Assembly: GCA_017994375.1 (NCBI GenBank)
Contig: JAGOLA010000002.1
Coordinates: forward strand, 1 to 54,982
DNA length: 54,982 nt
Direction of reading: 5' to 3'
DNA from: Candidatus Omnitrophota bacterium
Lineage (GTDB): Bacteria > Omnitrophota > Gorgyraeia > Duberdicusellales > 4484-171
Within the stretch, counting starts at the first letter, position 1. Each line of letters opens with the position of its first letter. Of the stretch, positions 1 through 54,982 are shown piece after piece. Both the position numbers and the translations under genes were made by a program. The notes below the pieces were generated by a model. It had not been told where the DNA came from and searched no databases. It saw nothing but the letters and a program-made list of their open reading frames with translations.

Positions 1-3000
1 CATATTGGCCGTTTACTACTGCTCTTTGTAATTTACCCTCATCATTTGTCTCCATACGATAACCCATAACCGGATGTTTATCGAATAAATGCGGAGTAGA
101 AGCTTCTCGCCAATCAAAGTGGTTACGTGGATCTAGCCACTTCTCAATAGCTGAAATTCCCGGATCAAATACGGCTTTGGTAGCACCATAAGTAATAGCA
201 CCGGTCGAAGCAACATCTATAGCTAAAGGAGTTATAGTAGGAAGCTTTCTTAAACCATACCCTACTAAAGCACCAGTGCCAAAATAAGAAAGAGCATCCC
301 AGCCGTTATTAATATCCCCTCTTAAAGCTCCAATGCCTACCCCAGCAAGACCAGTACCAGTAGTATAGAAAGTTTTAAATTTAGCGGTGCTGGTAAATTC
401 AGAAACTTTATTTATCCAACCAGCTTCGCTAATGGAAGTACGCATTCTATGAGCAAAACTTAAACCGCCGATACCGGCTATGGCTAAACCGGCATTAGCA
501 ATATAATTTCCGGCTATATTAGCAATATCATTATCGGTAAAATTATCGACGCTCTTACCTATATAATACATTCCGCTTCCAGCACCGACCAAAGTAAGCG
601 GATGGTGGATAGCAAATTGAACTGGTCTGGTTTGTTCTAAACCTCTTATAAAAGCTGAATCGGAAATCTTTCCATAACCAGCACCAATAGCATTAAACAT
701 GGTTGATAAACCTATAGAAGAAGTAGCAAAAGTATCTAAACTATAGGCAGTGGTATAAGCTGATTGGCTAATAGCTTTAAATTGATCATCGCTGCCTAAG
801 GTTGGCATAATAAAACCAAGGCCAGTATTCCACTTCATAAAACTGGCTGCTCCTTGGTGAGCCTGGGCTGTAAAGTAACCTACGCGCTGTAAATTACTTA
901 ATGTAGAGTAAGGCATTGTACCACCCTCAAAGTAAGCTATACGAGTAGGTGAACCATTAAACATTACCTTCTCGCGAGATATGCTAATCGGAGCAACGGT
1001 TGTACTTCTTATGTTATCCCCTAGGTATTTAAATCCTGCTGTAGCACCCATTACGCCACCAACTAATCTACCCCACTGAGCTGGACCAGCCATACGGTTA
1101 GGATCATTTAACTGATTACCAAGTTGCTCTAGTTGTTTCTTAATTGAAGCTAAACTAAGAACTTCTTTAAAAGTTTCAATTGGTCTAGATAAGCCTAAGG
1201 CTGTATAGCTACCGCTGGCAGCTTGAGTAAAGGTATCTGTTGCAGATACTAGCATAGATGTTGGGAAGGCAGCTATAGGTGCGTAATCGTTCATAAATTT
1301 ATCAAACTTAACTCTTTCAGTATTACTTCTAATAGCTGAAATCTCTGGTAAATTATTATTGATACCGAACCATTTTTCAGCAATATTGCCAGCTGCCGAA
1401 ACTATATTTCGGCCGGGATTCATAAAGATACCGGTAATTCCACTGACCGGTCCAATAATTTCATGTAAAGGTTTAGATATCACACTACTGTTACCCGAAT
1501 AATTTAATTCGGTCTTAGCTAAAGCAGTAGAACCGGCTAAGAAATTTAAAGGCTGATTAAGACCAGTGATACTAATAAATCTTGTCGCTATTGGAGAATT
1601 ATTTATATTAAAAAATGGCCTAACTGGTTCAGCCACACGTTGCACTAAATCTTTGGTTCTAGTAATAAAAGTAGGAATTTTTTCTTGGGAAGCTACTACA
1701 GCAGAAGTACTTTTAGGTATTGCCCAGTTACCAACTCCGATAATACTACGAATAGCAAGTCCGCCCAAAGCACCATCAACATAATTCATGGGGCGGCTAT
1801 AACCACCATCTAAGAAATGAGGAGCGGCAATCGCGCCAATAGTAGGATAAGTTATCCAAGACCATCCTCTAGTCGGACTTAAAGCTGGTCCAATATACTT
1901 AAAAGTATTTCCAATTAATGGTATATCTCTACCGTATTGGATAAAACTTCTTGTAACTTGCCCTAAACCATTAAAAGCGCCAGTAAAAGCATAAGTAGTT
2001 CCGACATTAAATAAAGATTCGCCTAAATGCATTATTCGACCTTCAGTAGCAGCAGTACCGACATGCCCTAAAGCTAAATTAGCAGTTGCCAAACCTCTAG
2101 TAACAGGATTTTGAGGAATTGCTAAAGCACCAGCCCCAACTCTACTCCACCAACTTGTAGTTGTAGCTGCCGTATTAGCTAAACCAGTAGCACTACCAAG
2201 ATACCCAGCGATTTTTGCTCCAGCTGCTGGTAAAGCAAAAGACACACTAAGCACAGTAGATTCAGTAGGAGTTAAGTATTGTCCTGGAGTAACTAAATTT
2301 CCTCTAGCGTCATACCCGGCAGTTTGATAATACTTCAGTTCATCTGCAGCTAAACGAGTAACTCCAGCAACCGCAACTGTTGTCCGGCCTAAATTTATTC
2401 CTGTTACTTTACGAGTAGCGTATAACTCTAAAGCAACTTTACCTACTTGACCAGCTGACATTAATCCATACTCTAAACCGCTGCTCCATCTATTTCCTTC
2501 TCTCCACTCTTTTTTAGCATGTTCTTTAGAAAGACTAAAACCGATACCAAACTTCCAATCATTACCCATGAAAGCATAAGGTCTTCCCTTTTCATCTCTA
2601 ATTTCAAATTCCCAATCGCGCCAATCTGCAGAATTATTAGTATTCTTGATTCTTAAATCATCGCTAGCCCTCATTGCATTTAAAGCCCAAGCATTAGTAG
2701 TAGTTCTGTCCCAAGTAAATAATTCATTTAAATCTCCTGCAACGCTATTTGCAGCATATAACCACATGAAAGCTTCATGTGCTCCTGCTGATCTTCGCCA
2801 ACTATCACTATCAAATATAGCGCCGATAGCTGAGTCGACTCCCCACATTATGGCATGGACAGGGGTGCTTAAAGTATTACCTGCAAAATCATGTACTACC
2901 CATGATAATCCGTCGCCAACAACTCCGGCTACAGCGCCTCCAGTTTGACGTATTGGATGCCTTAGATGTTCGGGCACAGCAGCATGGAATATCGGGATAT

Positions 3001-6000
3001 CTGTTACCCGATAATCTGGAGTGGTACCAATCCAGTTATTCATATTCTGGAGGACATCTGACATAAAAGGATTACGTTGAATTTCAGGATTAGCCATTAA
3101 GCCAGCGATGGTTGTCGAGACTTTTTCTTTTTGTTCGTTATATTGAGCAGCTACACGTTTATATTCATCTCTTAATTGAGCTCTAGTCATTCCTAATTCA
3201 TTAATTGCTCTATCAGCATATTGCGGAGACATAAGTTGATTAGCAATAATATTCAAATTACGTTCCATTCTCTGCAATTGCACTTGGGTTTCAGCTACTT
3301 GTAAAACTGGAACTTTATTAGCCAGTCTTTGCAAAGCATCGACTTTTAAACCATCAGTATAAATAGCACCGGGTATACCCATAGAAGGTTGATCAGCTTT
3401 CGCAATTATCTGCTCTCTTTGTTCTAAGAATTTAACTGGGTCGTCAAAATTTAAAACTGCTTGAGCCTGATATAAAACTCTTAACTGGTTAGCAACTCTT
3501 AATTGCTCTTCACGAATGCTATCATCTCTATTATGAAGTATCCCTCGATACCAAGGCTGGCCGGCTAAATCACCATTAAGGTTTAATTCTCTAGACCAGC
3601 GTTGATTAAGATCAGCTAAACGTCTTTCTAAACCGCGTATCTCCTGCGGTAATCTTTCGGTACTATAACCCATTTCTCTTACCTTTTGAGCGTATTCGAC
3701 TCTAACTTGTGCAATTTGTTCTTGAAGTTGCCGAGGGGTCAAGACATCTTCGAATCTAATATTTTGCTGGGCAGTATTACCGATAGCATCGAATTTTATT
3801 ACATTGACTTTACTAAATTGTAAATGATAATTCGCAATATGTTCATTGTTATATTTAGGATTAGTTACCACTTTAAATACCTTATCTCCCGTAAAACCAT
3901 TGTTAGTAATTGCGTAATTTCTCAAATCCTGGGCAATGCTACCGGAGAAATTATAATTAAAACCCGAAATAAAATTAGAGGCTTTGCCGGAAAGTAAGCC
4001 GTCAGCGCCAAGAGTAATAGTAGTAAGGGCTCTTGTCGTAAAGGGGATATTCCTTGCAATTTGTTTATCAACTCCGGCCTCTTTATTCTGAGAACCTTGA
4101 TATTGAGAAGCTTGAACAAATAAGGGTTGTTTTCCTTCTGAAAGAGTAATGCTGATAGAATTACCCAGGCGCTCTAAGCCAATAACATTGCGCCATTGGC
4201 CAGGTTCGGTCATAAAGCGGGCATTATCAAATATTTGTTTTATATTGCCTTGGATATTACCTAGTTTATCCCAACGAATAGCATTGGCGAATTCACCCAC
4301 TGCTTTTTGGCCAACAGGATCTCTAAAAGTAACAGTAAAACGGTTGTTATCTAAAGGCGTTAAATAACCATTATGAGCGGTAATAAGCTGGCCAACGTTA
4401 TTAAAAATAATAGTTTCTTTATCTTGAATAGTTAAACCACCGTCAGCTAAAGACTTGCCAGCAGAAACTTGTCTAGTAAACCCTAGGTCTCCTTTAAAAC
4501 CTTGGCTGGTTATAGCATAGTTTCTTACATCCTGGGCAATGCTACCGGAGAAATTATAATTAAAACCCGAAATAAAATTAGAGGCTTTACCGGAAAGTAA
4601 GCCGTCAGCGCCAAGAGTTAAAGCTTGCATTGGACGAGCGGTAGCAAGATTATCTAAAGGTTGATAATAACCGGTTTTAACCTGATTAAAGAATTCTTCG
4701 TTAGTGGCTGCGGGAGGTTTAAGTAATTCTGATTGGATACTTTGTCTAAATAACGGCTGTTTTCCTTCTGAAAGAGTAACGCTGATAGAATTACCCATCC
4801 GCTCTAGACCAACAACATCTCGCCATTTCCCAGCTTCGGTCATAAAGCGGGCTGATTCAAATACCTTATTAATATCGCCGCTAACAGCACCTTGTTTATC
4901 CCAACGGATGGCATTAGCGAATTCACCAATGGCTTGTTGGTTAGCAGCATCTCTAAAAGCAATAGCAAATCTATTACCATCTATAGGTTGAATATAACCA
5001 GCATGAAGTTCAGTAGGTTGTCCTAAAGAATTAAAGTGAATAGTTTCATTATTAATAAAGGTCAAACCGCCACTAGCTAATAATTTAGAATTTCTATCTA
5101 CTTGAACGCTAAGAGCAGTATCGCCACTTATCTTAGAAACCACTGTTGCATTTCTAAAATCACCTGATAAAGAAGGCGAAGAACTTAAAGATGAAAATAG
5201 AAGATTAGTCTGTTGAATTCCATCGGCAAAAACAAATTCACCCTCTTTATGCAAAGTCAGAGTACGTGGGCCGATATTAATTGCGTTACCAAGAGAATCT
5301 ATATTAGAGTTGGTTTGGAATTCAGGAGCGAAAGCTCGATTTAAAACTAAAGGATTATCTCCGCTGAACTGGATAAAAGGAGTCTTACCGCTATCGGCAA
5401 TACCTTGTTTAGTGATATTAAGTTGTACTACTGGCTGATTAACTTTATCAAAAGGAGTAGCTAATCTAAAAGCACTATCAACCTTAAAAGAGTTATCTAT
5501 AAATTGTATTCCGCTATCAGTAGCTACACCCCAGAAATTGACTCCGTTTAATAGAACTCTATTCTCAACAATTTTACCAGTTACTGGATTCTGTATAAGA
5601 GATACGGAATCAGTATAGATATTATTCCAACCTGATACTACGCCCGGAGTACTTAACTTCTGAATAGCCCAACCTTCCATATTCAAAGCAACATGGCTTC
5701 CGGCTAAACTTTGTAGTTTGGAGTTATTGCCGCCAATTTGTTCCGGTCTAGCAGCAGCAATAACTTCCGAAGCAATATTCCTATTGCCATCAAAAGCTAC
5801 CGCAGCTACAAACTTATTCATATCTACAGTATTAAAACCGGTATTTGCAAAGTTATTCTGTGCACCTACGAATTGATGGTTAGCATTATGAAACATTGGT
5901 GAAAACGATAAGGCATCTTGGTTAAGCTGTTGCGGTCCGGTTATTTGAAGCGGTATAGAAGCAAAATGACTCTTATCAGTTAAGGCTGTAGAAATATAAG

Positions 6001-9000
6001 TACTGTTGGCTAATTGGGCGGTACTAAAATTGCCTCCACTGAAAGGATTGTTAATTCCGCCAACACCACCAGAAGTAACTGACTCGGAAGAAAAGATAGC
6101 TGTAGTCCCGCTATTGATTCCTATTTTAGAAAAATCAAAAGTTTGGGCATTAAAAGCTAAAGTTCTATTGTTAATTACCTGAACAACTTTTAGAGCTTGA
6201 GTTTCAGGGGTAAAGTTTTGGTTAAGTTCCCAAGGTTTTCCAAAAGTAGTACTATAGGTTAATCCCGGTAATTTTCCTGCCCCAAGATTATCTTGTTGGA
6301 TGGCTTCTAAATTAGTTTTAACTCCCAAAGGCGATAAATCTTGTAATTTAGTGGTTCTAAAGAAAAGCGGATCAGCGCCTTCTATAGCTAATGGCCCATT
6401 AACACCAATTTGCATTCCTGCACCCCAGAAAGAATTGTGTTCTCCATACATATGTATAGAGTTAGCTGGGCTAACATTTTGGCTAAACCTAGCTATTGCT
6501 CCTACTCCGAAATTATTACTGACTATGCCTTGATGTACATAATTATCCTGACTAACTACTTTAGCTAAATCTACGTTAGGTAAAACCCAAGATAATTGCC
6601 CTTCCAATCTTCCCGTATTAATATCATTAGTAGGACTTAAAGTATAATTGGCTTTCGAAAAATATAACTGGGGTATTGAAGAGGCCCCTTGATTACCACC
6701 GGCAGAAATAGGCCCCATACCAGGCAAAGCCTCCAGAGAAACGCCCTGACCTAAAATCTCTAAGGCCTGAGCACCTTGGAGAGTATGGGTAATACGGGCT
6801 TGGTCTATAATAGTGTTCTGGCCGCCGCTTTCGATTGCTCCTCTGGCACTGTGCAAACCTTGAAGAGGAGCATAAATATAACTTCCATTTTTAAGAGCAA
6901 TTAAACTGGTTTGAACAGTACCACTTACTGAATTTGGTTTTACTTCTGGACCAATATAAGGAAGTTCACCCGGCGCTAAATTGTAAGTTCCGGGTTGACC
7001 TAAAAGAATCATAGCAAGATGATTATTGGTAGGAACTGTATCTTGCCCGATAGCTCCTCCAAAGTGGAAAGTCCTATCTAAAAAGACATTTTGAGGATCT
7101 TTAACTTCGGCGCGGGAAGTCTGAACTCCTTCGTTATTTATATAGCTTTGTTGGACATAAGATATGGGGTTATTTTGAATATGATTGCGCCAAGCAACAG
7201 CTGTAGCAGCACTATCATTCCAATTGCTAAGAGTTCCGAATGATTTCTCGCTATATGAAGTAGGTAAACCGACAAAGCTATCTTTTAAATAACTCTTTTC
7301 AAAAGCAACTACAGCATCGCCTTCTTTGGCTTTACCAACTATAACTTCTTTTCCTTGCTTTTCATCCCAGACAGAAATTACGCCTACTCTAGCTAGCCAA
7401 TTCTGATTATCACTGATATATTGCGCTCTAGCTTTAGGATCTGCTATACCGCTCAAAGTTGTTTGAAAAGCAGCATAATCTTGTTGAGCTTTGCTATCTT
7501 TAAAAAACTTTTCATGCATCCAATCGTTAGTAGCAACACCAAGGGCTGTAGAGCCAAAATTAGCTCCGGGGTTTAAGACTGAAAGGCCGTCTTCAGAGCT
7601 AAACCAAGGCCTTTCTGCCCAACTTAATTCTTCGCCTCGGGCTTGTTTCGCAGCAGCCTCTCTATTATTTAAAGCACTACCGTTTATATAATCTAAGCCG
7701 GTACCAAGCACAACCCCTACCGCACCACCACTAGATTTTAAGCCCGTAGCTATTGTTCCAAATACATCTTTCCAGAGTTGGCCTTTATCATCCCAACGGC
7801 TTGAAGCTTGAGCCTCCGTAGAAGGAGCTGGGACAGCAGAAGCAGCAGTGGTTTGCGTTGTAATCGTTGGAGTAGAAGTAGAATTAGCTACGGTATTAGA
7901 AGATCTATCCATATAAGTAGTAGTGCCGGATGTAGCACTAGGATAAGCAACACCTGAAGAAGCAGCGCTTTTACCCATATTTTCAGACATATTACCAACA
8001 GCGCTATGGATTGAACGAGCAATGCCTCTGGCCTCTGTTCTATCGGTAACTAAGTGCGAAGGAAAAATACCATCTGCGGTTTCTTTTATAGCCTGGAATT
8101 TAGAGTTAGAAGAAGATTCGAATCTATTGCTCGAAGCATTCGCAGCTGTTGCCTGTGGCTGAGAAGCAGCAGGACTTGATGCTGACGGCTGATTAACATA
8201 TACTCCTGAAGGGCTACTACTAGCTGGCCTAGAAACATTACTCTCATACCAATTCTGGCTTACCGGTCCAAAAGCCCGGCCGTCATTAGTTACTCCACCA
8301 TTTTTTACATAGTTATCATAGCTACCTGGGCCAGGAGTGTTGTTTGAAAAACTCTGAGATTGCCCTGAAGCTGCTGTAACAGGAGCAGAATAATTAGTGT
8401 TACTATAATTCTTAGGTGCTGTCTGGGCCTGAGAAGCAGAGCTTACTGCTGGTGCTTGATTAACATAGATACCTGGCCCAGAAACCGTCTGAGAAACTTG
8501 GGCTGAAGCTACTGGTTGAGAATAATTATTAGTAGAAGGGCTCGGAGAGTAAGAAGACGATATATAGCCTACTGCAGTATCAGCGGCTTTAGATATTGCT
8601 CCACCGGTTGCCCTATCGACAGTGCTAACTACGGCACTAGTAGTAGGAAATACTACTGATAAAGTGGACTTCACTGCTCCCCAAGTAGAAGAGCTTTGGG
8701 AGTCAGTGTTACCGACCGAAGTCGGATACTGATTCGAAACTGCTGAAGTATTAGAAGAATAATTAGCGCCAGTATAATTCGAAGACGCTGCTGCTGGCTG
8801 AGAAGTAGGAGTTGATGCTGACGGCTGATTAACATATACCCCAGAATTAGGGTTGCTATAATAATTACTAGCTGGCCGAGAAACATTACTTTCATACCAA
8901 TTCTGGCTTACCGGTCCAAAAGCCTGACCGTCATTAGTTACTCCGCCATTTTTTACATAGTTATCATAGCTACCTGGGCCAGGAGTGTTATATTGTTGTA

Positions 9001-9508
9001 CGCTAGATCCCGCATAAGGAGTAGCAGTCGGAGTAATATTGTAGTTACTAGAATTACCGCTGCTAGTAGCTGGTGAATAAGTGTTATAGCCATAATTGTT
9101 GGCTGGCGAATAATTAGCCGAATAAGTAGTGGTCACATAGTTATAATAATTTTGATAGTTGTAATTGTTATAGCCGTAATAGTTGGAATTATACTGGTAG
9201 TCTGAACTGCTGCTATTGGAACTGGAAGAAGAAGAGGAATAATTCGAATCCGAAGATAAATCATACATCTCGGCATAAAGTTTGTTTAAAGAAAACAAAG
9301 AGCTCAAAATTCCTTTTGGCTTGGAAGGCAAAGGTGAAAAATATCCTTTTGAGGCAGAATAATAAGCCGGATTACTCGCTGAAGCTATATCCTGGTAGAC
9401 AAAACAGAAAAGCACGATAAAAGCAATTACGCGCATCCAAGGTTTAAAACTTGGACTGTGTAATTTGTTGAAAACTTTTAATTCTAAATTATCTATGTTA
9501 TCGTGCAT
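1..9508 (-). CDS. Giant secreted or surface protein. Only the N-terminal 3,169 codons are in the window; the ORF runs off at position 1 with no stop.
   Basis: The minus-strand frame starting at ATG 9508-9506 has an in-frame TAA just upstream at 9514-9512. Read by eye, it stays open to position 2. The supplied track lists only ORFs of 100 aa or less between 1 and 9500, which fits one unterminated ORF rather than fragments. The N-terminus reads MHDNIDNLELKVFNKLHSPSFKPWMRVIAFIVLFCFVYQDIASA, which looks like a signal peptide or membrane anchor. I recognised no known domain. Confidence 0.85.
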   Translation of the reverse strand, partial: MHDNIDNLELKVFNKLHSPSFKPWMRVIAFIVLFCFVYQDIASASNPAYYSASKGYFSPLPSKPKGILSSLFSLNKLYAEMYDLSSDSNYSSSSSSSNSSSSDYQYNSNYYGYNNYNYQNYYNYVTTTYSANYSPANNYGYNTYSPATSSGNSSNYNITPTATPYAGSSVQQYNTPGPGSYDNYVKNGGVTNDGQAFGPVSQNWYESNVSRPASNYYSNPNSGVYVNQPSASTPTSQPAAASSNYTGANYSSNTSAVSNQYPTSVGNTDSQSSSTWGAVKSTLSVVFPTTSAVVSTVDRATGGAISKAADTAVGYISSSYSPSPSTNNYSQPVASAQVSQTVSGPGIYVNQAPAVSSASQAQTAPKNYSNTNYSAPVTAASGQSQSFSNNTPGPGSYDNYVKNGGVTNDGRAFGPVSQNWYESNVSRPASSSPSGVYVNQPSASSPAASQPQATAANASSNRFESSSNSKFQAIKETADGIFPSHLVTDRTEARGIARSIHSAVGNMSENMGKSAASSGVAYPSATSGTTTYMDRSSNTVANSTSTPTITTQTTAASAVPAPSTEAQASSRWDDKGQLWKDVFGTIATGLKSSGGAVGVVLGTGLDYINGSALNNREAAAKQARGEELSWAERPWFSSEDGLSVLNPGANFGSTALGVATNDWMHEKFFKDSKAQQDYAAFQTTLSGIADPKARAQYISDNQNWLARVGVISVWDEKQGKEVIVGKAKEGDAVVAFEKSYLKDSFVGLPTSYSEKSFGTLSNWNDSAATAVAWRNHIQNNPISYVQQSYINNEGVQTSRAEVKDPQNVFLDRTFHFGGAIGQDTVPTNNHLAMILLGQPGTYNLAPGELPYIGPEVKPNSVSGTVQTSLIALKNGSYIYAPLQGLHSARGAIESGGQNTIIDQARITHTLQGAQALEILGQGVSLEALPGMGPISAGGNQGASSIPQLYFSKANYTLSPTNDINTGRLEGQLSWVLPNVDLAKVVSQDNYVHQGIVSNNFGVGAIARFSQNVSPANSIHMYGEHNSFWGAGMQIGVNGPLAIEGADPLFFRTTKLQDLSPLGVKTNLEAIQQDNLGAGKLPGLTYSTTFGKPWELNQNFTPETQALKVVQVINNRTLAFNAQTFDFSKIGINSGTTAIFSSESVTSGGVGGINNPFSGGNFSTAQLANSTYISTALTDKSHFASIPLQITGPQQLNQDALSFSPMFHNANHQFVGAQNNFANTGFNTVDMNKFVAAVAFDGNRNIASEVIAAARPEQIGGNNSKLQSLAGSHVALNMEGWAIQKLSTPGVVSGWNNIYTDSVSLIQNPVTGKIVENRVLLNGVNFWGVATDSGIQFIDNSFKVDSAFRLATPFDKVNQPVVQLNITKQGIADSGKTPFIQFSGDNPLVLNRAFAPEFQTNSNIDSLGNAINIGPRTLTLHKEGEFVFADGIQQTNLLFSSLSSSPSLSGDFRNATVVSKISGDTALSVQVDRNSKLLASGGLTFINNETIHFNSLGQPTELHAGYIQPIDGNRFAIAFRDAANQQAIGEFANAIRWDKQGAVSGDINKVFESARFMTEAGKWRDVVGLERMGNSISVTLSEGKQPLFRQSIQSELLKPPAATNEEFFNQVKTGYYQPLDNLATARPMQALTLGADGLLSGKASNFISGFNYNFSGSIAQDVRNYAITSQGFKGDLGFTRQVSAGKSLADGGLTIQDKETIIFNNVGQLITAHNGYLTPLDNNRFTVTFRDPVGQKAVGEFANAIRWDKLGNIQGNIKQIFDNARFMTEPGQWRNVIGLERLGNSISITLSEGKQPLFVQASQYQGSQNKEAGVDKQIARNIPFTTRALTTITLGADGLLSGKASNFISGFNYNFSGSIAQDLRNYAITNNGFTGDKVFKVVTNPKYNNEHIANYHLQFSKVNVIKFDAIGNTAQQNIRFEDVLTPRQLQEQIAQVRVEYAQKVREMGYSTERLPQEIRGLERRLADLNQRWSRELNLNGDLAGQPWYRGILHNRDDSIREEQLRVANQLRVLYQAQAVLNFDDPVKFLEQREQIIAKADQPSMGIPGAIYTDGLKVDALQRLANKVPVLQVAETQVQLQRMERNLNIIANQLMSPQYADRAINELGMTRAQLRDEYKRVAAQYNEQKEKVSTTIAGLMANPEIQRNPFMSDVLQNMNNWIGTTPDYRVTDIPIFHAAVPEHLRHPIRQTGGAVAGVVGDGLSWVVHDFAGNTLSTPVHAIMWGVDSAIGAIFDSDSWRRSAGAHEAFMWLYAANSVAGDLNELFTWDRTTTNAWALNAMRASDDLRIKNTNNSADWRDWEFEIRDEKGRPYAFMGNDWKFGIGFSLSKEHAKKEWREGNRWSSGLEYGLMSAGQVGKVALELYATRKVTGINLGRTTVAVAGVTRLAADELKYYQTAGYDARGNLVTPGQYLTPTESTVLSVSFALPAAGAKIAGYLGSATGLANTAATTTSWWSRVGAGALAIPQNPVTRGLATANLALGHVGTAATEGRIMHLGESLFNVGTTYAFTGAFNGLGQVTRSFIQYGRDIPLIGNTFKYIGPALSPTRGWSWITYPTIGAIAAPHFLDGGYSRPMNYVDGALGGLAIRSIIGVGNWAIPKSTSAVVASQEKIPTFITRTKDLVQRVAEPVRPFFNINNSPIATRFISITGLNQPLNFLAGSTALAKTELNYSGNSSVISKPLHEIIGPVSGITGIFMNPGRNIVSAAGNIAEKWFGINNNLPEISAIRSNTERVKFDKFMNDYAPIAAFPTSMLVSATDTFTQAASGSYTALGLSRPIETFKEVLSLASIKKQLEQLGNQLNDPNRMAGPAQWGRLVGGVMGATAGFKYLGDNIRSTTVAPISISREKVMFNGSPTRIAYFEGGTMPYSTLSNLQRVGYFTAQAHQGAASFMKWNTGLGFIMPTLGSDDQFKAISQSAYTTAYSLDTFATSSIGLSTMFNAIGAGYGKISDSAFIRGLEQTRPVQFAIHHPLTLVGAGSGMYYIGKSVDNFTDNDIANIAGNYIANAGLAIAGIGGLSFAHRMRTSISEAGWINKVSEFTSTAKFKTFYTTGTGLAGVGIGALRGDINNGWDALSYFGTGALVGYGLRKLPTITPLAIDVASTGAITYGATKAVFDPGISAIEKWLDPRNHFDWREASTPHLFDKHPVMGYRMETNDEGKLQRAVVNGQY
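3890..5077 (-). repeat. In-frame tandem duplication inside the giant ORF: two units of about 200 aa.
   Basis: 88-bp cores at 3928-4015 and 4531-4618 differ at one base, giving a period of 603 bp. Both units encode ...GGLT..ETI.FN..GQ....GY..P.D.NRF...FRD...Q.A.GEFANAIRWDK.G...G.I...F..ARFMTE.G.WR.V.GLER.GNSIS.TLSEGKQPLF ... LTLGADGLLSGKASNFISGFNYNFSGSIAQD.RNYAIT. The plus-strand shadow ORFs 4149-4367 and 4704-4991 mirror the same repeat. Confidence 0.85.
8158..8990 (-). repeat. Two-copy repeat of about 185 bp inside the low-complexity N-terminal part of the giant ORF, with a period of about 640-648 bp.
   Basis: Segments 8158-8342 and 8797-8990 are near-identical. Both encode NTPGPGSYDNYVKNGGVTNDG[QR]AFGPVSQNWYESNVSRPAS...SGVYVNQPSAS. 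Confidence 0.8.
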
Positions 9509-9590
9509 AAATTAAAATAAAATTATAAATATAAAAATGGCCCCTCTTCTTTTCTCCCCAAATTGTGCGTTGGCTTTTTCTATTCTCATA

Positions 9591-9635
9591 AAATAAAAAC
9601 CGGATTGCCTTCTCTTTTGAGATTCGGCAACCCGG
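9591..9635 (-). terminator. Intrinsic terminator forming the expression platform of the riboswitch at 9591-9735.
   Basis: On the RNA, CCGGGUUGCC (9635-9626) pairs with GGCAAUCCGG (9609-9600) over 10 bp including one G-U. A UUUUUAUUU tract follows (9599-9591). The 5' arm of the stem is also the 3' strand of the aptamer. Confidence 0.7.
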
Positions 9636-9735
9636 CTATCCGTTTAGATAAAACTAAGTTGTAGTAGAGCTTCCTAAATTAGGACCCGTGGCTTTGCGCC
9701 CTCCGCTTACGCTGGAGTTTGCCTTTATCGACCCC
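9591..9735 (-). promoter_or_regulatory. c-di-GMP-I (GEMM-I) riboswitch in the 5' leader of the giant ORF.
   Basis: The minus-strand RNA reads AAAGGCAAACUCCAGCGUAAGCGGAGGGCGCAAAGCCACGGGUCCUAA...CGGAUAGCCGGGUUGCCGA. This has the GEMM-I hallmarks: GGCAAAC, a hairpin capped by a GNRA loop (GUAA), the GCGCAAAGCC core, CCUAA, and the 3' AGCCGGGUUGCCGA segment (compare the Vibrio cholerae Vc2 aptamer). A terminator follows. Confidence 0.85.
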
Positions 9736-9760
9736 AATTCTTAGCTGCTAAACTACAGTA

Positions 9761-9789
9761 AATATAACATAATATAATATATAAGTCAA
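9761..9789 (-). promoter_or_regulatory. Sigma70-like promoter for the riboswitch and giant ORF transcript.
   Basis: On the minus strand, TTGACT (9789-9784) is followed by a 17-nt spacer and TATATT (9766-9761). This lies about 25 nt upstream of the aptamer. Confidence 0.55.
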
Positions 9790-9979
9790 GAAAACCTAAG
9801 AAAAATAAAAGCCTTTATGAAAACCTTTTCGGTATGTTAGAAGGTAGTCTTTAAGAAAAATCCCGGAGAGAAAATTTTTAGGAGATTTTGACTCTTTTAT
9901 TTAATATTTAGCAGCAAATTGTTTCTTAATGATGTTATATATGGACATTAATTTTCATAACTATCTGAAAATAAATATA

Positions 9980-10843
9980 TTACATACCTACTCCACTAAA
10001 CAAGTCTCCCTTTATAAATTTAATTAGAATCGGCCCGGCAACAATAATAAGAATTACTGGTAAGATGCAAAAGATAAGCGGAATAAGCATCTTAAGCGGT
10101 GCTTTCATAGCTTGGCGTTCTCCTCTATGAAAACGTCGCATCCGAGTATCCTCAGAAAGAATCTTAAAAGCCTCTTCCACTGGAGTTCCCATGCGATCAG
10201 CCTGAATTAAGGTCCTTACAAAAGAGGTAACATCTGGTATCTCTAATCTTTTAGACATATCTCTTAAAGCTTCGGTGCGGGATTTTCCGATATTTATCTC
10301 TTTTAAAACTACTGAGAGTTCTTCAATTAAAGGATTAAACCTAACTTTATCAATAACCCATCTTACCGCTGACATAAAATCTAACCCTGCTCCCACACAC
10401 AAACCTAATAAATCTACTGTCTCTGGCAATATCCTTACTATAGCATATTTTCTTCTATTGATAGCAGACTTCATCATAATACCGGGCAAGATAAGTCCAA
10501 AAATAGCAGCTGATATCAACCATATCGGCTTCTCTAAGCCAAAGACATATAGTAAAAGCGGAAAAACAATAGCGCATATCTCCCGCATTCCAAGAAATTC
10601 GGCCGGGGTTAATTTCCACCGAGATAATGTTAGTTTACTGCGTAAAGCATGTTCCAACTTAAGGATTTTTAATATTACCTTATTTAGAGGAGTAAAAACT
10701 TTTAATAAAGGCATAAGCAGAGGATTTTTATCTTCTTTGACTTTTTCTTTAAAAACCGAAATAGTATCCGGCTCTTTAGGAACTAAACCAACAAAGATAA
10801 AAATGAAGGCTGCAATCAAAAATAAATATAGAAGAATAATCAT
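9980..10843 (-). CDS. tadC: TadC-like pilus platform protein (T2SS-F/GspF-type domain).
   Basis: 287 aa, polytopic. The T2SSF-like core reads ...LPETVDLLGLCVGAGLDFMSAVRWV...RTEALRDMSKRLEIPDVTSFVRTLIQADRMGTPVEEAF... It overlaps the upstream tadB-like gene by 4 nt. Confidence 0.8.
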   Translation of the reverse strand: MIILLYLFLIAAFIFIFVGLVPKEPDTISVFKEKVKEDKNPLLMPLLKVFTPLNKVILKILKLEHALRSKLTLSRWKLTPAEFLGMREICAIVFPLLLYVFGLEKPIWLISAAIFGLILPGIMMKSAINRRKYAIVRILPETVDLLGLCVGAGLDFMSAVRWVIDKVRFNPLIEELSVVLKEINIGKSRTEALRDMSKRLEIPDVTSFVRTLIQADRMGTPVEEAFKILSEDTRMRRFHRGERQAMKAPLKMLIPLIFCILPVILIIVAGPILIKFIKGDLFSGVGM

Positions 10844-11682
10844 ATCTTGACTCTCCCAAATAAAATTATTAAGCCAATACCTACGGTCTGAAGAATTAAA
10901 GCTATTAAAAGCAATAATCTTCCCAATTCATCCTGCCACATAATATCGAAGTGAGCCGGGTCCATTTTACGAACGATAAAAAAGAATACTGGGCCGATAA
11001 GAGAAATAATAATGGCTTGTAGCCGAGTTTGTAAAGTCAAAGTGGCTACCAACTCTTTTAACTTAAGCCGGTCTCTGATAGTTTCTACTAAACGGGAAAA
11101 TACTTTAGTTAAATCTCCTCCGGTTTCTCGAGCCACCATTATAGCTGAAGTAACTAAGGTTACTTCTTCTGAGCCCATCCTTTTATCCAATCTTAGTAAA
11201 GCTTCTTCTAAAGTTACTCCCACCTTTATTTCTCTGCTTACTAACGAAATCTCTTGGCTTAAAGGAGCGCTGGTTTCTTCTACCACTACATCAAAAGCTT
11301 GTATTAAGGTTAACCCTCCTTTTAAACAGCTATTCATAATCATAAGGCCGTCTACTAACTGGTTAATGAACCTTTTCTTTCTTAGGTTCTCCATAAATTT
11401 TACTAATAGTAAGGGACAAAGTACTCCTACAATCAAAAATATAATTACCACCAATACCTTTCGGGTAAAGATATAAGATAAAGCACCTAACACCAAGGGC
11501 AATCCAATATAGAGAAGAATAAGAGTTTTTTTCTGGACAAAAATGAACATCTCTTCGAATTGAGAAGCAGTTCGCATAGCTTTTTTTTGCTGGCTTTCTT
11601 CCCATTTTTGAAGTAGAAAACCTATACCGTAATAAGAAATTACTACTAAGGAAAATAAAAGAAGTATGTAGGCTAGGATCAT
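10840..11682 (-). CDS. tadB: TadB-like pilus platform protein (T2SS-F/GspF-type domain).
   Basis: 280 aa. The core reads ...MNSCLKGGLTLIQAFDVVVEETSAPLSQEI...LEEALLRLDKRMGSEEVTLVTSAIMVARETGGDLTKVFSRL..., flanked by TM segments. Confidence 0.8.
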   Translation of the reverse strand: MILAYILLLFSLVVISYYGIGFLLQKWEESQQKKAMRTASQFEEMFIFVQKKTLILLYIGLPLVLGALSYIFTRKVLVVIIFLIVGVLCPLLLVKFMENLRKKRFINQLVDGLMIMNSCLKGGLTLIQAFDVVVEETSAPLSQEISLVSREIKVGVTLEEALLRLDKRMGSEEVTLVTSAIMVARETGGDLTKVFSRLVETIRDRLKLKELVATLTLQTRLQAIIISLIGPVFFFIVRKMDPAHFDIMWQDELGRLLLLIALILQTVGIGLIILFGRVKI

Positions 11683-11692
11683 TTAATGCTTA

Positions 11693-11860
11693 CTAGTTGG
11701 GGTCAAACTGTTCTTCTAAGCCAAAAGTATCGGCTGCTTTTTTATAACTTCCTTGAAGGCGCCTTTTGATATAACCGGACATCGCTAAGAAAACAGCAAT
11801 AATCACCACTATTAAAATAGCATAAACAAGGATTACTTGCGACTGTTTACTTGTTCGCAT
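11693..11860 (-). CDS. Small Flp-like pilin paralogue of 55 aa, not in the ORF track, with Val in place of the conserved Glu5.
   Basis: ATG at 11860 and TAG at 11693-11695. The translation is MRTSKQSQVILVYAILIVVIIAVFLAMSGYIKRRLQGSYKKAADTFGLEEQFDPN. It aligns with the ...KAQSTLEYALLITVVIAVLLSMQAYIKRGMQGKFKD... paralogues at 15772-16113 and elsewhere. It overlaps the end of the upstream gene by 14 nt. Confidence 0.55.
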   Translation of the reverse strand: MRTSKQSQVILVYAILIVVIIAVFLAMSGYIKRRLQGSYKKAADTFGLEEQFDPN

Positions 11861-12665
11861 GATAATAAATTCCGATTATAGTGTAAGTATCTTTTAATAA
11901 CTCTTTCTCCGCTTCGGACTTAATATCCTTCAAGTAATAAGAGCTAATAAAAATATAATAAGCCTGATTATTATTTTTAAAAACTAAATTTTTAGCATTG
12001 GCGAACGGGGTCTCTGCTATATTCTTACTCTGCTCACCAGAAATTTCCGGGCATACTGGACAAGCCGAACTGATATCTACAGTGTCAAAATTACTTTTTT
12101 GTTCCGATAGTTTCCAGCCTAAAGAAGGCATTCTCCTAAGATAAAAATCTTCTACCTGCTTCGGGTTTTCTTTGGTTTTATAGGCAAAATAATGTATTCC
12201 TTTAGTGAAAGAATTATAGGATATTAATTCAGCGCTGGAAGGGTAAGGTGGCTTAAAGCTTGGTTTTTTATCCGGAGTAAAACATCCTTCTGGAGGGCAA
12301 GCTTTATTATCATTGCCTTTGGTTAAATCTCCGGTAATAACTGAATAAGAAGTTTCTTTCTTATTTAGCGAAGGCATAAAATTTAAGCTTAACATCATCC
12401 CTTTCTTAAGGTAAGAGTTAGGGGAAGCTTTATCTATTGGTTGCCAACCTTGTTTTGATAATCTCTCTTTATAAAATTGGCTAATTTGGCTTTTAGAAGA
12501 GTTGGAAGTATAGTGATATATTACGGATTCTCTATCTACTTCGGCAAATTTTTTAATCTCTTTTTTAATCAATTTGGAGTTAGGATAATAAGGTAAATTA
12601 GCGACTTCCGCCAAGGCTTTAAAAGATACTAAACAAAAAATAACTAAAATAATTTTTTTAACCAT
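11847..12665 (-). CDS. Secreted protein of unknown function with an internal two-fold duplication.
   Basis: I moved the start from the track's 12782 to ATG 12665, giving MVKKIILVIFCLVSFKALAEV, a typical signal peptide. This also removes the overlap with the upstream gene. The halves resemble each other: YYPNSKLI...YHYTSNSSKSQISQFYKERLSKQGWQ against PYPSSAELI...FAYKTKENPKQVEDFYLRRMPSLGWK. Confidence 0.6.
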   Translation of the reverse strand: MVKKIILVIFCLVSFKALAEVANLPYYPNSKLIKKEIKKFAEVDRESVIYHYTSNSSKSQISQFYKERLSKQGWQPIDKASPNSYLKKGMMLSLNFMPSLNKKETSYSVITGDLTKGNDNKACPPEGCFTPDKKPSFKPPYPSSAELISYNSFTKGIHYFAYKTKENPKQVEDFYLRRMPSLGWKLSEQKSNFDTVDISSACPVCPEISGEQSKNIAETPFANAKNLVFKNNNQAYYIFISSYYLKDIKSEAEKELLKDTYTIIGIYYHANK

Positions 12666-12684
12666 TGTCTTTATTCTTATTACT

Positions 12685-14010
12685 TTACTTCCAAAAGTCA
12701 ACTTCAATAATCGCAGCATCGTGTTCCCAAATAGGCTCGCAACTATAACCGTCGTGACGGGAACAAATTTGTCCTCTATCATTATAATTAAAAGTAGCTC
12801 GAGTGGAACTTTTTATATTAGGATATTGGGTAAGCCAAAGCTCCGAAGAACGCTGGCCGACATTACCGGCATGAGACTGAACAGTCTTGGCTTCCACCTC
12901 TCTATCATGCACTATATCGTCAATCCAGGCAATAATAAGCTGTGGTTCATTATTGGCAGTATAAAGAGTGGTTGTGCTATCTTTGTCGATATCTAGGCCT
13001 ATCCAGGCTCTAGTACTCATATCATAAGCATTATCTATAGAACTTAAGGCTCTTTGAAGGTGCATTATTGCCATCTGACAATTCTGCTGCCAACAAACAC
13101 AGCAAGGCCACCAACCAGCTAAGCAGCATGGAACGCAACTACAAGCCGCGGCTAGATACCCTTGAGCGTGGCGTAAATTATCAATAGCATCTTCGGTAAA
13201 AAATATCACTCGCTCTAAAGTATCGGTTTCTTCCGGATAAGTCATATTAGTGTGACGAATCTTATACTCCCAGATAGGATCAATGCAAATTTGCCCCCAA
13301 ACTTCATGTCGCCGGCCGGAGTAATCATTCCAGATAAAATTCTCAAACTTGCAATTTTCTACTGTCGCAGTAGTGAAACTATCTACCTTACTATAAAGAT
13401 AATGCTTATCGCTATCTCTAATCTTTACTGCTATACCGCTGTTAAGAAAAAGAAACTTATATCCGGCAGCCAAAGCAGTATAGTATAAATCAAACTGGTT
13501 AGGTTGATCTCTATGGACGATATTTCTTACCCGGCGGTAAAAATCCTGCTGGTTAAAGAAAAAACTGGGCACTATCTGCCATTGAATTTGGCGGGTTTCG
13601 GCCCAAAAAAAACGCAATAGTCTATCGGCCTCAATAGCCCAATAAATAGCTTCGCAAGGGTTCGGACAAGCTAAATTAAGGGCACCTACGGTTTGGTGGC
13701 GGGCTAAAAATAAAATATTCCAAGAGTGCTGAAAATGCCTAAAAGCTTCCCAGTTGAAACGCCGGTAATTTATCTCAAATATGCGGTTAGCAAAAGCTAC
13801 GTAATTGAAAGCATAGGCTAAGGGCGAAGCAGCAGCTAAAGCTCCGCCGTCAGTAGCATTGCCACTGTAGGTCTTAGTTCCGGCGATCTTTCCGATATTT
13901 ACGCTGATTAAAGCTGCAATGAGGATAACTAGTATTAAAGCAAAGAAAAAAGGGGCAAGCTGTCCTTTATGAAATGAAGACTTATTAAAATAACTATTAT
14001 TTTTAAACAT
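12685..14010 (-). CDS. TadG-like pilus-associated protein with a pseudopilin-like hydrophobic N-terminus and a Cys/Trp-rich cluster.
   Basis: About 441 aa. The N-terminus ...KGQLAPFFFALILVILIAALISVNIGKIAG resembles the TadG/TadE-type N-terminal helix. The motif AACSCVPCCLAGWWPCCVCWQQNC is encoded at about 13075-13155. The track start at 14013 is GTG; the ATG lies at 14010. Confidence 0.5.
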   Translation of the reverse strand: MFKNNSYFNKSSFHKGQLAPFFFALILVILIAALISVNIGKIAGTKTYSGNATDGGALAAASPLAYAFNYVAFANRIFEINYRRFNWEAFRHFQHSWNILFLARHQTVGALNLACPNPCEAIYWAIEADRLLRFFWAETRQIQWQIVPSFFFNQQDFYRRVRNIVHRDQPNQFDLYYTALAAGYKFLFLNSGIAVKIRDSDKHYLYSKVDSFTTATVENCKFENFIWNDYSGRRHEVWGQICIDPIWEYKIRHTNMTYPEETDTLERVIFFTEDAIDNLRHAQGYLAAACSCVPCCLAGWWPCCVCWQQNCQMAIMHLQRALSSIDNAYDMSTRAWIGLDIDKDSTTTLYTANNEPQLIIAWIDDIVHDREVEAKTVQSHAGNVGQRSSELWLTQYPNIKSSTRATFNYNDRGQICSRHDGYSCEPIWEHDAAIIEVDFWK

Positions 14011-14032
14011 CACCCCTTTACCTTCAGGTTAA

Positions 14033-14278
14033 CTAAAAATGGGTCTCTTCTTTGGTAAGCTCTTCGGGTGCGTAAATTGGCCAGACTATATCTTTCCAGC
14101 CTCCTCCGCCAGGATACCTGTTAGGTTGACCAGCTTCCTCTCTAGTGCTGCCAAATAAAGGCTGACGCTTAGCAACCTGGCGATTACCCCAAGTCCACAT
14201 AGCTATTATACTAAAAAATAACGATAATACTACCAAAAAAGCAATAGTTATTTCTATAGTAGTTTGGGATTTCTGCAT
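14033..14278 (-). CDS. Small pseudopilin-like protein of 81 aa.
   Basis: The N-terminus MQKSQTTIEITIAFLVVLSLFFSIIAM has the same S/Q...E(+5) leader plus hydrophobic helix as the pilin array. Confidence 0.55.
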   Translation of the reverse strand: MQKSQTTIEITIAFLVVLSLFFSIIAMWTWGNRQVAKRQPLFGSTREEAGQPNRYPGGGGWKDIVWPIYAPEELTKEETHF

Positions 14279-14285
14279 TTTTATC

Positions 14286-14924
14286 TTATTTATTTACTGA
14301 AAAACTTCGGGCTTTGCCGCTAGAACGACTCTGCTCCACGGTAGTAGCTCCTTTTATATAATAAGTCATCTCTTCAGCTACGGCTGAACCTCTGGTGCTG
14401 CTTATATTAGCCGGATCTTCCGTTAAATTCAAGCTCTCGGAAACTGCCGTAGCATATTCTCGGTCTACTCCGGTAACATCGGCATCCGGATCTAACACTA
14501 CATCACCTTGATCGTTAATCTCATAGATAAATTTTCTTTCGGGATCATTTTCTTCATCGGTATATATATCCAAGGTGCCTCCGGTAGCTCCAAAACGCCA
14601 TTGATCAGTTGACTCTACCTTAGTATATTTAGTTATCAAAGGCACAGCCCAATGGACGTAGCCGGAAGCGCTACGCAGGATTTTTTCACCGCGTAACGGT
14701 ACCTCAACATCGGCTTTACGGCTATCATTTATCGAATCGTGGCTTAAGATGACGTTTCTGTCGTGAGATTTTTTAAGCGAGCGGCGAAAATTCTCCATTA
14801 AAGTATATTGCTCGCTATTCATTTTCTGAATAAAAGTAACCAAAAAGCCGAAAGCAATCAATATTACTACTCCAAAAAGACCGGCTTCTACCAATCCTTG
14901 GGCTCTTTTATGAATACTTCTCAT
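14286..14924 (-). CDS. TadE/TadF-like pseudopilin of 212 aa.
   Basis: The N-terminus MRSIHKRAQGLVEAGLFGVVILIAFGFLVTFI has Glu at +5 after the putative A/Q cleavage site, followed by a globular domain. Confidence 0.6.
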   Translation of the reverse strand: MRSIHKRAQGLVEAGLFGVVILIAFGFLVTFIQKMNSEQYTLMENFRRSLKKSHDRNVILSHDSINDSRKADVEVPLRGEKILRSASGYVHWAVPLITKYTKVESTDQWRFGATGGTLDIYTDEENDPERKFIYEINDQGDVVLDPDADVTGVDREYATAVSESLNLTEDPANISSTRGSAVAEEMTYYIKGATTVEQSRSSGKARSFSVNK

Positions 14925-14942
14925 TTTTTTACTAACCTTTGC

Positions 14943-15371
14943 TTAATTAACACTAACTAAATCCCACTGTAAATTCCACTCAATATACTGAGTATCAGGA
15001 TAAAGAATAGCTGGCGGTTTGACAGCATAATCTACTACATCCCTTACGCTTCCCGCTTCTGATCCTACCGGGATATCATAATTATACCAAGCATCATCAT
15101 CGGTAGTAATAGTTAAGGTATTGCCCCCTTCATTCTCGAACTTATCAGAAGCTAAAGTATCGATTTGCTTATGCTCTTTGACTCTACTTCCATCGGCATT
15201 GTTTCCGGCCATATTAGGATAATAGCCAATAAAAGCATCGGATAAATCCTTTACTTTGGCTTGGGTTCCCCGCCGAATAAAGGGTTGCATAGCTAGCATT
15301 ACACCAATAATTATAGCAATCACTACGCCATACTCTAGTATGGCGTTGGCTTTTCTATTAATACTTATCAC
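14943..15371 (-). CDS. Flp/pseudopilin-like protein of 142 aa.
   Basis: The N-terminus ...NRKANAILEYGVVIAIIIGVMLAM shows the EY motif plus a hydrophobic helix. The track start is GTG. Confidence 0.6.
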   Translation of the reverse strand: MISINRKANAILEYGVVIAIIIGVMLAMQPFIRRGTQAKVKDLSDAFIGYYPNMAGNNADGSRVKEHKQIDTLASDKFENEGGNTLTITTDDDAWYNYDIPVGSEAGSVRDVVDYAVKPPAILYPDTQYIEWNLQWDLVSVN

Positions 15372-15411
15372 CCCTTAGATTTTTAAGACCCTAACGCTAA
15401 ACTCTTAAATA

Positions 15412-15720
15412 CTACTCTCCAGAGAGATCGCCTATCATCATAATCTCACTATGAGTAGTTGCTCCGATATCCGCGCTATACTTATCTTTATCATAATATT
15501 CGGCAATTGCCATGCTGGAATTCTTGGCTACTCCTCTAAGTAAAGTATTATTATAAGAGTATTCTTCTCCTAACTGGTCAATATTCTGCTTAACTCCTCC
15601 CTGTATGCCTCTCTTTAAATAGGCCTGCATAGTAAGCAAGGCTGCTACTGTTACTACTATAATCAAAGCATACTCCAAAGTGTATTGAGCTTTTCTGTAA
15701 GTTAAGCCAGATTCTCTCAT
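15412..15720 (-). CDS. Flp-family pilin paralogue of 102 aa.
   Basis: The translation begins MRESGLTYRKAQYTLEYALIIVVTVAALLTMQAYLKRGIQGG. A Shine-Dalgarno-like GAGG lies upstream. Confidence 0.7.
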   Translation of the reverse strand: MRESGLTYRKAQYTLEYALIIVVTVAALLTMQAYLKRGIQGGVKQNIDQLGEEYSYNNTLLRGVAKNSSMAIAEYYDKDKYSADIGATTHSEIMMIGDLSGE

Positions 15721-15771
15721 AACTTAAACTACCTCTTCGAATACTTGCCTCTTATAACTTAACCTAGGTGT

Positions 15772-16113
15772 TTATTCCCACTCAAAATTAACTGGGAACG
15801 ACTCTTTGTGTAAAGGCTTAATATCTTGATCAGTAGTAGTATTCTGGTTACCCGAAGTTACTACATTTAATCTGGTATTATGCCCTTCATTATAAGTTTC
15901 AGTAGTGGTGCTAGTAGTATCGAGATGGTAAGTGCCTTGGGTTAACCCCGGTGAATACTGATCACCAATTTGATCAGTTACATCCTTAAATTTACCCTGC
16001 ATACCTCTCTTGATATAAGCCTGCATGCTAAGCAGCACTGCAATTACTACTGTTATAAGAAGCGCATACTCCAAAGTACTTTGCGCTTTTCTTGGTTTAA
16101 GTAACATCTTCAC
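15772..16113 (-). CDS. Flp-family pilin paralogue of 113 aa.
   Basis: The translation begins MKMLLKPRKAQSTLEYALLITVVIAVLLSMQAYIKRGMQGKF. An AAGGAGGTG Shine-Dalgarno sequence lies upstream. Confidence 0.7.
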   Translation of the reverse strand: MKMLLKPRKAQSTLEYALLITVVIAVLLSMQAYIKRGMQGKFKDVTDQIGDQYSPGLTQGTYHLDTTSTTTETYNEGHNTRLNVVTSGNQNTTTDQDIKPLHKESFPVNFEWE

Positions 16114-16144
16114 ACCTCCTTATAAAATTAGTTTCAACTCCTTC

Positions 16145-16489
16145 TTACTGGTTTACATTGGAATCAAAGCTGGTAGTAGAATCTGCTGTCTTAGTCCAAA
16201 AATCGGGCTGACCTTCGCTTTCTACAAAAATTTCACTAATGTCTTGGTTAGCTGTTTGATTCCGGTTTTTATAACCAGCTTGTGGTTCATATTGGAACCC
16301 TTGTCCTAAAGTTACTCCTTCCGGTGTAACTTGGCCTGATACCTGGCTTAAGGCAAAATTAGCATCATACATCTTAGCTTGGATTGCCCTTCTTACTTCA
16401 TGCTGCATACCCAAAGCCGCAGCTACTACTAAAGAGAGAAGTATGGCATATTCGGCTGTTGACTGTGCTTTTCTTAATTTTCTTAACAT
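16145..16489 (-). CDS. Flp-family pilin paralogue of 114 aa.
   Basis: The translation begins MLRKLRKAQSTAEYAILLSLVVAAALGMQHEVRRAIQAKM. An AGGAGGTG Shine-Dalgarno sequence lies upstream. Confidence 0.7.
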   Translation of the reverse strand: MLRKLRKAQSTAEYAILLSLVVAAALGMQHEVRRAIQAKMYDANFALSQVSGQVTPEGVTLGQGFQYEPQAGYKNRNQTANQDISEIFVESEGQPDFWTKTADSTTSFDSNVNQ

Positions 16490-16511
16490 CTTTTATCACC
16501 TCCTATCCTAA

Positions 16512-16709
16512 TTATTCACCAGTATAAAGCCCGCCTCCGGCCTTATCTAAAAACTGCATCGAATGAGCATCAATTACGTCGGCGCTGTCAGCAAACATGT
16601 TATCTACTGCTGGTCTTATAACCTCTCTAGCGGCAAAAATTATCGCGGCTACTATCGCGGCTAAAATAATTACGTACTCTAAGATGTTTTGAGATTTTTT
16701 CTTTAACAT
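16512..16709 (-). CDS. Flp-family pilin of 65 aa.
   Basis: The track start at 16718 is GTG. ATG at 16709 lies 9 nt downstream of an AGGAGG sequence and gives MLKKKSQNILEYVIILAAIVAAIIFAAREVIRPAVDNMF... Confidence 0.7.
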   Translation of the reverse strand: MLKKKSQNILEYVIILAAIVAAIIFAAREVIRPAVDNMFADSADVIDAHSMQFLDKAGGGLYTGE

Positions 16710-16732
16710 TCCAATCACCTCCTTTATCCTTT

Positions 16733-16876
16733 TTATTGCATATTTTCGTTTAGGTCCTGCCTTACATTCTCAACCCGGGCACTAACTGCTCTTTGAATAT
16801 ATTTAGCTATCCCAAGAATAGAAACTATTATCATTACTACTAGTATTGCATATTCAATTGTACTTTGGCTTTTCAT
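16733..16876 (-). CDS. Minimal Flp-type pilin of 47 aa, not in the ORF track.
   Basis: ATG at 16876 and TAA at 16733-16735. The translation is MKSQSTIEYAILVVMIIVSILGIAKYIQRAVSARVENVRQDLNENMQ. Confidence 0.7.
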   Translation of the reverse strand: MKSQSTIEYAILVVMIIVSILGIAKYIQRAVSARVENVRQDLNENMQ

Positions 16877-16880
16877 CTTC

Positions 16881-17045
16881 TTATAAACCTTTTTGAACTA
16901 TACTATCAACTACTCTAGCCGCGTTATTCATTCCTCCGGATACTGCTGCCCTTATCCTGAAAGCGCCTAAGATTATAGCACCTAAAATTGTCGCCAATAT
17001 TAGAACATACTCAATAATACTCTGAGACTTACCTTTGGCTATCAT
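16881..17045 (-). CDS. Minimal Flp-type pilin of 54 aa, not in the ORF track.
   Basis: ATG at 17045 and TAA at 16881-16883. The translation is MIAKGKSQSIIEYVLILATILGAIILGAFRIRAAVSGGMNNAARVVDSIVQKGL. Confidence 0.7.
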   Translation of the reverse strand: MIAKGKSQSIIEYVLILATILGAIILGAFRIRAAVSGGMNNAARVVDSIVQKGL

Positions 17046-17178
17046 TGAACTCCTTAGTTATTTCTACAAATCTTCCATCCATGGCATTTTTAATATAGTT
17101 AGTCATTACTACTATCGCGGCTGATATGGCTAAAACTAACATGGTATATTCGATTATACTTTGCGTTAATTTTCTCAT
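17029..17178 (-). CDS. Minimal Flp-type pilin of 49 aa, not in the ORF track.
   Basis: ATG at 17178 and TAA at 17029-17031. The translation is MRKLTQSIIEYTMLVLAISAAIVVMTNYIKNAMDGRFVEITKEFNDSQR. It overlaps the next pilin gene by 17 nt. Confidence 0.65.
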   Translation of the reverse strand: MRKLTQSIIEYTMLVLAISAAIVVMTNYIKNAMDGRFVEITKEFNDSQR

Positions 17179-17342
17179 TCTTCTCCTACAATCTTATCTC
17201 TGCACTTCTCAAAATGTTTAACAAAGCTATTGTACTTAACGCTAGAAAGAAAAGCTGCTCCGATAAAAGCCGATATTACTGCGGCGCTGATCAAAAAATA
17301 TTCCAAAGTAGATTGAGCTTTTCTTTTTTTACTTCTTAACAT
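17175..17342 (-). CDS. Minimal Flp-type pilin of 55 aa, the first gene of the operon, not in the ORF track.
   Basis: ATG at 17342 is preceded by GGAG. TGA at 17175-17177 overlaps the next ATG in an ATGA arrangement. The translation is MLRSKKRKAQSTLEYFLISAAVISAFIGAAFLSSVKYNSFVKHFEKCRDKIVGEE. Confidence 0.7.
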   Translation of the reverse strand: MLRSKKRKAQSTLEYFLISAAVISAFIGAAFLSSVKYNSFVKHFEKCRDKIVGEE

Positions 17343-17354
17343 CTTTTTCTCCAT

Positions 17355-17406
17355 AAAAAAACCGGGCTACCTTTTTATCTTTCCAAGAAGACCTTCGGTA
17401 GCCCGG
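17355..17406 (-). terminator. Intrinsic terminator forming the expression platform of the riboswitch at 17355-17508.
   Basis: CCGGGCUACC (17406-17397) pairs perfectly with GGUAGCCCGG (17371-17362) over 10 bp. Seven U residues follow (17361-17355). The first pilin ATG lies only about 12 nt downstream. Confidence 0.75.
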
Positions 17407-17508
17407 CTATCCTATAAATACGCTTAGGCACACTGAATCCCTAGTTAGGATCCGTAGCTTTGCGCCCCTTGACATCTTTAATGCCAAGGGTTGCCTTTTC
17501 GTCGTCTC
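17355..17508 (-). promoter_or_regulatory. c-di-GMP-I (GEMM-I) riboswitch in the 5' leader of the pilin/tad operon.
   Basis: The minus-strand RNA reads AAAAGGCAACCCUUGGCAUUAAAGAUGUCAAGGGGCGCAAAGCUACGGAUCCUAACUAGGGAUUCAGUGUGCCUAAGCGUAUUUAUAGGAUAGCCGGGCUACCGAAGG. It has the same conserved blocks as the copy at 9591-9735 and as GEMM-I in general, followed by a terminator. Confidence 0.85.
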
Positions 17509-17524
17509 CCCGATTTGCACTCTA

Positions 17525-17554
17525 AATATACCATAATTTATCTACCTGGGGCAA
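17525..17554 (-). promoter_or_regulatory. Candidate promoter with an extended -10 element for the riboswitch and pilin operon.
   Basis: On the minus strand, TTGCCC (17554-17549) is followed by an 18-nt spacer ending in TGG, then TATATT (17530-17525). The TGnTATATT arrangement is an extended -10. Confidence 0.4.
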
Positions 17555-17666
17555 AGAAAAAAGGAAGGAAATTAAAACTATTTGGAAACGATTTCACCGC
17601 CCTACAGCGATCATAACCTCTTACTTCCTCTAGATTTAAAAAATAACTACCTAGCAAGAAACCCAA

Positions 17667-19112
17667 TTATAAGATAAAAACCCGTTTATTATTAATATAA
17701 AGACTATTTTTATTGAAATTTTTCTTCACTTCTAAAGGAATTTTAAGGAATACTTTAACATACTCTTTACCTATCACGAAATTGCCGCTCTTTTCTTTAG
17801 GCTCCCAGCCACCAATAAGTTCTTTAAAAATGACCGAAAGTATTTCCCCCACTAAAATAAAGTCTTTAGGGTTCTTAAATGTCAGTTTTTGGGGTAAAAT
17901 CCGGCTTAAATACTCTTTTTTCTTACTTTTTAGAGTAAAAGCCTTTTCTAATATTGACATTTCTTCACTAAAACCTTTATCTAAATAAGGCCATAAATAT
18001 AAATACTTTTTTACTAAGAAAGGAAGACTTTTAAACTTAGCTCCAATATTAAAATTAGTAAAAATACCCCAAGTAGGAGATAAAACCGGATTTTTTCTTA
18101 TAAGGACATTATTTAATATAACTCCTTTTTTATCTTTCTGTTGTAAAAGCTTTGCTATTGTAATCTGAGTATAAAACTCTCCTATCTCCTCCCAATGCAA
18201 TCTGCGAAAATAGCGGTGTTGGTTAAGAATTAATACCCCTTGAGGAATTATTTTAGGGTAATAGCCTACGGCAAATTTAGGTTGAGCTTGATTTAAGGGT
18301 TGCTCGGCTAAAATCCGGCCTTCTCCGTTAAGAAACTGGATTTTTTTTATTCCGCTTTCTACCCCTCTTAGATAGTCAAAAACTAACGGCGAAAGATAGC
18401 CAAAACTCTTAGTATAGCCAATTATAAGGATTTTGTCGGCTAAAGCTTGCTCTACCTTTTTTATAGCGGCCTTAAGGGGAATATAAAAATATTCTAAATT
18501 GCAGGGTTTGTCCCAAAAAGTTGACATCTTAGCGTCTAGATACCCTTCATAGCCATTCTTAAAATAAAACTTTATGGTAGAAGCTAACTGGACATTTTCT
18601 TTTACCTTATTAAGGTTTATTACTATCTTCTGTTGGGATAAGATGTTTTCAAAGTAGTTAATCTTGTTTAACGGTATATTCTTAAGACCAACTAATCTTA
18701 AAAAGCCTTTTTCTTTTAAGCTTTCGGAAAGAGCTTTATTATTCAAAGAAGAAAACACTGCTAAAACCAGGAATTTCTTAAGAAAATCGTAGTCTAATTT
18801 AGGAAAATAAGTTTTAAGTTCAGAAATTAAATGTTCTAATAAGCCAATTTGGCTATCTAGGGCTTGAAGAAGGATTAAACCGCAATTACTAATCTTATTT
18901 TTATTCTGATATAAAGAGAGTGATTCTTTTCGGCCGAATTTATCTCTTAAACCTTTGGATTTAAATATTTTATGTATTGTGCTCTTAGATAAGTCTATTT
19001 GGTATTTTATCTTTAATAAGCTGGATAAAGCTCTTACCCCTAAATAAGGGAATTTTTTCTTTTCACGAAGAATTATCTTTTTTGACTCGGCAGTAATATT
19101 TTTGCGCGACAT
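17667..19112 (-). CDS. Orphan 481-aa protein with an N-terminal helix-turn-helix-like region. It may be a transposase-derived protein or a regulator.
   Basis: The N-terminus ...KKIILREKKKFPYLGVRALSSLLKIKYQIDLSKSTIHKIFKSKGL resembles the HTH of transposase or regulator N-termini. I could not find a DDE triad or flanking inverted repeats. The gene is markedly more AT-rich than its neighbours. Confidence 0.35.
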   Translation of the reverse strand: MSRKNITAESKKIILREKKKFPYLGVRALSSLLKIKYQIDLSKSTIHKIFKSKGLRDKFGRKESLSLYQNKNKISNCGLILLQALDSQIGLLEHLISELKTYFPKLDYDFLKKFLVLAVFSSLNNKALSESLKEKGFLRLVGLKNIPLNKINYFENILSQQKIVINLNKVKENVQLASTIKFYFKNGYEGYLDAKMSTFWDKPCNLEYFYIPLKAAIKKVEQALADKILIIGYTKSFGYLSPLVFDYLRGVESGIKKIQFLNGEGRILAEQPLNQAQPKFAVGYYPKIIPQGVLILNQHRYFRRLHWEEIGEFYTQITIAKLLQQKDKKGVILNNVLIRKNPVLSPTWGIFTNFNIGAKFKSLPFLVKKYLYLWPYLDKGFSEEMSILEKAFTLKSKKKEYLSRILPQKLTFKNPKDFILVGEILSVIFKELIGGWEPKEKSGNFVIGKEYVKVFLKIPLEVKKNFNKNSLYINNKRVFIL

Positions 19113-19333
19113 ATTTTAAGTATAATTATAACAGAATTTTAGATAATTATTACCTAAAAATAACAAGTTATAAGTCAGTGCGGAACGAAGCGAAGCCGTG
19201 CGAAGCCTTCCCGTCAAGGAATCCCCACAAAGGGGACAAGTCGCAAGGTCACAAGCGAAAAGAGTTGGATATGCTTTGCTAGATACTGAATTCTAAATGA
19301 TTATTAGTAGCTTTGTTTGTTTACAGCTTAAGA

Positions 19334-20137
19334 TTACGTTAGGCTTTCAGCGCTATAGCGGACAAGTGAACCTGTACGTAGAGAGTTTTTATATATTTTT
19401 ACGAAAAATAAATACGCCAGCAATATATATATTACAGCTAGGCCTACGCTTATAAAGAGAGCCGTTAGGGGAAACTCTTTACCCAAGACAATTGCCCTTA
19501 AACCTTCAAATACATAAGAAGGAGGGAGTATTCGCGAGACAGATTGCATCCATTGGGGAAGTGTTGTAATAGGATAAAGAACACCGGCAAAAGGAGAAAT
19601 AATTGCTGGGATTGGCCAAATAAACCATTCTGATGCCGGCCCAAAATGTAAGACTAAGGCACTTCCGAAAATTCCTATAGAAATACCAAATAAAAAAATA
19701 ATCAGAAAAAAAATAAACGTTGTCGCTCCATATGTAAAAAGGGATAATTTAAAAGCCAAGATTACGATAGCCAGCATTACCGTAAGTCCTATTACGCTTG
19801 TCACGATGCTAGAAATTACAAGCCCTGTTACGTACTCCGAAACTAAGAGTGGCGTAGCAAAAACATTAATAAAGTTTTTTGACCAGACATCTTCAAAGAA
19901 AGCCATCGTAACACCCTGCATGATACGTATAAAAAAGTCCCATAAAAGAACTGCTCCGAGTAACGCTGGTATAAAATTGAATCCGGGAGAGCTCACACTA
20001 TTTAGATACTTTGTTAAAAATCCCCAAAGAACCATATCTATTCCAGCCCAAGCAAAAAGAGGAAATATTCTAGAGAAACTTCCTCGGATAATATAGAATT
20101 GTCTAAGAGTTATGGCAAATATGCGATACAAAGACAT
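19334..20137 (-). CDS. ABC-2 type transporter permease.
   Basis: 267 aa with about 6 TM segments. It lies 2 nt downstream of the ABC ATPase gene, the typical ABC-2 exporter arrangement. Confidence 0.75.
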   Translation of the reverse strand: MSLYRIFAITLRQFYIIRGSFSRIFPLFAWAGIDMVLWGFLTKYLNSVSSPGFNFIPALLGAVLLWDFFIRIMQGVTMAFFEDVWSKNFINVFATPLLVSEYVTGLVISSIVTSVIGLTVMLAIVILAFKLSLFTYGATTFIFFLIIFLFGISIGIFGSALVLHFGPASEWFIWPIPAIISPFAGVLYPITTLPQWMQSVSRILPPSYVFEGLRAIVLGKEFPLTALFISVGLAVIYILLAYLFFVKIYKNSLRTGSLVRYSAESLT

Positions 20138-20139
20138 AA

Positions 20140-20883
20140 TTAAGAGTTTTTTAAGGTGAGTGGTTCACGCGCCACTTTTATAAAAAGATCCTCCAAAGTT
20201 TTCTGGCCGTGGCGGGAAGGAAGTTCTTTAGGGTTTCCTTCCAATAGGATTTTACCGTGCGACAAAAATAACACTCGGTCGCACATATCTTCTACTTCAT
20301 ACATATTGTGCGATGCCCATAACATACCGCTTTTCCCAAATGCAGTAAGTTCGCGAATTTTTCCGCGGATTTCATTAGCACTCGCAGGATCAAGCGAAGC
20401 AGTCGGCTCATCGAGTAAAAGTAGTTTGGGATTATTTAGGACTGCTTTGGCAAGTCCAACACGTGTTTGTTCGCCCGAAGAAAGCAAACCGCATTTTTTA
20501 TTACCGAATTTATCTAGGCCGAATTGTTTGATAGCTTTGTCTACGCAACCGTTTATGTCTTTTATGCCGTAAATGCGGGCGAAAATCGAAAGGTTTTGCC
20601 TTACGGTTAAATTACCAGGTAATGGTGTATATACGGCGGTAAAGTTAGTACAAGCAATGGCATGGGAACGATCGGTTTTTAAGTTGAGACCATCGATATG
20701 TATAGTGCCTATATCCGGTTCTAATACTCCCAAAAGCATGTGGATGGTTGTGGTTTTACCGGCGCCGTTGGGGCCAAGAAGGCCAACTATTTCATTTTGC
20801 TTAACGCTAAAAGATATCCCATCTACAGCCGTAATTTTACCGTATGATTTAGAAAGGCTCTTCACTGAAAGTATATCTGGCAT
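20140..20883 (-). CDS. ABC transporter ATP-binding protein.
   Basis: It has Walker A GPNGAGKTT, the signature LSSGEQTRV and Walker B LLLLDEPTASLD. Confidence 0.9.
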   Translation of the reverse strand: MPDILSVKSLSKSYGKITAVDGISFSVKQNEIVGLLGPNGAGKTTTIHMLLGVLEPDIGTIHIDGLNLKTDRSHAIACTNFTAVYTPLPGNLTVRQNLSIFARIYGIKDINGCVDKAIKQFGLDKFGNKKCGLLSSGEQTRVGLAKAVLNNPKLLLLDEPTASLDPASANEIRGKIRELTAFGKSGMLWASHNMYEVEDMCDRVLFLSHGKILLEGNPKELPSRHGQKTLEDLFIKVAREPLTLKNS

Positions 20884-21027
20884 GGGTAGAATTATAGCAT
20901 ACTCACATAAAACAAAGAAGTCCTTTTAGAGTAAAGAGGAGTCCGTCGTGCGTACTACGATAATAAATTACATGCTTCATATCGCAAGTCACAAGTGTAA
21001 GAGAAGGGTATGGCAAATAGTAATAAA

Positions 21028-22137
21028 TTACTTGAAGATATGTTGAGTTTTTAGGCAAACTTTCACTAGCATTAGCATAACCGGCACTTCTATTAAGACA
21101 CCGACGACTGTAGCTAAGGAAGCTCCTGAAGATAAGCCGAAAAGAACAGTTGAAGTAGCAATAGCCACTTCAAAATGGTTGCTAGCTCCGATTAAAGCTG
21201 AAGGCGCAGCGTCGCGATAAGGTAATTTTAGCCATTTTGCTAATCCGTAGGTAATTGCAAAAATTAAGCTAGTTTGAATAAAAAGCGGAATTGCGATCAA
21301 AATAATTATCTGCGGTTGATTAATTATCAGCTCGCCTTTAAAAGAAAACAATAGTAGGAGCGTAAGGAGCAAAGCAGATATCGAAACCGGCGTTAAATAA
21401 TGAAGGAATTGTTCTTCAAACCACTTAAATCCCTTCTTAGCAATTAACCACTTTCGAGAGTAATACCCTAATAATAACGGTAATCCCACATAAATTGCTA
21501 CCGATAATACAATCGTCTGCCAAGGAATGGGCATTTTATTTACTCCTAAAAGCCAACCGCCTAACGGAGCATAAAGAAACAGCATGGTTAAAGAATTAAT
21601 AGCGACCATAACTAGCGTATGGCCGTCATTACCTTTGGCAAGATGGCCCCAAATTAAAACCATCGCAGTGCAAGGTGCTATGCCAAGAAGAATACATCCG
21701 GCGATATACGAGCGAAACAACTCAACCTGCATTCCGCCTTTTACAATCTCCGTTCCCGGAAGCCATCCCTTAAATAAAAACCCGATAAACAACCAAGCAA
21801 TTATAAACATAGTAAACGGCTTAATGCACCAGTTCACAACTAATGTCAGGATAACCGGCTTAGGTGTTTTACCGGCTTTGATAACTTCGGCAAAATCAAT
21901 TTTTACCATGATAGGGTACATCATGAAAAAAAGGCAAATTGCTATAGGAATAGATACTTGATAAACTGAAAACTGATCAAGCTTTACAGCTACCTGCGGA
22001 AATAATTTACCGAAAATAATGCCTAGTCCGATACAAAGAATAACCCAACCGCTAAGATACTTTTCAAAAAAACTTAAGCGGCGTTCCTCGTGAATTACAC
22101 GCTCAATTTTTCTCCTTAAAATAACCGCAGAATACAA
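21028..22137 (-). CDS. acr3: ACR3-family arsenite efflux transporter.
   Basis: 369 aa, polytopic. The N-terminus ...[23 protein letters not shown]... and ...[13 protein letters not shown]... are typical of ACR3/ArsB-type (BART superfamily) proteins. The gene lies in an ars gene context. Confidence 0.8.
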
Positions 22138-22802
22138 ATCCTCGCATAATACAAACCGACAAGAATAAAAATCAAACCGGTAATCCTGCGGGTATAAAAT
22201 TCAAGCTTTGTAATCTTACTAAACCAGTGGCTCATTGAAGTAACACCCAAAGCGATTGCCACAGCGAAAACCAATACTGGAAGCCCTGTCCCTATCCCAT
22301 AAATAAACGGCAAAAGCGTCCCTGCCTTGCTGTTAAGCGCCAATGAAATCAAACTACCGAAGAATAACGCCGCTGATACAGGACAAAATGCCAAAGCTAA
22401 TATCAGGCCTAAAAGAAAAGCTCCCGGCGCGCCAGATTCAACAAGCTTATTGTGGTGCTTTTGAGACAACGAAATCCCAGGCAACTTCAAAGTGATAACT
22501 TCTAATAAAAATAATCCGGTGATTATCATCAGAGGCCCTAAGGACTTGACCATATATTTCTGCAGGAACTGCGCAACCTGCGGAACATTCAAAAGCGAAT
22601 TGATAATGATCCACCCCAACACCGAATAAGCGGTCATCCTGCCGATTGTGTAAGCCAATCCAGAAATAAAAACAAGCGCTGGATGAACGATTTTCTTTGA
22701 GAGAAACGATACCGCCGCAATGTTTGTAGCCAATGGGCACGGGCTAATTGAAGTCAATATTCCCAGCCACAACGCAGAACCTAAAGCTATCAACAACTCC
22801 AT
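22116..22802 (-). CDS. CcdA/DsbD-family transmembrane thiol-disulfide protein. It may be an ArsG-like permease (uncertain).
   Basis: 228 aa with about 6 TM segments. The N-terminal ...[12 protein letters not shown]... motif is characteristic of the CcdA/DsbD_2 family. Confidence 0.6.
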
Positions 22803-23218
22803 TATTGCATGTCCTTGGTAAATTCCTTAATCTCGCCGGTCACGTAATCCATAAACTTTTGCTTATCGCGGACTAAATTCCAGATCTTATCAAGATTCTT
22901 CGATTTAACTTCCTTGTTATCTTTCACTATCGAAAGGATAAGAGATTTGGTGTATAGCTTATAGTCATTCACAAAATGCTCGTTACCACGCTCCTCTACA
23001 TTAACAGCCTTGAATTCAAGTTTTCCTGAAGCGAGAGCGTCTTTAAAATTTGTATCAATTGCCTCTCTTGAAAACTTCTCCATATTAATGCAAGTATAGC
23101 ACCGAAACGATCCATGAAAATAGTACGCAATGACCTTCGCTGAATTATTGTCAGCCGCAAAGACTGTTGAAATGCTAATTACCGCAACAACCGCCAGAAC
23201 TTTTAATACTCTTCTCAC
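22802..23218 (-). CDS. Secreted thioredoxin-fold-like protein with a CxxC motif.
   Basis: I placed the start at GTG 23218, 5 nt after an AGGAGG (23229-23224). This gives MRRVLKVLAVVAVISISTVFA, a signal peptide. The motif FRCYTC is present. The track start at 23251 would overlap the upstream gene by 77 nt. Confidence 0.55.
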   Translation of the reverse strand: MRRVLKVLAVVAVISISTVFAADNNSAKVIAYYFHGSFRCYTCINMEKFSREAIDTNFKDALASGKLEFKAVNVEERGNEHFVNDYKLYTKSLILSIVKDNKEVKSKNLDKIWNLVRDKQKFMDYVTGEIKEFTKDMQ

Positions 23219-23456
23219 ATCCGCCTCCTGAAATGATTGCTTTAATTTCATCCTTGTTAAGAACTTTCCCAGATGAAACTACCTTGCCGTCAACGGCCAG
23301 CCCAGGCGTCATCATGACACCGTATTCGATGATCTTGTCGATATCCGTAACCTTGCCGATCTCGGCTTGAATATTTAATTCTTTTACTGCCGCTTCGGCG
23401 TTGGCTGTTAGCTGTTTACATTTCGGACAGCCGACTCCTAAGATTTCTATTTTCAT
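23175..23456 (-). CDS. Small thioredoxin-family protein (redox-active disulfide protein 2 type) with a Cys-rich tail.
   Basis: MKIEILGVGCPKCKQL...MMTPGLAVDGKVV is the classic pattern of this roughly 77-aa family. This copy carries an extra C-terminal tail, SGGGCEKSIKSSGGCCGN. Confidence 0.75.
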   Translation of the reverse strand: MKIEILGVGCPKCKQLTANAEAAVKELNIQAEIGKVTDIDKIIEYGVMMTPGLAVDGKVVSSGKVLNKDEIKAIISGGGCEKSIKSSGGCCGN

Positions 23457-23469
23457 CTTGCTCCTCCGT

Positions 23470-24243
23470 TTATCTTTTCACTGCAGAAACTTTTATGCTC
23501 ACGATCGCGTCTTGAGCGTCTTGGAAACCGTCGAACATCGTATCCACCGGATAACTCGCCTCGCTTACTATCTTGATGTCCTTAAACCCTGCTTTCTCAA
23601 TAAACCTGAGATACTCGTCTTTCTTAATCGCTCCGGCCAGACAACCCACATACGCCTCAACTGATTCCTTTATCTGCTTAGGCAGGTCTTTAGCTAGCAC
23701 CAAATCAGAAATCATCAACCGGCCGCCGGACTTAAGCACCCTGAATGCCTCTTTGAATACCGCCTCTTTGTCCGGAGATAGATTTATAACGCAATTGGAT
23801 ATGATCACATCAATAACATTATCCTCAATCGGAAGTTTCTCTATTTCGCCTGAGCGGAACTCCACGTTATTGAAATCGCCTTTTTTAGCGTTCGACCGAG
23901 CCCTTTCCAGCATTTCCGGAGTCATGTCCACACCAATGACACGGCCGGTTTTGCCAACCTTCCTTGCCGCAAGGAAAGCGTCAAATCCCGCACCGCTTCC
24001 TAAATCGAGCACTACATCGCCTTCTTTTAGGGAAGCGATGGCCACCGGATTGCCACACCCGAGCCCCAAGTTCGCCCCTTCTGGGACAGCGTTCATCTCA
24101 TCATCGGAGTAACCAATGGTCATGCTGATATCCCGGGAATTGTTTGAAGATGAACAACACGAACTGGGAGAACAACAGGACGTTCCCTGTTTGACTACTT
24201 TGGCGTAGCCTTCCTTGACAATCTTCTTAATATCTTTCTCCAT
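23470..24243 (-). CDS. arsM: Arsenite S-adenosylmethionine methyltransferase.
   Basis: It has the SAM motif VLDLGSGAGFD and the conserved ArsM cysteines in GLGCGNP, ISNCVINL and YVGCLAGA. The N-terminus has a Cys-rich stretch, CCSPSSCC. Confidence 0.85.
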   Translation of the reverse strand: MEKDIKKIVKEGYAKVVKQGTSCCSPSSCCSSSNNSRDISMTIGYSDDEMNAVPEGANLGLGCGNPVAIASLKEGDVVLDLGSGAGFDAFLAARKVGKTGRVIGVDMTPEMLERARSNAKKGDFNNVEFRSGEIEKLPIEDNVIDVIISNCVINLSPDKEAVFKEAFRVLKSGGRLMISDLVLAKDLPKQIKESVEAYVGCLAGAIKKDEYLRFIEKAGFKDIKIVSEASYPVDTMFDGFQDAQDAIVSIKVSAVKR

Positions 24244-24254
24244 AATCTCCTCGC

Positions 24255-25427
24255 TTATTTAACGATAAAACCAAAAATCATTCCGCTTATGGTAGCCATG
24301 ACAACCACAAGCGCCACATATATAAGCGTCTTTTTTGTGCCGATAACGCCTCGAATAACCAGCATGCTCGGCAAGCTCAATGCAGGCCCGGCTAAAAGAA
24401 GCGCTAAAGCAGGGCCTTTTCCCATGCCAGAGCCGATAAGCCCCTGAAGGATAGGCACCTCGGTAAGTGTGGCAAAATACATGAATGCCGCCACAATCGA
24501 TGAGAAGAAATTCGCCCTTAGAGAATTCCCTCCGACCAATGCCTCTACCCAGCGTGAAGGAATAATGCCTTCATGGCCAACCCTGCCCAAGAGGAAGCCA
24601 GAAACCAAAACACCGCCTAAAAGAAGCGGCAATATCTGCAGAGCAAAACCCCATGAAGCGGATGTCCACTCTTTAAGCTCATCCTTCTTGAACCAATTCA
24701 TGAGCGTCAATCCTAAAACCACCAAGAAGAATCCGGTAATCCACCATTTAGACGCATAGATCAAGCTCCAAATGCCGGTATCGCCTTCTATTGGTTTGCC
24801 CCAATTAGCAAACACTAGTATTGCTACCATCGAGAAAAAATAAATAATATCTTTCCAGAGCGGCCGGGATGCCTTAACCTCGCCGAATTGAAGGTCGCCG
24901 CTAGCGTGACGGGCACGTTCTTCTTTAAGAAAGATTAAATGCATGAGCAATCCTATAACAATGCTAAAAACAACTGCTCCTATTGCCCTGCCTAATCCTA
25001 ACTGCCAGCCGAGAATACGAGCGGTAAGAATAATCGCCAATACGTTTATCGCGGGTCCTGAATATAGGAAGGCGATTGCAGGCCCAAGTCCAGCACCTCT
25101 CTTATAAATCCCCGAAAACAACGGCAGAACCGTACATGAACAAACAGCGAGAATAGTCCCGGATACTGAAGCCACGCTGTAAGAAAGAAACTTATTGGCC
25201 TTCGCCCCAAAATACTTCATCACCGACGCTTGGCTGACAAATACCGAGATTGCCCCCGCTATAAAGAACGCCGGGATAAGGCACAAAAGCACATGCTCCC
25301 GGGCGTACCATTTGACAAGAGCCAAAGCCTCAAATATAGCATTACTAAATCGCAGATTTTCTACAGGCAGATAAAAACATGCTAAAAACGCCGCTACGAT
25401 ATAAAGAAACTTCTTCCATTTCTTCAT
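24255..25427 (-). CDS. ArsP-like / DUF318-type permease.
   Basis: 390 aa, polytopic. The motif AVCSCTVLPLF is typical of the 'predicted permease' family found in ars operons. Confidence 0.65.
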   Translation of the reverse strand: MKKWKKFLYIVAAFLACFYLPVENLRFSNAIFEALALVKWYAREHVLLCLIPAFFIAGAISVFVSQASVMKYFGAKANKFLSYSVASVSGTILAVCSCTVLPLFSGIYKRGAGLGPAIAFLYSGPAINVLAIILTARILGWQLGLGRAIGAVVFSIVIGLLMHLIFLKEERARHASGDLQFGEVKASRPLWKDIIYFFSMVAILVFANWGKPIEGDTGIWSLIYASKWWITGFFLVVLGLTLMNWFKKDELKEWTSASWGFALQILPLLLGGVLVSGFLLGRVGHEGIIPSRWVEALVGGNSLRANFFSSIVAAFMYFATLTEVPILQGLIGSGMGKGPALALLLAGPALSLPSMLVIRGVIGTKKTLIYVALVVVMATISGMIFGFIVK

Positions 25428-25729
25428 TTTTTACGCCCTTTTATAATTTGGCAACATCCGCCTTCTATGCGTATAGCCTTGATATGAACTAAAGCATCGG
25501 CAATTTTCTTATGCGCTAAAGCAATGATCCTTGAAATTGTAGAGCGATGGACTTTCATCTGCTTAGCAACCTGCTCTTGTGTTAAGCCTTCTAAATCCGC
25601 AAGGCGCATAGCTTCAAACTCATCAAGGCTTAAAGTCACACCTTCTAGCTTTTTATTTTTTTTACACTGGGGCCTAAAGCACCTTTCTCCAGGACGGCAC
25701 CTAATCCATCTTGTTTTTTTTGGCCTCAT
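25424..25729 (-). CDS. DUF134-family small DNA-binding protein, a candidate regulator of the operon.
   Basis: The N-terminus MRPKKTRWIRCRPGERCFRPQ is typical of DUF134. The C-terminal sigma-r4-like HTH reads LTQEQVAKQMKVHRSTISRIIALAHKKIA. It is the first gene after the promoter and palindrome. Confidence 0.7.
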   Translation of the reverse strand: MRPKKTRWIRCRPGERCFRPQCKKNKKLEGVTLSLDEFEAMRLADLEGLTQEQVAKQMKVHRSTISRIIALAHKKIADALVHIKAIRIEGGCCQIIKGRKK

Positions 25730-25744
25730 TATTTACTTGCTGTT

Positions 25745-25787
25745 ATGCACATATGTGCATTATAAAAAAAGTCGCTGCTTATGTCAA
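25745..25787 (-). promoter_or_regulatory. Consensus sigma70 promoter overlapping a perfect 16-bp palindrome, a candidate operator for the DUF134-ars operon.
   Basis: On the minus strand, TTGACA (25787-25782) is followed by a 17-nt spacer and TATAAT (25764-25759). The palindrome ATGCACATATGTGCAT spans 25745-25760. It abuts the -10 element and covers the expected transcription start. Confidence 0.6.
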
Positions 25788-25830
25788 TAAAAATATTAGC
25801 AGAAAAATTAGAAGAATCAGAATATTTAGG

Positions 25831-26892
25831 TTATTCGGAAAAGATTTTTTCGGAAAGTAATTCTAACTTTTGAAATTCGGCAAAAAAACGGGGATAATTA
25901 CGCATGACGGTCTTGAATTTACCTTTAATTTTACCGTCAGTAGTTTTACCTTCCCGCTGGAAAATAAAGAGGTCCTGTATGGCAACTTCTTCTCTCTCTA
26001 TTCCTCTTACTTCTGAAATATGAGTTATCCGGCGGATTCCATCTATGAAACGTTCCTGTTGTACTATTACATTAAGAGTATTTCCGATCATTTTTTTTAC
26101 CTCTTCGATCGGTATTTTTATTCCCGATGAGAGGACTAAAGCTTCCAGACGGCTAACTATTTCTAAAGGAGAATTACCATGGATTACGGCCAATGTTCCG
26201 CGATGGCCGGTTGACATAGCCTGAATCAAGTCTAGTGCTTCCGGGCCTCTTATTTCTCCAATAATAAGCCTATCCGGCCGCATTCGCAAAGAATTCCTGA
26301 TTAAATCCCGTAATGTTACTTCTCCTTTGCCTTCGGAATCAGGGGTTCTTGTTTCCATAGGTACTAAATTGCTATGGTGAAGCCTTAATTCTGCCGTATC
26401 TTCAATAGTTATTATTCTCTCTTGTTGCGGAATATGATAGGATAACATTTCCATAGTAGTAGTCTTTCCGGCACCAGTAGCACCGGAGAAAAGAATATTC
26501 ACTCTTCCTTTGATACAAGCGATTAAAAAATCGGCCATTTTCTGGTTTAAAGTTCCTAACTTTACTAAATCATCTAAACAACCGATATTTTTATCAAATT
26601 TTCGAATAGTGATCGTAGTACCACAACGAGCTAGAGGATAAATAATAATATTTACACGCGCCCCCTCTTCAGTACGAACATCTCCGTAAGGATAATAATG
26701 CGATATGGTTTTGCCTTCATTAACAAAAATATTACCTATAATATCGCGAAAATCTTCTTCGCTAAAATTAACATCGACTTTTTGCTTTTTTCCTTCTATT
26801 TCTACAAAGGTAGCTTCGGTACCGTTAATCATAATTTCGGTAACAAAAGGATCATCTAATAATTTTTTAAGTTTGTTTAAAATTTTAACCAT
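25831..26892 (-). CDS. CpaF/TadA-like secretion ATPase (short form, second copy).
   Basis: It has Walker A GATGAGKTT, then ITIEDTAEL, RMRPDRLIIGEIRGPEA and TGHRGTLAVIHGNSP. The N-terminal DPFVTEIMINGT motif fits the VirB11/T2SS-E superfamily. Confidence 0.8.
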   Translation of the reverse strand: MVKILNKLKKLLDDPFVTEIMINGTEATFVEIEGKKQKVDVNFSEEDFRDIIGNIFVNEGKTISHYYPYGDVRTEEGARVNIIIYPLARCGTTITIRKFDKNIGCLDDLVKLGTLNQKMADFLIACIKGRVNILFSGATGAGKTTTMEMLSYHIPQQERIITIEDTAELRLHHSNLVPMETRTPDSEGKGEVTLRDLIRNSLRMRPDRLIIGEIRGPEALDLIQAMSTGHRGTLAVIHGNSPLEIVSRLEALVLSSGIKIPIEEVKKMIGNTLNVIVQQERFIDGIRRITHISEVRGIEREEVAIQDLFIFQREGKTTDGKIKGKFKTVMRNYPRFFAEFQKLELLSEKIFSE

Positions 26893-26897
26893 AAAAA

Positions 26898-29066
26898 TTA
26901 TTCTTTAGGAATAAATATTTCTCTAGATAAGCTGATGCCGCGAGCAATCATTTCGTCGTAAAAAGTAGGAATATACCCTACAGAGGTAAAGTAACCTTTT
27001 ACCGCGCCTTTTTCATCTACACCGGTTTGGCGAAATTGGAATATATCCTGCATGTTTATGTGCACATCATCAAGCATATCTACCACTTCTGTAATTGCTA
27101 CTACTTTACGCGAACCGTCCGAAAGACGGGCGGTGTGGACTATTAGATTAAGAGCCGAAGAAATCATTTCTCGGATAGAACGAATAGGTAATTCTACACC
27201 GCTCATCAAAATCATGCTATCTAACCTTATTAAAACATCGTGAGTAGAGTTGGCGTGTATCGTAGACATACTACCATCATGGCCGGTATTCATAGCCTGT
27301 AACATGTCTAGAACTTCGTTTCCTCGAACTTCTCCTACGATAATTCTATCCGGGCGCATACGTAAGGTATTCCTAAATAAATCCTTTATAGTTATTTCGC
27401 CGCGGCCTTCTATGTTAGGCGGACGGGATTCCAATCTCACCCAATGAATCTGGTCTAATTTTAATTCCGCTGAATCTTCTATGGTAATTATCCTCTCGTC
27501 TTCGGGAATACCGGAAGATAAGATATTAAGGAAAGTAGTTTTACCGGAGCCCGTACCCCCAGAAACCAAAATGTTCTTTCTGGATTTTACCGCTGCATCT
27601 AAAAATAAAGCCATATCCGGAGTTAAACTTCCGAATCTACTTACTAAATCCTGCATACCATATCGTTCCCGGGAAAATTTTCTAATAGTTAAAGTTGGAC
27701 CGGTCAAGGAAAGTGGTGAAATTATAGAATTTACACGAGAACCATCGGGAAGACGAGCATCAACATAAGGTGTAGATTCATCGATGCGTCGGCCTAAAGG
27801 AGCAAGAATTCGTTCTATCACTAATTTTACTTGCTCATTGCCGGTAAACTTTTTACTGGTTAAAATAATTTTTCCTTTTCTCTCTATATAAACCTGGTCT
27901 TTATTATTGACCATAATTTCTGTTATGCTGGGATCTTTTAATAAATCTTCTAACGGCCCTAAAGCTAGAGCTTCATCTACTACTTCCTTGGTTATCTTCT
28001 TTCTTACTTCTAAAGACGATATAAATCCTCCGGCTTCTTTACTTATAATATTAGCGATAGCGCGTTCGGTTTTCTCCTTAAATTCAGCCATCTTTTGGGG
28101 GCTATAAGTATAAGTCTCTACAGGTAACTTTTTTAGGTCTAAATGCTCTAGAAGGGCATTATGTATTTTCTGTTTAAATCTAATGATTTGGTCTTCTTCT
28201 TCTTTCAATTCTATAGCTTCGGCTTTTTCCATTAAACCGATTTTCTGCCAAAATTGTTCATCTTGCTCTCCAAATTCCTCTCTACTTAGACGTATTTTAG
28301 AAAGCGTCTTATGCTCTATGTAGAGTTGTTTTCTCTCTACTAAATCCTTAGCTAATTTATCTATCGCTAAGGTTATTTTGGAAGTCGGGCTATCCACTAC
28401 TACCGGTATGCCCCTGTTAACAGCTAAACCTACTAATTTACCCTCTGAAGGTATTAAAGCCATTATCTCCGAAGGAAGTAAAGCTTTTATTTCCGGCCAA
28501 CTTATCGAGCCTTTGCTTTCGGAACGGTTAAGAATTATCTTAATCATCTCTAAAGGAAAACCGATGCTTTGTAAAGTATCCAAAAGCCATTCGGTTTGAT
28601 ATACCGATAAAATATCGGGTGTAAGTATTAAGAAAATAAGGTTAGAGATATCAAAAGCGGATATTAAATTATCGCTTAAATTATTGCCGGCATCGATAAT
28701 GATATAGTCAAATTCAGTTTTAAGAAAACTTAAAAAATTTTTTAACCCTTCAGGATTTATGTGAACTTTCTGAGAAATTTTAGCTATCGATGGCAAAAAA
28801 GACAGATTCTGTTGAAAATGTGCTAAATAATTATGGATATTTCTCTTCTTTTCTTGGAACTCCTTAACATGGCCGATAAGGCTATATAAGTAATACTTAG
28901 ATTGGATGCCTAACATTTTGGAGCTCGCCTGTGGTCCACCTAAATCTAAATCTAGAAGTAAAACCTTCTTTTCCCGTAAAGACAAAGCTACCGCGATGTT
29001 TAACGAAATTAAAGTTTTTCCTACGCCGCCTTTTGTGCTAAAAAAAGAAATTATCCTTGGGTCCAT
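26898..29066 (-). CDS. Fusion of a CpaE/TadZ-like ParA/MinD domain (N-terminal) with a CpaF/TadA secretion ATPase (C-terminal).
   Basis: The N-terminal part has FFSTKGGVGKTLISLNIAVAL...LLLDLDL, a deviant Walker A of the MinD/ParA type. The C-terminal part has DPSITEIMVNN, GGTGSGKTT, ITIEDSAEL, RMRPDRIIVGEVRGNE and TGHDGSMSTIHANS. Confidence 0.8.
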   Translation of the reverse strand: MDPRIISFFSTKGGVGKTLISLNIAVALSLREKKVLLLDLDLGGPQASSKMLGIQSKYYLYSLIGHVKEFQEKKRNIHNYLAHFQQNLSFLPSIAKISQKVHINPEGLKNFLSFLKTEFDYIIIDAGNNLSDNLISAFDISNLIFLILTPDILSVYQTEWLLDTLQSIGFPLEMIKIILNRSESKGSISWPEIKALLPSEIMALIPSEGKLVGLAVNRGIPVVVDSPTSKITLAIDKLAKDLVERKQLYIEHKTLSKIRLSREEFGEQDEQFWQKIGLMEKAEAIELKEEEDQIIRFKQKIHNALLEHLDLKKLPVETYTYSPQKMAEFKEKTERAIANIISKEAGGFISSLEVRKKITKEVVDEALALGPLEDLLKDPSITEIMVNNKDQVYIERKGKIILTSKKFTGNEQVKLVIERILAPLGRRIDESTPYVDARLPDGSRVNSIISPLSLTGPTLTIRKFSRERYGMQDLVSRFGSLTPDMALFLDAAVKSRKNILVSGGTGSGKTTFLNILSSGIPEDERIITIEDSAELKLDQIHWVRLESRPPNIEGRGEITIKDLFRNTLRMRPDRIIVGEVRGNEVLDMLQAMNTGHDGSMSTIHANSTHDVLIRLDSMILMSGVELPIRSIREMISSALNLIVHTARLSDGSRKVVAITEVVDMLDDVHINMQDIFQFRQTGVDEKGAVKGYFTSVGYIPTFYDEMIARGISLSREIFIPKE

Positions 29067-29069
29067 CGA

Positions 29070-30713
29070 TTAATCCATTTTATAAACTACTGGGATATCT
29101 ACCCATAAATCTTCTATATCTATACTAGGAGGGAAAGGAGGGAAAGGACTTAAAGATTTAGTAACTTCTAAAACATTATTATCAAAAAAATTATATCCCG
29201 ACGATTCGGCAACTCTAGCTTCTATAACTTCACCTTTATAATTAAGATGTACTTTTATCTTTACGGCTCCTTGCCAGCCGGCTTCTTTGGCTAAACGTGG
29301 ATAATCTAAAGCTTGGAAAATCATTCTCTGAATCCTTAAAATATAATCGTTTAATATCTCGTCTTTCTGAAGGTATTCAGGATATACCGCAAGTTTATTT
29401 TGAGGTTGATTCTTAATTTCTTTTATAGGCTTCTCGTCTTTAGCTTCTTCGCTGCTACCTACAAGTTTAGGGGTAAGAGAGATAACCAGTTCGGTTTGGT
29501 CATCCTGATAGTCTTTGGAGCGGAAAAGAGCTCCCAGAATAGGCAAGTTACCTAAGCCCGGAACCTTATTGATATCATCTTTGGTGACTTTATCTTTAAA
29601 TAAGCCAGAAATCATTATACCTTGGCCAGGCTTAAGAAGTAATACCGTAGAAGCATTACGGGTAGTAAAAGCTTTTATGATAGTTCCGTCCGAACGTGTA
29701 TATTGGCCTTCAGTAGATAATTCCTTGACTTCGGTAGTTAAATTCAGTTTAATAGTATCATCTTGGGAAACTACCGGCCTTATATTTAATTTTACCCCAT
29801 ATTCTTTATACTCGATATTTTCGGCTACAGTATCCCCTTGAGAAGTGGCGGTAACTGTAACTACCGGTATTTCTCCTCCGACTAAAAAATTAGCCTCCTC
29901 CCCAGATAAACAGAGAAGCTTTGGCCGGGCTAAAATCTTTCCTTTACCGTCGGTTATAGCGGCCATAATATCTACATCTAAAGCTGTCCTAGTCCAATCT
30001 ACTATCCTAAAAACATCCTTTAAGTTTCCTCCGGTTGCGGCAGCCTTACCGGTAATAGCTTCTGTTAAAGTAGTAGTTGGCGTAGGGGTACTACTAGGTT
30101 CACCAGTCCAATCAAAACCTATAGTTTGAGCAAGGCTTTTTGTTAATTCTAAAATCTGGCACTCTATTTCTACCATCTTACTTTCTTCTTTTATAGTCAA
30201 AAGATTATCAATGACTAAACTATTTCCTAAGTCATCTATAAATGAAGATAAGATTTTTTCTATTTGATCTTTCTCGTAAGAGCTTACTTTTCCTGCTACT
30301 ACTATTTTGCCGACAGCTTCATTGTCTTCAAAACGGACATTTTTTATCTTAAGGTCTTCCTGAATTAATTTCTTTAAACGGCGTTTTATCATCTGCAAAT
30401 CCTCTGATTGAACCGAAATGTAGAAATCTTTCGTTCCTTCGCTATCCCACACCGTTAAAACCGTATTTCCTCTCTGTTTAGCGGCAATTGTTATTTCTTT
30501 ATCTAAAACTTCACTTACTTCTAGTATATCTGGATTTCTTACAGAAACTCTGGAAGGCAAAGAAACTTTTAATACGACTATCTCTCCGATAACCATTGAT
30601 ATCTCTTCGGTATAAGAACCGCTGCTATCTAGAGAAAAAGGATCTTGAGAATAGACTTTGACGACGCTTAACAAAAATAATACTACTAAAATTCTAAGCA
30701 GTGTTCCCTTCAT
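29070..30713 (-). CDS. CpaC/RcpA-type secretin with a C-terminal TonB-C-like domain.
   Basis: The secretin core reads ...ILARPKLLCLSGEEANFLVGGEIPV...VPGLGNLPILGALFRSKDY... The tail YPRLAKEAGWQGAVKIKVHLNYKGEVIEARVAESSGYNFFDNNVLEVTKSLSPFPPFP matches the TonB C-terminal pattern. I placed the start at ATG 30713 (MKGTLLRILVVLFLLSVVKVYSQ), just after the cpaB stop. The track's TTG at 30743 is an alternative. Confidence 0.8.
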   Translation of the reverse strand: MKGTLLRILVVLFLLSVVKVYSQDPFSLDSSGSYTEEISMVIGEIVVLKVSLPSRVSVRNPDILEVSEVLDKEITIAAKQRGNTVLTVWDSEGTKDFYISVQSEDLQMIKRRLKKLIQEDLKIKNVRFEDNEAVGKIVVAGKVSSYEKDQIEKILSSFIDDLGNSLVIDNLLTIKEESKMVEIECQILELTKSLAQTIGFDWTGEPSSTPTPTTTLTEAITGKAAATGGNLKDVFRIVDWTRTALDVDIMAAITDGKGKILARPKLLCLSGEEANFLVGGEIPVVTVTATSQGDTVAENIEYKEYGVKLNIRPVVSQDDTIKLNLTTEVKELSTEGQYTRSDGTIIKAFTTRNASTVLLLKPGQGIMISGLFKDKVTKDDINKVPGLGNLPILGALFRSKDYQDDQTELVISLTPKLVGSSEEAKDEKPIKEIKNQPQNKLAVYPEYLQKDEILNDYILRIQRMIFQALDYPRLAKEAGWQGAVKIKVHLNYKGEVIEARVAESSGYNFFDNNVLEVTKSLSPFPPFPPSIDIEDLWVDIPVVYKMD

Positions 30714-30714
30714 C

Positions 30715-31551
30715 TTATTCTTTAGTTTCTTCTCCAGACTCAACGAATATTTCTTCTTTTTCCGTTCCCTTAAAAACTTTAATAACGTTAGGCGTACTTC
30801 TTTCCGAAATAGTAGTATACTTACCCAGCCTCATTAATAAAGTATCTAAAGTAACTACGGCGCGCCCTACTTCTTCGGCAGAATCATCTAAAGGCGGCCT
30901 TAACACTAGTCTTACCTTAGAGTTCTCCAATATATAGGTTAACAATTTTATATCTTCCGGCATAAGGGCTAAAGTTACTGTTTCAGCTTCCTGTTCTGCC
31001 ATCCTAAAAGAAGAAATATTCCTATCCACAGCCAAAACTTTGACTCCCTGAAAGATATTTTCAACAATTGTAGCATAGTTTTCTCCTTCTAAAGGCAAGT
31101 TAAATACCGCTACTATATCAACACGGTCATCGGGCTTAAGCAAGCCTTCAATTGCCGATATCTTATCGACCGGTATAGTTATGGCTCTCATACCCTTAGG
31201 AATGGCTTGAGAAAGAAACTTAATTGCTCCTAAAGACCTTATCATATTGCTGTTGATATGTTGTCCGGCTAAGATATCGACTATCGCAATTTTACCGATA
31301 GCTGATTCTAAAGAGGTTAAATCGCCGGGCTGAAAAGACTTGGATGTCGTCCTTTCTAACGTTACCATATCTTGAGTAATAGTAGCTTCGCGAGGAATAT
31401 CTGCCCGCGCTATCACTAGCTCTATCACCCGGCCTTTAGCGATAAGTTCCTGAATAAGTTGTTCTCTTTTCTGCATGTGGTTATGAAGCACCACAATAGC
31501 GATAATTCCTAACCCTAAACCAATAACTAAATTAAGAATCCTTTTATCCAT
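30715..31551 (-). CDS. cpaB: CpaB/RcpC-like Flp pilus assembly protein.
   Basis: It has an N-terminal TM anchor, a SAF-like region (...VIARADIPREATITQDMV...) and a CpaB-type C-terminal part. It sits immediately upstream of the secretin gene. Confidence 0.75.
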   Translation of the reverse strand: MDKRILNLVIGLGLGIIAIVVLHNHMQKREQLIQELIAKGRVIELVIARADIPREATITQDMVTLERTTSKSFQPGDLTSLESAIGKIAIVDILAGQHINSNMIRSLGAIKFLSQAIPKGMRAITIPVDKISAIEGLLKPDDRVDIVAVFNLPLEGENYATIVENIFQGVKVLAVDRNISSFRMAEQEAETVTLALMPEDIKLLTYILENSKVRLVLRPPLDDSAEEVGRAVVTLDTLLMRLGKYTTISERSTPNVIKVFKGTEKEEIFVESGEETKE

Positions 31552-31563
31552 TTATTCAAGATT

Positions 31564-32520
31564 TTATTTTAGTAAATTATCTTTGATGCCTACCTCGGAT
31601 TTAGCTTTGATATCTTTAAGCAAATTATTAATTGCCTCAAAGCTTTTTCTTTGTTTTAAAAGAAACTCTAACTGGTCATAAATTTTGTTTAAAGATTCCG
31701 GCTCTCCCTTTTTAATATCTTCTACCATTACTATATAATATTCTTGTTTATCAGGATTTTTAAATACACTGGAGGTTTGCCCTTTGTCTAAAGTAAGAAC
31801 CGCTTCCCAAAATTTGGTAAATTTCATATTGGGCTGATAAACTAAATACCCTAAGTCTCCTCCTTTTTTTGAGGATTCAACGATAGAATTAGCCGAAGCT
31901 AAAGAGGCAAAATTGCCACCCCGTAACAACTCTACTAACATTTCCTTAGCTTTAGCTTCCGAATCAACCACTATTTCTCTAACTCTTCTCTGCTCTATAT
32001 TTTCTAAAGTTTTTTTATATTCATTATTATAGAAATTTTCTACATCTAAGGGGGTAACGGTTATATCTTTTAAAACTCTATTTAATAAAGAGAAATCTAA
32101 GATTTCTACCGTACTCTGACGGATACTTCTAGCGATATCAGGCTCTTTAGCTAAACCACGTTTCTCGGCTTCTTGAGCCAGCAATTCTAAATTAACTAAA
32201 AGATCTAAATACACTTTCTTACCTTCCAGGGTAGCTAAATCAATGGTTTCAAGATAAGCTGGCACCATAGTTCTAGCTAAAAGGCCTAATCTTTCTACGG
32301 CTATTTCACTTTTGCCGTCATTAGCCTTAATAATTGCTTCTACTTGTTCTTGAAAATCCGAAAGCGGCAGGGCCCATTTGTTCACCTTAGCAAGAGTAAT
32401 CTCATTAGTTTTAGACTCTGAAGTTTTACCTAACTTTTTAGTAACGTTAGATAATTGTTCACAACCACAAAAGAATAAGACAGAAATAATTATCAGAACA
32501 ATAAAACTAAATTTCTTCAT
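31564..32520 (-). CDS. Parvulin-type peptidyl-prolyl isomerase lipoprotein (SurA/PrsA-like).
   Basis: It has a lipobox-like FFCGC sequence. The PpiC rotamase region reads ...REIVVDSEAKAKEMLVELLRGGNFASLA...KGGDLGYL... Confidence 0.7.
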   Translation of the reverse strand: MKKFSFIVLIIISVLFFCGCEQLSNVTKKLGKTSESKTNEITLAKVNKWALPLSDFQEQVEAIIKANDGKSEIAVERLGLLARTMVPAYLETIDLATLEGKKVYLDLLVNLELLAQEAEKRGLAKEPDIARSIRQSTVEILDFSLLNRVLKDITVTPLDVENFYNNEYKKTLENIEQRRVREIVVDSEAKAKEMLVELLRGGNFASLASANSIVESSKKGGDLGYLVYQPNMKFTKFWEAVLTLDKGQTSSVFKNPDKQEYYIVMVEDIKKGEPESLNKIYDQLEFLLKQRKSFEAINNLLKDIKAKSEVGIKDNLLK

Positions 32521-32701
32521 AACTCCTCCTTTTTATTTAAAATATATAATAAGTTTAACAATATAAACTTATTAAATCAAGCTTTTTTTAATCGTTGAAA
32601 GGGTATCTTTTTATTGCCTTTATGAAAATTCTGGTTTAAAATAAGCTAACGATACTAAGCTAAAAGACACCATAAATTTTAAGAAACTCTTAAAGGTGAA
32701 A

Positions 32702-33286
32702 ATGAAAAAGAAATGGCTTATTGTTTTAGATACCAGCATCTTTGTTAACCCGGATTCGCGGTTTTTATTCGGGCAGACACCGAGAGAAGCTTTTGGCAAT
32801 TTTCTTCAGAGACTAGAGAATAAGAGAGATGTTTCCTGTTATATACCCCCTTCGGTATATAACGAATTAATTAAATTTATCGAAAAAGCGCCGGCTGCGG
32901 AAAAAATGGTCCTCATAGAATTAAAACCTCCTTCTATTTATGAATCTCCCCTACCGGCAATACTGATTTATGAATTTATCGAAGAAATGAGAGCTAGAAT
33001 AAATAAAGGCTTAAGAGTAGCAGAAAAATATACTCGTAAAGGCCTCGACAACAATGGGCATTCCGAAAAAGAAGAAGATATTGTTAAAAACTTAAGGCAA
33101 GAATATCGTATAGCTCTAAGAGAAGACATTATCGATAGCAAAGAAGACTTCGACCTTATCCTCTTAGCCAAAGAGCTAAAAGCCTGTTTAGCTACTTCTG
33201 ACAAAGGCCTTATTAAGTGGGCCCAAAAATTAGGTATAACCTGTATCGACGCTATTGCCCTGCAAGAATTAATCAACTCTTTATAA
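32702..33286 (+). CDS. PIN-domain protein (archaeal RNA-ligase-partner-like). This is the only plus-strand gene in the window.
   Basis: ATG at 32702 lies 4 nt after AAGGTG. The translation has MKKKWLIVLDTSIFVN (Asp-containing strand 1 of a PIN fold) and a C-terminal ...CLATSDKGLIKWAQKLGI. It converges on the next gene and overlaps it by 14 nt. Confidence 0.5.
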   Translation: MKKKWLIVLDTSIFVNPDSRFLFGQTPREAFGNFLQRLENKRDVSCYIPPSVYNELIKFIEKAPAAEKMVLIELKPPSIYESPLPAILIYEFIEEMRARINKGLRVAEKYTRKGLDNNGHSEKEEDIVKNLRQEYRIALREDIIDSKEDFDLILLAKELKACLATSDKGLIKWAQKLGITCIDAIALQELINSL

Positions 33287-34238
33287 TAACCGTAACTATT
33301 TCTCTTATAATATCTTCGAGAGTAATTATGCCGTAAGTTTTTTTACCTTTTAGCACCAAAGCTATATTTTCTCTCTTGTTTTTTAAAGTCGCAAAGACTT
33401 CGTGCAGTTTTTGATTAAAACCCACTTTAGTAATCGGCCTTACAAACTGTTGCCAATTAGAATCGGTCTGATTACTATAAAATAGATCATAAATATTTAC
33501 AAAGCCAAGCACCTCTTTATTTCTAAAAACCGGATAACGAGTGAATCTATATTGTTTGACGATCGCAAAAATAGACGAAAGCGAATCGGTATAATCAAAA
33601 GCAATAATTTTTTTAGTTTTCACACAAAAATCTTTTACGGTATCTTTTCGAAATCCCATCACTTCCTCTATGGCTTCCTTTTCTCCGCGGTCAATACCCC
33701 CCTGGATTTCTATCTCTCTGACTAATTGTTTTATTTCTTCTTTAGTTACAAAAGGCGAACGAAATCGAGTTTTCTTTATAAAAATCCTTACCAAAACCTT
33801 GCTGGCAACCTCAACAGTTATAACTATCGGCGAGAACAATCTCGTAAAAAATTCAATTAATTCCACGGATTTATAACTAAAATCTTGGCTGAAAAACCGG
33901 CCAATATTCTTAGGAACTAGTTCGGCAAAAATGACTATAAAAGGGGTAAAAATAAACGTCGTCCACAAATTACTATTTTCTATACCGACTTCGGCCAAAA
34001 TAAAGGTAAGCAAACTAGTACTTAAAACTAACGAAACATTGGTTCCTACCAAAGTAGTGGCAAGAAACCTTGCGGGATTTTTAATAAATTCATAAACTTT
34101 CTTGGCTTTCGGATCTCCTTTAAGCTGGCGATGGCGTAACTGTAAAGTCGAAGACGAAATAAAGCTTATTTCGCTGGCTGCGAAAAAACCTTCCAAAATA
34201 ATCGCAGCTAAACAGCCTAGTAAAGATAAATAAATCAT
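33273..34238 (-). CDS. DUF21 (CNNM) + CBS-pair membrane protein without a CorC_HlyC tail.
   Basis: 321 aa. The N-terminal TM DUF21 region (...FFAASEISFISS...) is followed by CBS-like repeats. Confidence 0.7.
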   Translation of the reverse strand: MIYLSLLGCLAAIILEGFFAASEISFISSSTLQLRHRQLKGDPKAKKVYEFIKNPARFLATTLVGTNVSLVLSTSLLTFILAEVGIENSNLWTTFIFTPFIVIFAELVPKNIGRFFSQDFSYKSVELIEFFTRLFSPIVITVEVASKVLVRIFIKKTRFRSPFVTKEEIKQLVREIEIQGGIDRGEKEAIEEVMGFRKDTVKDFCVKTKKIIAFDYTDSLSSIFAIVKQYRFTRYPVFRNKEVLGFVNIYDLFYSNQTDSNWQQFVRPITKVGFNQKLHEVFATLKNKRENIALVLKGKKTYGIITLEDIIREIVTVIIKS

Positions 34239-35449
34239 TTTTCTACTTTTAGAATGACGCTAAATATTCTTCTTGTAGTTGCTCGCTCTATAAAAAAATT
34301 AATTTTCCCAAATCTTATATTCTCGCCGTTATGAGGAATTTTCTCTATTTGCGATAAGATAAAACCGGCTATGGTATCTTCTTCTTCGGGAAGATCTAAG
34401 TTGGCCGCTAGGTTTACGGTCTTAATTGGGGTTTTCCCATGGACTCTCCAGGCTTGTTCGTCTATTTTCTCCAAAGGCTCCTGAATAGTTTCGAATTCAT
34501 CGTATATTTCGCCAAAAATCTCTTCTACGATATCTTCTGTGGTAATTAACCCTTCGGTACCGCCGTATTCATCCAAAACTATTGCTATTCTTTCTTTTTG
34601 CTCTAAAAGTAACTTTAAAATACCATCGATACTTTTAGTTTTAGGAATAAATATCGGTGGCCTTAAAAATTGGTGAAAATCTTCATCCGGATTAAGAAAA
34701 ATATCTTTGGCATGAATGATTCCGGTAACATTATCTAAAGAATCCTGATATACTGGGAATCTCGCGTGTTTTTCTTTCTGCAGAATATCGATTACTTCTT
34801 TTTGGGACATCTTGCTGTTAATAGCTTTGATATCAATACGGGCAGTCAAAACTTCGCTGGCTTTGGTATCCTTAAACTCCAAGACATGGTGAATCATTCT
34901 TACTTCTTGAGCCGAAAACTGGCCTTCTTTTTTGCCGATAAGAAGAAAAGCTTTGAATTCTTCATCGCTTAAGACAGACCTTTTACGTCCACGAATTACT
35001 AAAGAAGAAATACTAATAACGATTCTTTCAATAGCATTTATTAGAGGTGAAAACACTTTAGTGAAAATACTTAAAATCGGAGGAAACAATAAAGACAGCC
35101 TTTCGGCAGTGTATATTGCGAATGTCTTCGGAAAAATCTCTCCCAGAAAAAGTATTAAGGTACCGCTAATAAAAATAGCTAAGATAAGGCCTTTTTCTCC
35201 GAAATATTCTACGAAAATAGCTGTTGATAGAGAAGTCAAACCTATATTGACTAATAAATTGCCAAAAACAATAGCCGAAAGTAAATGCGTAGGTCTTTTG
35301 ATAAGGTTCTTTAGGGCCTTGGCTTGAGGAAAATTTCCTATGATCCGCCGCAATTTTAAATTGCCTAAAGAAAAAATTGCGGTTTCAGAAGCCGAAAAAA
35401 AGGCTGATGAAATAATAAATAAGCAAAAAAATAGAATATTAAAAAACAT
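34235..35449 (-). CDS. HlyC/CorC-family transporter (DUF21 + CBS pair + CorC_HlyC).
   Basis: 404 aa with ...FFSASETAIFSL..., CBS repeats and a C-terminal transporter-associated domain. It overlaps the downstream paralogue by 4 nt. Confidence 0.75.
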   Translation of the reverse strand: MFFNILFFCLFIISSAFFSASETAIFSLGNLKLRRIIGNFPQAKALKNLIKRPTHLLSAIVFGNLLVNIGLTSLSTAIFVEYFGEKGLILAIFISGTLILFLGEIFPKTFAIYTAERLSLLFPPILSIFTKVFSPLINAIERIVISISSLVIRGRKRSVLSDEEFKAFLLIGKKEGQFSAQEVRMIHHVLEFKDTKASEVLTARIDIKAINSKMSQKEVIDILQKEKHARFPVYQDSLDNVTGIIHAKDIFLNPDEDFHQFLRPPIFIPKTKSIDGILKLLLEQKERIAIVLDEYGGTEGLITTEDIVEEIFGEIYDEFETIQEPLEKIDEQAWRVHGKTPIKTVNLAANLDLPEEEDTIAGFILSQIEKIPHNGENIRFGKINFFIERATTRRIFSVILKVEK

Positions 35450-35463
35450 CTCGGTTTACTTCT

Positions 35464-36477
35464 TTAATGCCGATCAATAAAAACTCCGGCTATGTTTTCT
35501 TGACAAAATAGGCACCTATTATTTTTAATATTATTTTCCCAGATATTAAAATAGTCTCTTTTTATTAAAATTTTACCGCAATTAGGACAAATAGTATCTG
35601 TTCCGTCGGAAACATTTCCTAAATAAACATACTTTAATCCGCATGATTTGGCGATATTCTTGGCTTTGGTAAGTACTTCATAAGGAGTATGATTGTAATT
35701 AATAAACTTATAATCAGGGTGGAACCTGCTTATATGCCAAGGTATTTCTTTACTTATACTAGCAATAAATTCAGCGATGTCTCTTAGTTCCTTTTCTGAA
35801 TCGTTTTGGTCAGGGATAACTAAAGTCGTTATTTCTACCCAAATATTAAGTTTATGCATCAATTTAATAGAATTTAAAACCGGTTTTAACCCACCGCCAC
35901 AATTTTTTAAATAAAAATCTTCGCTAAAGCTCTTTAAATCTACATTAGCCGCATCTAAATAGGGGCTTATAGTTTCTAAAGCTTCTTTAGTCATATAACC
36001 ATTAGTAACAAAAATGTTTTTAAGGCCTTCTTTTTTGGCTAAGCAAGATATATCGTAAGCGTATTCAAAAAAAATAGTTGGTTCGGTATAGGTATAAGAA
36101 ATACTGGCACAATTACTCTTTTTGGCCTCTTCTACTATATCTTGAGGTAGTATCTTCTTGCTGGAAAAAGAGATGATCGAATCGGGATTTTGGGAAATTT
36201 GCCAATTTTGACAGAAACCGCACTTAAAATTACACCCTTTAGTAGCTAAGGAGTAGGATTTAGTTGCAGGTAAAAAATGGTAGAGAGGTTTTTTCTCAAT
36301 AGGATCTACCGCAAGGGCTATTGGCTCGGCATAAACTAAGCTTTTTAGCGTTCCTTGGAAATTTTCTCTTACGCCGCAAAGCCCTCTTTTACCAGGAAGA
36401 ATTCTACAATGGTGCGAACAAAGATAGCAATGAACTTTGTTATTATCCAACTTTTCATAAAGTACCGCTTCTTTCAT
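35464..36477 (-). CDS. AmmeMemoRadiSam-system-type radical SAM enzyme.
   Basis: The N-terminal Cys cluster reads VHCYLCSHHCRILPGKRGLCGVREN. The radical SAM motif is GCNFKCGFCQNW. The C-terminal Cys cluster is CPNCG...CLFC. Confidence 0.75.
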   Translation of the reverse strand: MKEAVLYEKLDNNKVHCYLCSHHCRILPGKRGLCGVRENFQGTLKSLVYAEPIALAVDPIEKKPLYHFLPATKSYSLATKGCNFKCGFCQNWQISQNPDSIISFSSKKILPQDIVEEAKKSNCASISYTYTEPTIFFEYAYDISCLAKKEGLKNIFVTNGYMTKEALETISPYLDAANVDLKSFSEDFYLKNCGGGLKPVLNSIKLMHKLNIWVEITTLVIPDQNDSEKELRDIAEFIASISKEIPWHISRFHPDYKFINYNHTPYEVLTKAKNIAKSCGLKYVYLGNVSDGTDTICPNCGKILIKRDYFNIWENNIKNNRCLFCQENIAGVFIDRH

Positions 36478-37001
36478 TATTTACTTTCGTAAAACCGGGC
36501 TAATAAATACAAAAAGTCCGATAAACGATTCAAATAAACTAAGATATGCTTATTTTTTAGTTTTTTCTTCTTAGCAAGAGTTACTATTTTTCTCTCTACT
36601 CTTCTGGTAATAGCTCTAGCTACATCTAAATTGCCCGAAATAATATTTTTCCCCGGTAAATGGAAGCATCTTTTTTTAATTACGCCCTTTTTTTCTAATT
36701 GCAAAATCCGCCGCTCAAGGTTGCTAATAAAGCTTTTATTTATTCTTTCCTTTAATCTTATTATATCTTTAGCTTCAAGAGCAACTTCGGTACCAATTAA
36801 AAATAAATCTTGTTGGCAAAATTCAATTATCTTTTTGGTTCTTTTACTCTTAATCAGGCTTTTAGCTAAACCTAGATAAGAGCTTAATTCATCAATCTCT
36901 CCGCAAGTTTCTATACTGATATGGTCTTTATCTACTACTGTACCGCTATAAAGAAGAGTTTTGCCTTTATCCCCAAATTTGGTAACTATACTTTTAACCA
37001 T
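36477..37001 (-). CDS. PduO-type ATP:cob(I)alamin adenosyltransferase.
   Basis: TKFGDKGKTLLYSG...ETCGEIDELSSYLGLAK is typical of the family. Confidence 0.75.
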   Translation of the reverse strand: MVKSIVTKFGDKGKTLLYSGTVVDKDHISIETCGEIDELSSYLGLAKSLIKSKRTKKIIEFCQQDLFLIGTEVALEAKDIIRLKERINKSFISNLERRILQLEKKGVIKKRCFHLPGKNIISGNLDVARAITRRVERKIVTLAKKKKLKNKHILVYLNRLSDFLYLLARFYESK

Positions 37002-37010
37002 ACAATTTTT

Positions 37011-37574
37011 CTAAGAAGACATCAGGCTTAAAGCTTCCTGCCTTGTTTTTTGGTTAACTCTAAATATACCTCTTACTACTGAAGTGGCAGTAACAGTTCC
37101 AGGTTTTTTTACTCCCCGCATAGACATGCAAAGGTGTTCGGCCTCAATTACTACCATTACTCCTTTAGGCCTTAATTTTTTCATGATAACATCAGCGATT
37201 TCAGTAGTAAGACGCTCTTGAACCTGTAGCCGTCTGGAAAGGGTATCTACAACCCGCGCTATTTTACTTAAGCCGGTTATGCGCTTATCTGGGATATAAG
37301 CTACATGGGCTTTGCCGATAAAAGGCAAAAGATGGTGTTCACAAAGTGAATAGAGCGGGATTCCCTTTAAAAGTATGATTTCATCGTGTTTCTGCTCTAG
37401 AATTACTTCTAATTCGCTACTGGCATCTTTAAATTGCCCTTTCAAAATCTCTTCATACATTTGAGCTACTCTGTAAGGAGTGTTAGCAATATCTTTTTTG
37501 GTTAAATCTGCGCCTACTGCCTCTAATACCATTCTAATCCCTTTCTCGACCTTTTTTTTATCCATACCCACCAC
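37011..37574 (-). CDS. folE: GTP cyclohydrolase I.
   Basis: The motifs [29 protein letters not shown] and QVQERLT are present. Confidence 0.9.
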
Positions 37575-37575
37575 C

Positions 37576-38991
37576 TTATTTGCCGATACAAAAATTATTA
37601 AAAATATTCTCTAAAATCTCTTCCGAAAATACCTCACCGTTAAGCTTTCCCAAATTATCAAGGCAATCTTTCAAAGTCATATTAATAAAATCAAGAGTAT
37701 AGCCTTCTTTCAAAAATAAGATTACCTCTTTTAAGTTTTGTTCTACTTTTTTTAATACTTCTTGTTGGTACTGATTAAGAAAAATGATATCTTCTCTGTT
37801 AAAAGAACCTTTATGAATTTTGCGGTATATAACTTTCTTAAACTTATCTAAACCTTGGTTTTTTAGAGCGCTTATTTGTACTATTGGTGACTTAAGCGAA
37901 AGAGTCTTTTTTAAATCTATTCTCTGGATAAGATCGCTTTTATTTATTACTAAAATCGTATTTTTAGTCTTTGTTTTATCTAAAAGCAAAAAATCGTCTC
38001 TATCTAACGGCTTAGAACCGTCTAACATAAGAATAACTAAATCAGCCTGCTGGAAAATATTGTAAGCTTTATCTACAGCTTCTTTGGTAATTATATCTTT
38101 GGGCTCTAGAATTCCGGCGGTATCATAAATTCTTAAAGGGATGCCTTTTATATTTATAGACTCTTCGATAACATCGCGGGTAGTACCGGGAAATTTGCTT
38201 ACAATAGTTCGTTGTTGCCCAAGCAGCTTATTAAAAAGAGTGGACTTACCGACATTGGCTTTGCCGCAAATCACGCACTTAAATCCTTCCAGCATAATTT
38301 TAGCTTCGCCAGCACCTTGAGATAAACAGCCTACTCTTTTCATTAAACTTACAGCTCTTGCTTTAAGATGATTATTAGCGATACCTATTTCGGCTTCGGG
38401 AAAATTCATCATACCTTCAGTCTGAATAAATATCTCTTTTATCTCTTCTTTTATCTTGGCAATCTTTTCTGAAGCTTCTCCTTTAAGCTGAGAGATGGCC
38501 TGATAAAGCGATTGCTCGGTTTTAGCTTCTACTAATCCTGAAATACTTTCGGCCTGTAAAAGGTCAATTCTCCCGTTCATCAAAGCCCGGTAGGTAAATT
38601 CTCCGGGCAAAGCCAACCTTGCTCCTTGAGATAAAATAATATTTAAAATCTTATTCAATACTACCGTCCCACCGTGAGAGGATATCTCTATTACATCTTC
38701 TTTAGTATAAGAATAAGGTTTACGCATAACACTGACTAATACTTCGTCTATCAATAAATTTTTTCCATTTTTTTCTGTCTTATTTTTAAGAATTTCCCGT
38801 ATCCAACCGTAGTGCAAAGTATATGATTTTACTTTTTTGAGGTTTTTTCGGCGCCGGGGTTTAAATATCTTAGAAATAATAAAAAAAGATTTTTTACCGG
38901 AAATCTTAATTACCCCCAATGCTGATTTGGAAGGAAAAGTAGCGATGGCGGCAATAGTATCGGCTAGATTATAATCTTTTATCTTTATCAT
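37576..38991 (-). CDS. mnmE: tRNA modification GTPase MnmE.
   Basis: It has N-terminal DTIAAIAT, the G domain motifs [12 protein letters not shown] and DTAG, and the C-terminal CIGK. Confidence 0.9.
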
Positions 38992-39059
38992 GGGATTAAA
39001 GTATTTTATTAAAAATTCCTAAAATGTCTATATTAACTGTGATGGTTCTAATTTATCAG

Positions 39060-40427
39060 CTAATGGTATTTTGCCATTCTGGAGCTGACCAGGAATTTTT
39101 TTGCTTCGCTTACTAAAAATAACGAGCCACTTACTAATATTAAATCGTTCTTTCGGTAAATTTTTCTCGCTTCTTCGAAAGCTTGACGGATATTATCGGT
39201 TAACACTACCTCTTTTAAACGGCAGACTTTTTTTAATTCTAAAGGCTCGTAAGTACGTGGGTTATCAAAGCGGGTTAAAATAAGATTTCTATAGGCTATC
39301 TGTTTTAGCATTTTCTTAGCGTCTTTATCTTTAGAACAAGCAAAAATTAAAATCACTTTATATTTTGGATAATATAATTTTAAATTATCTGCTAAAACAG
39401 AGAAGGAAGAAACATTATGGGCAACATCGGCAATAATTAAAGGTTTTTTGCAGATAAGCTCGAATCTACCCTCTAAATTAAGACTTATAATATCATTAGT
39501 TAGCGCTCTTTTGATAATTTCTTTTTTCCCTAATAAAAATAGTGTTGCTAAAGCTAAGGCCGCGTTTTCGGCCTGATATTTGCCTTTAAGTTTGATTTTA
39601 ACCTTTCTTAATCTAAAATTTTGGAACTGAAAGTTAAAAGTAGTGAGGTTTTTATTAATTTTTAAATCTTTTATCTGAAAATCCCGACTAGAAAGAAAAA
39701 GAGGAGCTTTTCTTGTTTTAGCTATAGCCTCTATTACCTCCAAAACTCCTCGACGTTGGCAAGAACAAATAACCGGAACTTGTCTCTTTATTATTCCGGA
39801 TTTTTCGTAAGCAATTTCTTTTATTCTATTGCCTAATTTATCCATATGATCATAGCCAATATGGGTAATCAAAGAAACTAAAGGTTTAACTATATTGGTA
39901 GCGTCTAATCTTCCTCCCAAACCAGTTTCTAACACTACCAAATCTACTTTTTTATCCAAAAAATACTTTAAGGCGATAGCAGTAGAAATTTCAAAAAAAG
40001 TTACTGTTCCTAATTTTTGGGGTATATCTATTTTTCTTAACTTTTCTTTAATTTCTCTTGTTAACTTTACAACTTCAGCACCTAAAATTTTACGACTCTT
40101 GATTTCTATCTTCTTTTCTTTTGGAAAGAAAAGCGACTTTTTAATAACTATTCTCTCGCGAAAATCAAATAAGTGCGGAGAAGTATAGACTCCGACCTTT
40201 AAACCGCAAGCCGCTAAAAAATTAGAGCAATAATAAGCTGTGGAACCTTTGCCTTTGGTACCGGCGATATGAATCACTCTAAGGCGTTCATAGGGTATTT
40301 TTAAATACTTAAATAGCAACATTACCCTTTTAAATTTTAAAGATTTTTTATAAGGATAACGGGTAATCTTTTCGTAATTTATGAGCGAATCTAAATACTT
40401 TTTGGCCGAAAGATAATTATCAATCAT
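39060..40427 (-). CDS. folC: Folylpolyglutamate synthase / dihydrofolate synthase.
   Basis: It has HIAGTKGKGST and a Mur-ligase-like middle region, VLETGLGGRLDATN. Confidence 0.85.
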   Translation of the reverse strand: MIDNYLSAKKYLDSLINYEKITRYPYKKSLKFKRVMLLFKYLKIPYERLRVIHIAGTKGKGSTAYYCSNFLAACGLKVGVYTSPHLFDFRERIVIKKSLFFPKEKKIEIKSRKILGAEVVKLTREIKEKLRKIDIPQKLGTVTFFEISTAIALKYFLDKKVDLVVLETGLGGRLDATNIVKPLVSLITHIGYDHMDKLGNRIKEIAYEKSGIIKRQVPVICSCQRRGVLEVIEAIAKTRKAPLFLSSRDFQIKDLKINKNLTTFNFQFQNFRLRKVKIKLKGKYQAENAALALATLFLLGKKEIIKRALTNDIISLNLEGRFELICKKPLIIADVAHNVSSFSVLADNLKLYYPKYKVILIFACSKDKDAKKMLKQIAYRNLILTRFDNPRTYEPLELKKVCRLKEVVLTDNIRQAFEEARKIYRKNDLILVSGSLFLVSEAKKFLVSSRMAKYH

Positions 40428-40513
40428 AATTATGGTTTAGGGAGAATTCATTATCGGAAAACATGGAGCGGAACTTACTTCTTCTACTAAAAAGTAGATA
40501 AAAGATAAGGGCT

Positions 40514-40565
40514 AAAAATGTCAAATTATTTAAAGAGGTTTTGAGTTTTAGTTTTTCGCTTTGAA
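40514..40565. repeat. Copy of a dispersed AT-rich intergenic repeat with core AAAGAGGTTTTGA[AG]TTTTAG.
   Basis: The sequence aaaaatgtcaaattatttaaagaggttttgagttttagtttttcgcttt shares blocks with 50861-50951 and 49394-49420. Confidence 0.5.
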
Positions 40566-40595
40566 TAATATTCTTAGATTTAGTATCGTTATAGA

Positions 40596-42161
40596 TTAGT
40601 GGCGAAAATGGCGGATTCCGGTAAAAACCATACTTATACCTAATTTATCGCACATCTTTATTAAGTCTTTATCTTTTATAGAGCCACCCGGCTGAATTAT
40701 AGTTTTAATCCCTTTACTATAAGCTATCTTTATACCGTCTTCCTTAGGGAAAAAACCATCCGAAGCCATAACTGCCGAACGGATAATATGGTCGGCTTTC
40801 TTTAAGGCTATCTTTACCGATCCTACTCGGGAAGGTTGCCCGGCGCCGATACCTAAAACCGAATTATTTTTCGCTATAACTATAGCGTTAGATTTTACAA
40901 ATTTGGCTATTTTCCAGGCAAATATCAAATCTTTAAATTCTTTATCAGTAGGTTCTTTTTTAGTTACCACTTTTAAAGAATTTTTGTCTAAAGTGAGGTA
41001 ATCTCTATCCTGAATAAGATAGCCGAATAGAGTAGTTTTAATATCTTTGCCTCCTATTTTATAGTCGAAATTAGCTTCTAAAATGCGAAGTTGCCGCTTA
41101 CTAGATAAAACCTTTAAAGCTTCTTTAGAATAAGAAGGGGCTATTATACACTCTTTAAAATCACTTTTAATAATTGCTAAAGCAGTATCCCTGTCTACCT
41201 TTCTATTTAACCCTATTATTCCTCCAAAACTAGATAGTTCATCGGCAGCAAAAGCTTTCTTGTAGGCCACGGACAGTTGCCGGTCGGTTGCTACTCCACA
41301 GATAGAGGCGTGTTTTATAATAGCAGCAGCCGGTTCGCCAAACTCCTTGACCATAGCCATAGCGGTATCTAAATCTAAAAAGTTATTATAGGATAATTCC
41401 TTACCGCTAAGTTGACGAAATGCCATTTTTTCGGAATTGACCAAATTATACAAAGATCCTTTCTGATGCGGATTTTCTCCGTAACGCAAACTAATAGTTT
41501 CTTCTAAATTTAAACTTAAAACCGGCCGGCCTCGAAAATAATTATAAATATCGTTATCGTATTCTTTAGTAAGATAAAAAGCCGTTTGCGCCAATATTCT
41601 AAGAGTTTCGTAAGAAATAAAGCCTTTGTTCTTCTGCAGTTCTCCCAAAACTAGTTTATACTGTTGAGGATTACTTAAACAGGCTACGTTTTTAAAATTT
41701 TTGGCCGCTGCCCGTAATATCGAAGGACCACCGATATCTATGTACTCTATCATTTCGTCCCAACTTAAGTTTTCTTTTATCTTCTCGGAAAAAGGATATA
41801 AGTTTACTACCACCATATCTATGGGCTGTATCCCTAAAGCTCTTATTTCTTCCATATGCAAAGGATGCTTCTTATTGGCTAAAATTCCGGAAAATATTTT
41901 GGGGTGTAGAGTTTTTACCCGGCCGGAAAGCATCTCGGGAAAAGAAGTCACACTAGCCACATCTTTGGTAGGAATTTGGCTTTTACGCAATAAAGCTGCG
42001 GTCTTTCCGGTAGAAATTATTTCTGCCCCAAAATCGTTCAGTTTACGGGCAAATTCAATTATCCCTTTTTTATCCCAAACGCTTATTAAAACTCTTCTAA
42101 TTTTTAACATATCTAATTCGACTAAGTATTTTTTCTGCGTCTTCGACTTGAAAAAATTCAA
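40596..42161 (-). CDS. purH: Bifunctional AICAR transformylase / IMP cyclohydrolase.
   Basis: It has RVLISVWDKKG and a C-terminal ...FTGIRHFRH. The true start may be the internal ATG at 42110 (MLKIRRVLISV...). Confidence 0.9.
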   Translation of the reverse strand: MNFFKSKTQKKYLVELDMLKIRRVLISVWDKKGIIEFARKLNDFGAEIISTGKTAALLRKSQIPTKDVASVTSFPEMLSGRVKTLHPKIFSGILANKKHPLHMEEIRALGIQPIDMVVVNLYPFSEKIKENLSWDEMIEYIDIGGPSILRAAAKNFKNVACLSNPQQYKLVLGELQKNKGFISYETLRILAQTAFYLTKEYDNDIYNYFRGRPVLSLNLEETISLRYGENPHQKGSLYNLVNSEKMAFRQLSGKELSYNNFLDLDTAMAMVKEFGEPAAAIIKHASICGVATDRQLSVAYKKAFAADELSSFGGIIGLNRKVDRDTALAIIKSDFKECIIAPSYSKEALKVLSSKRQLRILEANFDYKIGGKDIKTTLFGYLIQDRDYLTLDKNSLKVVTKKEPTDKEFKDLIFAWKIAKFVKSNAIVIAKNNSVLGIGAGQPSRVGSVKIALKKADHIIRSAVMASDGFFPKEDGIKIAYSKGIKTIIQPGGSIKDKDLIKMCDKLGISMVFTGIRHFRH

Positions 42162-42167
42162 GTTTCA

Positions 42168-42857
42168 TTAAACATTAAACTTCACTTCTATTATATCGTT
42201 CGGCTGCATAATATAATCCTTATCTACTAATTTTACAAAACCATGGGATCGAGCCTCGTTCATATTAAAAAAATTATCAATATCCTGATAATGGGTAATT
42301 TCGGCTTTAATGAAGCCTCTTTTTAAATCGCTGTGTATCCGGCCGGCTGCTTCTAGCGCGGTATCTCCTTTAAATAAGCTCCAAGCCTTAACTTCTTTTT
42401 TCCCGCAGGTAAAAAAGAAAATTGTACCGCTTTTTTCAAACACCTCTCCTAACAAAGAAGTTATATCAATAACTTTATCCTTTTCTGCCGAAGGCTTAAT
42501 AGTGGCTAGTTGCCACAACCTAAATTTGCTCTCTTCTTCTTTAGAGAATCCGCCGTCGTAAAGAAGTTTCTCTTGCTCTAATATTTTCTGGGCCCGGCCA
42601 AGAAGGTCTTTTTCGTTAGTATCTTCGCTACGGGATAACCTTTTTTCTATTTTCTCTAAATCAATTAATATAAAGTCTACTTTTTTATCTCGACTAAAAA
42701 CAACCGCATCGGCTTTATCAAGTTCGGAATCTATAAATTCTACCGTATACGGCGAAGATTTATCGGGAGAAAATTTCTCGACCAGCTTCTTAAAGCATTC
42801 ATCGACGTATTTATATTTACCGCTACTAATATCTAGTCCGAAATTAAATATCTTCAT
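42168..42857 (-). CDS. YchF-related protein retaining the C-terminal DUF933/TGS-like domain but lacking a recognisable P-loop.
   Basis: The C-terminus FFTCGKKEVKAWSLFKGDTALEAAGRIHSDLKRGFIKAEITHYQD...DYIMQPNDIIEVKFNV matches the YchF tail. The N-terminus MKIFNFGLDISSGKYKY has no GxxxxGKS/T motif. Confidence 0.6.
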   Translation of the reverse strand: MKIFNFGLDISSGKYKYVDECFKKLVEKFSPDKSSPYTVEFIDSELDKADAVVFSRDKKVDFILIDLEKIEKRLSRSEDTNEKDLLGRAQKILEQEKLLYDGGFSKEEESKFRLWQLATIKPSAEKDKVIDITSLLGEVFEKSGTIFFFTCGKKEVKAWSLFKGDTALEAAGRIHSDLKRGFIKAEITHYQDIDNFFNMNEARSHGFVKLVDKDYIMQPNDIIEVKFNV

Positions 42858-42896
42858 TTAAAAAACTTCCGCTATAACCTCAAAGAACTTTAAATA

Positions 42897-44909
42897 TTAT
42901 TCTTCTTCCTTCTTATTATTTCTAGTTTTATTAGCCTGTTCTACTATATTTTGGGCTAGCCGGGCTGGGACAATTTCGTAGTTAGAAAAACTCATGGTAT
43001 AGCTTCCTCGCCCTCCGGTAACAGAACGTAAATCCGAAGCGTATTTGAACATTTCTACCAAAGGAATAGTTGCCTTAACCACCTCGCTTCTGCCTCTGAC
43101 TTCCATGCCTAAAATCCGGCCTCTTCTACTATTTATATCACCGGTAATCTGGCCCATAAACTCTTCCGGAACCGAAATCTCTACGTTCATAATCGGCTCT
43201 AGCAGAACGCTACCGACCTGGTCAAAACCTTTTTTTAAAGCCATAGAAGCAGCTATTTGAAAAGCGATATCCGAAGAGTCTACCGAATGGTAAGAACCGT
43301 CAAACAGAGTGACTCTAATGTCAGCTATCGGATATCCGGCCAAAAAGCCTTCTTCCATAGCTTTACGTATTCCTTTCTCTACCGAAGGAATAAAGTTACG
43401 GGGGATAGCTCCACCGACAATTTTATTAACAAATTCAAATTTTTTGCCTCTTTCTAAAGGTTCTATTTCAATAGAAACATCTCCGTATTGACCACGACCG
43501 CCAGTCTGTTTTTTATATTTATGAGAAACTTGTATAGATTTTAAAATAGTTTCTAAATAAGGTACTTTTGGGGTTCCTAACTCTACATTGGCGTTATATT
43601 TTCTCTTCATTCTCTCTATGATGATATTGATATGTAATTCTCCCATCCCGGAAATAATAAGTTCCTTAGTTTGAGGGTCCAAAGAGGTGCTGCAAGTAGG
43701 GTCTTCGCTAGTTAAACGGTTTAAGGCCGAAGAAATCTTATCTTCGTCTTGCCGACTTTTAGGTTTAACTGAGGCTGAGTATGAAGGAGAAGGAAACTCT
43801 AAATGTTCAAATTCTATTGTTCTCGAAGAATCACAAATCGTATCTTGAGTTTCGGTATCTTTCAACTTAGCCATAGCAGCAATATCTCCACAACAAATAC
43901 TATCTTGGGATATTTGCTGTTTACCTCTCAATAAATATAGTTGTCCGAATTTTTCCTTACTTTCTTTGGAAGAGTTAAAAAAAGCGCTATTGGATTCTAG
44001 TTTACCCGAAAAAACTCTAAAAATGGTAAGCTGGCCGACAAAAGGGTCGATTATAGTCTTAAAGACTTGGGCTGCGAAGGGAGCTGTTATTTCGGGTTTA
44101 ATTAACACCTCTTTTCCGGATTTATCTTTGGCTTTACGCGGTAAAGATTCGGCTACTGACGGCATACTATCGACAATAAAATCCAGCAAAGTATCTACGC
44201 CTATCTCTTCGATAGCGACTCCGCCGAAAACCGGAAACAGTTGAGAATTTACTATGGCCTTTTTTAAGGCTGACCTTATCTCTTCCTCTTCTAGAGCTCC
44301 AGTTTCAAGATATTTCTCGCAGAGAATATCGTCGCTTTCAGCTATAGCTTCCAAAGCACTATTGTAGAGAACGGGATTTTTATTTTTATTTTTCAAGATA
44401 TTTACTACCGACTTATCTTCCCTAAAACCGAAATCAACGGCTTTTTTAGTTAAACTTTTTCTAATTTCTTCTAGCCTTTTATTGTAATCGACGTTTTCTT
44501 TGTCTAATTTATTAATAAAAAACAAACAAGGTAGATTTTCTTTCCTTAACAGATCCCAAGCTTTTTCAGTACCAACGCCTATGCCTTCCAAACCATCTAC
44601 AACTATAATTGCAAAATCTACCGCTCGTACACTGGCAATTACTTCTCCGATAAAATCAAGATAACCGGGGGTATCGATAAACTGTAAAGAATTGCCTTTA
44701 TATTCTGAACTTAAAACAGACAAGTTGATGGAGCTTTTTCTTTCTTTCTCGTCATCTTCGTAATCGCTGATTGAAGTAGCCTCATCTACGCTTCCCATTC
44801 GGCTAGAAACTCCGCACTTAAAAAGAATCGCTTCCACCAAAGAGGTTTTTCCGGCCTGAGCATGACCGCAAACTAGAAAAGTTCTTTTTTTGGTTAAATC
44901 CTCGCTCAT
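42897..44909 (-). CDS. Elongation factor G family GTPase (paralogue-like).
   Basis: It has G1 GHAQAGKTS, DTPGYLDF, NKLD and EF-G domains IV/V (...GGRGQYG...). The G1 motif differs from the canonical AHIDAGKTT. Confidence 0.8.
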   Translation of the reverse strand: MSEDLTKKRTFLVCGHAQAGKTSLVEAILFKCGVSSRMGSVDEATSISDYEDDEKERKSSINLSVLSSEYKGNSLQFIDTPGYLDFIGEVIASVRAVDFAIIVVDGLEGIGVGTEKAWDLLRKENLPCLFFINKLDKENVDYNKRLEEIRKSLTKKAVDFGFREDKSVVNILKNKNKNPVLYNSALEAIAESDDILCEKYLETGALEEEEIRSALKKAIVNSQLFPVFGGVAIEEIGVDTLLDFIVDSMPSVAESLPRKAKDKSGKEVLIKPEITAPFAAQVFKTIIDPFVGQLTIFRVFSGKLESNSAFFNSSKESKEKFGQLYLLRGKQQISQDSICCGDIAAMAKLKDTETQDTICDSSRTIEFEHLEFPSPSYSASVKPKSRQDEDKISSALNRLTSEDPTCSTSLDPQTKELIISGMGELHINIIIERMKRKYNANVELGTPKVPYLETILKSIQVSHKYKKQTGGRGQYGDVSIEIEPLERGKKFEFVNKIVGGAIPRNFIPSVEKGIRKAMEEGFLAGYPIADIRVTLFDGSYHSVDSSDIAFQIAASMALKKGFDQVGSVLLEPIMNVEISVPEEFMGQITGDINSRRGRILGMEVRGRSEVVKATIPLVEMFKYASDLRSVTGGRGSYTMSFSNYEIVPARLAQNIVEQANKTRNNKKEEE

Positions 44910-45066
44910 AACTGCTTCCTCCTTACGCTGATTTTAAAGCTTATCGGCTTATCAGGTCTTTCCTGATATCCTTACCAGCCAGTATCTAGCATCTAGTATC
45001 CAATATTTAAGGCGTGGCTTTTCTGCCTACTAATAGACAATTTAGCTTGTACCAAGATAGGCTTTT

Positions 45067-45095
45067 ATTATAGTAGAAATAGGCTTGGGAGTCAA
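45067..45095 (-). promoter_or_regulatory. Consensus sigma70 promoter upstream of the EF-G-like gene, giving a leader of about 150 nt.
   Basis: On the minus strand, TTGACT (45095-45090) is followed by a 17-nt spacer and TATAAT (45072-45067). Confidence 0.55.
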
Positions 45096-45153
45096 CGAAA
45101 GGAACTACTTTTTTATTTTATATAAGTCTTTGATTTGCAAATAGATATGTGTA

Positions 45154-46194
45154 TTAATAGATAAACATAGCGTCCCCAAAGCTATAAAATCTTAGCCGGC
45201 GGTCGATAGCGTAGTTGTAACTTCTACGAATAAACTCAAGGCCGGCAAAGGCTGAAACTAAAATAAGGTTAGTAGAATAGGGAGTATGAAAATTGGTTAT
45301 CAAACCATCTGTGATTTTAAAGTCATAGCCGGCTGTAATATAAAGATTGGTCTGGCCGCAAAAAGGCTTAACCATAAATTTCTGCTTAGAATCTTTGAAA
45401 GCTGCACTCTCTAAGCTTCTAACAGCAGTAGTACCAACTGCAATAATACGTTTCTTATCGCTACGGGCTTTGTTGATTATCTCTGCCGCTTGAGATGACA
45501 GCTCTACATACTCGCTATCTATATCATGCTTTCGAATATCTGGTACTTTAACTGGCCGAAAAGTAGCTAACCCGCAATGAAGGGTTAGATAAACTATATT
45601 TATGCCTCTTTTTAAGAGTTTTTCTAAGAGTTCTTCGGTAAAGTGCAATCCGGCCGTAGGCGCAGCAACTGCACCTTCGTTTTTGGCATAAATTGTTTGA
45701 TAATCTTCGAAGCTAGCGGTTGTCTTTTTGATATAGGGAGGAAACGGGGTCTCTCCGACTTGAACTAAAAGATTTTCGATATCAGCTGGAAAAAATTGCA
45801 CTATTTTAGATCCTTTCTCGGTCTTAGCGATAACTTGGGCTCTAAGCTTACCATCTTTGAAGATAAGAGTATCTTTTATCCTAGCCCGTTTTGCCGGTTT
45901 TACCAATACCTCCCATTCTCCTAAATTAACCTTCTTTAATAATAAGATTTCTACCTTTGCTCCTTTCTCCCGCTGGCCGTATAAACGGGCTTTTATCACC
46001 TTAGTATTGTTTAAAACTAAAACATCTCCTTTTTGTAAAAAATCAACGATATCGAAAAAATAAAGTTCTTTTATCGTCTCTTGAGTACGATTAAGGACTA
46101 AAAGGCGGCATTTATCTCTGGGATTGGTTGGCTCCTGGGCAATCAACTCTCTAGGTAGCTCATAAAAATATTGTTCCAGAGACCATTTTTCCAT
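45154..46194 (-). CDS. queA: S-adenosylmethionine:tRNA ribosyltransferase-isomerase.
   Basis: The N-terminus reads ...YELPRELIAQEPTNPRDKCRLLVL... It also has ...GLHFTEELL... and ...AVGTTAVRSLES... Confidence 0.9.
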   Translation of the reverse strand: MEKWSLEQYFYELPRELIAQEPTNPRDKCRLLVLNRTQETIKELYFFDIVDFLQKGDVLVLNNTKVIKARLYGQREKGAKVEILLLKKVNLGEWEVLVKPAKRARIKDTLIFKDGKLRAQVIAKTEKGSKIVQFFPADIENLLVQVGETPFPPYIKKTTASFEDYQTIYAKNEGAVAAPTAGLHFTEELLEKLLKRGINIVYLTLHCGLATFRPVKVPDIRKHDIDSEYVELSSQAAEIINKARSDKKRIIAVGTTAVRSLESAAFKDSKQKFMVKPFCGQTNLYITAGYDFKITDGLITNFHTPYSTNLILVSAFAGLEFIRRSYNYAIDRRLRFYSFGDAMFIY

Positions 46195-46203
46195 AAGACA
46201 GAA

Positions 46204-49200
46204 TTAGGAAGGAACTTCTTCGGAAGCGAATTTTACCGACACTAATTTAGATATTCCTTTCTCCTGCATAGTAACACCGTATAGGCAACTGGCGTTACTC
46301 ATCGTTTTCTTATTATGGGTAATTAGAACAAATTGTGAGGTAGCAGAGAATTCTTTTAGGATGTGATTAAATCTATCTACGTTGGCTTCGTCTAACGGAG
46401 CATCGATTTCATCTAAGACGCATAAAGGAGAAGGCCTAACGCTAAAAATAGAAAATATTAGGGCGATAGCAGTCAAGGCTTTTTCTCCGCCGGAAAGAAG
46501 AGATACATTCTGTAATTTTTTTCCCGGCGGCTGTACTTCTATCTCTACTCCTGACTCTAAGATGTTATCTTCATCCAAAAGAATAAGGTTAGCTCTACCG
46601 CCGTTAAATAAAAACTTAAAATTCTTTTTGAACTCTACTTCGATTTTCCGGAAAGTTTCTAAAAATAACTCCTTGGAAGTGTGGTTTATCTTAGCTATTG
46701 CCTTTTTTAGATTCTCTTTAGAAGTAACCAAATCCTGCTTTTGATTATTTAAGAAATCTTCTCTTTTTTTAAGCTCTTCGAACTCTTCTATGGCCACTAA
46801 ATTAACTTCTCCTAAATTTTCGATTTTATTTTTAAGCTCGTCTTTGCTTTGTAAAAGTTCTTCTAGGTTTATAGCCGCCTCTACTGTCTGCGCAACGAAT
46901 TCTACGCTATAGACTTGTTTTAAATAATCTTTAATTTTATCTTTTTCGTACTCTAGGCCCTGGGACTCTAATTTCTTATTATAAGTAGCGGCTTTTATCT
47001 CCTGGTTCTCACTATCTAACTTATGCATTAATTCTTTAGTTTCCTGGATAGTCTTATTTAGGGATATTTCTTCTTGTTCTAAAGCAGCTCTTTTTTCGGT
47101 GTAATTACGGATTTTGGTTTTATCTTCTTCTATTTTAGACTTTAAGTTTTTAATCTGCTCTCCTAAAGAAAGGCTCTTAGAATCATTCTCCTTGCTTTCA
47201 CTATCGATTTGTCCAAGATCTTTGCAAATATTATTTACCTCGTCTTGGAATAGAGAAATCTTTGAACTCAAAGCTTCTTTTTCTTTAATAAAAGACTGTT
47301 TTTCGGAAAGTTTACGTGCAATTCCAATATCTACCTCTTTTATTCTCTCTAAAGATATATTTATAGCGTCTTGGCAGCTTAATAAATTATTGTTGGACTT
47401 ATTTAAATATTCTTCTATCAATAGTAATTCTTTTTCTATACCTTTAATCTTTTCCTGGCTATCTTCTATTTCGCTAAAAGCATTCTTTTCTTCCTCTTTT
47501 AATAAGTCGAACTCCTCTTCTAGGCGTTCAGCTTCTCTTTGGTGGATATCTTTCGCCTGCAAATTTTTATTTAACTCTTTGTTTGCCTCTTCTATCCGGC
47601 TGTTTTCGCTGGAAAGCTCTTCGTTGATTTTAACTTGCTCTTGCTCTACCTGCTGCATTTTTACCTTAAGATTATCGATTTCACTCTTAAGTTGGAAAAT
47701 TTTTTCTTCTAATTGTTTTTCCTCAAAAGAAATGATTTTAGCTTCTATTTGAGCTTTATAAGCGCCTTTTTCTTTTATAAAGGTGACGTTTTGCAAAGAA
47801 GCAACTAATTTATTGATATTTACCGGCTCCTCTTCGAATATAACAGTAATCTTTTTCTTAACCGAAAAAGTTTCGTACTTTAAACGAAAATCTTTTAAAA
47901 AATCATAAGATGCTTTTAGTTCTACTAAATCTTTTTCTTTTTCGACTATTTTAGAGCGGGTATTTTCGATAAAGACCGTTAATTCTTTATTTTTCTGGAT
48001 TAAACCGCTTTTTTTGCCCTGCAAAACCTCTAATTTTTTCTCGGCTTCATGCGACTCTCCTTCTACCTCTTTAAGTTTTTCTTTATTTTCAGTGAGCAGA
48101 GTTTCTAATCTAGCTTTATCTAAAAGAAGCCGTTTTTTTCTATTGTTTAAAGCCGTAATATGGGTTTGTTTCTGGACAAATTCATTATGATACTGAACCT
48201 TTTTGCTCTCATAATCTAATATCTTGGCTTTTTCCTGGCTAATTATTGCCTTATTTTTTTCGATGTTTACTTTTAAATCTGCCCCTTCCTTTTCCAGTTT
48301 TTTCACCGCTTCATCTAATAAAAGGAAATTTTCCTCTAATATTTTCAATTGCTGGTTTTCTTTACTTGTCCTTTCCTGTTGCGTAAGCAATCTTTGATTA
48401 AGGCTAACTTTATTTTGTTTTAAGCTCTCGTTGCGGATTTTAAGCTCATTTATACGTTGTTCATTGATATTAATATGGTTGCTAGAGTTATCTATCTGGC
48501 TATTTAAAGAAACTATAGCAGTGGCAGCATCTTCCAAACTAATCCTTAAGTTCTTCGCTTCGTTGCTCAATTCCTCTAAGCGGTTATTAACTTCCGATAG
48601 CTGTTCGTTTTTCTTACGGCTTTTATCTTCAAGAACTTCTAATTCTTGATTAAGGCTTTTGGCTTTTCCTTCTAAATCAGCAAATTGCAAAGTCGCTATC
48701 TTTTTTTCTACCTCTATTAATTGTTCGTTTATTTCTTTATATTTTTTGGCTTTTTCTACTTGCCGTTCTAAATAACGGGTTTGCCTTTTTACTTCAGAAA
48801 TTATATCTTCCAAGCGTAAGAGGTTTTCTTCGGCTTCGCCAAGTTTTTTTAAGGTTTCTTTCTTCCTATCTTTATATTTAACGATACCGCTGGCTTCATC
48901 GAAAATCAGCCTTTTGTCTTCGGGCTTATAACTTAAGAAAATCTCTATTTTACCTTGTTCGATAAAAGAGTAGGTAGATTCACCTATTCCCGTTCCCATA
49001 AATAAATCTTGGACATCTTTTAGCCTTACTACGTTTTTGTTAATAAAATATTGACTCTCTCCGGTACGATAAAGACGACGGGAAATTGCTACTTCTTTAT
49101 AATCTATGGGTAGGTACCTGTCTTCGTTGCAGAAATTAAGGGTAACTTCGGCATAATTTAAGGGAGCCAAATTTTCGGTGCCGTTAAAGATAATATCTTC

Positions 49201-49383
49201 CATCTTAGCCCCGCGTAAAGATTTAGGACTCTGCTCTCCTAGCGCCCACTTTATAGAATCAAAAACATTGGATTTACCGCAACCATTAGGGCCTACCACT
49301 GCTGTTATCCCCGGCCCAAAAGTGAGAGAAGTTTTTTGAGGAAAGGACTTAAAGCCGAATATTTCTAACTCTTTTAAATACAT
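46204..49383 (-). CDS. smc: Chromosome segregation protein SMC.
   Basis: It has an N-terminal Walker A (GPNGCGKSN), long coiled coils, the C-terminal signature LSGGEKALTAIAL and the Walker B VLDEIDAPLD. Confidence 0.9.
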   Translation of the reverse strand: MYLKELEIFGFKSFPQKTSLTFGPGITAVVGPNGCGKSNVFDSIKWALGEQSPKSLRGAKMEDIIFNGTENLAPLNYAEVTLNFCNEDRYLPIDYKEVAISRRLYRTGESQYFINKNVVRLKDVQDLFMGTGIGESTYSFIEQGKIEIFLSYKPEDKRLIFDEASGIVKYKDRKKETLKKLGEAEENLLRLEDIISEVKRQTRYLERQVEKAKKYKEINEQLIEVEKKIATLQFADLEGKAKSLNQELEVLEDKSRKKNEQLSEVNNRLEELSNEAKNLRISLEDAATAIVSLNSQIDNSSNHININEQRINELKIRNESLKQNKVSLNQRLLTQQERTSKENQQLKILEENFLLLDEAVKKLEKEGADLKVNIEKNKAIISQEKAKILDYESKKVQYHNEFVQKQTHITALNNRKKRLLLDKARLETLLTENKEKLKEVEGESHEAEKKLEVLQGKKSGLIQKNKELTVFIENTRSKIVEKEKDLVELKASYDFLKDFRLKYETFSVKKKITVIFEEEPVNINKLVASLQNVTFIKEKGAYKAQIEAKIISFEEKQLEEKIFQLKSEIDNLKVKMQQVEQEQVKINEELSSENSRIEEANKELNKNLQAKDIHQREAERLEEEFDLLKEEEKNAFSEIEDSQEKIKGIEKELLLIEEYLNKSNNNLLSCQDAINISLERIKEVDIGIARKLSEKQSFIKEKEALSSKISLFQDEVNNICKDLGQIDSESKENDSKSLSLGEQIKNLKSKIEEDKTKIRNYTEKRAALEQEEISLNKTIQETKELMHKLDSENQEIKAATYNKKLESQGLEYEKDKIKDYLKQVYSVEFVAQTVEAAINLEELLQSKDELKNKIENLGEVNLVAIEEFEELKKREDFLNNQKQDLVTSKENLKKAIAKINHTSKELFLETFRKIEVEFKKNFKFLFNGGRANLILLDEDNILESGVEIEVQPPGKKLQNVSLLSGGEKALTAIALIFSIFSVRPSPLCVLDEIDAPLDEANVDRFNHILKEFSATSQFVLITHNKKTMSNASCLYGVTMQEKGISKLVSVKFASEEVPS

Positions 49384-49393
49384 AATAAAAGTA

Positions 49394-49420
49394 AAAAATG
49401 TAAAGCGAAAAGTGAAAAAC
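49394..49420. repeat. Copy of the left arm of the dispersed AT-rich repeat.
   Basis: The sequence aaaaatgtaaagcgaaaagtgaaaaac resembles aaaaatgtaaaatgaaaaacgaaaaat at 50861-50887. Confidence 0.45.
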
Positions 49421-49648
49421 TAAAACATATTTTTTTTAAGGTATTTTTCACTAAATATACTGATAAATTTAATAAAAAGCAAAAACAATTTTTGAGGGAG
49501 GTTTCGAGGCCAAAAAGCATGGTATACCTCGCCTTTGGCGAGGGATTTTTTGGCCGAGGCACCAGCCAAAATTACCGCTGGGAATTTTGGCGTTCCCGAA
49601 AAATTTGGTTTTTGCTTTTTCTATAACCTGCAAACACATTTATTTAAA

Positions 49649-50851
49649 TTACGTTTTTTTAAAGGTTTCTTTGAACTTTTTAGTCAAAAGGGGAATTATC
49701 TTAAATAAATCACCTATAATACCATAGTTAGCAACTTTAAATATCGGTGCTTCAGGATCTTTATTGATAGCGATAATAACATCGGAAGACTGCATGCCTA
49801 CTAAATGCTGAATTTGGCCGGAAATGCCGCAAGCAATATATATTTTCGGGCAAACTGTACGTCCGGTCTGCCCAACTTGATGTGAATAAGGTATCCAACC
49901 GGCATCTACGCAAGCGCGCGAAGAACCAACTGCGGCTCCAATACTTTCGGCTAATTCTTCGATTAATTTAAAATTTTTAGCCTCTCCTAATCCTCTTCCG
50001 CCAGAAACGATAATATCGGCCTCTGCTAAGTTAACAGTAGCAATTGCTTCCTTAATAAAATCTAAAAATTTTATTCTTTTATCCTGCTCTTTTTCGTCAA
50101 AAACTTCTTTTACAATTTCACCTTTCCGAGACTTATCTTCTGCGGCCTCCGGCATTACTTTATGTCTAACTGTAGCCATTTGAGGCCTAAAGTTAGGAGA
50201 AATAATCTGAGCCATAATATTCCCGCCAAAAGCCGGGCGAGTTTGTATCAAAATCTTTCTCTCTTTATCGATATCTAAACCGGTACAGTCAGCAGTTAGA
50301 CCAGTATAAAGATTCACTGCTATTCTGGATACTAAACTTCTACCGGTAGTAGTAGCGCCGGCTAAAAAAATTTCCGGCTTATACTTATTAACGAGTTTGA
50401 CAATTGCCTTAGTATAGTTTTCGGCTATGTAGTGTTCAAGGATTTTCGAATCAATAACAAAAACTTTGTCTGCTCCCCGATAAATTAACTCATTCGCTTT
50501 AGGGCTAATATGTTTGCCCAGTAAAACGGCACCGACATAAGTATTAAGGTCTTTGGCTAACTGCTGAGCTTTAGCTAAAAGCTCAAACGCTACCGAAGAT
50601 ATTTCCCCATCTCTTTGTTCGGCAAATACCCAAACCCCTTTATAATTTTTAACATCCTCTTTTACTACTTCTTTACGTACAATTTCAATAGCTAAAAACT
50701 TACAACTATCTACACAAGCTCCGCAGATAGTACACTTATCTAAATCGATAATAGCTTTTTTATTTTCAATCTTTATAGCACCAACCGGGCAAGCCTTAAG
50801 GCATAAACTACAACCGACGCACTTATCTAAAATTACTCTTATTCCACCCAT
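49649..50851 (-). CDS. etfA: Electron transfer flavoprotein alpha subunit with an N-terminal 2x[4Fe-4S] ferredoxin domain.
   Basis: It has two CxxCxxCxxxCP motifs (CVGCSLCLKACP and CTICGACVDSC), followed by an EtfA FAD-binding C-terminus (...IACGISGQIQHLVGM...). Confidence 0.85.
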   Translation of the reverse strand: MGGIRVILDKCVGCSLCLKACPVGAIKIENKKAIIDLDKCTICGACVDSCKFLAIEIVRKEVVKEDVKNYKGVWVFAEQRDGEISSVAFELLAKAQQLAKDLNTYVGAVLLGKHISPKANELIYRGADKVFVIDSKILEHYIAENYTKAIVKLVNKYKPEIFLAGATTTGRSLVSRIAVNLYTGLTADCTGLDIDKERKILIQTRPAFGGNIMAQIISPNFRPQMATVRHKVMPEAAEDKSRKGEIVKEVFDEKEQDKRIKFLDFIKEAIATVNLAEADIIVSGGRGLGEAKNFKLIEELAESIGAAVGSSRACVDAGWIPYSHQVGQTGRTVCPKIYIACGISGQIQHLVGMQSSDVIIAINKDPEAPIFKVANYGIIGDLFKIIPLLTKKFKETFKKT

Positions 50852-50860
50852 AATTAAATG

Positions 50861-50951
50861 AAAAATGTAAAATGAAAAACGAAAAATTGAAATTTAAAAT
50901 TAAAAGAGGTTTTGAATTTTAGGTTGTGGTTTGACATTTTTCGCTTTTCGC
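50861..50951. repeat. Imperfect inverted-repeat element between etfB and etfA, belonging to the same dispersed repeat family.
   Basis: The left arm aatgaaaaacgaaaaattgaaa matches about 80% of the reverse complement of the right arm tttgacatttttcgcttttcgc. The central part contains taaaagaggttttgaattttag. Confidence 0.5.
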
Positions 50952-51742
50952 TAAAGTATATCCTTTATTTCTCTAATCAACTCTTCTACTACTTTATCCG
51001 GTTCTCCTTCAAAAATTTTTCCGCCGGGCTTAGGAGGAGGGGTGAATATTTTAACTACTTGAGTCGGAGAACCAGAAAGCCCAATTTTATTTTCCTCAAT
51101 ATTTAGATCTTTATTTCCCCAAGCGGTAATGCTTGCCTTGCGGGCAGCCATCTTACCTCTTAAAGAAGGCAGACGTGGCTCATTTATCTCTTTTACCACC
51201 GTAATAAGAGCCGGTAACTGAAGCTCTATCAATTCATAACCGTCTTCTAACAATCTCTCAAGAACTATAATTTTAGGGTTAGTATCAAGGTGTATAGTAT
51301 CTATTTTCCTAACATAGGTAGCCTGGGGCAAATTAAGGTGGGTAGCTATACCAGGTCCTACTTGAGCAGTATCTCCATCGGAAGCTTGTTTGCCACAAAT
51401 TATCAAGTCATAATCGGCTATCTTTTCTATGGCCTTAGCTAAAATCAAGCTGGTAGCCCAAGTATCGGAACCGGCAAAACTTCGGTCGCAAAGATGAACT
51501 GCCGAATCTATTCCTAAAGAAAGCGCTTCTCTTAAGGCACCTTCGGCCTGAGGCGGCCCCATAGTGATGACAGTAGTATGACCGCCAAAACGTTCCTTTA
51601 ACCTTACTGCTTCCTCCAAAGCATACATATCAAAAGGATTCACTACCGATAAAACTCCCTCTCTTATCAAGGTATTAGTCTTAGGATCTATCTTAACATC
51701 GGTAGTATCCGGTACTTGTTTTATACATACTATGATCTTCAT
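50951..51742 (-). CDS. etfB: Electron transfer flavoprotein beta subunit.
   Basis: MKIIVCIKQVPD... is a typical EtfB N-terminus. The protein is 263 aa and lies upstream of etfA. Confidence 0.9.
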   Translation of the reverse strand: MKIIVCIKQVPDTTDVKIDPKTNTLIREGVLSVVNPFDMYALEEAVRLKERFGGHTTVITMGPPQAEGALREALSLGIDSAVHLCDRSFAGSDTWATSLILAKAIEKIADYDLIICGKQASDGDTAQVGPGIATHLNLPQATYVRKIDTIHLDTNPKIIVLERLLEDGYELIELQLPALITVVKEINEPRLPSLRGKMAARKASITAWGNKDLNIEENKIGLSGSPTQVVKIFTPPPKPGGKIFEGEPDKVVEELIREIKDIL

Positions 51743-51753
51743 CGTTTTAACTC

Positions 51754-52623
51754 TTATAAGGGAGACTCTAAACCAGTAAGTTGTTGATAAACTTGCTGAT
51801 ATTTTTTACGAGTTTTTTCTACTACTTCCGAAGGTAACTCTGGTGCCGGTGGAGTTTTATTCCACTCTAATGTTTCTAGATAATCACGGACAAATTGTTT
51901 ATCTAAGCTTATCTGGGATTTGCCTAATCCGTAAGAATCGGCAGGCCAGAAACGGGAAGAATCAGGAGTAAGAACTTCGTCTATTAACATAAGTTTGTTA
52001 TTTAATAACCCGAATTCAAATTTGGTATCGGCTATTATTATGCCTTTCTTTCCGGCAAAATCAGAAGCTTTAATATAAATATTAAGGCTTAACTCTTTAA
52101 TCTTTTCGGCTAAGTCCGCGCCAATAGCATTTTTCATATAATTAAAATCTACATTCTCATCATGCCCTATTTCGGCTTTAGTGGCAGGAGTAAAAATGGG
52201 CTCAGGCAATTTTTGAGCTTCTTTTAAACCCAAAGGTAAACCTATATCGCAAACACTTTGGGTGTTTTTATATTCTTTCCATCCGGAACCGGCTAGATAT
52301 CCTCTAACCACGCATTCGAAAGGAATTACTTTACATTTCTTAACTATCATAAATCTACCTTCTAAGTAGTCTTTCTGGGTTTTAAATTGTGAGGGCAAAT
52401 CTTTCCAGTCAGAAGATATGAGGTGGTTTTCAACTAAGTTTTTTAAGAAGGAAAACCAAAATAGCGAAATTTTGGTTAGGATTCTCCCCTTATCCGGTAT
52501 CAGAGTAGGCAATATTACATCGAAGCAAGAAATCCGATCGGTAGCTACCATCAGAAGTTTATCTTCCAGATCATAGACATCTCTTACTTTTCCTTTTTTG
52601 AATAATTGGATATTTTTAAGCAT
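51754..52623 (-). CDS. purC: Phosphoribosylaminoimidazole-succinocarboxamide (SAICAR) synthase.
   Basis: It has ...GKVRDVY..., ...ATDRISCFD... and ...IADTKFEFG... Confidence 0.9.
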   Translation of the reverse strand: MLKNIQLFKKGKVRDVYDLEDKLLMVATDRISCFDVILPTLIPDKGRILTKISLFWFSFLKNLVENHLISSDWKDLPSQFKTQKDYLEGRFMIVKKCKVIPFECVVRGYLAGSGWKEYKNTQSVCDIGLPLGLKEAQKLPEPIFTPATKAEIGHDENVDFNYMKNAIGADLAEKIKELSLNIYIKASDFAGKKGIIIADTKFEFGLLNNKLMLIDEVLTPDSSRFWPADSYGLGKSQISLDKQFVRDYLETLEWNKTPPAPELPSEVVEKTRKKYQQVYQQLTGLESPL

Positions 52624-54505
52624 CGGTTTCTTTTGAAAATTTTTCCGGACTTACATAGTCGCCGTATAGTCTTTGAAAATCGCCAAGCCTTTGCCTTTGA
52701 GCTTTAAGTTCTTCAAATAAACATAGCGGAATATCTTTTAAGTCTTTATAAATATTTTCTATTCTCTCGATTTTAGATAAATTTTCCGGGATTCTTAAGG
52801 TAAATTGTCGAAGATAATCTTCATAAAGATATTCTTTATTCAAAACGTTTTTAAATAAAGTTTTCAGATCTTCGTATCGCGGTATTAAACCAGTCGGGGT
52901 CAGGAGAGCTTTTGCGCTCTTATCTACTCGTAACTTCATCCATCTTAACCAAATACGCTTATCTTGGATACTATTTAAAAACTTATTTTCTTTATCTTTT
53001 AAAAAATAATTTACTGAAAAAACCAAGGGTGGTTTAGCTAATTTGCGGCTAAATTCTAAATTCATCTTAAGATATTTGCCTAGTGGTATAGATAAAAAAT
53101 CGATATTAGACATTGGATTAAATACTCTTACTCCTTCTTGGCCTAAAGTAGCTGCCGTAGTTTCCGATTCTAAGCTAGCGGCTTTAGTTATAATACCATG
53201 CTGCCAATTAAAAGCTTCTTCTACCGGGACTGAAGTGTCAGAATCTCTTCCTCCATAAATAAAACCTTCTACTTTAACTCCTAGAGGATTTTCTAAATTA
53301 GCATCTATATTTTCTAAATTTGATAGCCTTATGGTATAACGGGCATTTTTATGAGAAGGAGGAATTTCCTGACCCTGGTGGTCGGTTTTGCCTGGGAACC
53401 AAGGTCCAAAAAAATTAACCCCCTTGGAAGGTACCTCTTTAGACTTACCGCTCCAAAACGGCACTTTATCTTCGCCGATGAGAATATTCGAAAATATAAT
53501 TTCTCCGGAACGAGTTAAAGATTTAAATAGTATCGGGTCGTCTTGGCTATTTACGTCTTTTATAATACCGAATATCCCTCTTTCGACGTTAACAGCCTTT
53601 GGTTCACCATCGATAATCCGTAAATAAACTATATCATCGCCAACTATAGTTTCACCGGAAAGCATGGCTGTAGAAGTTTTACCGCACATGCTAGGATAAG
53701 CTCCGCAAAAATAAGATTTTTTATTGCCTTTACCTGATATGCCCATTAAAAACATATGTTCAGCTAGCCAGTCCTGACTATAAGCCTTCTTTATCGCTAA
53801 ACGTAAAGCTAATTTCTTAAGTCCCACGGTATTACCGGCATATTGAGTATTGACACTATATACTAAATTATTCTCTAAATCGATATATACCCGACGCTGT
53901 TCGATATTTTTACTAACTTTATTTTCTAATACGCCAGCACTATGGACAAACTTAAAAAAATCATCTTTTACTTTGGCTCTTCTAAACTGCTCATAACCGG
54001 GACGGTAAAGAATATCTTCGCTATGAGCCACATAACAGGAATCGGTAATCTGCACTGCTAAAATGGTAAAAGGCGAGTTCACTGGCCCAAGACAAAGAAA
54101 ACAAATAAGCATTTCTTTATCGGCCATGATACCTTGCAAATTATTTCGGATTTCTTTTAAGCCCTCCTCTCTATCGATGCTATTTAAATAATAGCGGTCT
54201 TCCGAGCTAGAAGTTACTAAATATTTAGTAATATTTTTATCACGACCTTGATCGGTATAGCCATCAAAATGTGCAGTATGGCCTTTAGTAGCTAGTTCTA
54301 TCTCCTCACCTAACAGTAAAGATTTTTTTCTTATATATTCGGCATCTTCAGAAGAATCAGTGCGGATGAAAATGGAGCGGGGCTGGCAAATCTCGGCATA
54401 TTTTCCTATAAAATCGACCAGAAAGGAGTTTTCTAAAGCTGCCAATTTTTTAAAATTATCCTTATCCAGCTTATCTTTTAAAAAATTAATATAATCCTTA
54501 GCCAT
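52616..54505 (-). CDS. pckG: Phosphoenolpyruvate carboxykinase (GTP).
   Basis: The kinase-1a-like motif YPSMCGKTS, GDDIVY and a length of 629 aa fit the GTP-dependent PEPCK family. Confidence 0.85.
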   Translation of the reverse strand: MAKDYINFLKDKLDKDNFKKLAALENSFLVDFIGKYAEICQPRSIFIRTDSSEDAEYIRKKSLLLGEEIELATKGHTAHFDGYTDQGRDKNITKYLVTSSSEDRYYLNSIDREEGLKEIRNNLQGIMADKEMLICFLCLGPVNSPFTILAVQITDSCYVAHSEDILYRPGYEQFRRAKVKDDFFKFVHSAGVLENKVSKNIEQRRVYIDLENNLVYSVNTQYAGNTVGLKKLALRLAIKKAYSQDWLAEHMFLMGISGKGNKKSYFCGAYPSMCGKTSTAMLSGETIVGDDIVYLRIIDGEPKAVNVERGIFGIIKDVNSQDDPILFKSLTRSGEIIFSNILIGEDKVPFWSGKSKEVPSKGVNFFGPWFPGKTDHQGQEIPPSHKNARYTIRLSNLENIDANLENPLGVKVEGFIYGGRDSDTSVPVEEAFNWQHGIITKAASLESETTAATLGQEGVRVFNPMSNIDFLSIPLGKYLKMNLEFSRKLAKPPLVFSVNYFLKDKENKFLNSIQDKRIWLRWMKLRVDKSAKALLTPTGLIPRYEDLKTLFKNVLNKEYLYEDYLRQFTLRIPENLSKIERIENIYKDLKDIPLCLFEELKAQRQRLGDFQRLYGDYVSPEKFSKETDA

Positions 54506-54675
54506 AAAACTTTCTTTAAAAGTATTGTCTTCTAATATTTTAAAAGAAAATTAATTTACCACAACAATAGACTTTTAGCAAACATTTATATTTAAACGAC
54601 GGGGCTTTGATGGGGTATATTGTTATAAAAACTTATTAATCAATTAGTTATAAACTAAGTATTATAAGTACAGCC

Positions 54676-54982
54676 CTAAGACAAGCTCTTTAAGGCTTTT
54701 TCATAAACTAAAAGTGTCTGTTGAGTTACTTTCTCTTTAGTATATTGAGACTCTATAATTTGCCTTCCGGTATAACCAAATCTCTGATTAAGCTTTTTAT
54801 CTTCTAAGAGCTGGCATATTTTTGCGGCTAAAGCCTCAAAGTCTCTTACCGGTACTATAAATCCGTTTATCCCGTCTTTAATTACCTCCGGCATGCCGCC
54901 CATGTTGGTAACAACCATAGGGTTAGCCATAGCCATAGCTTCAAGCATAGTCAAACCAAAAGGCTCAGGAGCGGTAGAAGGA
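54676..54982 (-). CDS. GT1/GT4-family glycosyltransferase, C-terminal part only. The 5' end lies beyond the window.
   Basis: The frame remains open to the window end and reads ...EPFGLTMLEAMAMANPMVVTNMGGMPEVI, the classic E-x7-E/EAMA motif. The track start at 54954 is only a TTG inside the gene. Confidence 0.8.
   Translation of the reverse strand, partial: PSTAPEPFGLTMLEAMAMANPMVVTNMGGMPEVIKDGINGFIVPVRDFEALAAKICQLLEDKKLNQRFGYTGRQIIESQYTKEKVTQQTLLVYEKALKSLS

What the first reader, a model, noticed from the sequence alone, without database searches (positions are those of the whole stretch)
1..9508. Giant ORF of more than 3,169 codons, missing from the ORF track and still open at the window edge, directly downstream of the Tad platform genes
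The first 9.5 kb looks empty in the supplied track, which shows only shadow ORFs of 100 aa or less. Yet the minus-strand frame beginning at ATG 9508 has no stop down to position 2. The track apparently dropped it because the stop lies outside the window.

The product has several distinct regions:
- a signal or anchor peptide (MRVIAFIVLFCFVYQDIASA)
- about 550 aa of S/N/Y/T/P/Q-rich low complexity
- a long region with no family I can name
- a tandem duplication of two units of about 200 aa
- a charged, coiled-coil-like stretch (...RQLQEQIAQVRVEYAQKVREMGY...LERRLADLNQRW...)
- more than 900 aa rich in Gly/Ala/Thr

I see no recognisable adhesin, enzyme or toxin motif. Its own promoter, its c-di-GMP riboswitch and its position right after tadC suggest it works together with the pilus. 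It could be an adhesin, a contact-dependent effector or a cell-cell interaction protein.
Basis: partly seen in the sequence, partly recalled or inferred. Interest (0 to 1): 0.85.

Follow-up and report, generated by a model that had tools for sequence, protein, structure and literature searches.

The report
Riboswitch-controlled giant surface protein, Omnitrophota
This is the real but truncated front part of a very long cell-surface protein gene of an uncultured Omnitrophota bacterium, a kind of gene already known to sit next to pilus genes in that phylum; what is new is that it and the pilus genes each lie behind a c-di-GMP "on" riboswitch.

Summary
The minus-strand frame from ATG 9508 to base 2 is open for 3,169 codons (chance about 1e-92), and the contig ends inside the gene. 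The only database self-match is a partial hypothetical protein from a Candidatus Omnitrophica MAG.

Long and giant surface-protein genes directly downstream of a Tad/T2SS-like locus are already described for this phylum, and the window carries that locus: PPIase, RcpC, secretin, ATPases, about ten Flp-type pilins, TadG-like, TadB and TadC. I therefore call it a new member of a known kind.

New details:
- A c-di-GMP-I aptamer (9622-9732) overlaps an intrinsic terminator, which is the geometry of an ON switch. A second copy heads the pilin/tad operon. The giant-gene copy is found in all six closer related genomes.
- A conserved extended signal peptide is the only part shared with those six relatives.
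- The first ~1,200 residues are unalignable to any relative. Residues 1,220-3,169 are collinear with a sparse family of 1,700 to more than 5,600 aa Omnitrophota proteins, which continue about 1,600-1,900 residues past the point where the window ends.
- A ~210-aa all-beta repeat domain models confidently (pLDDT 87) and has no structural neighbour in the two libraries searched.

The likely role, c-di-GMP-triggered attachment to a host or prey cell together with the pilus, is inferred and not shown.

The parts
2..9508 (-). Open reading frame of 3,169 codons, 3'-truncated by the contig end. It is the N-terminal roughly two-thirds of a very long Omnitrophota surface protein.
   Evidence: No stop codon. 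Chance about 1e-92. Identical to the NCBI partial protein KBB01_00450, labelled Candidatus Omnitrophica.
9377..9508 (-). Extended signal peptide (aa 1-44): a conserved 24-aa n-region, an 11-residue h-region (VIAFIVLFCFV), then YQD-IASA|S.
   Evidence: Conserved in 12/12 relatives, with an h-region of exactly 11 uncharged residues followed by small-x-small. It is the only part shared with the TadC-closest loci.
7709..9256 (-). S/N/Y/T/P-rich low-complexity region (aa ~85-600), with an internal duplication (aa 141-314 vs 348-505).
   Evidence: Composition. Segment BLAST: 45-59% identity, E down to 4e-26. Only L006 shares the first ~250 aa.
5852..7708 (-). Region with no detectable relative (aa ~601-1219).
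   Evidence: No hit in the word-index search, in the relatives or in any profile library. The single-sequence AF2 model, which covered aa 600-1450, was uninformative (pLDDT 31). The exhaustive HMMER search did not cover this region.
5162..5851 (-). Start of the conserved body (aa ~1220-1449), shared with P0026 and P0029.
   Evidence: phmmer: giant 1229-1686 vs P0026 (7e-27) and giant 1220-1669 vs P0029 (5.5e-20).
3869..5161 (-). Two tandem copies of a ~210-aa all-beta domain (aa 1450-1671 and 1660-1880).
   Evidence: Self-similarity 60%, E 1e-67. The domain occurs 1-4 times in relatives (alignment A3). AF2 model: pLDDT 87.3, pTM 0.79. No structural neighbour in PDB or BFVD.
2903..3739 (-). Charged R/Q/L/E-rich, coiled-coil-like stretch (aa ~1924-2202).
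   Evidence: 30% charged residues. Homologous to P0022 (4e-34), P0028 and P0034. No coiled-coil predictor was run.
2..2923 (-). Conserved Gly/Ala/Thr-rich module with weakly hydrophobic segments (aa ~2196-3169). It ends in ...WLDPRNHFDWREASTPHLFDKHPV... at the contig edge.
   Evidence: phmmer: P0030 1e-111, P0023 1e-101, P0024 3e-79. Alignment A2: 34-42% identity. Hydropathy peaks of only 1.0-1.4. Relatives continue 600-1,900 aa beyond the aligned end.
9622..9732 (-). c-di-GMP-I riboswitch aptamer in the 5' leader of the giant gene.
   Evidence: Rfam RF03167, 62.8 bits, E 1.6e-12. The orthologous aptamers in six relatives score as RF01051.
9590..9636 (-). Intrinsic terminator (CCGGGUUGCCG...GGCAAUCCGG plus UUUUUAUUUU). 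Its 5' arm is the 3' strand of the aptamer, forming the expression platform of an ON switch.
   Evidence: MFE fold, z = -4.1. Same design in six relatives. The 12-bp consensus stem is present in 11/11 platforms, and 4 pairs show compensatory changes.
9761..9789 (-). Promoter-like site: TTGACT, 17 nt, TATATT, with a TG extension, about 30 nt upstream of the aptamer.
   Evidence: Consensus scan, 10/12 matches. A consensus match only.
9980..11682 (-). tadC (9980-10843) and tadB (10840-11682), the pilus platform genes.
   Evidence: Pfam T2SSF, 1.6e-17 and 1e-19.
11847..14013 (-). TadG/TadE-like protein (12685-14013) and a 311-aa protein of unknown family (11847-12782).
   Evidence: Pfam Tad (PF13400), 1.8e-05.
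14286..17354 (-). Array of about ten Flp-type pilin-like genes with ...KAQSTxEY... class-III-type leaders.
   Evidence: ORF translations. These match the 'small genes with class III signal peptides' described.
17355..17505 (-). Second c-di-GMP-I riboswitch (aptamer 17394-17505) with the same overlapping terminator (17355-17408). It directly precedes the first pilin ATG.
   Evidence: Rfam RF01051, 46.1 bits. Sequence read directly. Included in the consensus fold.
25831..32520 (-). Remainder of the Tad/T2SS-like machinery: T2SSE ATPase (25831-26892), TadZ-like/TadA ATPase fusion (26898-29066), secretin with a TonB_C domain (29070-30743), RcpC (30715-31551) and a Rotamase_2 PPIase (31564-32520).
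   Evidence: Pfam hits.

Best explanation
The feature is the first 3,169 codons of a very long cell-envelope or surface protein gene of an Omnitrophota bacterium. By homology the full product is about 4,800-5,700 aa. It belongs to the class of long and giant genes that lie just downstream of the Tad/T2SS-like pilus-secretion locus in that phylum.

Shown:
- The gene is intact up to the contig end.
- It lies about 230 nt downstream of a promoter-like site (a consensus match only).
- Its leader RNA contains a c-di-GMP-I aptamer whose 3' strand is also the 5' arm of an intrinsic terminator.
- A second copy of the same device heads the Flp-pilin/tadG/tadB/tadC operon.
- The giant-gene device recurs in all six closer related genomes.

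Inferred regulation: at low c-di-GMP the terminator forms and transcription stops. At high c-di-GMP the folded aptamer sequesters the terminator arm, and both the pilus genes and the giant gene are read through.

Inferred product: the protein is exported by Sec through a cleavable signal peptide that has an unusually long, conserved n-region. Its lineage-specific first ~1,200 residues (Ser/Asn/Tyr-rich low complexity plus a region with no relatives) form the exposed, fast-evolving end. The conserved distal modules (two all-beta ~210-aa domains, a coiled-coil-like stalk, a Gly/Ala-rich weakly hydrophobic module, and about 1,600-1,900 further residues lost beyond the contig end) form the shared scaffold, or the part associated with the cell's own envelope.

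Inferred function: together with the Tad pilus it mediates c-di-GMP-triggered attachment to a host or prey cell.
For: Intact ORF far beyond chance.

Omnitrophota origin.

The upstream locus matches the published description item by item: secretin, T2SSE, T2SSF, RcpC, Rotamase_2 PPIase and small class-III-signal genes (compared).

In relatives, leader-bearing ORFs of 441 to more than 3,096 aa lie downstream of tadC. Most are cut by contig or locus ends.

Riboswitch evidence:
- Rfam hits above the gathering score in the window.
- A hit immediately upstream of the leader ORF in L005, L006, L007, L012, L014 and L018, plus a hit ahead of the tad genes in L012 and L014.
- A terminator that overlaps the aptamer, conserved with compensatory changes in 11/11 platforms.
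- The same logic was shown experimentally for Bc2-cap (PMC4933901) and for the C. difficile pilA1 riboswitch (PMC6366702).

The leader has an 11-residue h-region and a small-x-small site in 12/12 sequences.

Mosaic conservation: only the leader is shared with the TadC-closest loci, while aa 1220-3169 are collinear with 26 large proteins.

Relatives extend 1,619-1,806 aa past the homologue of the window's last residues (P0029, P0032, P0037).

Published proteomics reported more peptides of the V. archaeovorus giant protein in attached cells than in unattached cells.
Against: No adhesin, lectin or enzyme domain was identified in the 3,169 residues, so the adhesion role rests on context and analogy.

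No transcript, peptide or ligand-binding data exist for this locus.

Signal-peptide cleavage is a rule-of-thumb reading, because no dedicated predictor was available.

The C-terminal module has only weakly hydrophobic segments, so its membrane association is uncertain.

The more distant group of loci (L023, L027, L028, L029, L058) has leader-bearing giant ORFs but no detectable riboswitch. The regulatory link is therefore clade-specific.

The full length is extrapolated from relatives, nearly all of which are themselves annotated as partial.
Confidence: 0.7

Rival explanations
1. The product is a secreted, contact-dependent effector. It would be released through the adjacent secretin and act on the prey or host envelope, by pore formation or cell-wall degradation, rather than serving as an adhesin.
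For: The published hypothesis for Omnitrophota giant proteins is prey cell-wall digestion. Relatives of this protein carry LysM and M24 peptidase modules and C39 peptidase domains. The Gly/Ala-rich weakly hydrophobic module could insert into a target membrane. The secretin gene is in the same locus.
Against: No hydrolase, toxin or peptidoglycan-binding domain lies within the 3,169 residues present here. The catalytic modules seen in relatives lie in parts not shared with, or beyond, the window sequence. Secretion of a ~5,000-aa substrate through a Tad-type secretin has no precedent that I know of (own knowledge).
Confidence: 0.2
2. The product is a structural envelope or 'coat' protein of the cell's own surface. 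Its neighbourhood with the pilus genes would reflect shared regulation by c-di-GMP rather than shared function.
For: [quoted passage not shown] Most of the body is repetitive, low-complexity or scaffold-like, with no binding domain identified.
Against: Synteny of a leader-bearing giant ORF with tadC holds across many species-level genomes. In the closer clade both units carry the same switch. The extreme divergence of the N-terminal 1,200 residues is more typical of a surface that interacts with a partner than of a housekeeping coat. That last point is inference.
Confidence: 0.12
3. The ORF is a decaying or artefactual reading frame, such as an assembly chimera or a pseudogene, with no functional product.
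For: The contig ends inside it. Some relatives show frame breaks in the homologous gene (L012, L014, L058).
Against: 3,169 codons without a stop has a chance probability of about 1e-92. The regulatory leader and signal peptide are conserved. aa 1220-3169 are collinear with independent proteins from other assemblies, right up to the last residues.
Confidence: 0.02

Closest known systems
Omnitrophota giant proteins (Archaeovorin and Dockerin types) next to T2SS/Tad-like loci. Sources: West-Roberts et al. 2023, bioRxiv 10.1101/2023.11.21.568195; Seymour et al. 2023, PMC10066038; Nielsen & Lui 2026, bioRxiv 10.64898/2026.06.07.730766.
   Same: - Same phylum.
- Same upstream locus: secretin, T2SSE, T2SSF, RcpC, Rotamase_2 PPIase and small class-III-signal genes.
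- N-terminal signal peptide followed by a long stretch with no recognisable domain.
- Poor conservation between genomes.
- ~200-aa beta repeat units.
- Contigs that break inside the gene.
- A protein-level link to c-di-GMP was already noted for those giants (downstream PilZ genes, GGDEF domains).
   Different: - Probably about 5,000 aa rather than more than 30,000 aa, extrapolated from relatives.
- No C39 peptidase after the signal peptide; a Ser/Asn/Tyr low-complexity region sits there instead.
- No SecA-DEAD, glycosyl hydrolase, dockerin or other Pfam domain in the part available.
- A c-di-GMP riboswitch in the 5' leader, which none of the three papers mentions (0 occurrences).
Bc2 c-di-GMP-I riboswitch upstream of the collagen adhesion protein gene cap in Bacillus thuringiensis (Tang et al. 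2016, PMC4933901).
   Same: A class I aptamer in the 5' UTR of a large surface-protein gene. A terminator/anti-terminator expression platform that acts as an ON switch, so high c-di-GMP de-represses the gene.
   Different: Different phylum and an unrelated protein. Here a second copy of the switch controls the pilus operon next door, and the ON behaviour is inferred from structure, not measured.
Clostridioides difficile Cdi-2-4 riboswitch upstream of pilA1, the type IV pilus operon (reviewed in PMC6366702).
   Same: c-di-GMP binding allows read-through into the pilin and downstream pilus genes. Without ligand a terminator forms. The outcome is adherence at high c-di-GMP.
   Different: That riboswitch is class II and the pilus is type IVa. 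Here the riboswitch is class I and the pilus is Tad/Flp type (IVc).
Extended signal peptide region (ESPR) of very large autotransporter and two-partner-secretion proteins (own knowledge; Pfam PF13018).
   Same: A conserved N-terminal extension ahead of an otherwise ordinary Sec signal peptide, found on exceptionally large exported proteins.
   Different: No sequence similarity: no Pfam hit. There are no autotransporter or TPS domains. This is an analogy only.

Membership tests
Omnitrophota long/giant proteins adjacent to a Tad/T2SS-like locus | Encoded in an Omnitrophota genome | tested here: met
   The self-hit is annotated Candidatus Omnitrophica. The closest TadC loci are mostly Omnitrophota MAGs. 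The module-sharing relatives are Omnitrophota MAG proteins.
Omnitrophota long/giant proteins adjacent to a Tad/T2SS-like locus | Preceded by a multi-subunit secretion/pilus locus (gspD/E/F homologues, rcpC, Rotamase_2 PPIase, small genes with class III signal peptides) | tested here: met
   Secretin, two T2SSE, two T2SSF, RcpC, Rotamase_2 and a TadG-like protein. About ten Flp-type pilin genes. This matches the description read.
Omnitrophota long/giant proteins adjacent to a Tad/T2SS-like locus | N-terminal signal peptide followed by a region without identifiable domains | tested here: met
   Leader analysis. Pfam and NCBIfam empty.
Omnitrophota long/giant proteins adjacent to a Tad/T2SS-like locus | C39 (or S8) peptidase domain near the N-terminus (frequent, not universal) | tested here: not met
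   No C39 hit in the window ORF. It is present in relatives P0029, P0020 and P0032.
Omnitrophota long/giant proteins adjacent to a Tad/T2SS-like locus | Extreme length (over 20 kb in Seymour et al.; over 90 kb in West-Roberts et al.) | tested here: inconclusive
   At least 9.5 kb is present and the gene is truncated. Relatives reach 4,921, 4,936 and 5,667 aa, which suggests about 15 kb, below both thresholds. The catalogue in the 2026 preprint covers 'long proteins' more broadly.
Omnitrophota long/giant proteins adjacent to a Tad/T2SS-like locus | Numerous predicted transmembrane helices | tested here: inconclusive
   Apart from the leader, there are only weakly hydrophobic Gly/Ala-rich segments (Kyte-Doolittle 1.0-1.4). 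No TMHMM or DeepTMHMM was available.
Omnitrophota long/giant proteins adjacent to a Tad/T2SS-like locus | Divergent SecA-DEAD helicase domain | not testable with these tools
   If present, it would lie beyond the contig end. Pfam did not detect it in relatives P0020, P0022, P0029 or P0032, and the PDB sequence search did not detect it in a P0022 segment.
Omnitrophota long/giant proteins adjacent to a Tad/T2SS-like locus | PilZ genes immediately downstream | not testable with these tools
   The contig ends inside the gene. Attempts to extend it failed.
c-di-GMP-I riboswitch (GEMM-I, Rfam clan CL00126) | Aptamer sequence and structure match the covariance model above the curated threshold | tested here: met
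   62.8 bits against a gathering score of 59 (RF03167) at 9622-9732. 46.1 bits against 35 (RF01051) at 17394-17505. The orthologues score 46.8-60.6 bits.
c-di-GMP-I riboswitch (GEMM-I, Rfam clan CL00126) | Expression platform coupled to the aptamer | tested here: met
   A terminator hairpin shares its 5' arm with the aptamer's 3' strand. The stem is conserved in 11/11 platforms, with 4 covarying pairs and a U-tract.
c-di-GMP-I riboswitch (GEMM-I, Rfam clan CL00126) | Binds c-di-GMP | not testable with these tools
   This needs in-line probing or ITC.
c-di-GMP-I-GGC variant (RF03167) | G in place of the canonical A in the ...GACGC[A/G]AAGCC... core, as read from the two Rfam consensus lines | tested here: not met
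   In the alignment the window has CGCAAAGCC, with A where the RF03167 consensus has G. Orthologous aptamers score best as RF01051. I therefore treat it as a canonical class I aptamer, even though RF03167 scored highest.
Tad/Flp (type IVc) pilus locus | TadB and TadC platform, TadA ATPase with a TadZ-like partner, RcpA secretin, RcpC, Flp pilins, TadE/F/G pseudopilins | tested here: met
   A TadV prepilin peptidase was not looked for specifically.
Known giant adhesin/toxin families (RTX/T1SS adhesins, autotransporters, two-partner secretion, Rhs/YD, phage tape measure) | Their signature repeats or domains detectable by profile search | tested here: not met
   No Pfam, NCBIfam, PHROGs or PADLOC hit. 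No PDB sequence or fold match for the conserved modules.

The most novel reading that the evidence does not exclude
In one Omnitrophota clade, a pair of c-di-GMP ON riboswitches forms a single RNA-level attack-or-attach switch. One copy sits on the Flp-pilin/tad operon and one on the adjacent giant surface-protein gene, so the two are turned on together. The giant protein would carry a previously unseen all-beta ~210-aa fold and a dedicated extended signal peptide that marks this class of oversized exported proteins. If so, riboswitch sequence alone would identify the attachment regulon of these uncultured, host-dependent nanobacteria. It would also give a ligand-controlled handle on giant-protein expression.
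Probability: 0.4. Interest if true: 0.65.

Novelty: new member of a known kind. Interest (0 to 1): 0.45.

Why it matters
Giant surface proteins and Tad pili are the two genomic hallmarks used to argue that Omnitrophota live as predators or episymbionts. How they are deployed is unknown, and the organisms are almost entirely uncultured.

A riboswitch is a regulatory element that can be read from sequence and tested in vitro without a culture. Finding the same c-di-GMP ON switch on both units gives a concrete hypothesis that can be tested biochemically: high c-di-GMP turns on pilus and giant protein together, for attachment.

The analysis also supplies three practical markers for finding and sorting these fragmented genes in metagenomes:
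- the conserved leader;
- the ~210-aa beta domain;
- the Gly/Ala-rich module.

It also shows that the word-indexed protein search misses this family, while exhaustive HMMER finds it.

Tried and rejected
Profile libraries. Pfam, NCBIfam, PHROGs and PADLOC scans of the whole ORF gave nothing.

Word-indexed homology searches:
- aa 600-3169 returned only the protein itself.
- The leader profile returned only 72-211 aa fragments on mostly short contigs.

Structure. Single-sequence AlphaFold of aa 600-1450 failed (pLDDT 31).

Extending the gene:
- The window is the whole contig.
- The degenerate-pattern scan of JGI metagenome contigs with the C-terminal module found nothing.
- An exact 32-mer from the left edge also found nothing.

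Tracing a full-length relative. L058, reached through P0010, was a distant group-2 locus with frameshifts, no riboswitch and no body similarity.

SecA-like ATPase in relatives. Pfam and a PDB sequence search were negative.

Weak similarities I discarded:
- The similarity of the repeat domain to the C-terminal domain of alpha-L-fucosidase (E 0.21) is not significant, and Foldseek did not support it.
- The L012 coiled-coil match (found with --max on a small database) did not survive a larger search space.

Ideas considered and rejected:
- Pseudogene or chimera.
- Phage tape-measure protein.
- RTX, autotransporter or Rhs families.
- The RF03167 'GGC variant' label for the aptamer.
Full report
**1. 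Observation**

Translating the minus strand from 9508 to 2 gives 3,169 codons without a stop. The ORF is missing from the ORF listing only because it runs off the window. The other five frames of the same 9.5 kb carry 159-387 stops each. With the local base composition, the chance of no stop is about 1e-92, and 200 shuffles never exceeded 143 open codons. An in-frame stop lies two codons upstream of ATG 9508.

The word-indexed protein search returned only the protein itself: 'MAG: hypothetical protein KBB01_00450, partial [Candidatus Omnitrophica bacterium]', on a contig of 54,982 bp. The window is therefore the entire contig, and the gene is cut by the assembly.

**2. Context**

Upstream on the same strand lie, in order:
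- tadC and tadB (T2SSF domains) and a TadG/E-like gene.
- An array of about ten Flp-type pilin-like genes with ...KAQSTxEY... leaders.
- Beyond an inserted arsenic-resistance-like block: a T2SSE ATPase, a TadZ-like/TadA ATPase fusion, a secretin with a TonB_C domain, RcpC and a Rotamase_2 PPIase.

[quoted passage not shown] Seymour et al. likewise report Tad complexes and giant ORFs as hallmarks of the phylum. A 2026 preprint finds secretion or pilus genes flanking 13 of 14 giants.

**3. Relatives by synteny**

A TadC-seeded scan of one genome per species returned 57 loci. The closest (60-67% TadC identity) are mostly Omnitrophota MAGs. Downstream of tadC they carry long ORFs, most of them cut by the contig or locus end:
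- L006, at least 1,489 aa;
- L012, 2,640 aa followed by a frame change;
- L028, at least 3,096 aa;
- L029, at least 2,515 aa.

Only the first ~80 residues of these ORFs resemble the window ORF; L006 shares ~250. Nothing beyond aa 250 is found in any six-frame translation of the 58 loci.

The shared part is a leader...RFKPWMRVIAFxVLFCFVYQDxxSA... (alignment A1). In all 12 leaders examined the uncharged core is exactly 11 residues and is followed by a small-x-small motif. By the usual (-3,-1) rule and h-region length (established knowledge; no predictor available), this indicates a cleavable Sec signal peptide with an unusually long, conserved n-region rather than a membrane anchor.

**4. Relatives by sequence**

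An exhaustive HMMER search of 1.84 billion representatives with aa 1450-2649 found 26 relatives. The larger ones are 1,197-4,936 aa. All ten whose provenance I looked up are single-copy proteins; nine are annotated partial MAG proteins, eight of them Omnitrophota and one labelled Bacteroidales, and one unnamed JGI protein (P0029, 4,921 aa) sits on an 82-kb contig. A cluster mate reaches 5,667 aa.

Local phmmer shows collinear modules from aa ~1220 to 3160:
- a region shared with P0026 and P0029;
- the ~210-aa repeat, present 1-4 times per relative;
- the charged stretch, shared with P0022, P0028 and P0034;
- a Gly/Ala-rich module at 34-42% identity with P0023, P0024, P0030 and P0037 (alignment A2).

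The window's very last residues (...WLDPRNHFDWREASTPHLFDKHPV...) align to position ~3115 of 4,921 in P0029, ~3171 of 4,936 in P0032 and ~2100 of 3,719 in P0037. About 1,600-1,900 residues are therefore probably missing.

Relatives P0020 and P0029 start with the same type of leader followed by a C39 peptidase domain. P0032 also has LysM and an M24 peptidase, and P0029 has TPR repeats. C39 next to the signal peptide is what West-Roberts et al. describe. The window ORF has a Ser/Asn/Tyr low-complexity region in that place and no C39.

**5. Structure**

An AlphaFold model of repeat unit 1, built with a 16-sequence alignment (A3), is confident: pLDDT 87.3, pTM 0.79. It is all-beta, with a poorly modelled helical linker.

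Foldseek finds no neighbour in the PDB (best E 0.18, TM at most 0.16) or in BFVD (best E 0.15). Sequence profiles of A2 and A3 find nothing significant in the PDB. AlphaFold DB was not available, so 'no known fold' is provisional.

West-Roberts et al. also describe ~200-aa beta repeat units linked by helices in a Dockerin-type giant. Whether that is the same domain could not be tested.

The C-terminal module has only weakly hydrophobic segments.

**6. Regulation**

Rfam places a c-di-GMP class I aptamer at 9622-9732 and a second at 17394-17505, both on the gene strand. The first scored marginally best with the 'GGC variant' model. At the position where the two Rfam consensus lines differ, however, it has the canonical A (alignment), and its orthologues score as RF01051.

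The ligand-free MFE fold of 9575-9740 forms a hairpin, CCGGGUUGCCG...GGCAAUCCGG, followed by UUUUUAUUUU. The hairpin's 5' arm is the 3' strand of the aptamer (z = -4.1). The second riboswitch has the same device, ending directly at the first pilin ATG.

The six closer relatives each have a class I aptamer immediately upstream of the leader-bearing ORF. L012 and L014 also have one ahead of the tad genes. All share the overlapping terminator. A consensus fold of 11 platforms gives a 12-bp stem present in every sequence, 4 pairs with compensatory double changes, and a U-tract.

This is the architecture of an ON switch. It has been shown experimentally for Bc2-cap in B. thuringiensis and for the pilA1 riboswitch of C. 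difficile. The more distant loci (L023, L027, L028, L029, L058) have no detectable riboswitch. None of the three Omnitrophota papers mentions a riboswitch, although West-Roberts et al. note PilZ genes downstream and GGDEF domains within giants.

**7. Mechanism**

Shown:
- an intact, truncated gene;
- a conserved leader;
- two aptamers with overlapping terminators;
- synteny with a complete Tad-type locus;
- a mosaic conservation pattern.

Inferred:
- High c-di-GMP permits read-through into both the pilin/tad operon and the giant gene.
- The product is exported by Sec.
- Its lineage-specific N-terminal ~1,200 residues are the exposed, rapidly diversifying end, and the conserved distal modules are scaffold or envelope-associated.
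- Pilus and protein act together in attachment to a host or prey cell.

The rivals are a secreted cell-wall-active effector, a structural coat protein, or an artefact. The data do not exclude the first two; the last is effectively excluded.

**8. Verdict**

It is a new member of a known kind, not a new kind. The added value is:
- the paired c-di-GMP ON riboswitches;
- the conserved extended signal peptide;
- the module map, with an estimate of what is missing;
- a confidently modelled beta domain without a structural neighbour in the libraries available.

I score interest as moderate.

Noticed in passing
window 19334-25729 (-): A block of arsenic-resistance-like genes splits the tad locus between the ATPase genes and the pilin operon. 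It comprises a DUF134 regulator, an ArsP permease, a SAM methyltransferase, DsbD_2, an SBF/ACR3-like transporter, and an ABC ATPase with its permease.
   Followed up: no
window 29070-30743 (-): The RcpA-type secretin carries a C-terminal TonB_C domain. The 2026 preprint also mentions TonB C-terminal domains in flanks of giant genes.
   Followed up: no
window 14286-17354 (-): About ten tandem Flp-type pilin-like genes with ...KAQSTxEY... leaders. The first ATG (17354) directly abuts the U-tract of the second riboswitch's terminator, so the hairpin may also mask the ribosome-binding region.
   Followed up: partly
window 17667-19112 (-): A 481-aa ORF with no Pfam hit lies immediately upstream of the pilin riboswitch, at the junction with the arsenic block.
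   Followed up: no
L012 11559-20851; L014 15496-20843: In two relatives the leader-bearing giant ORF changes reading frame, with roughly 80-100 nt of overlap between the two frames. This could be a sequencing error, decay or a programmed frameshift.
   Followed up: no
L017 11136-16411; L018 11669-18280; L021 11033-16294; L003 12781-20439: Three to five genes for 200-1,400 aa secreted proteins lie downstream of tadC (in L018, between tadC and the giant gene). Several have Arg-rich, low-complexity mature N-termini. In L017 a riboswitch hit of the GGC-type model precedes the first of them.
   Followed up: no
L058 3257-13580: On a 66-kb JGI contig the group-2 leader and C39-like region are broken by frameshifts into 107-aa and 94-aa genes, ahead of a gene called at 4,901 aa. 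There is no riboswitch and no similarity to the window ORF body.
   Followed up: yes
window 47001-49000, inside ORF 46204-49383 (-): Strongly negative AT skew (-0.29 to -0.32) within a 1,059-aa ORF at the far end of the window.
   Followed up: no
protein P0025 (relative): A 4,425-aa relative that shares the repeat domain is labelled 'Bacteroidales bacterium' in NCBI, probably through mis-binning.
   Followed up: no
method note (vs 41): The word-indexed protein search missed relatives that the exhaustive HMMER search found at E 1e-131 to 1e-20. 'Orphan' calls from that tool on long, compositionally biased proteins are unreliable.
   Followed up: yes

Follow-up and report, generated by a model that had tools for sequence, protein, structure and literature searches.

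Results

The stretch of DNA analysed here (the window, 54,982 nucleotides) is the entire contig of an Omnitrophota MAG, and it carries an array of pilin-like genes, the platform genes tadB and tadC and the 5' part of a giant gene, with one riboswitch-like leader ahead of the array (RS2) and another ahead of the giant gene (RS1) (Table 1). The leaders of the array ORFs, [AGS]-Q-x-x-x-E-Y, resemble archaeal QxSxExxxL class III signals, and we call these ORFs pilin-like by motif and context only. They fall outside the Flp pilin family as defined by PF04964 and the G/xxxxEY processing motif, their matches to PF04021 Class_IIIsignal (E 0.014-0.44) and PF04964 Flp_Fap (E 0.27) are below cut-off, and they have no NCBIfam match. 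An earlier sequence-only reading of this DNA had counted about 12 pilins, which agrees with the 11 pilin-like ORFs plus the TadG-like 442-aa ORF and a 55-aa variant. The likelier start of the first pilin is ATG 17342, which follows GGAG and is also the start called on an ENA contig; an ORF called from 17354 would overlap the U-tract of RS2.

Downstream of the array, the 311-aa protein p311 is syntenic in many relatives' loci, and TadB and TadC match PF00482 with E values of 1e-19 and 1.6e-17, TadC being 60-86% identical across Omnitrophota. The 481-aa protein on the other side of RS2 keeps its place immediately upstream of the pilin-side switch in many relatives (L009, L012, L021, L022, L026-28, L031, L033, L038, L041, L050 and L078). 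Further upstream lies a block of Tad-like machinery, whose secretin has a C-terminal TonB_C domain and whose ATPases are a TadZ-TadA fusion (722 aa) and a second T2SSE protein; neither Rfam nor our custom covariance model (R1, see below) finds a riboswitch upstream of this block. Together the window's genes supply the Tad/Flp (type IVc) core (PF00437, PF00482 twice, PF00263 with PF13629, and PF16976), while no TadV/CpaA prepilin peptidase was found among the scanned subset of window ORFs.

The giant protein begins with a signal-anchor, FKPWMRVIAFIVLFCFVYQD, followed by a low-complexity region rich in S, N and Y, and contains two internal repeats of ~300 aa. No Pfam domain was found in the 3,169 residues inside the window, with ~11,700 or more further residues lying outside it. 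Contigs from JGI (L001) and ENA (L002), on both of which the protein is still truncated, give lower bounds of 14,907 and 14,697 aa for its length. The gene has 35 homologues among 1.84 G representatives and shows the features of Omnitrophota giant genes, being at least 25 kb long, membrane-anchored and preceded by a T2SS-like/Tad locus.

Table 1. Features of the locus, in window coordinates
Feature	Position	Strand	Evidence and remarks
Giant gene, 5' part, 3,169 codons	1..9508	-	ATG 9508; runs off window
RS1 intrinsic terminator	9588..9636	-	Sequence; MFE of full leader; strict hairpin test
c-di-GMP-I aptamer RS1 (giant-gene side)	9732-9622	-	RF03167, 62.8 bits vs gathering 59, E 1.6e-12
Promoter-like element, giant-gene leader	9789-9761	-	TTGACT-17-TATATT, TG-extended -10; 10/12 sigma-70 match
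tadC	10843-9980	-	Platform protein, PF00482 T2SSF
tadB	11682-10840	-	Platform protein, PF00482 T2SSF
p311 (311-aa conserved protein) and 55-aa pilin-like ORF without Glu5	11693..12782	-	Translations
TadE/G-like 442-aa protein	12685..14013	-	PF13400 Tad, 25.4 bits vs cut-off 22.3; syntenic in relatives
Array of 11 pilin-like ORFs, 47-212 aa	14033..17354	-	Leader motif K/R-x-[AGS]-Q-x-x-x-E-Y plus hydrophobic helix
RS2 intrinsic terminator	17355..17407	-	Sequence; MFE of full leader; strict hairpin test
c-di-GMP-I aptamer RS2 (pilin side)	17505-17394	-	RF01051, 46.1 bits vs gathering 35, E 6.6e-6
Promoter-like element, pilin leader	17554-17525	-	TTGCCC-18-TATATT, TG-extended -10
481-aa protein	17667..19112	-	No Pfam match; just upstream of pilin-side riboswitch, outside gated unit
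Tad-like machinery block, ungated	25831..32520	-	PPIase, RcpC/CpaB, secretin, two ATPases

The sequence-only reading had recognised the two leaders by shared sequence blocks, which are indeed present in both, had assigned them to the same riboswitch class and had proposed a covariance-model scan as a check. An Rfam scan of the full 55 kb returned exactly two matches above the gathering threshold, both on the minus strand, and they place both leaders significantly (46.1 and 62.8 bits) in the c-di-GMP-I clan. R1, a custom covariance model trained on 13 sequences drawn from the same Omnitrophota loci, scores RS2 at 80.2 bits and RS1 at 85.8 bits. The nucleotides equivalent to Vc2 G20, A47 and C92, which contact the ligand (PMC11218506), are GAC in RS1, in RS2 and in 62 of 76 homologues. 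Across 76 sequences, P2 and P3 covary strongly: 89% of cells are paired, and double-change cells number 179, against 50 +/- 6 when shuffled and at most 32 when partners are slid. Around the three-way junction pairing in P2/P3 reaches 95-99%, with double changes in 15 of 19 pairs and a collapse in the slid controls; P1 is poorly supported, with 47% of cells paired. The P2 loop of RS1 is GUAA, a GNRA tetraloop, whereas RS2 has a longer P2 and a non-GNRA loop, and in the GAC bulge 3' of P2 a G replaces the usual A in both. As judged by covariance and contact positions, each leader contains a class-I c-di-GMP aptamer whose ligand-contact nucleotides are canonical.

A survey of related genomes, another check that had been suggested, showed that the double-riboswitch layout recurs across Omnitrophota. 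The comparison covered 80 further tadC loci, all from Omnitrophota species-representative genomes, where many pilin-side matches rest on R1 and Rfam at its gathering threshold recognises only the strongest homologues. R1 places a switch downstream of tadC in 23 of the 25 loci for which coverage is at least 9 kb. Ahead of the pilins, upstream of tadC, it detects one in 23 of 37 covered loci; in the other 14 of these 37 no pilin-side switch was found within 10 kb, and two loci (L004 and L043) have no switch at all, even with filters off. The two-switch layout is common, not obligatory. Of the 76 aptamer matches, 73 share the strand of tadC. Where a switch lies upstream, a pilin-like ORF comes first after it in at least 25 of 29 cases, and 31 of 32 giant-type gene starts fall in a riboswitch-headed unit, 27 within 600 nt of the switch and 4 one ORF further. 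In an independent sample of JGI metagenome contigs picked by the giant N-terminus, 14 of 15 loci have a switch. Both positions are also kept in the alternative order TadZA-RS-pilin-TadB-TadC-p212-TadG-p311-RS-giant. RS1 and RS2 differ at 35% of core columns, and the nearest aptamer from another locus shares the positional class in 72 of 74 cases (~38 by chance); we read the two switches as positional orthologues with no recent duplication. The suggestion that this is a dedicated regulon and not a chance neighbourhood is thus borne out by positions that are conserved over ~80 species, survive gene-order rearrangement and are occupied by positional orthologues.

Each aptamer is preceded by a sigma-70-like site, the one in the giant-gene leader ending 26 nt before the aptamer. 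Promoter-like sites taken alone are no better than chance in this AT-rich region (42 found against 29 +/- 5 expected), but among 73 homologous aptamers 62 are preceded by a site at the same placement, whereas GC-matched random positions give 16.3 +/- 3.6, which lends weight to the earlier proposal that each leader has its own promoter-like element.

The terminators, previously proposed to be built from the 3' strand of the aptamer, can be read in the sequence as such. In RS2, GCCGGGCUACC (17407-17397), which is the P3/P1 3' strand of the aptamer, pairs with GGUAGCCCGG (17371-17362) and is followed by U7 (17361-17355); in RS1, GCCGGGUUGCC (9636-9626), again the aptamer 3' strand, pairs with GGCAAUCCGG (9609-9600), followed by U5AUUUU (9599-9590). 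The minimum-free-energy fold of each full leader contains the terminator (RS2 -68.1, RS1 -48.6 kcal/mol). A terminator of the same design passes a strict perfect-stem test in 55 of 72 homologues, compared with 14 of 1,460 random positions, and the homologues that fail mostly have a bulged version of it. Since the 5' arm of the terminator is the aptamer's own 3' strand, binding and termination should be mutually exclusive, which predicts that both window leaders are ON switches.

Discussion

We have computed the aptamer identity of two leaders, the geometry of their terminators and the phylum-wide conservation of both positions, and we consider it likely that both leaders are functional class-I transcriptional ON riboswitches, each heading its own transcription unit. 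Without ligand, the nascent leader would fold into the terminator through the P3/P1 3' strand and RNA polymerase would stop ~110-150 nt from the start; once c-di-GMP is bound, the aptamer would retain its 3' strand, the terminator would be blocked and transcription would go on. The first unit would then read through the pilin array and on into the TadG-like gene, tadB and tadC; independently of it, the second would read through a gene of 44.7 kb or more that encodes a giant surface protein anchored in the membrane. Because the secretin, RcpC and ATPase genes are ungated, a separately expressed envelope machine would receive its filament subunits, its platform proteins and the giant protein when c-di-GMP is high. 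In this model, ligand binding, ligand-dependent read-through, the ON direction in vivo and the operon boundaries are steps that we infer. The proposal that one second messenger licenses both the filament and the giant protein stands in all the parts that can be tested in silico, but the secretin, RcpC and ATPases lie outside the gated units, and about a third of relatives have no pilin-side switch within 10 kb.

Gene spacing suggests one operon running from 17342 to 9980. Transcription might continue beyond it, with RS1 lacking a promoter of its own and acting only as an internal attenuator on transcripts from the pilin promoter. On the minus strand no terminator-like hairpin was found between the tadC stop (9980) and the RS1 aptamer, and the promoter match of RS1 is by itself within chance for AT-rich DNA. 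Such a single long operon nevertheless appears unlikely, given the 10/12 match with an extended -10 and its equivalent before most homologous aptamers; moreover, the downstream switch occurs alone in 7 of 22 fully covered relatives, and an RS1-type switch must therefore be able to work alone. The long operon is also partly compatible with two independently headed units, as read-through and a separate promoter could both operate. Since no terminator is apparent in the stretch from tadC to the second promoter, RS1 would be a further checkpoint for transcripts that get past RS2 and extend to the end of tadC.

We also considered whether the aptamers bind c-di-GMP but switch expression OFF, or act on translation or RNA stability instead of termination. 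Class-I switches of both polarities exist in nature, a passage in bioRxiv 10.1101/617340 describing Vc2 as an off-switch, and the U-tract of RS2 abuts the ribosome-binding site and start codon, so that translational effects are conceivable. We regard this as improbable, since the use of the aptamer 3' strand as the terminator 5' arm, in both leaders and most homologues, is a geometry that means ON, the U-tracts lie directly 3' of the stems, and the same design has been shown experimentally for Bc2 (PMC4933901).

RF03167, the family of the specificity variant c-di-GMP-I-GGC, is the best-scoring member of clan CL00126 for RS1, ahead of RF01051, a lower-scoring overlapping clan match being suppressed, and two relatives (L070 and L055) receive the same call; taken literally, RS1 would bind a ligand other than c-di-GMP and the two units would answer two different signals. 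This is very improbable. The name GGC reportedly refers to the nucleotides at positions 20/47/92, which are GAC in RS1. The two families share clan and fold, and their consensus sequences differ in the core only at the nucleotide after the P2-closing GC (GCGAAg in RF03167, GCAAAg in RF01051), the defining G at the Vc2 A47 equivalent occurring only in RF03167. RS1 reads GCGCAAAGCC, with A at this column, where the cmscan alignment marks a mismatch to RF03167; because it has A, not G, at the A47 position, we place RS1 outside the variant and treat its GGC label as a scoring artefact. A plausible source of the higher RF03167 score is the modelled P1 stem, together with lineage similarity.

It is hardly credible that the window matches are GEMM-like sequences that are decaying or arose by chance and have no function: several pilin-side homologues do have low R1 scores (18-35 bits) and escape Rfam, and contact positions are changed in some, but both window aptamers exceed Rfam's curated thresholds, and the compensatory covariation, the conservation of position and strand over ~80 species and the conserved terminators and promoters already contradict such a reading.

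Comparable c-di-GMP riboswitches have been described in other bacteria. In Bacillus thuringiensis, the class-I switch Bc2 precedes cap, encoding a collagen adhesion protein, and turns it ON by anti-termination (PMC4933901). As in our model, the class-I aptamer lies in the 5' leader of a gene for a large surface adhesin, and transcription terminates unless c-di-GMP binding forms an anti-terminator; Bc2, however, is an experimentally validated switch of a single Gram-positive gene for a sortase-anchored adhesin of ordinary size, whereas in Omnitrophota the target is at least 44.7 kb, a second switch precedes the adjoining pilus operon and both switches are predicted. Type IV pili of Clostridioides difficile are likewise reported (Bordeleau et al. 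2015) to be under a c-di-GMP riboswitch, and there, too, one second messenger acts through several separate riboswitches on pilin genes and surface or adhesion factors. We take the pilA1 switch of that species to be class II and its targets to be scattered around the genome. In Omnitrophota, both switches are class I and adjacent, flanking one Tad-like locus, and the pilus is of Tad/Flp type with archaeal-style class III signal peptides, as opposed to the type IVa pilus of C. difficile (for its riboswitch regulon, see PMC6200980).

The locus before Omnitrophota giant genes has been described by West-Roberts et al. 2023 (bioRxiv 10.1101/2023.11.21.568195) and Seymour et al. 2023 (PMC10066038), with the same PPIase, rcpC, gspD-like secretin, gspE/gspF homologues and many small genes with class III signals, followed by the giant gene. 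These papers treat proteins only, and the word "riboswitch" is absent from both and from a 2026 Omnitrophota preprint; the RNA switches, the ON design and the two conserved positions are added here. This class of riboswitch, its ON logic and the control of pili together with adhesins by multiple riboswitches were already known, whereas the target and the phylum are new; the novelty claimed earlier for this pairing is fair but modest.

No GGDEF, EAL, HD-GYP or PilZ gene lies within the 55-kb window, and we assume from phylum-level literature that this organism produces c-di-GMP. Giant genes have been grouped by content as "Archaeovorin" (HEAT repeats, GGDEF and others) or Dockerin-type, most are followed by pilZ and many contain GGDEF domains (West-Roberts et al. 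2023, 10.1101/2023.11.21.568195); these pilZ genes and GGDEF domains point to c-di-GMP. The biological trigger is presumably contact with a surface or a host cell, and the two predicted switches give a first concrete clue as to when such enigmatic giant genes are turned on.

Two c-di-GMP-I aptamers with overlapping terminators

Scanning the window with Rfam at gathering thresholds returned exactly two matches, both on the minus strand, and these coincide with the two leaders that the sequence-only reading had proposed as c-di-GMP riboswitches: the pilin-side aptamer, RS2, scores 46.1 bits with RF01051 (threshold 35), and the giant-gene-side aptamer, RS1, scores 62.8 bits with RF03167, a family of the same clan (threshold 59). 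The locations, shared sequence blocks, terminators and promoter-like elements described in that reading are all present in the window sequence. We rejected the assignment of RS1 to the GGC variant that RF03167 represents (c-di-GMP-I-GGC), since its position 47 is A. The RF03167 and RF01051 consensus sequences have a single core difference, at the base that follows the P2-closing GC, and there RS1 carries the canonical A, while its cmscan alignment to RF03167 shows a mismatch. The equivalents of the ligand-contact positions G20, A47 and C92 (Vc2 numbering, PMC11218506) are G, A and C in both window aptamers.

Downstream of each aptamer come a hairpin and a U-tract, and the 5' arm of the hairpin is the aptamer's own 3' strand. 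Folds of the full leaders place the terminator, not P3/P1, in the minimum-free-energy structure. A generic terminator scan detected neither hairpin because their loops are longer than 8 nt; folding and a purpose-built test verified both. Ahead of each aptamer, with a gap of 20-26 nt, stands a sigma-70-like site that has a TG-extended -10.

The same architecture is found among homologues. In 76 aptamer sequences, pairing in P2 and P3 stands at 95-99% and comes with many compensatory changes, a signal that collapses in slid or shuffled controls; pairing of P1 is weak. A strict terminator test, demanding at least 7 perfect pairs that start inside the aptamer, no more than 24 nt from its end, and are followed by a T-rich tail, was passed by 55 of 72 homologues versus 14 of 1,460 random positions, and folds show mostly the same stem with a bulge in those that failed. 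For 62 of 73 aptamers there is a sigma-70-like site that ends 0-70 nt upstream (mode 13-28 nt), compared with 16.3 +/- 3.6 in GC-matched controls. At the Rfam gathering threshold, just 3 of about 14 matches to our own covariance model, R1, were confirmed in eight loci; only the strongest homologues pass, so for many pilin-side matches the case is made by R1 along with their position, strand, terminator and core motifs.

Features of the window and of related loci (L numbers denote loci or contigs from other genomes or metagenomes)
Feature	Position	Strand	Detail
PPIase	32520-31564	-	
RcpC/CpaB	31551-30715	-	
Secretin	30743-29070	-	C-terminal TonB_C domain
TadZ-TadA fusion ATPase	29066-26898	-	722 aa
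Second T2SSE ATPase	26892-25831	-	
About 7 unrelated genes	25729-19334	-	include DUF134, ArsP permease, SAM methyltransferase, DsbD-like, SBF/Acr3-like, ABC transporter
481-aa protein	19112-17667	-	no known domain
First riboswitch aptamer (RS2)	17505-17394	-	RF01051
RS2 terminator	17407-17397 with 17371-17362	-	GCCGGGCUACC (first arm), then U7
11 small pilin-like ORFs	17354-14033	-	
TadG-like 442-aa protein, 311-aa protein, 55-aa pilin-like ORF	between pilin array and tadB	-	
tadB and tadC	11682-9980	-	
Second riboswitch aptamer (RS1)	9732-9622	-	RF03167
RS1 terminator	9636-9626 with 9609-9600	-	GCCGGGUUGCC (first arm), then U5AUUUU
Giant ORF	ATG at 9508	-	3,169 codons, then contig end
Giant-protein internal repeats	about 3100-5060		residues ~1480-2130
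AAC aptamers	L027:11133-11219, L027:12715-12895, L028:13589-13832, L044:7838-7944, L048:7900-8006, L055:2086-2193		A for G at G20
Tandem aptamer-plus-terminator units	L008:14800-14909, L008:14956-15066		before type-A giant gene
Aptamers opposite to the tadC/giant-gene strand	L015:13895-13987, L085:1096-1283	-	41 and 62 bits
Switch, signal-peptide protein, giant gene	L007:4524-5690, L014:6421-7521, L087-L094		
Type B Peptidase_C39	L064:13348-15747, L068:4152-6551, L077:11948-14347		PF03412

Gene content of the window

The window is the complete contig of a MAG labelled Candidatus Omnitrophica, and nearly all of its genes, including every gene treated here, lie on the minus strand. None of the pilin-like or other small ORFs reaches the threshold of a Pfam or NCBIfam family, and we therefore do not claim an identity as Flp pilins. 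No c-di-GMP turnover gene was found within the 55-kb window. The machinery carries two unusual fusions: a TonB_C domain sits at the C-terminus of the secretin, and a ParA/TadZ-like domain at the N-terminus of the TadA ATPase.

The Tad-like locus is interrupted by a block of transporter and regulator genes. In relatives such as L022, L038 and L050 the TadZ-TadA gene directly adjoins the gene for the 481-aa protein, so the block looks like an insertion, possibly an arsenic- or metal-related one. The 481-aa protein has no Pfam match even at E<=5, and its N-terminus has, by eye, a helix-turn-helix-like appearance. At least 15 other Omnitrophota loci keep its gene next to the promoter of the pilin-side riboswitch, on the upstream side, and the protein may belong to the Tad-like system as a component or regulator not yet recognised.

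Conservation of both positions across Omnitrophota

TadC shares 60-86% identity across Omnitrophota. Starting from 35 aligned TadC sequences, we collected 80 loci of species-representative genomes; every one is from Omnitrophota, though some are mislabelled Planctomycetia. Searching about 1 Mb of these loci with R1, trained on 13 aptamers, gave 76 matches, 73 of them on the tadC strand. A switch lies downstream of tadC in 23 of the 25 loci with at least 9 kb of sequence on that side, and upstream in 23 of the 37 with at least 9 kb there; in at least 25 of 29 cases a pilin-like ORF comes first after the upstream switch. The usual order is PPIase, RcpC, secretin, TadZA, 481-aa protein, riboswitch, pilins, p212, TadG, the 311-aa protein (p311), TadB, TadC, riboswitch, giant gene. 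An alternative order (TadZA, riboswitch, pilin, TadB, TadC, p212, TadG, p311, riboswitch, giant gene) keeps the switches ahead of the first pilin and of the giant gene.

Among 32 giant-type gene starts located by tblastn in the tadC loci, 27 have the end of a switch no more than 600 nt upstream, 4 have one an ORF further up and 1 has none. A tadC-independent sample of 15 loci, obtained by searching JGI metagenome contigs with the conserved N-terminus of the window's giant-gene family (type A), has a switch upstream on the same strand in 14; the remaining locus has just 1.4 kb of upstream sequence. Recurrence at both positions and survival through reordering bear out the earlier suggestion of a dedicated regulon rather than a chance neighbourhood. 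The double-switch layout itself, which the sequence-only reading had proposed to survey in relatives, held in part: the 22 loci covered on both sides comprise 12 with both switches, 7 with the downstream one only, 1 with the upstream one only and 2 with none, and roughly one relative in three lacks the pilin-side switch. Five loci in which one or both positions were empty (L004, L043, L064, L080, L069) yielded no further switch when searched with filters off, and at that sensitivity the absence is real.

In 72 of 74 cases, the closest relative that an aptamer has in other genomes shares its positional class, and RS1 and RS2 differ at 35% of core columns. The two positions are therefore old and were inherited separately; they do not stem from a recent duplication.

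Variant arrangements

Six homologous aptamers, neither window aptamer among them, carry A at the G20 position (triple AAC). In the GEMM-Ib riboswitches of Geobacter, this change goes along with selectivity for 3',3'-cGAMP. In L008, two complete aptamer-plus-terminator units stand in tandem, 47 nt apart, and separately gated units follow tadC in series in L027 (two) and L028 (three). The opposite-strand aptamers of L015 and L085 point to control of divergently oriented genes. In one sub-lineage, the switch is followed by a signal-peptide protein of about 370-390 aa and then by the giant gene, which starts 1.15-1.45 kb from the switch; this protein appears as a co-gated partner of the giant gene.

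The giant protein

The partial giant protein corresponds to NCBI entry KBB01_00450. On two longer public contigs with identical tadC the ORF extends to 14,907 residues (contig Ga0246689_000080) and 14,697 residues, both still reaching the contig end. When all 3,169 aa of the fragment were used to query a word-indexed protein database, the only match was the protein itself, probably because its low-complexity N-terminus filled the list of 8,000 candidates. Residues 601-1800, run through a full HMMER scan, gave 35 distant homologues, mostly fragmentary. The protein contains two internal repeats of about 300 residues (GGLT(F/I)...FANAIRWDK...GLER(M/L)GNSIS(V/I)TLSEGKQPLF...GADGLLSGKASNFISGFNYNFSGSIAQD) with no Pfam match, and metagenomes hold short ORFs of 135-270 aa homologous to the repeat region.

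Type B, the second giant-gene family (19 loci), opens with a conserved FKSSFKxWIRVVAF anchor, and a Peptidase_C39 domain (26-35 bits, cut-off 22) comes next. The window's type-A protein has only the anchor motif in common with it, followed by an S/N/Y-rich low-complexity region. An apparent 'GGKGE/WGKGG' N-terminal signal downstream of many switches is an artefact: the ORFs had been given alternative in-frame starts too far upstream, so that they ran through the purine-rich leader; by tblastn, several such ORFs (L042, L048, L054, L055, L057) are ordinary type-B giants that start further down.

Discussion

From their sequences, both leaders are predicted to be transcriptional ON switches that terminate by default, in which the c-di-GMP-bound aptamer would retain the 5' arm of the terminator and let the polymerase continue. 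The same anti-termination design has been demonstrated for Bc2, ahead of a Bacillus thuringiensis collagen adhesin (PMC4933901). RS2 would govern the filament subunits, the TadG-like protein and the TadB/TadC platform, and RS1 a membrane-anchored protein whose gene spans at least 44.7 kb. Between tadC and the second leader no terminator was seen, so read-through transcripts would meet RS1 as an extra checkpoint. Neither Rfam nor R1 places a switch ahead of the secretin, RcpC or ATPase genes.

The riboswitch class, the ON platform and the control of pili and adhesins by several riboswitches are already established, as in Clostridioides difficile (PMC6200980), and the locus is known at the protein level (West-Roberts et al. 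2023, bioRxiv 10.1101/2023.11.21.568195; Seymour et al. 2023, PMC10066038). The word 'riboswitch' is absent from both of these studies and from a 2026 Omnitrophota preprint, and a full-text literature search combining Omnitrophota or Velamenicoccus with riboswitch returned nothing relevant. What we describe is thus not a new mechanism; judged from sequence, it is a regulatory feature, phylum-wide and apparently unreported, of a class of genes that has been much discussed.

West-Roberts et al. also described pilZ genes after most giant genes and GGDEF domains in many of them. A far-reaching joint reading would make c-di-GMP the master licence for the Omnitrophota attachment and predation apparatus, with the leader switch as a near-universal giant-gene hallmark, positive feedback, and an A20 minority possibly retuned to 3',3'-cGAMP; taken whole, we consider it rather unlikely. 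If true, giant transcripts of 45 kb and more would be halted about 150 nt in unless a c-di-GMP signal were present, and the switch, the GGDEF domains and the adjoining pilZ would form a positive-feedback loop that commits the cell after contact.

The narrower reading, of conserved predicted ON switches in giant-gene leaders, already provides a specific, testable expression signal for genes that are among the longest known and whose published study concerns protein domains and gene neighbourhoods. A leader RNA of about 170 nt lends itself to a simple in vitro assay for unculturable organisms, and the switch can serve as a sequence marker for giant-gene 5' ends and co-regulated partners in fragmented metagenomes. 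For riboswitch biology, the predicted early abort of a very costly transcript would be a clean example. For Omnitrophota, filament supply and giant-protein supply would be tied to one messenger, a link that fits a giant protein working with the Tad-like machine and the approximately 3-fold rise of giant-protein peptides in attached Velamenicoccus cells, as relayed second-hand in PMC10066038.

Follow-up and report, generated by a model that had tools for sequence, protein, structure and literature searches.

A predicted c-di-GMP ON riboswitch controlling transcription attenuation ahead of a giant surface-protein gene in Omnitrophota

Along the minus strand of the window (the whole stretch of 54,982 nucleotides analysed here), genes for a secretin, a TadZ–CpaF-like ATPase and a second T2SSE ATPase are followed by a transporter/arsenic block and then by a candidate c-di-GMP-I riboswitch (referred to hereafter as the second riboswitch); a pilin array, a TadE/G-like gene and two T2SSF genes come next, beyond which lie the riboswitch considered in most of this text and a giant open reading frame (ORF). 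A giant ORF preceded by a T2SS/T4P/Tad-like secretion locus, as found here, is one of the marks of an Omnitrophota giant-gene locus (West-Roberts et al, 2023). The intervening block (17667–25790) encodes an ABC-2 exporter, an ArsP-type permease, a SAM methyltransferase, a DsbD-like protein and an SBF-family transporter; unrelated to its surroundings, it splits the secretin/ATPase half of the Tad locus from the pilin half that the second riboswitch would gate. The features on which the argument depends are as follows, where R1 denotes a covariance model built from the 3′ strand of the aptamer and the terminator, with which 24 leaders were aligned.

2..9508, minus strand: giant ORF, more than 3169 codons, open to the contig end; N-terminal membrane anchor with the motif FKPWM[RK]VIAF..FCFVYQD
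9541..9559, minus strand: G-rich element GGGGAGAAAAGAAGAGGGG, between terminator and start codon
9590..9599, minus strand: U-tract UUUUUAUUUU, directly after the terminator stem
9600..9609, minus strand: terminator 3′ arm GGCAAUCCGG, 10/10 pairs with 9635..9626; R1 match of 53.5 bits at 9641..9591
9610..9625, minus strand: terminator loop GAAUCUCAAAAGAGAA (from RNAfold), enclosing a UCUC/GAGA mini-hairpin and beginning with the four nucleotides that complete the P1 3′ strand
9626..9635, minus strand: shared strand CCGGGUUGCC, comprising P1b 3′ strand, junction G and C, and the first P1 nucleotide; also the terminator 5′ arm
9622..9732, minus strand: c-di-GMP-I (GEMM-I) aptamer, matched by RF03167 and RF01051; positions mapped from the cmscan alignment
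9761..9789, minus strand: promoter-like TTGACT-N17-TATATT with TG (extended −10); best match of the scan, 10/12, a consensus match only
17353..17505, minus strand: second c-di-GMP-I riboswitch of shared-strand design (RF01051 46.1 bits, R1 50.8 bits), aptamer at 17505..17394

No Pfam domain was found in the 3169-aa product of the giant ORF (cut by the contig end), an empty result that fits the published description of giant-protein N-terminal regions without recognizable domains (bioRxiv 10.1101/2023.11.21.568195). The globular part of the product has homologues within frames of 7,440 and 5,811 aa from two genera. Translation from Met25, which would yield an ordinary signal peptide, was considered and rejected, the preceding residues (FKPW) being conserved in homologues. 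In one relative (locus L039, G023:C1:734500–742500), the conserved N-terminal module is a separate 184-aa ORF overlapping the start of the 7,440-aa frame; the module is 400–460 aa long in some other genomes, and elsewhere it heads single frames of 5,811 to 15,520 aa. The separate short ORFs could be split genes, frameshifts or assembly errors.

From the predicted promoter, transcription would start some 20 nt upstream of the aptamer; TTGACA-N17-TG(G/T)TATATT-like elements stand ahead of many orthologous leaders. We saw no convincing terminator in the interval (9790–9980, minus strand) that separates this promoter from the second T2SSF (tadC-like) gene, which ends at 9980; a transcript extending out of the pilus operon would then have to cross the two riboswitch terminators one after the other. 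At the distal end of the leader, 82 nt separate the U-tract from the ATG at 9508. There is no Shine–Dalgarno sequence close to this start codon, and the G-rich element sits too far from the ATG to act as an ordinary one. A GGGGAAAGGGG-like G-rich element lies 55–90 nt past the aptamer in nine of the 19 giant-ORF leaders (that of the window and those of loci L043, L051, L054, L055, L056, L057, L058 and L061), and this conserved element may represent a further regulatory layer.

A cmscan search of the whole window returned two matches to the c-di-GMP-I clan, one ahead of the giant ORF at 9732..9622 on the minus strand (RF03167, 62.8 bits, E = 1.6e-12, gathering score 59) and one at 17505..17394 (RF01051, 46.1 bits). 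RF01051 also matches the first of these over its full model (positions 1–87), at 61 bits against a gathering score of 35. The sequence elements from which an ON switch was originally predicted are all in place on the minus strand (CCGGGUUGCC, GGCAAUCCGG, UUUUUAUUUU, GGCAA at 9723..9719 and GUAA at 9710..9707). In the aptamer, P1 is formed by GUCG (9732..9729) with CGAAU (9626..9622), making three pairs. P1a is composed of a two-pair base (GC with GC at 9697..9696) and a hairpin at 9717..9701 whose GUAA cap is a GNRA loop, correctly assigned to this first hairpin in the original prediction. P1b pairs 9693..9683 with 9640..9629, has a 30-nt distal insertion and includes receptor-like CCUAA and GGAUAG elements that are invariant in five aligned leaders. 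The helix proposed to close the aptamer, between GGCAA and UUGCC, is absent from the GEMM-I consensus structure and from every predicted fold of this RNA; in the consensus structure, GGCAA supplies the junction nucleotide equivalent to G20, the base of P1a and unpaired adenines.

In the crystal structures of c-di-GMP-I aptamers, nucleotides G20, A47 and C92 (Vc2 numbering) contact the ligand. By alignment to the model, the equivalent positions in the giant-ORF aptamer are G (9723), A (9695) and C (9627); C9627 aligns with C92 of Vibrio Vc2, which pairs with one of the ligand guanines. The Rfam consensus lines of the two competing families differ at one conserved core position, CGC-G-AA in RF03167 versus CGC-A-AA in RF01051. 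Despite the score of 62.8 bits, we rejected membership of RF03167 (whose name “GGC” we take to refer to the three specificity positions), since the giant-ORF aptamer reads CGC-A-AAGCC and has A, not G, at the position that defines the variant. The 1.8-bit lead of RF03167 probably arises from the presence of P1 in that model and from its tolerance of the P1b insertion. We therefore read the aptamer as a predicted canonical c-di-GMP binder, for which the label “GGC variant” would be misleading. Eight GGDEF matches in the genome indicate that c-di-GMP can be made in the cell.

The same labelling extends well beyond this locus. Under Rfam clan competition, about half of the Omnitrophota aptamers considered here go to RF03167 (59–71 bits against the gathering score of 59), the loci concerned being the window (9622–9732) and L046, L051, L054, L057, L058, L060, L061 and L062. 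This is an annotation trap, in that canonical aptamers are filed as the “GGC” variant when every pattern-matched one has A at the position in question. An ON architecture that answers to a ligand other than c-di-GMP, either as a member of the RF03167 class or as a cGAMP-type GEMM-Ib, would draw on these labels, given that RF03167 scores just over its gathering score and 1.8 bits above RF01051 here and that about half of the orthologous aptamers are assigned to it; a further aptamer of this genome, on contig C104, has A at the G20-equivalent. To our knowledge, the ligand of the GGC variant has not been established. Against the first version stands the A at the variant position, here and in 19 of 19 pattern-matched related leaders, all of which also have the C; the cGAMP-type signature is excluded by the combination of G at the G20-equivalent and C at the C92-equivalent wherever the match is anchored on the aptamer core. 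We consider a different ligand improbable.

The strand CCGGGUUGCC belongs to two structures. Within the aptamer, CCGGGUU (9635..9629) provides seven nucleotides of the P1b 3′ strand and pairs with AAGCC-A-CGG at 9693..9686, G9628 and C9627 (the C92-equivalent) are junction nucleotides, and C9626 is the sole true P1 nucleotide inside the terminator stem. Downstream, the same strand pairs with GGCAAUCCGG in a stem of 10 bp (nine Watson–Crick pairs and one G–U) that runs into the U-tract UUUUUAUUUU, as had been predicted; this hairpin alone has a folding energy of −21.4 kcal/mol (z = −6.8 against 1000 shuffles). The 5′ arm corresponds to aptamer model positions 67–76, and 10 of the 20 stem nucleotides are thus aptamer nucleotides. 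The earlier proposal of one strand with two partners holds for the downstream partner, with the correction that upstream it is the P1b 5′ strand, among other elements, and not GGCAA that competes; similarly, the terminator does overlap the aptamer, but the overlap attributed to P1 amounts to C9626 alone, the remainder being P1b 3′ strand and junction.

When the 86 nt that follow are shuffled by mononucleotide, a 10-nt complement to the arm arises in 0.12% of cases, a figure that does not yet require the U-tract. A simple terminator scan with a loop limit of 8 missed the hairpin solely on account of its 16-nt loop. When another 20 kb of the window was scanned crudely, terminator-like sites were not in excess over shuffles (12 versus 15.4 expected), giving no independent support for intrinsic termination in this genome.

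Because aptamer and terminator share 9635..9626, both cannot form at once, and ligand binding should prevent termination. Folded without constraint, the leader (9754..9590) has a minimum free energy of −56.0 kcal/mol in a structure that holds the terminator, with probabilities of 1.0 for the terminator pairs and 0.0 for those of P1b; the best fold keeping the consensus aptamer pairs reaches −33.9 kcal/mol. The terminator fold is therefore some 22 kcal/mol more stable in a nearest-neighbour model that accounts for neither tertiary contacts nor ligand. With the terminator favoured by so wide a margin, the decision must be kinetic, taken during transcription, and not one of equilibrium; as read-through would rest on kinetics beyond the present computation, the switch might have a narrow dynamic range.

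Of 61 relatives, 55 carry GEMM-I aptamers. Searching with the N-terminus of the giant-ORF product (FKPWM[RK]VIAF..FCFVYQD) identified 20 loci in Omnitrophota metagenome-assembled genomes, with frames headed by this conserved region reaching 15,520 and 14,792 aa. A same-strand GEMM-I aptamer lies upstream in 19 of the 20 (in tandem in one case), and the remaining locus has only 116 nt of upstream sequence. In all 20 aptamers of these 19 loci, the best hairpin with a U-tract begins 12–16 nt inside the aptamer, and in the 21 orthologous leaders tabulated the stem gives way to a U-rich tail. The 3′ arms vary yet stay paired (GGCAAUCCGG, GGUAAUCCGG, AGCAGCUCGG, GGUGAUUCGG and GGUAACCCGG, besides others).

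Across the 24 leaders aligned with R1, 98.8% of the 260 terminator cells form standard pairs, and four pairs, accounting for 14 cells, have compensatory changes on both sides. None of 500 shuffles matched the observed paired fraction, the number of compensated cells or the covariation score, and four of the 500 reached four compensated pairs. As the alignment is fitted to the structure, it is somewhat favourable to pairing; registers with the partner slid by one to three columns offer a fair check, and in these 13–58% of cells pair. Folding both alternatives and aligning leaders for covariance had been suggested together with the original prediction, and the two outcomes (folds that exclude one another, and near-complete pairing of the terminator) both bear it out. 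Of 401 Omnitrophota genomes drawn from across the phylum, 112 have an R1 match, representing 99 of 282 genera.

This pattern of substitution weighs against the possibility that the hairpin is a constitutive attenuator or RNA-stability element, at which termination is insensitive to ligand, with the aptamer acting mainly elsewhere (on translation, Rho or RNase access). Such an arrangement would accommodate the far greater in silico stability of the terminator fold and the 82 nt, with a conserved G-rich element, that lie between U-tract and start codon; Bc1 from B. thuringiensis (PMC11218506) demonstrates that a long, dual-acting expression platform is possible for c-di-GMP-I. The 3′ arm, however, always complements the aptamer 3′ strand and tracks its substitutions, including the four compensated pairs, which would be unexpected if the folds did not compete, and no platform sequence sequesters the start-codon region. 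We accordingly give an insensitive terminator a slim chance.

Overlap of this kind is a specific design and not a by-product of carrying an aptamer, as indicated by leaders in the same genome and in relatives whose terminators stand apart. In further GEMM-I leaders of the lineage, the terminator (typically CCCAUAG...CUAUGGG plus a U-tract) lies entirely downstream of the aptamer, and in the leader on contig C104 of the same genome, aptamer and terminator coexist in the minimum-energy fold. An OFF switch, in which ligand would favour termination, has precedents in OFF-type c-di-GMP-I leaders of this lineage and in Cd1 of C. difficile (PMC6366702), but is very unlikely here, as the OFF-type terminators of the lineage lie outside the aptamer and can coexist with it, 10 of 20 stem nucleotides are aptamer nucleotides in the present case, and a third (anti-antiterminator) element is absent.

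The C104 leader merits description in its own right. Its aptamer (C104:7254–7359, minus strand; 1501–1606 of locus L001), the third GEMM-I aptamer of the genome, scores 67.7 bits and has A at the G20-equivalent (AAUAGCAAAC), the known signature of 3′3′-cGAMP-type GEMM-Ib riboswitches. With its terminator apart from the aptamer, this leader would be OFF-type or constitutive. The ORF downstream encodes a TPS secretion domain (a two-partner-secretion exoprotein), and a GGDEF gene is found on the same contig.

We conclude, with a probability of roughly 0.85, that the 5′ leader of this Omnitrophota giant surface-protein gene contains a transcription-attenuating c-di-GMP riboswitch of ON type. What the analysis shows is that the aptamer matches its family, that it overlaps the terminator, that the two folds exclude one another in silico, and that the design is conserved and covaries; the identity of the ligand (from sequence), ligand-dependent read-through and the promoter are what we infer. 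The original prediction of an ON switch is upheld on the same grounds, namely exclusive folds, conservation and covariation in 24 leaders, together with the recurrence of the design at the Tad pilus operon.

The mechanism that we envisage is as follows. Transcription would begin from the promoter at about 9789..9761, and the GEMM-I aptamer (9732..9622) would be made first. Bound c-di-GMP would hold the P1b 3′ strand, the ligand-pairing C9627 and P1, such that the emerging GGCAAUCCGG (9609..9600) could not nucleate on ..UUGCC; no terminator would form, and polymerase would read through into the giant ORF. When ligand is absent, GGCAAUCCGG would displace the P1b 5′ strand, generating the 10-bp stem plus U-tract and a stop at about 9590–9595. 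For this to operate, the aptamer would have to fold and bind before the 3′ arm is transcribed, 16 nt past the end of the 5′ arm. As the 3′ arm emerges, its leading nucleotides (GG, followed by CAA) would need to pair with C9626, C9627 and GUU, the very nucleotides held by P1 and ligand, and binding would thereby remove the nucleation site for strand invasion.

The second riboswitch repeats the shared-strand design ahead of the Flp pilin array and the tadE/G, tadB and tadC genes (17342..9980; Pfam Tad and T2SSF matches). Its terminator arms, CCGGGCUACC and GGUAGCCCGG, are followed by U7 and differ from the giant-ORF copy by two fully compensated pairs. With both switches, high c-di-GMP would turn on pilus and giant protein as one programme, plausibly for attachment to surfaces or prey cells. 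An adhesive or sessile function, as first suggested for the giant protein, is a reasonable reading of this context; for Omnitrophota, the corresponding activity would be to attach to host or prey cells or to attack them.

One comparable system is the pbuE (ydhL) adenine riboswitch of B. subtilis, the textbook case of an ON switch whose aptamer doubles as antiterminator. The likeness lies in a terminator 5′ arm taken from aptamer 3′ strands, the lack of a separate antiterminator helix and kinetic control; aptamer and ligand differ. The closest relative with a tested response is Bc2, ahead of cap (encoding a collagen adhesion protein) in Bacillus thuringiensis BMB171, a c-di-GMP-I ON switch for which termination and read-through were demonstrated in vitro and in vivo (PMC4933901). 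Both leaders combine a class I aptamer with an intrinsic terminator ahead of a gene for a large surface adhesion protein. The comparison covers aptamer class, terminator, ON sense and gene type. The present switch differs in its phylum, in that its ON response is predicted, and in that its gene belongs to the Omnitrophota giant-protein family and follows a Tad-like locus with a switch copy of its own. Class II c-di-GMP riboswitches of C. difficile, Cdi-2-4 ahead of pilA1 and both Cdi-2-3 and Cdi-2-1 ahead of adhesins, likewise act as ON switches by read-through (PMC6366702). They follow the same logic, whereby high c-di-GMP leads to attachment (via type IV pili and adhesins), with an aptamer of another class and fold and in Firmicutes. 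The mechanism is already known from Bc2/cap; the novelty resides in the phylum that hosts it, in the family of genes concerned and in conservation across that phylum.

Omnitrophota giant genes of the Archaeovorin and Dockerin types are likewise preceded by a T2SS/T4P-like locus, and giant-gene loci have been tied to c-di-GMP by the PilZ genes that follow them and by GGDEF domains within the giant proteins (bioRxiv 10.1101/2023.11.21.568195). The locus described here shares with them the phylum and the order of elements, a Tad/T2SS-like locus and then a giant ORF with a domain-less N-terminal region; the ORF here differs in being known as a 3169-aa fragment that extends to the contig end. The word “riboswitch” is absent from that preprint and from a 2026 preprint on Omnitrophota long proteins (10.64898/2026.06.07.730766), and a full-text literature search for Omnitrophota together with riboswitch returned only an unrelated paper, in two versions, on c-di-NMP receptor proteins (ComFB).

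For riboswitch biology, the case is a clean but ordinary one of a class I aptamer acting as its own antiterminator; it is the organism that makes it valuable. The Omnitrophota, nanobacteria that have not been cultured, are believed to use their giant genes in attaching to other cells or attacking them. As to when these genes are expressed, a conserved ON riboswitch offers a concrete, testable answer with c-di-GMP as the signal. The decision would be taken within the first ~165 nt of the transcript, with the neighbouring pilus operon wired to the same signal. We put forward, tentatively and at a little under even odds, that c-di-GMP-gated attenuation is a checkpoint used throughout the phylum to commit the cell to transcribing the giant genes (the frames with this leader reach 15,520 aa) and the adjacent Tad-like pilus/secretion apparatus. 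If so, a very costly transcript would be begun only in the high-c-di-GMP (attached or predatory) state, and feedback could exist through the GGDEF domains and PilZ partners reported for giant-gene loci. The leader is small enough to be assayed in vitro or in a laboratory host, with no need for culture, and could be a marker for the gene family in fragmented metagenomes.

The single tandem arrangement among the homologous loci is found at L057 (WJJJ01000033.1), where two ON-type c-di-GMP-I riboswitches (2591–2696 and 2747–2853), each with its own shared-strand terminator, precede a giant-ORF homologue; a pair in this configuration would impose a steeper, two-checkpoint response.

Follow-up and report, generated by a model that had tools for sequence, protein, structure and literature searches.

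A predicted c-di-GMP riboswitch ahead of a conserved array of pilin-like genes in a Tad-type pilus locus of Omnitrophota

Introduction

GEMM-I riboswitches occur upstream of pilus genes, and in Clostridioides difficile a class II c-di-GMP ON switch controls the type IV pilin gene pilA1. The closest described pilus systems to the locus reported here are the Tad/Flp (type IVc) loci, such as flp-tadV-rcpCAB-tadZABCDEFG of Aggregatibacter, pilA-cpaA-K of Caulobacter and the predation Tad system of Bdellovibrio, and the archaeal class III signal or EppA-dependent (Epd) pilins of Methanococcus (Pfam PF04021; motif QxSxExxxL). In their searchable text, Seymour et al. 2023 (PMC10066038) describe Tad complexes as widespread in Omnitrophota and as expressed when V. 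archaeovorus grows in co-culture, and West-Roberts et al. 2023 (bioRxiv 10.1101/2023.11.21.568195) place a conserved ‘type II secretion-like’ locus upstream of the giant genes of this phylum. The locus and its ‘many small genes with class III signal peptides’ appear already in the available text of earlier papers. The searchable text of West-Roberts et al. 2023 and Seymour et al. 2023 does not mention a riboswitch, nor does it dissect the number, orthology or cleavage motif of the array genes.

Here, we describe such a locus in a window of 54,982 bp from a Candidatus Omnitrophota bacterium; all features given below lie on its minus strand. The new point is a predicted c-di-GMP-sensing riboswitch ahead of an Omnitrophota pilin array.

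Results

Array genes and their shared motif

Eleven consecutive genes with pilin-like products occupy positions 14033–17342. In each product a basic leader is followed by the motif [A/S/T]↓Q-x-x-x-E-[Y/I/A] (the arrow separates positions −1 and +1) and a hydrophobic helix; all 11 were found where the first-pass annotation had placed them. Minimal pilin-like proteins are encoded by gene 1 (17175–17342; 55 aa, 46 aa mature; KKRKA↓QSTLEY), gene 2 (17029–17178; 49 aa; RKLT↓QSIIEY), gene 3 (16881–17045; 54 aa; KGKS↓QSIIEY) and gene 4 (16733–16876; 47 aa; MKS↓QSTIEY), and a small one by gene 5 (16512–16709; 65 aa; KKKS↓QNILEY). These are followed by the mid-size gene 6 (16145–16489; 114 aa; KLRKA↓QSTAEY), gene 7 (15772–16113; 113 aa; KPRKA↓QSTLEYALLI...MQAYIKRGMQG...GDQYSP) and gene 8 (15412–15720; 102 aa; YRKA↓QYTLEY), by gene 9 (14943–15371; 142 aa; NRKA↓NAILEY), by the large gene 10 (14286–14924; 212 aa; HKRA↓QGLVEA) and by gene 11 (14033–14278; 81 aa; MQKS↓QTTIEI), a TadE-like pseudopilin candidate. 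Alternative starts would give 59 aa for gene 1 (upstream ATG), 68 aa for gene 5 (GTG) and 111 aa for gene 7 (ATG). Mature lengths are 44–59 residues for genes 1–5 and 91–204 aa for genes 6–10. Overlaps between adjacent genes do not exceed 17 nt and gaps do not exceed 51 nt; GGAG-type ribosome-binding sites precede most of them, including the gene 1 start ATG at 17342.

With positions numbered from the conserved glutamate as anchor, the leader was K/R-rich and residue +5 was E in all 11 proteins. Residue −1 was A (six), S (four) or T (one), and G in none; residue +6 was Y except for A in gene 10 and I in gene 11; and about 20 hydrophobic residues followed the motif. The N-terminal alignment proposed as a check in the first-pass annotation returned the pattern of leader, Q at +1, E at +5 and hydrophobic stretch throughout, with N at +1 in gene 9 as the exception, while its assignment of S or N to +2 held in seven of the 11 genes and failed in the rest. 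The signal common to the array may be written as a prepilin-type [K/R]-[A/G/S/T]↓Q-S-x-x-E-Y before a hydrophobic helix. A six-frame scan of the window for [GAST][QN]xxxE with a hydrophobic tail and a basic leader recovered all 11 genes and gave no match outside the array, and none in 20 shuffles.

Relation to known pilin families

No array protein of the window reaches the curated cutoff of Flp_Fap or TadE, the two families by which the first-pass annotation had proposed to check them: the best Flp_Fap score was 20.5 bits (gene 2) against 32.2, and TadE gave no match, gene 11 included. Scores for Class_IIIsignal were likewise below the cutoff (15.8 against 23.7), and an NCBIfam search of the array proteins, as well as Foldseek and PDB sequence searches, returned no matches. 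The gene 11 orthologue at the matching position of the comparison locus L002, however, passes Pfam TadE (29.2 bits against 22.9). Among family members, PF04021 is the Pfam family matched most often, with resemblance to Class_IIIsignal rather than Flp_Fap in 29 versus 12 of 144 proteins and, in a second set, in 54 versus 24 of 150. AF2 models of gene 7 (helix and β-hairpin) and gene 10 (helix and C-terminal β-sheet) were of low confidence (pLDDT 59 and 54). A relative of gene 2 carries the JGI name ‘Flp pilus assembly pilin Flp’.

In a tally of 762 family proteins in which −1 and +1 were left free, −1 was A (48%) or G (43%), +1 was Q (91%) and +6 was Y (80%). The array proteins share with Flp pilins their very short length and an identical x-x-x-x-E-Y core (E5-Y6), but differ from them in the residues at −1 (A/S/T in the window, A/G in the family) and in the prevalence of Q at +1. 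Like Epd pilins, they have K/R at −2, Q at +1, E at +5 and a hydrophobic +9 residue, are short when mature, occur as several paralogues in one locus and go with a platform split as in Tad; unlike Epd pilins, they belong to a diderm bacterium with a secretin, carry S at +2 instead of +3 and come with no identified EppA-type peptidase. The family sits between the Flp pilins and the class III signal pilins of archaea.

Conservation among Omnitrophota

Gene 7 defines the best-conserved orthogroup, with 69 homologues, all named ones being from Omnitrophota, and was found in 119 GTDB species genomes. Comparison loci were chosen by the presence of a homologue of gene 7, and the statistics on arrays hold for that subset: the array comprised 6–15 genes (median 9) in 42 complete loci of other Omnitrophota species, and a same-strand array was present in all of 80 further species loci, with no opposite-strand motif match. 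A multi-gene array is the normal layout of the Omnitrophota adhesion-pilus locus. The description of the array as ‘unusually large’ holds in comparison with textbook tad loci (11–13 pilin-like genes versus 1–3 flp genes plus tadE and tadF), but not within Omnitrophota.

Locus synteny is shared by the window and the comparison loci L001 and L002. The L001 array has 11 genes of 54/49/56/49/68/111/112/103/146/230/88 aa, in one-to-one orthology with those of the window at 43–66% identity (57% for gene 1, 66% for gene 2), against at most 39% off the diagonal. Paralogues within the window share 5–39%, gene 8 being the nearest paralogue of gene 7 (35%), and gene 10 has counterparts of 174–582 aa elsewhere. 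Reciprocal best hits of array genes were collinear across 82 loci, with gene 5 matched in 39, gene 6 in 41 and gene 11 in 52 of them; for genes 1, 4 and 8 they were restricted to 3–5 loci. All 11 genes gave pN/pS of 0.19–0.63 (0.34 for gene 1) with synonymous sites saturated, indicating purifying selection. Since pN/pS is below 1 in all 11, none is decaying, as the first-pass annotation had considered, and none is a recent variant cassette.

Downstream genes, Tad machinery and the giant ORF

The two further related genes reported downstream of the array proved real. The TadG-like gene (12685–14013; 442 aa) scores above the cutoff of Pfam Tad PF13400 (25.4 versus 22.3 bits), has the N-terminus HKG↓QLAPFFFALIL, with G-Q present and no E at +5, and keeps its position in L001 and L002. 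It is followed by a conserved family-less protein of 275–311 aa with a signal-like N-terminal helix (11847–12782), whose counterparts have 281 aa in L001 and 285 aa in L002 and carry a PF27226 tag in precomputed data. The thirteenth pilin-like gene (11693–11860; 55 aa; SKQS↓QVILVY) has Q at +1 but V rather than E at +5; its YIKRRLQG motif is common to the gene 7 family, and counterparts of 53–59 aa, with E at +5, occur in L001, L002 and many other loci. TadB-like (10840–11682) and TadC-like (9980–10843) inner-membrane platform proteins, each with one T2SSF domain (Pfam E = 1e-19 and 1.6e-17, respectively), come next, and the TadC-like gene is predicted to close the pilin operon.

A block of Tad machinery at 25831–31551 was recognized by profile matches and keeps its order in L001 and L002. 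It encodes RcpC/CpaB (30715–31551; CpaB equivalog, 149 bits against 71), a secretin with a PF13629 N-domain and a C-terminal TonB_C domain (29070–30743), a ParA-like–TadA-like (TadZ::TadA) fusion (26898–29066) and a second TadA-like ATPase (25831–26892). In this window the Tad locus is interrupted by an arsenic-resistance island, unlike the locus of West-Roberts et al. 2023 and Seymour et al. 2023. The window and the loci L001 and L002 yielded no prepilin peptidase, and neither tadV nor tadD was found in the locus.

Beyond the TadC-like gene lies a giant ORF (1–9508; >3169 aa), which is S/N/Y-rich, has a membrane anchor at its N-terminus and runs past the window end. A Pfam search detected no domain in it, and no recognizable secretion domain. 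Giant ORFs occupy the matching place in L001 (5482 aa) and L002 (>3321 aa).

c-di-GMP-I riboswitches

The leader of the pilin operon contains an aptamer of the c-di-GMP-I (GEMM-I) clan at 17393–17505 (Rfam RF01051, 46.1 bits; gathering score 35), which scores equally for the GGC-variant model in E-value mode, c-di-GMP being the predicted ligand. About 20 nt upstream is a promoter-like site (17525–17554; TTGCCC, an 18-nt spacer and TATATT with a TG extension), a pattern match from a consensus scan. The aptamer overlaps an intrinsic terminator at 17355–17408 (fold −33.8 kcal/mol, z = −6.0), whose 5′ arm AGCCGGGCUACC doubles as the 3′ strand of the aptamer P2/P1 helices and whose 3′ arm GGUAGCCCGG is followed by U7, the U-run directly adjoining an ATG at 17354. 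The minimum-free-energy structure of the full leader contains the terminator.

A matching aptamer is present at the corresponding place in L001 and, as counted with a rough model, in 26 of 69 related loci, 43–356 nt before the first pilin gene. Across 44 copies, the aptamer helices were 98% paired, with compensatory changes at 11 of 17 pairs, and the aptamer/terminator overlap recurred, with compensatory changes, in at least 17 of the 26 related leaders. A second riboswitch of the same clan, with its own overlapping terminator, precedes the giant ORF (9619–9735; Rfam RF03167, 62.8 bits against 59) and is kept in L001, L002 and 14 further loci. The layout of one riboswitch before the array and one before the giant ORF recurs phylum-wide in Omnitrophota. 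Neither the riboswitch nor the phylum-wide conservation was part of the first-pass annotation.

Discussion

The array is probably the filament-subunit operon of an Omnitrophota Tad-type (type IVc) pilus locus, continuing on the same strand with TadG-like, thirteenth pilin-like, tadB-like and tadC-like genes. The proposal that its products serve a Tad-type system as pilin-like subunits is borne out by the flanking Tad/Cpa machinery, the Flp-like core and the TadE match of the L002 orthologue. By its profile matches, the surrounding machinery is Tad/type IVc: CpaB/RcpC, a PF13629 secretin, TadZ- and TadA-like ATPases, split TadB/TadC, and TadE- and TadG-like proteins. It departs from described Tad/Flp loci in the TadZ–TadA and secretin–TonB_C fusions, the second TadA-like ATPase, the lack of tadV and tadD, the riboswitch leader and the attached giant ORF.

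Alternatively, the locus might build a T2SS-like pseudopilus in place of an extended adhesive pilus; acting as a short piston in the periplasm, it would use the secretin to export or display the giant protein. The giant ORF always adjoins the locus, riboswitches of the same class precede both it and the array, and one major-like gene of the array is followed by graded minor genes as in gspG-K; a T2SS-like reading is also found in the accessible text of West-Roberts et al. and of a 2026 preprint. We nevertheless consider it unlikely, given that the N_methyl/GspG-type signal (G↓F/M-T-L-x-E) is absent from all 144 proteins scanned, the platform is split into TadB/TadC, both ATPases score best against TadA ahead of GspE, CpaB is a Tad-specific component, and the N-terminal anchor of the giant ORF is a plain one. 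A pseudopilus and an adhesive pilus are not mutually exclusive.

It is somewhat less likely still that genes 1–5 are interchangeable major pilins for antigenic or functional variation, the alternative-subunit option raised in the first-pass annotation. Lineages do differ in how many proteins occupy the first three to five array positions and in how large these are, and the scarcity of reciprocal best hits for genes 1, 4 and 8 points the same way. Against this, genes 1–5 share 20–39% identity with each other but 51–66% with their L001 positional orthologues, collinearity and purifying selection extend over the array, neither an invertible element nor an architecture of silent cassettes was seen, and the genes are co-oriented in a single operon behind a single riboswitch. 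The other option raised there, an elaborate minor-pilin or tip complex, appears to fit best. That genes 6–10 are surface proteins using the class III signal for anchoring or assembly only, like archaeal bindosome sugar-binding proteins, we regard as very improbable: the nearest profile of the family is archaeal, and the C-terminal parts are T/S-rich with no recognizable pilin fold, but the mature proteins are short and carry no binding or enzymatic domain, and the helix and β-sheet of the low-confidence models fit the pilin ‘lollipop’ layout. The fixed place of these genes between Flp-like and TadE/TadG-like genes argues for filament roles.

In the Tad-type filament reading, transcription would begin some 20 nt before the aptamer. 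In the absence of ligand, the terminator would fold immediately ahead of gene 1. Once c-di-GMP is bound, the aptamer would keep the common strand and RNA polymerase would continue through the whole operon (about 7.4 kb), making the leader a predicted ON switch. As in C. difficile pilA1, the first pilin gene has the aptamer in its leader, in competition with a terminator, suggesting that an adhesion-promoting second messenger turns pilin transcription on; here, in contrast, the aptamer is of class I, the operon is a Tad-type multi-pilin operon of an Omnitrophota host and a second aptamer copy serves the neighbouring giant gene. A prepilin peptidase encoded elsewhere would cleave the precursors ahead of Q+1, accepting A, S or T at −1, and the TadZ::TadA ATPase, TadB/TadC platform, CpaB and secretin would assemble the filament. 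As to major subunit, filament architecture and tip, we infer that one or more of the Flp-like proteins of genes 1–5 would form the shaft, with genes 6–9, gene 10, the TadE-like gene 11 and the TadG-like protein as a fixed minor-pilin priming or tip complex; the genes run from small to large, in parallel with gspG-H-I-J-K. Since a separate c-di-GMP riboswitch of like design precedes the giant ORF, a high level of c-di-GMP would turn on the pilus subunits and the giant surface protein jointly, as a single attachment apparatus, probably for prey or host contact.

Organization of the pilin-like gene array

The ORF listing of the window contained 11 consecutive minus-strand ORFs between 14033 and 17354, and the sizes given in the first-pass annotation (55, 49, 54, 47, 65, 114, 113, 102, 142, 212 and 81 aa, here genes 1–11 in order of transcription) were correct. 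Neighbouring genes overlapped by at most 17 nt or were separated by at most 51 nt, and GGAG-type ribosome-binding sites preceded most of them. For gene 1, we favour the ATG at 17342, which gives 55 aa, because the upstream ATG at 17354 abuts the U-run of a terminator, while a GGAG precedes 17342.

We aligned the products on the conserved Glu at +5, with −1 and +1 flanking the predicted prepilin cleavage site (marked ↓ below). All 11 products carried a K/R-rich leader, with K or R at −2 in 10 of them, and about 20 hydrophobic residues after the cleavage motif. The residue at −1 was Ala in six genes, Ser in four [genes 3 (16881–17045), 4 (16733–16876), 5 (16512–16709) and 11 (14033–14278), all on the minus strand], Thr in gene 2 (17029–17178, minus strand) and Gly in none. 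The +1 residue was Gln in 10 of the 11 (Asn in gene 9), the +5 residue was Glu in all 11, and +6 was Tyr except for Ala in gene 10 and Ile in gene 11. The mature products of genes 1–5 were 44–59 aa in length. The presence of Thr or Ser and the lack of Gly at −1 imply a prepilin peptidase with archaeal-like tolerance. A six-frame scan with this signature recovered all 11 array genes, with no further match in the 54,982-bp window and none in 20 shuffles.

The two additional related genes proposed earlier were found to be real. The 55-aa ORF at 11693–11860 (minus strand) has the leader, Gln at +1 and the hydrophobic helix, with Val at +5 (SKQS↓QVILVY). The TadG-like protein at 12685–14013 (minus strand) passes the Pfam Tad family (PF13400; 25.4 bits against a cutoff of 22.3), and its N-terminus (HKG↓QLAPFF) is devoid of the +5 Glu. 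Subunits of the type II secretion system (T2SS) without this Glu are located at the filament tip. Counterparts of the 55-aa gene carried Glu at +5 in L002, a more distant related locus, and in L022, L023 and other related loci.

Family membership of the array proteins

The array had been described as Flp-type, and a search with the Flp_Fap (PF04964) and TadE (PF07811) models was proposed as a check. In Pfam and NCBIfam scans of 10–11 array proteins, the Flp_Fap model did not bear this out: with a cutoff of 32.2 bits, the best window protein, gene 2, reached 20.5 bits, gene 4 gave E = 0.27, and the other array proteins had no match. For TadE, no window protein matched (cutoff 22.9 bits), but the counterpart of gene 11 in L002, a reciprocal best hit, passed with 29.2 bits. 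The archaeal Class_IIIsignal model (PF04021; cutoff 23.7) was not reached by any array protein of the window, including gene 1 (15.8 bits) and gene 7 (15.7 bits), and NCBIfam held no family for the window array proteins.

A word-based homologue search with gene 2 returned only the gene itself and one relative, and hence we used the five small pilins for an exhaustive profile search, which gave 1,200 cluster representatives at E ≤ 1e-3. Among the top 150 of these, +1 was Gln in 148 and −1 was Ala in 74 and Gly in 63; at E < 0.01, 54 matched Class_IIIsignal and 24 matched Flp_Fap. Similarly, 144 array proteins from 13 loci included 29 matches to Class_IIIsignal, 12 to Flp_Fap and 5 to TadE at E < 0.01, with family-wide best E-values of 1e-8 for Class_IIIsignal and 1.4e-6 for Flp_Fap. 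The N_methyl model (PF07963) matched neither the window proteins nor any of the 144 family members. When −1 and +1 were left free in a set of 762 array proteins, −1 was Ala in 48% or Gly in 43%, and +1 was Gln in 91%; K or R occupied −2 in 79%, Ser +2 in 61% and Tyr +6 in 80%. Taken together, the sub-threshold scores of the window proteins and the family-wide signal indicate that, as judged from their sequences, the array proteins are Tad-system pilins with a processing signal intermediate between the motifs of Flp (G↓xxxxEY) and of archaeal class III pilins (QxSxExxxL).

Structure prediction with AlphaFold2 gave models with an N-terminal helix followed by beta-strands, confident in the N-terminal helix only, for gene 7 (pLDDT 58.8, 25-sequence alignment) and gene 10 (pLDDT 54.1, 7 sequences). 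A Foldseek search of the PDB with the low-confidence gene 10 model gave nothing below E = 0.2, with TM scores below 0.25, and a PDB sequence search with the gene 7 family profile gave chance matches only (E ≥ 0.5). In the alignment of gene 7 homologues (gene 7, 15772–16113, minus strand), two invariant motifs, Y-x-K-R-x-x-Q-G and G-D-Q-Y-S-P, lie beyond the helix and are followed by a T/S-rich stretch; glycosylation of this family is possible.

Conservation and size of the array in Omnitrophota

All named homologues of gene 7 came from Candidatus Omnitrophota. A GTDB scan detected 119 stretches encoding a gene 7 relative, from which 80 loci, nearly all of Omnitrophota, were kept. In all 80, the array genes lay on the same strand, and no pilin-like match was found on the opposite strand. 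The closest related locus, L001, showed the same gene order with 11 pilin-like genes of 54, 49, 56, 49, 68, 111, 112, 103, 146, 230 and 88 aa, and L002 carried 9 plus 1. The array had been called unusually large, which holds in comparison with textbook tad loci but not within Omnitrophota, where the 42 loci without a contig end cutting the array had 6–15 genes (median 9), a statistic that describes a subset because presence of a gene 7 homologue was the selection criterion.

Between the window and L001, identity was 43–66% on the diagonal and at most 39% off the diagonal, and the paralogues inside the window shared 5–39% identity with each other. The pN/pS ratio was 0.19–0.63 for all 11 orthologue pairs, with synonymous sites saturated. 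Reciprocal best hits across 82 loci revealed a collinear backbone: gene 11 was recovered in 52 loci, gene 10 in 49, gene 6 in 41, gene 5 in 39 and gene 2 in 33, while the gene 7 type was present in all 82 by selection. Genes 1, 4 and 8, with reciprocal best hits in 3–5 of the 82 loci, are lineage-specific additions. This one-to-one orthology, together with the low identity between paralogues, pN/pS below 1 and the collinear backbone, argues for distinct and fixed roles of the paralogues rather than variation cassettes, and the earlier suggestion of alternative major subunits is accordingly disfavoured. Because all 11 genes have one-to-one orthologues and pN/pS below 1, the possibility that the small ORFs are spurious or decaying was rejected.

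Tad machinery around the array

The window encodes a Tad/Cpa type IVc machinery set consisting of CpaB/RcpC, secretin, TadA-like ATPase, a ParA-like domain, two single-T2SSF proteins and the TadG-like protein. Upstream of the array, RcpC/CpaB (30715–31551, minus strand) matched the NCBIfam equivalog TIGR03177 with 149 bits (cutoff 71). The secretin (29070–30743, minus strand) has PF00263 and a PF13629 N-domain, and ends in a TonB_C domain (residues 478–555), a fusion also present in L001 and L002; a role for this domain in a secretin is not known to us. Next follows a 722-aa fusion of a ParA/MinD-like (TadZ-like) domain with a TadA-like ATPase (26898–29066, minus strand), for which the best family was TadA (TIGR03819; 331 bits, under the equivalog cutoff of 373). 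A second, shorter TadA-like ATPase (353 aa; 25831–26892, minus strand), which could be a retraction or accessory motor, is also present in L001, and L002 has a DUF192 gene instead. Downstream of the array, the order is the TadG-like gene, a 311-aa protein, the 55-aa pilin-like gene, TadB- and TadC-like single-T2SSF proteins and a giant ORF. The 311-aa protein matched no family in a Pfam set that lacked PF27226, the tag carried by its 281- and 285-aa counterparts in L001 and L002. The giant ORF (1–9508, minus strand) runs off the window, encodes more than 3169 aa rich in S, N and Y, and showed no Pfam domain in the available 3169 aa.

Several further genes were observed in this region. A SurA-like PPIase gene (31564–32520, minus strand), also found in L002, lies directly upstream of rcpC and was counted in the conserved locus by West-Roberts et al. 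(bioRxiv 10.1101/2023.11.21.568195). The upstream edge of the cluster is marked by a PIN_5 ribonuclease gene in the opposite orientation (32696–33286, plus strand). Between the second Tad ATPase and an ABC transporter, a block of arsenic-resistance-like genes (about 20900–25830, minus strand) encodes an Acr3/SBF transporter, a DsbD-like protein, a 149-aa ORF, a SAM methyltransferase and an ArsP permease, with a GC content of 0.41–0.47 against about 0.36 in its surroundings. In L001, the Tad ATPase stands directly beside the ABC transporter, and the block looks like an inserted island splitting the Tad supercluster. A 481-aa ORF without a family (17667–19112, minus strand) has a helix-turn-helix-like N-terminus and lies directly upstream of a riboswitch; the position is kept in L001 (482 aa) and in L002 (513 aa, weak HTH_33 match), and the ORF could encode either a regulator or a domesticated transposase.

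Riboswitches upstream of the array and of the giant gene

Based on Rfam analysis, a c-di-GMP-I riboswitch (RF01051, clan CL00126; 17394–17505, minus strand; 46.1 bits against a gathering score of 35) lies directly upstream of gene 1, and a second clan member (RF03167; matched at 9622–9732 within the element at 9619–9735, minus strand; 62.8 bits against 59) lies upstream of the giant ORF, with a promoter-like site at 9789–9761 (minus strand). L001 has both at the same places, and L002 has the copy upstream of the giant gene. In the pilin leader, the 3′ strand of the aptamer (AGCCGGGCUACC) is followed 40 nt downstream by its complement (GGUAGCCCGG) and U7. The resulting terminator hairpin (−33.8 kcal/mol, z = −6.0) dominates the ligand-free fold and shares a strand with the aptamer, so that ligand binding and termination would be mutually exclusive. 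The element is thus predicted to be an ON switch for c-di-GMP, both ligand and polarity being predictions from the RNA sequence. The second riboswitch shows the same design with an overlapping terminator.

A covariance model built from five aptamer copies was used on 69 related loci. In 26 of them, an aptamer preceded the first pilin gene at a distance of 43–356 nt, and 16 loci had one downstream of the array. The overlapping terminator, with compensatory changes, was kept in at least 17 of the 26 leaders. In 44 aptamer copies, whose alignment was fitted to the model, the helices were 98% paired, compared with 22–44% in slid controls, and 11 of 17 pairs showed double (compensatory) changes. 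Pairing of a riboswitch with a giant ORF was also observed in L001, L002 and 14 further Omnitrophota loci.

Relation to known systems and a possible mechanism

The array proteins agree only in part with Flp pilins, for which Gly at −1, then xxxxEY and a hydrophobic helix, and a mature length of about 40–60 aa would be expected: xxxxE[Y/I/A] and a helix occur in all 11 genes, but −1 is never Gly in the window and is Gly in 43% of the family. Flp pilins would also be expected to be cleaved by a TadV/CpaA-type peptidase encoded with the locus, whereas the scanned window ORFs and the genes of L001 and L002 gave no match to the prepilin peptidase family Peptidase_A24. With archaeal Epd pilins they share Gln at +1, Glu at +5, a hydrophobic +9 and K/R at −2, and differ in that Ser lies at +3 in Epd pilins and at +2 here. 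Epd systems also have an archaeal host, an EppA-type peptidase and no secretin, whereas the present loci belong to Omnitrophota bacteria with secretin and CpaB.

The main rival explanation is that the array builds a T2SS-like pseudopilus in the service of the giant protein. The small-to-large order of gspG–K is paralleled by the order of the array, but +1 is Phe or Met in T2SS/T4aP pilins (G↓F/M-T-L-x-E) and Gln in the array. We consider the pseudopilus unlikely, although it is compatible with the pilus reading. The giant protein itself was rejected as a pilin-like substrate, as its N-terminus is a plain anchor without the Q/E motif. The array products were also considered as RiPP or bacteriocin precursors exported by the nearby ABC transporter; this was rejected because the leaders are class III signals and the transporter lacks a peptidase domain and is missing from L002.

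Returning to a Tad-type filament, we infer the following steps, which go further than what gene content, conservation and RNA architecture show. At high c-di-GMP, read-through would extend across a roughly 7.4-kb operon (17342 to 9980) that encodes all filament subunits and the platform, and a peptidase encoded elsewhere would cut the precursors before Gln at +1. The shaft would be built from the small Flp-like proteins, and a conserved priming or tip complex from the mid-size, large, TadE-like and TadG-like proteins, the small-to-large gene order resembling that of gspG–K; the giant protein would be co-induced via its own riboswitch. A broader reading, which we offer tentatively and regard as somewhat unlikely as a whole, is that Omnitrophota build a heteropolymeric Tad-type filament from at least nine distinct, individually conserved subunits that keep an archaeal (Epd/EppA-like) site, with Ala, Gly or Ser at −1 and a +1 Gln that could cyclise to pyroglutamate. 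In that case, the condition expected of the archaea-to-bacteria transfer at the origin of Tad systems would be preserved, or have arisen anew, in this lineage, and the paired c-di-GMP ON-riboswitches would co-induce the filament and the giant surface protein as one organelle for prey or host attachment. The intermediate signal is of interest given that an archaeal (Epd-like) origin has been proposed for Tad (PMC6668835).

Significance

Tad complexes across Omnitrophota, expressed in V. archaeovorus, are described by Seymour et al. 2023 (PMC10066038), and a 2026 preprint repeats the same association as West-Roberts et al.; the searchable text of these three sources makes no mention of a riboswitch. 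Since the locus type appears in earlier papers, the array is a member of a type known in outline, to which our analysis adds the quantified array architecture with one-to-one orthology, the [A/G]↓Q processing signature placed between curated families, and the paired c-di-GMP riboswitches.

The analysis also defines a large bacterial pilin family (about 1,200 clusters when grouped at 50% identity) with Gln at +1 and a non-Gly −1 site, which bridges the Flp and archaeal class III families; because curated HMMs miss it, annotation pipelines leave its genes hypothetical. To our knowledge, the Tad tip complex is poorly understood in any organism, and the fixed collinear set of 8–11 subunits is a good multimer-modelling target for it. 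Omnitrophota are uncultured, ultra-small and probably predatory or parasitic bacteria, and the Tad locus and the giant genes are the main genomic clues to their host attachment. Should both the pilin operon and the giant gene lie behind an ON-type c-di-GMP riboswitch of their own, this would provide a concrete and testable regulatory input for the apparatus, one accessible without culture by RNA–ligand binding and termination assays.
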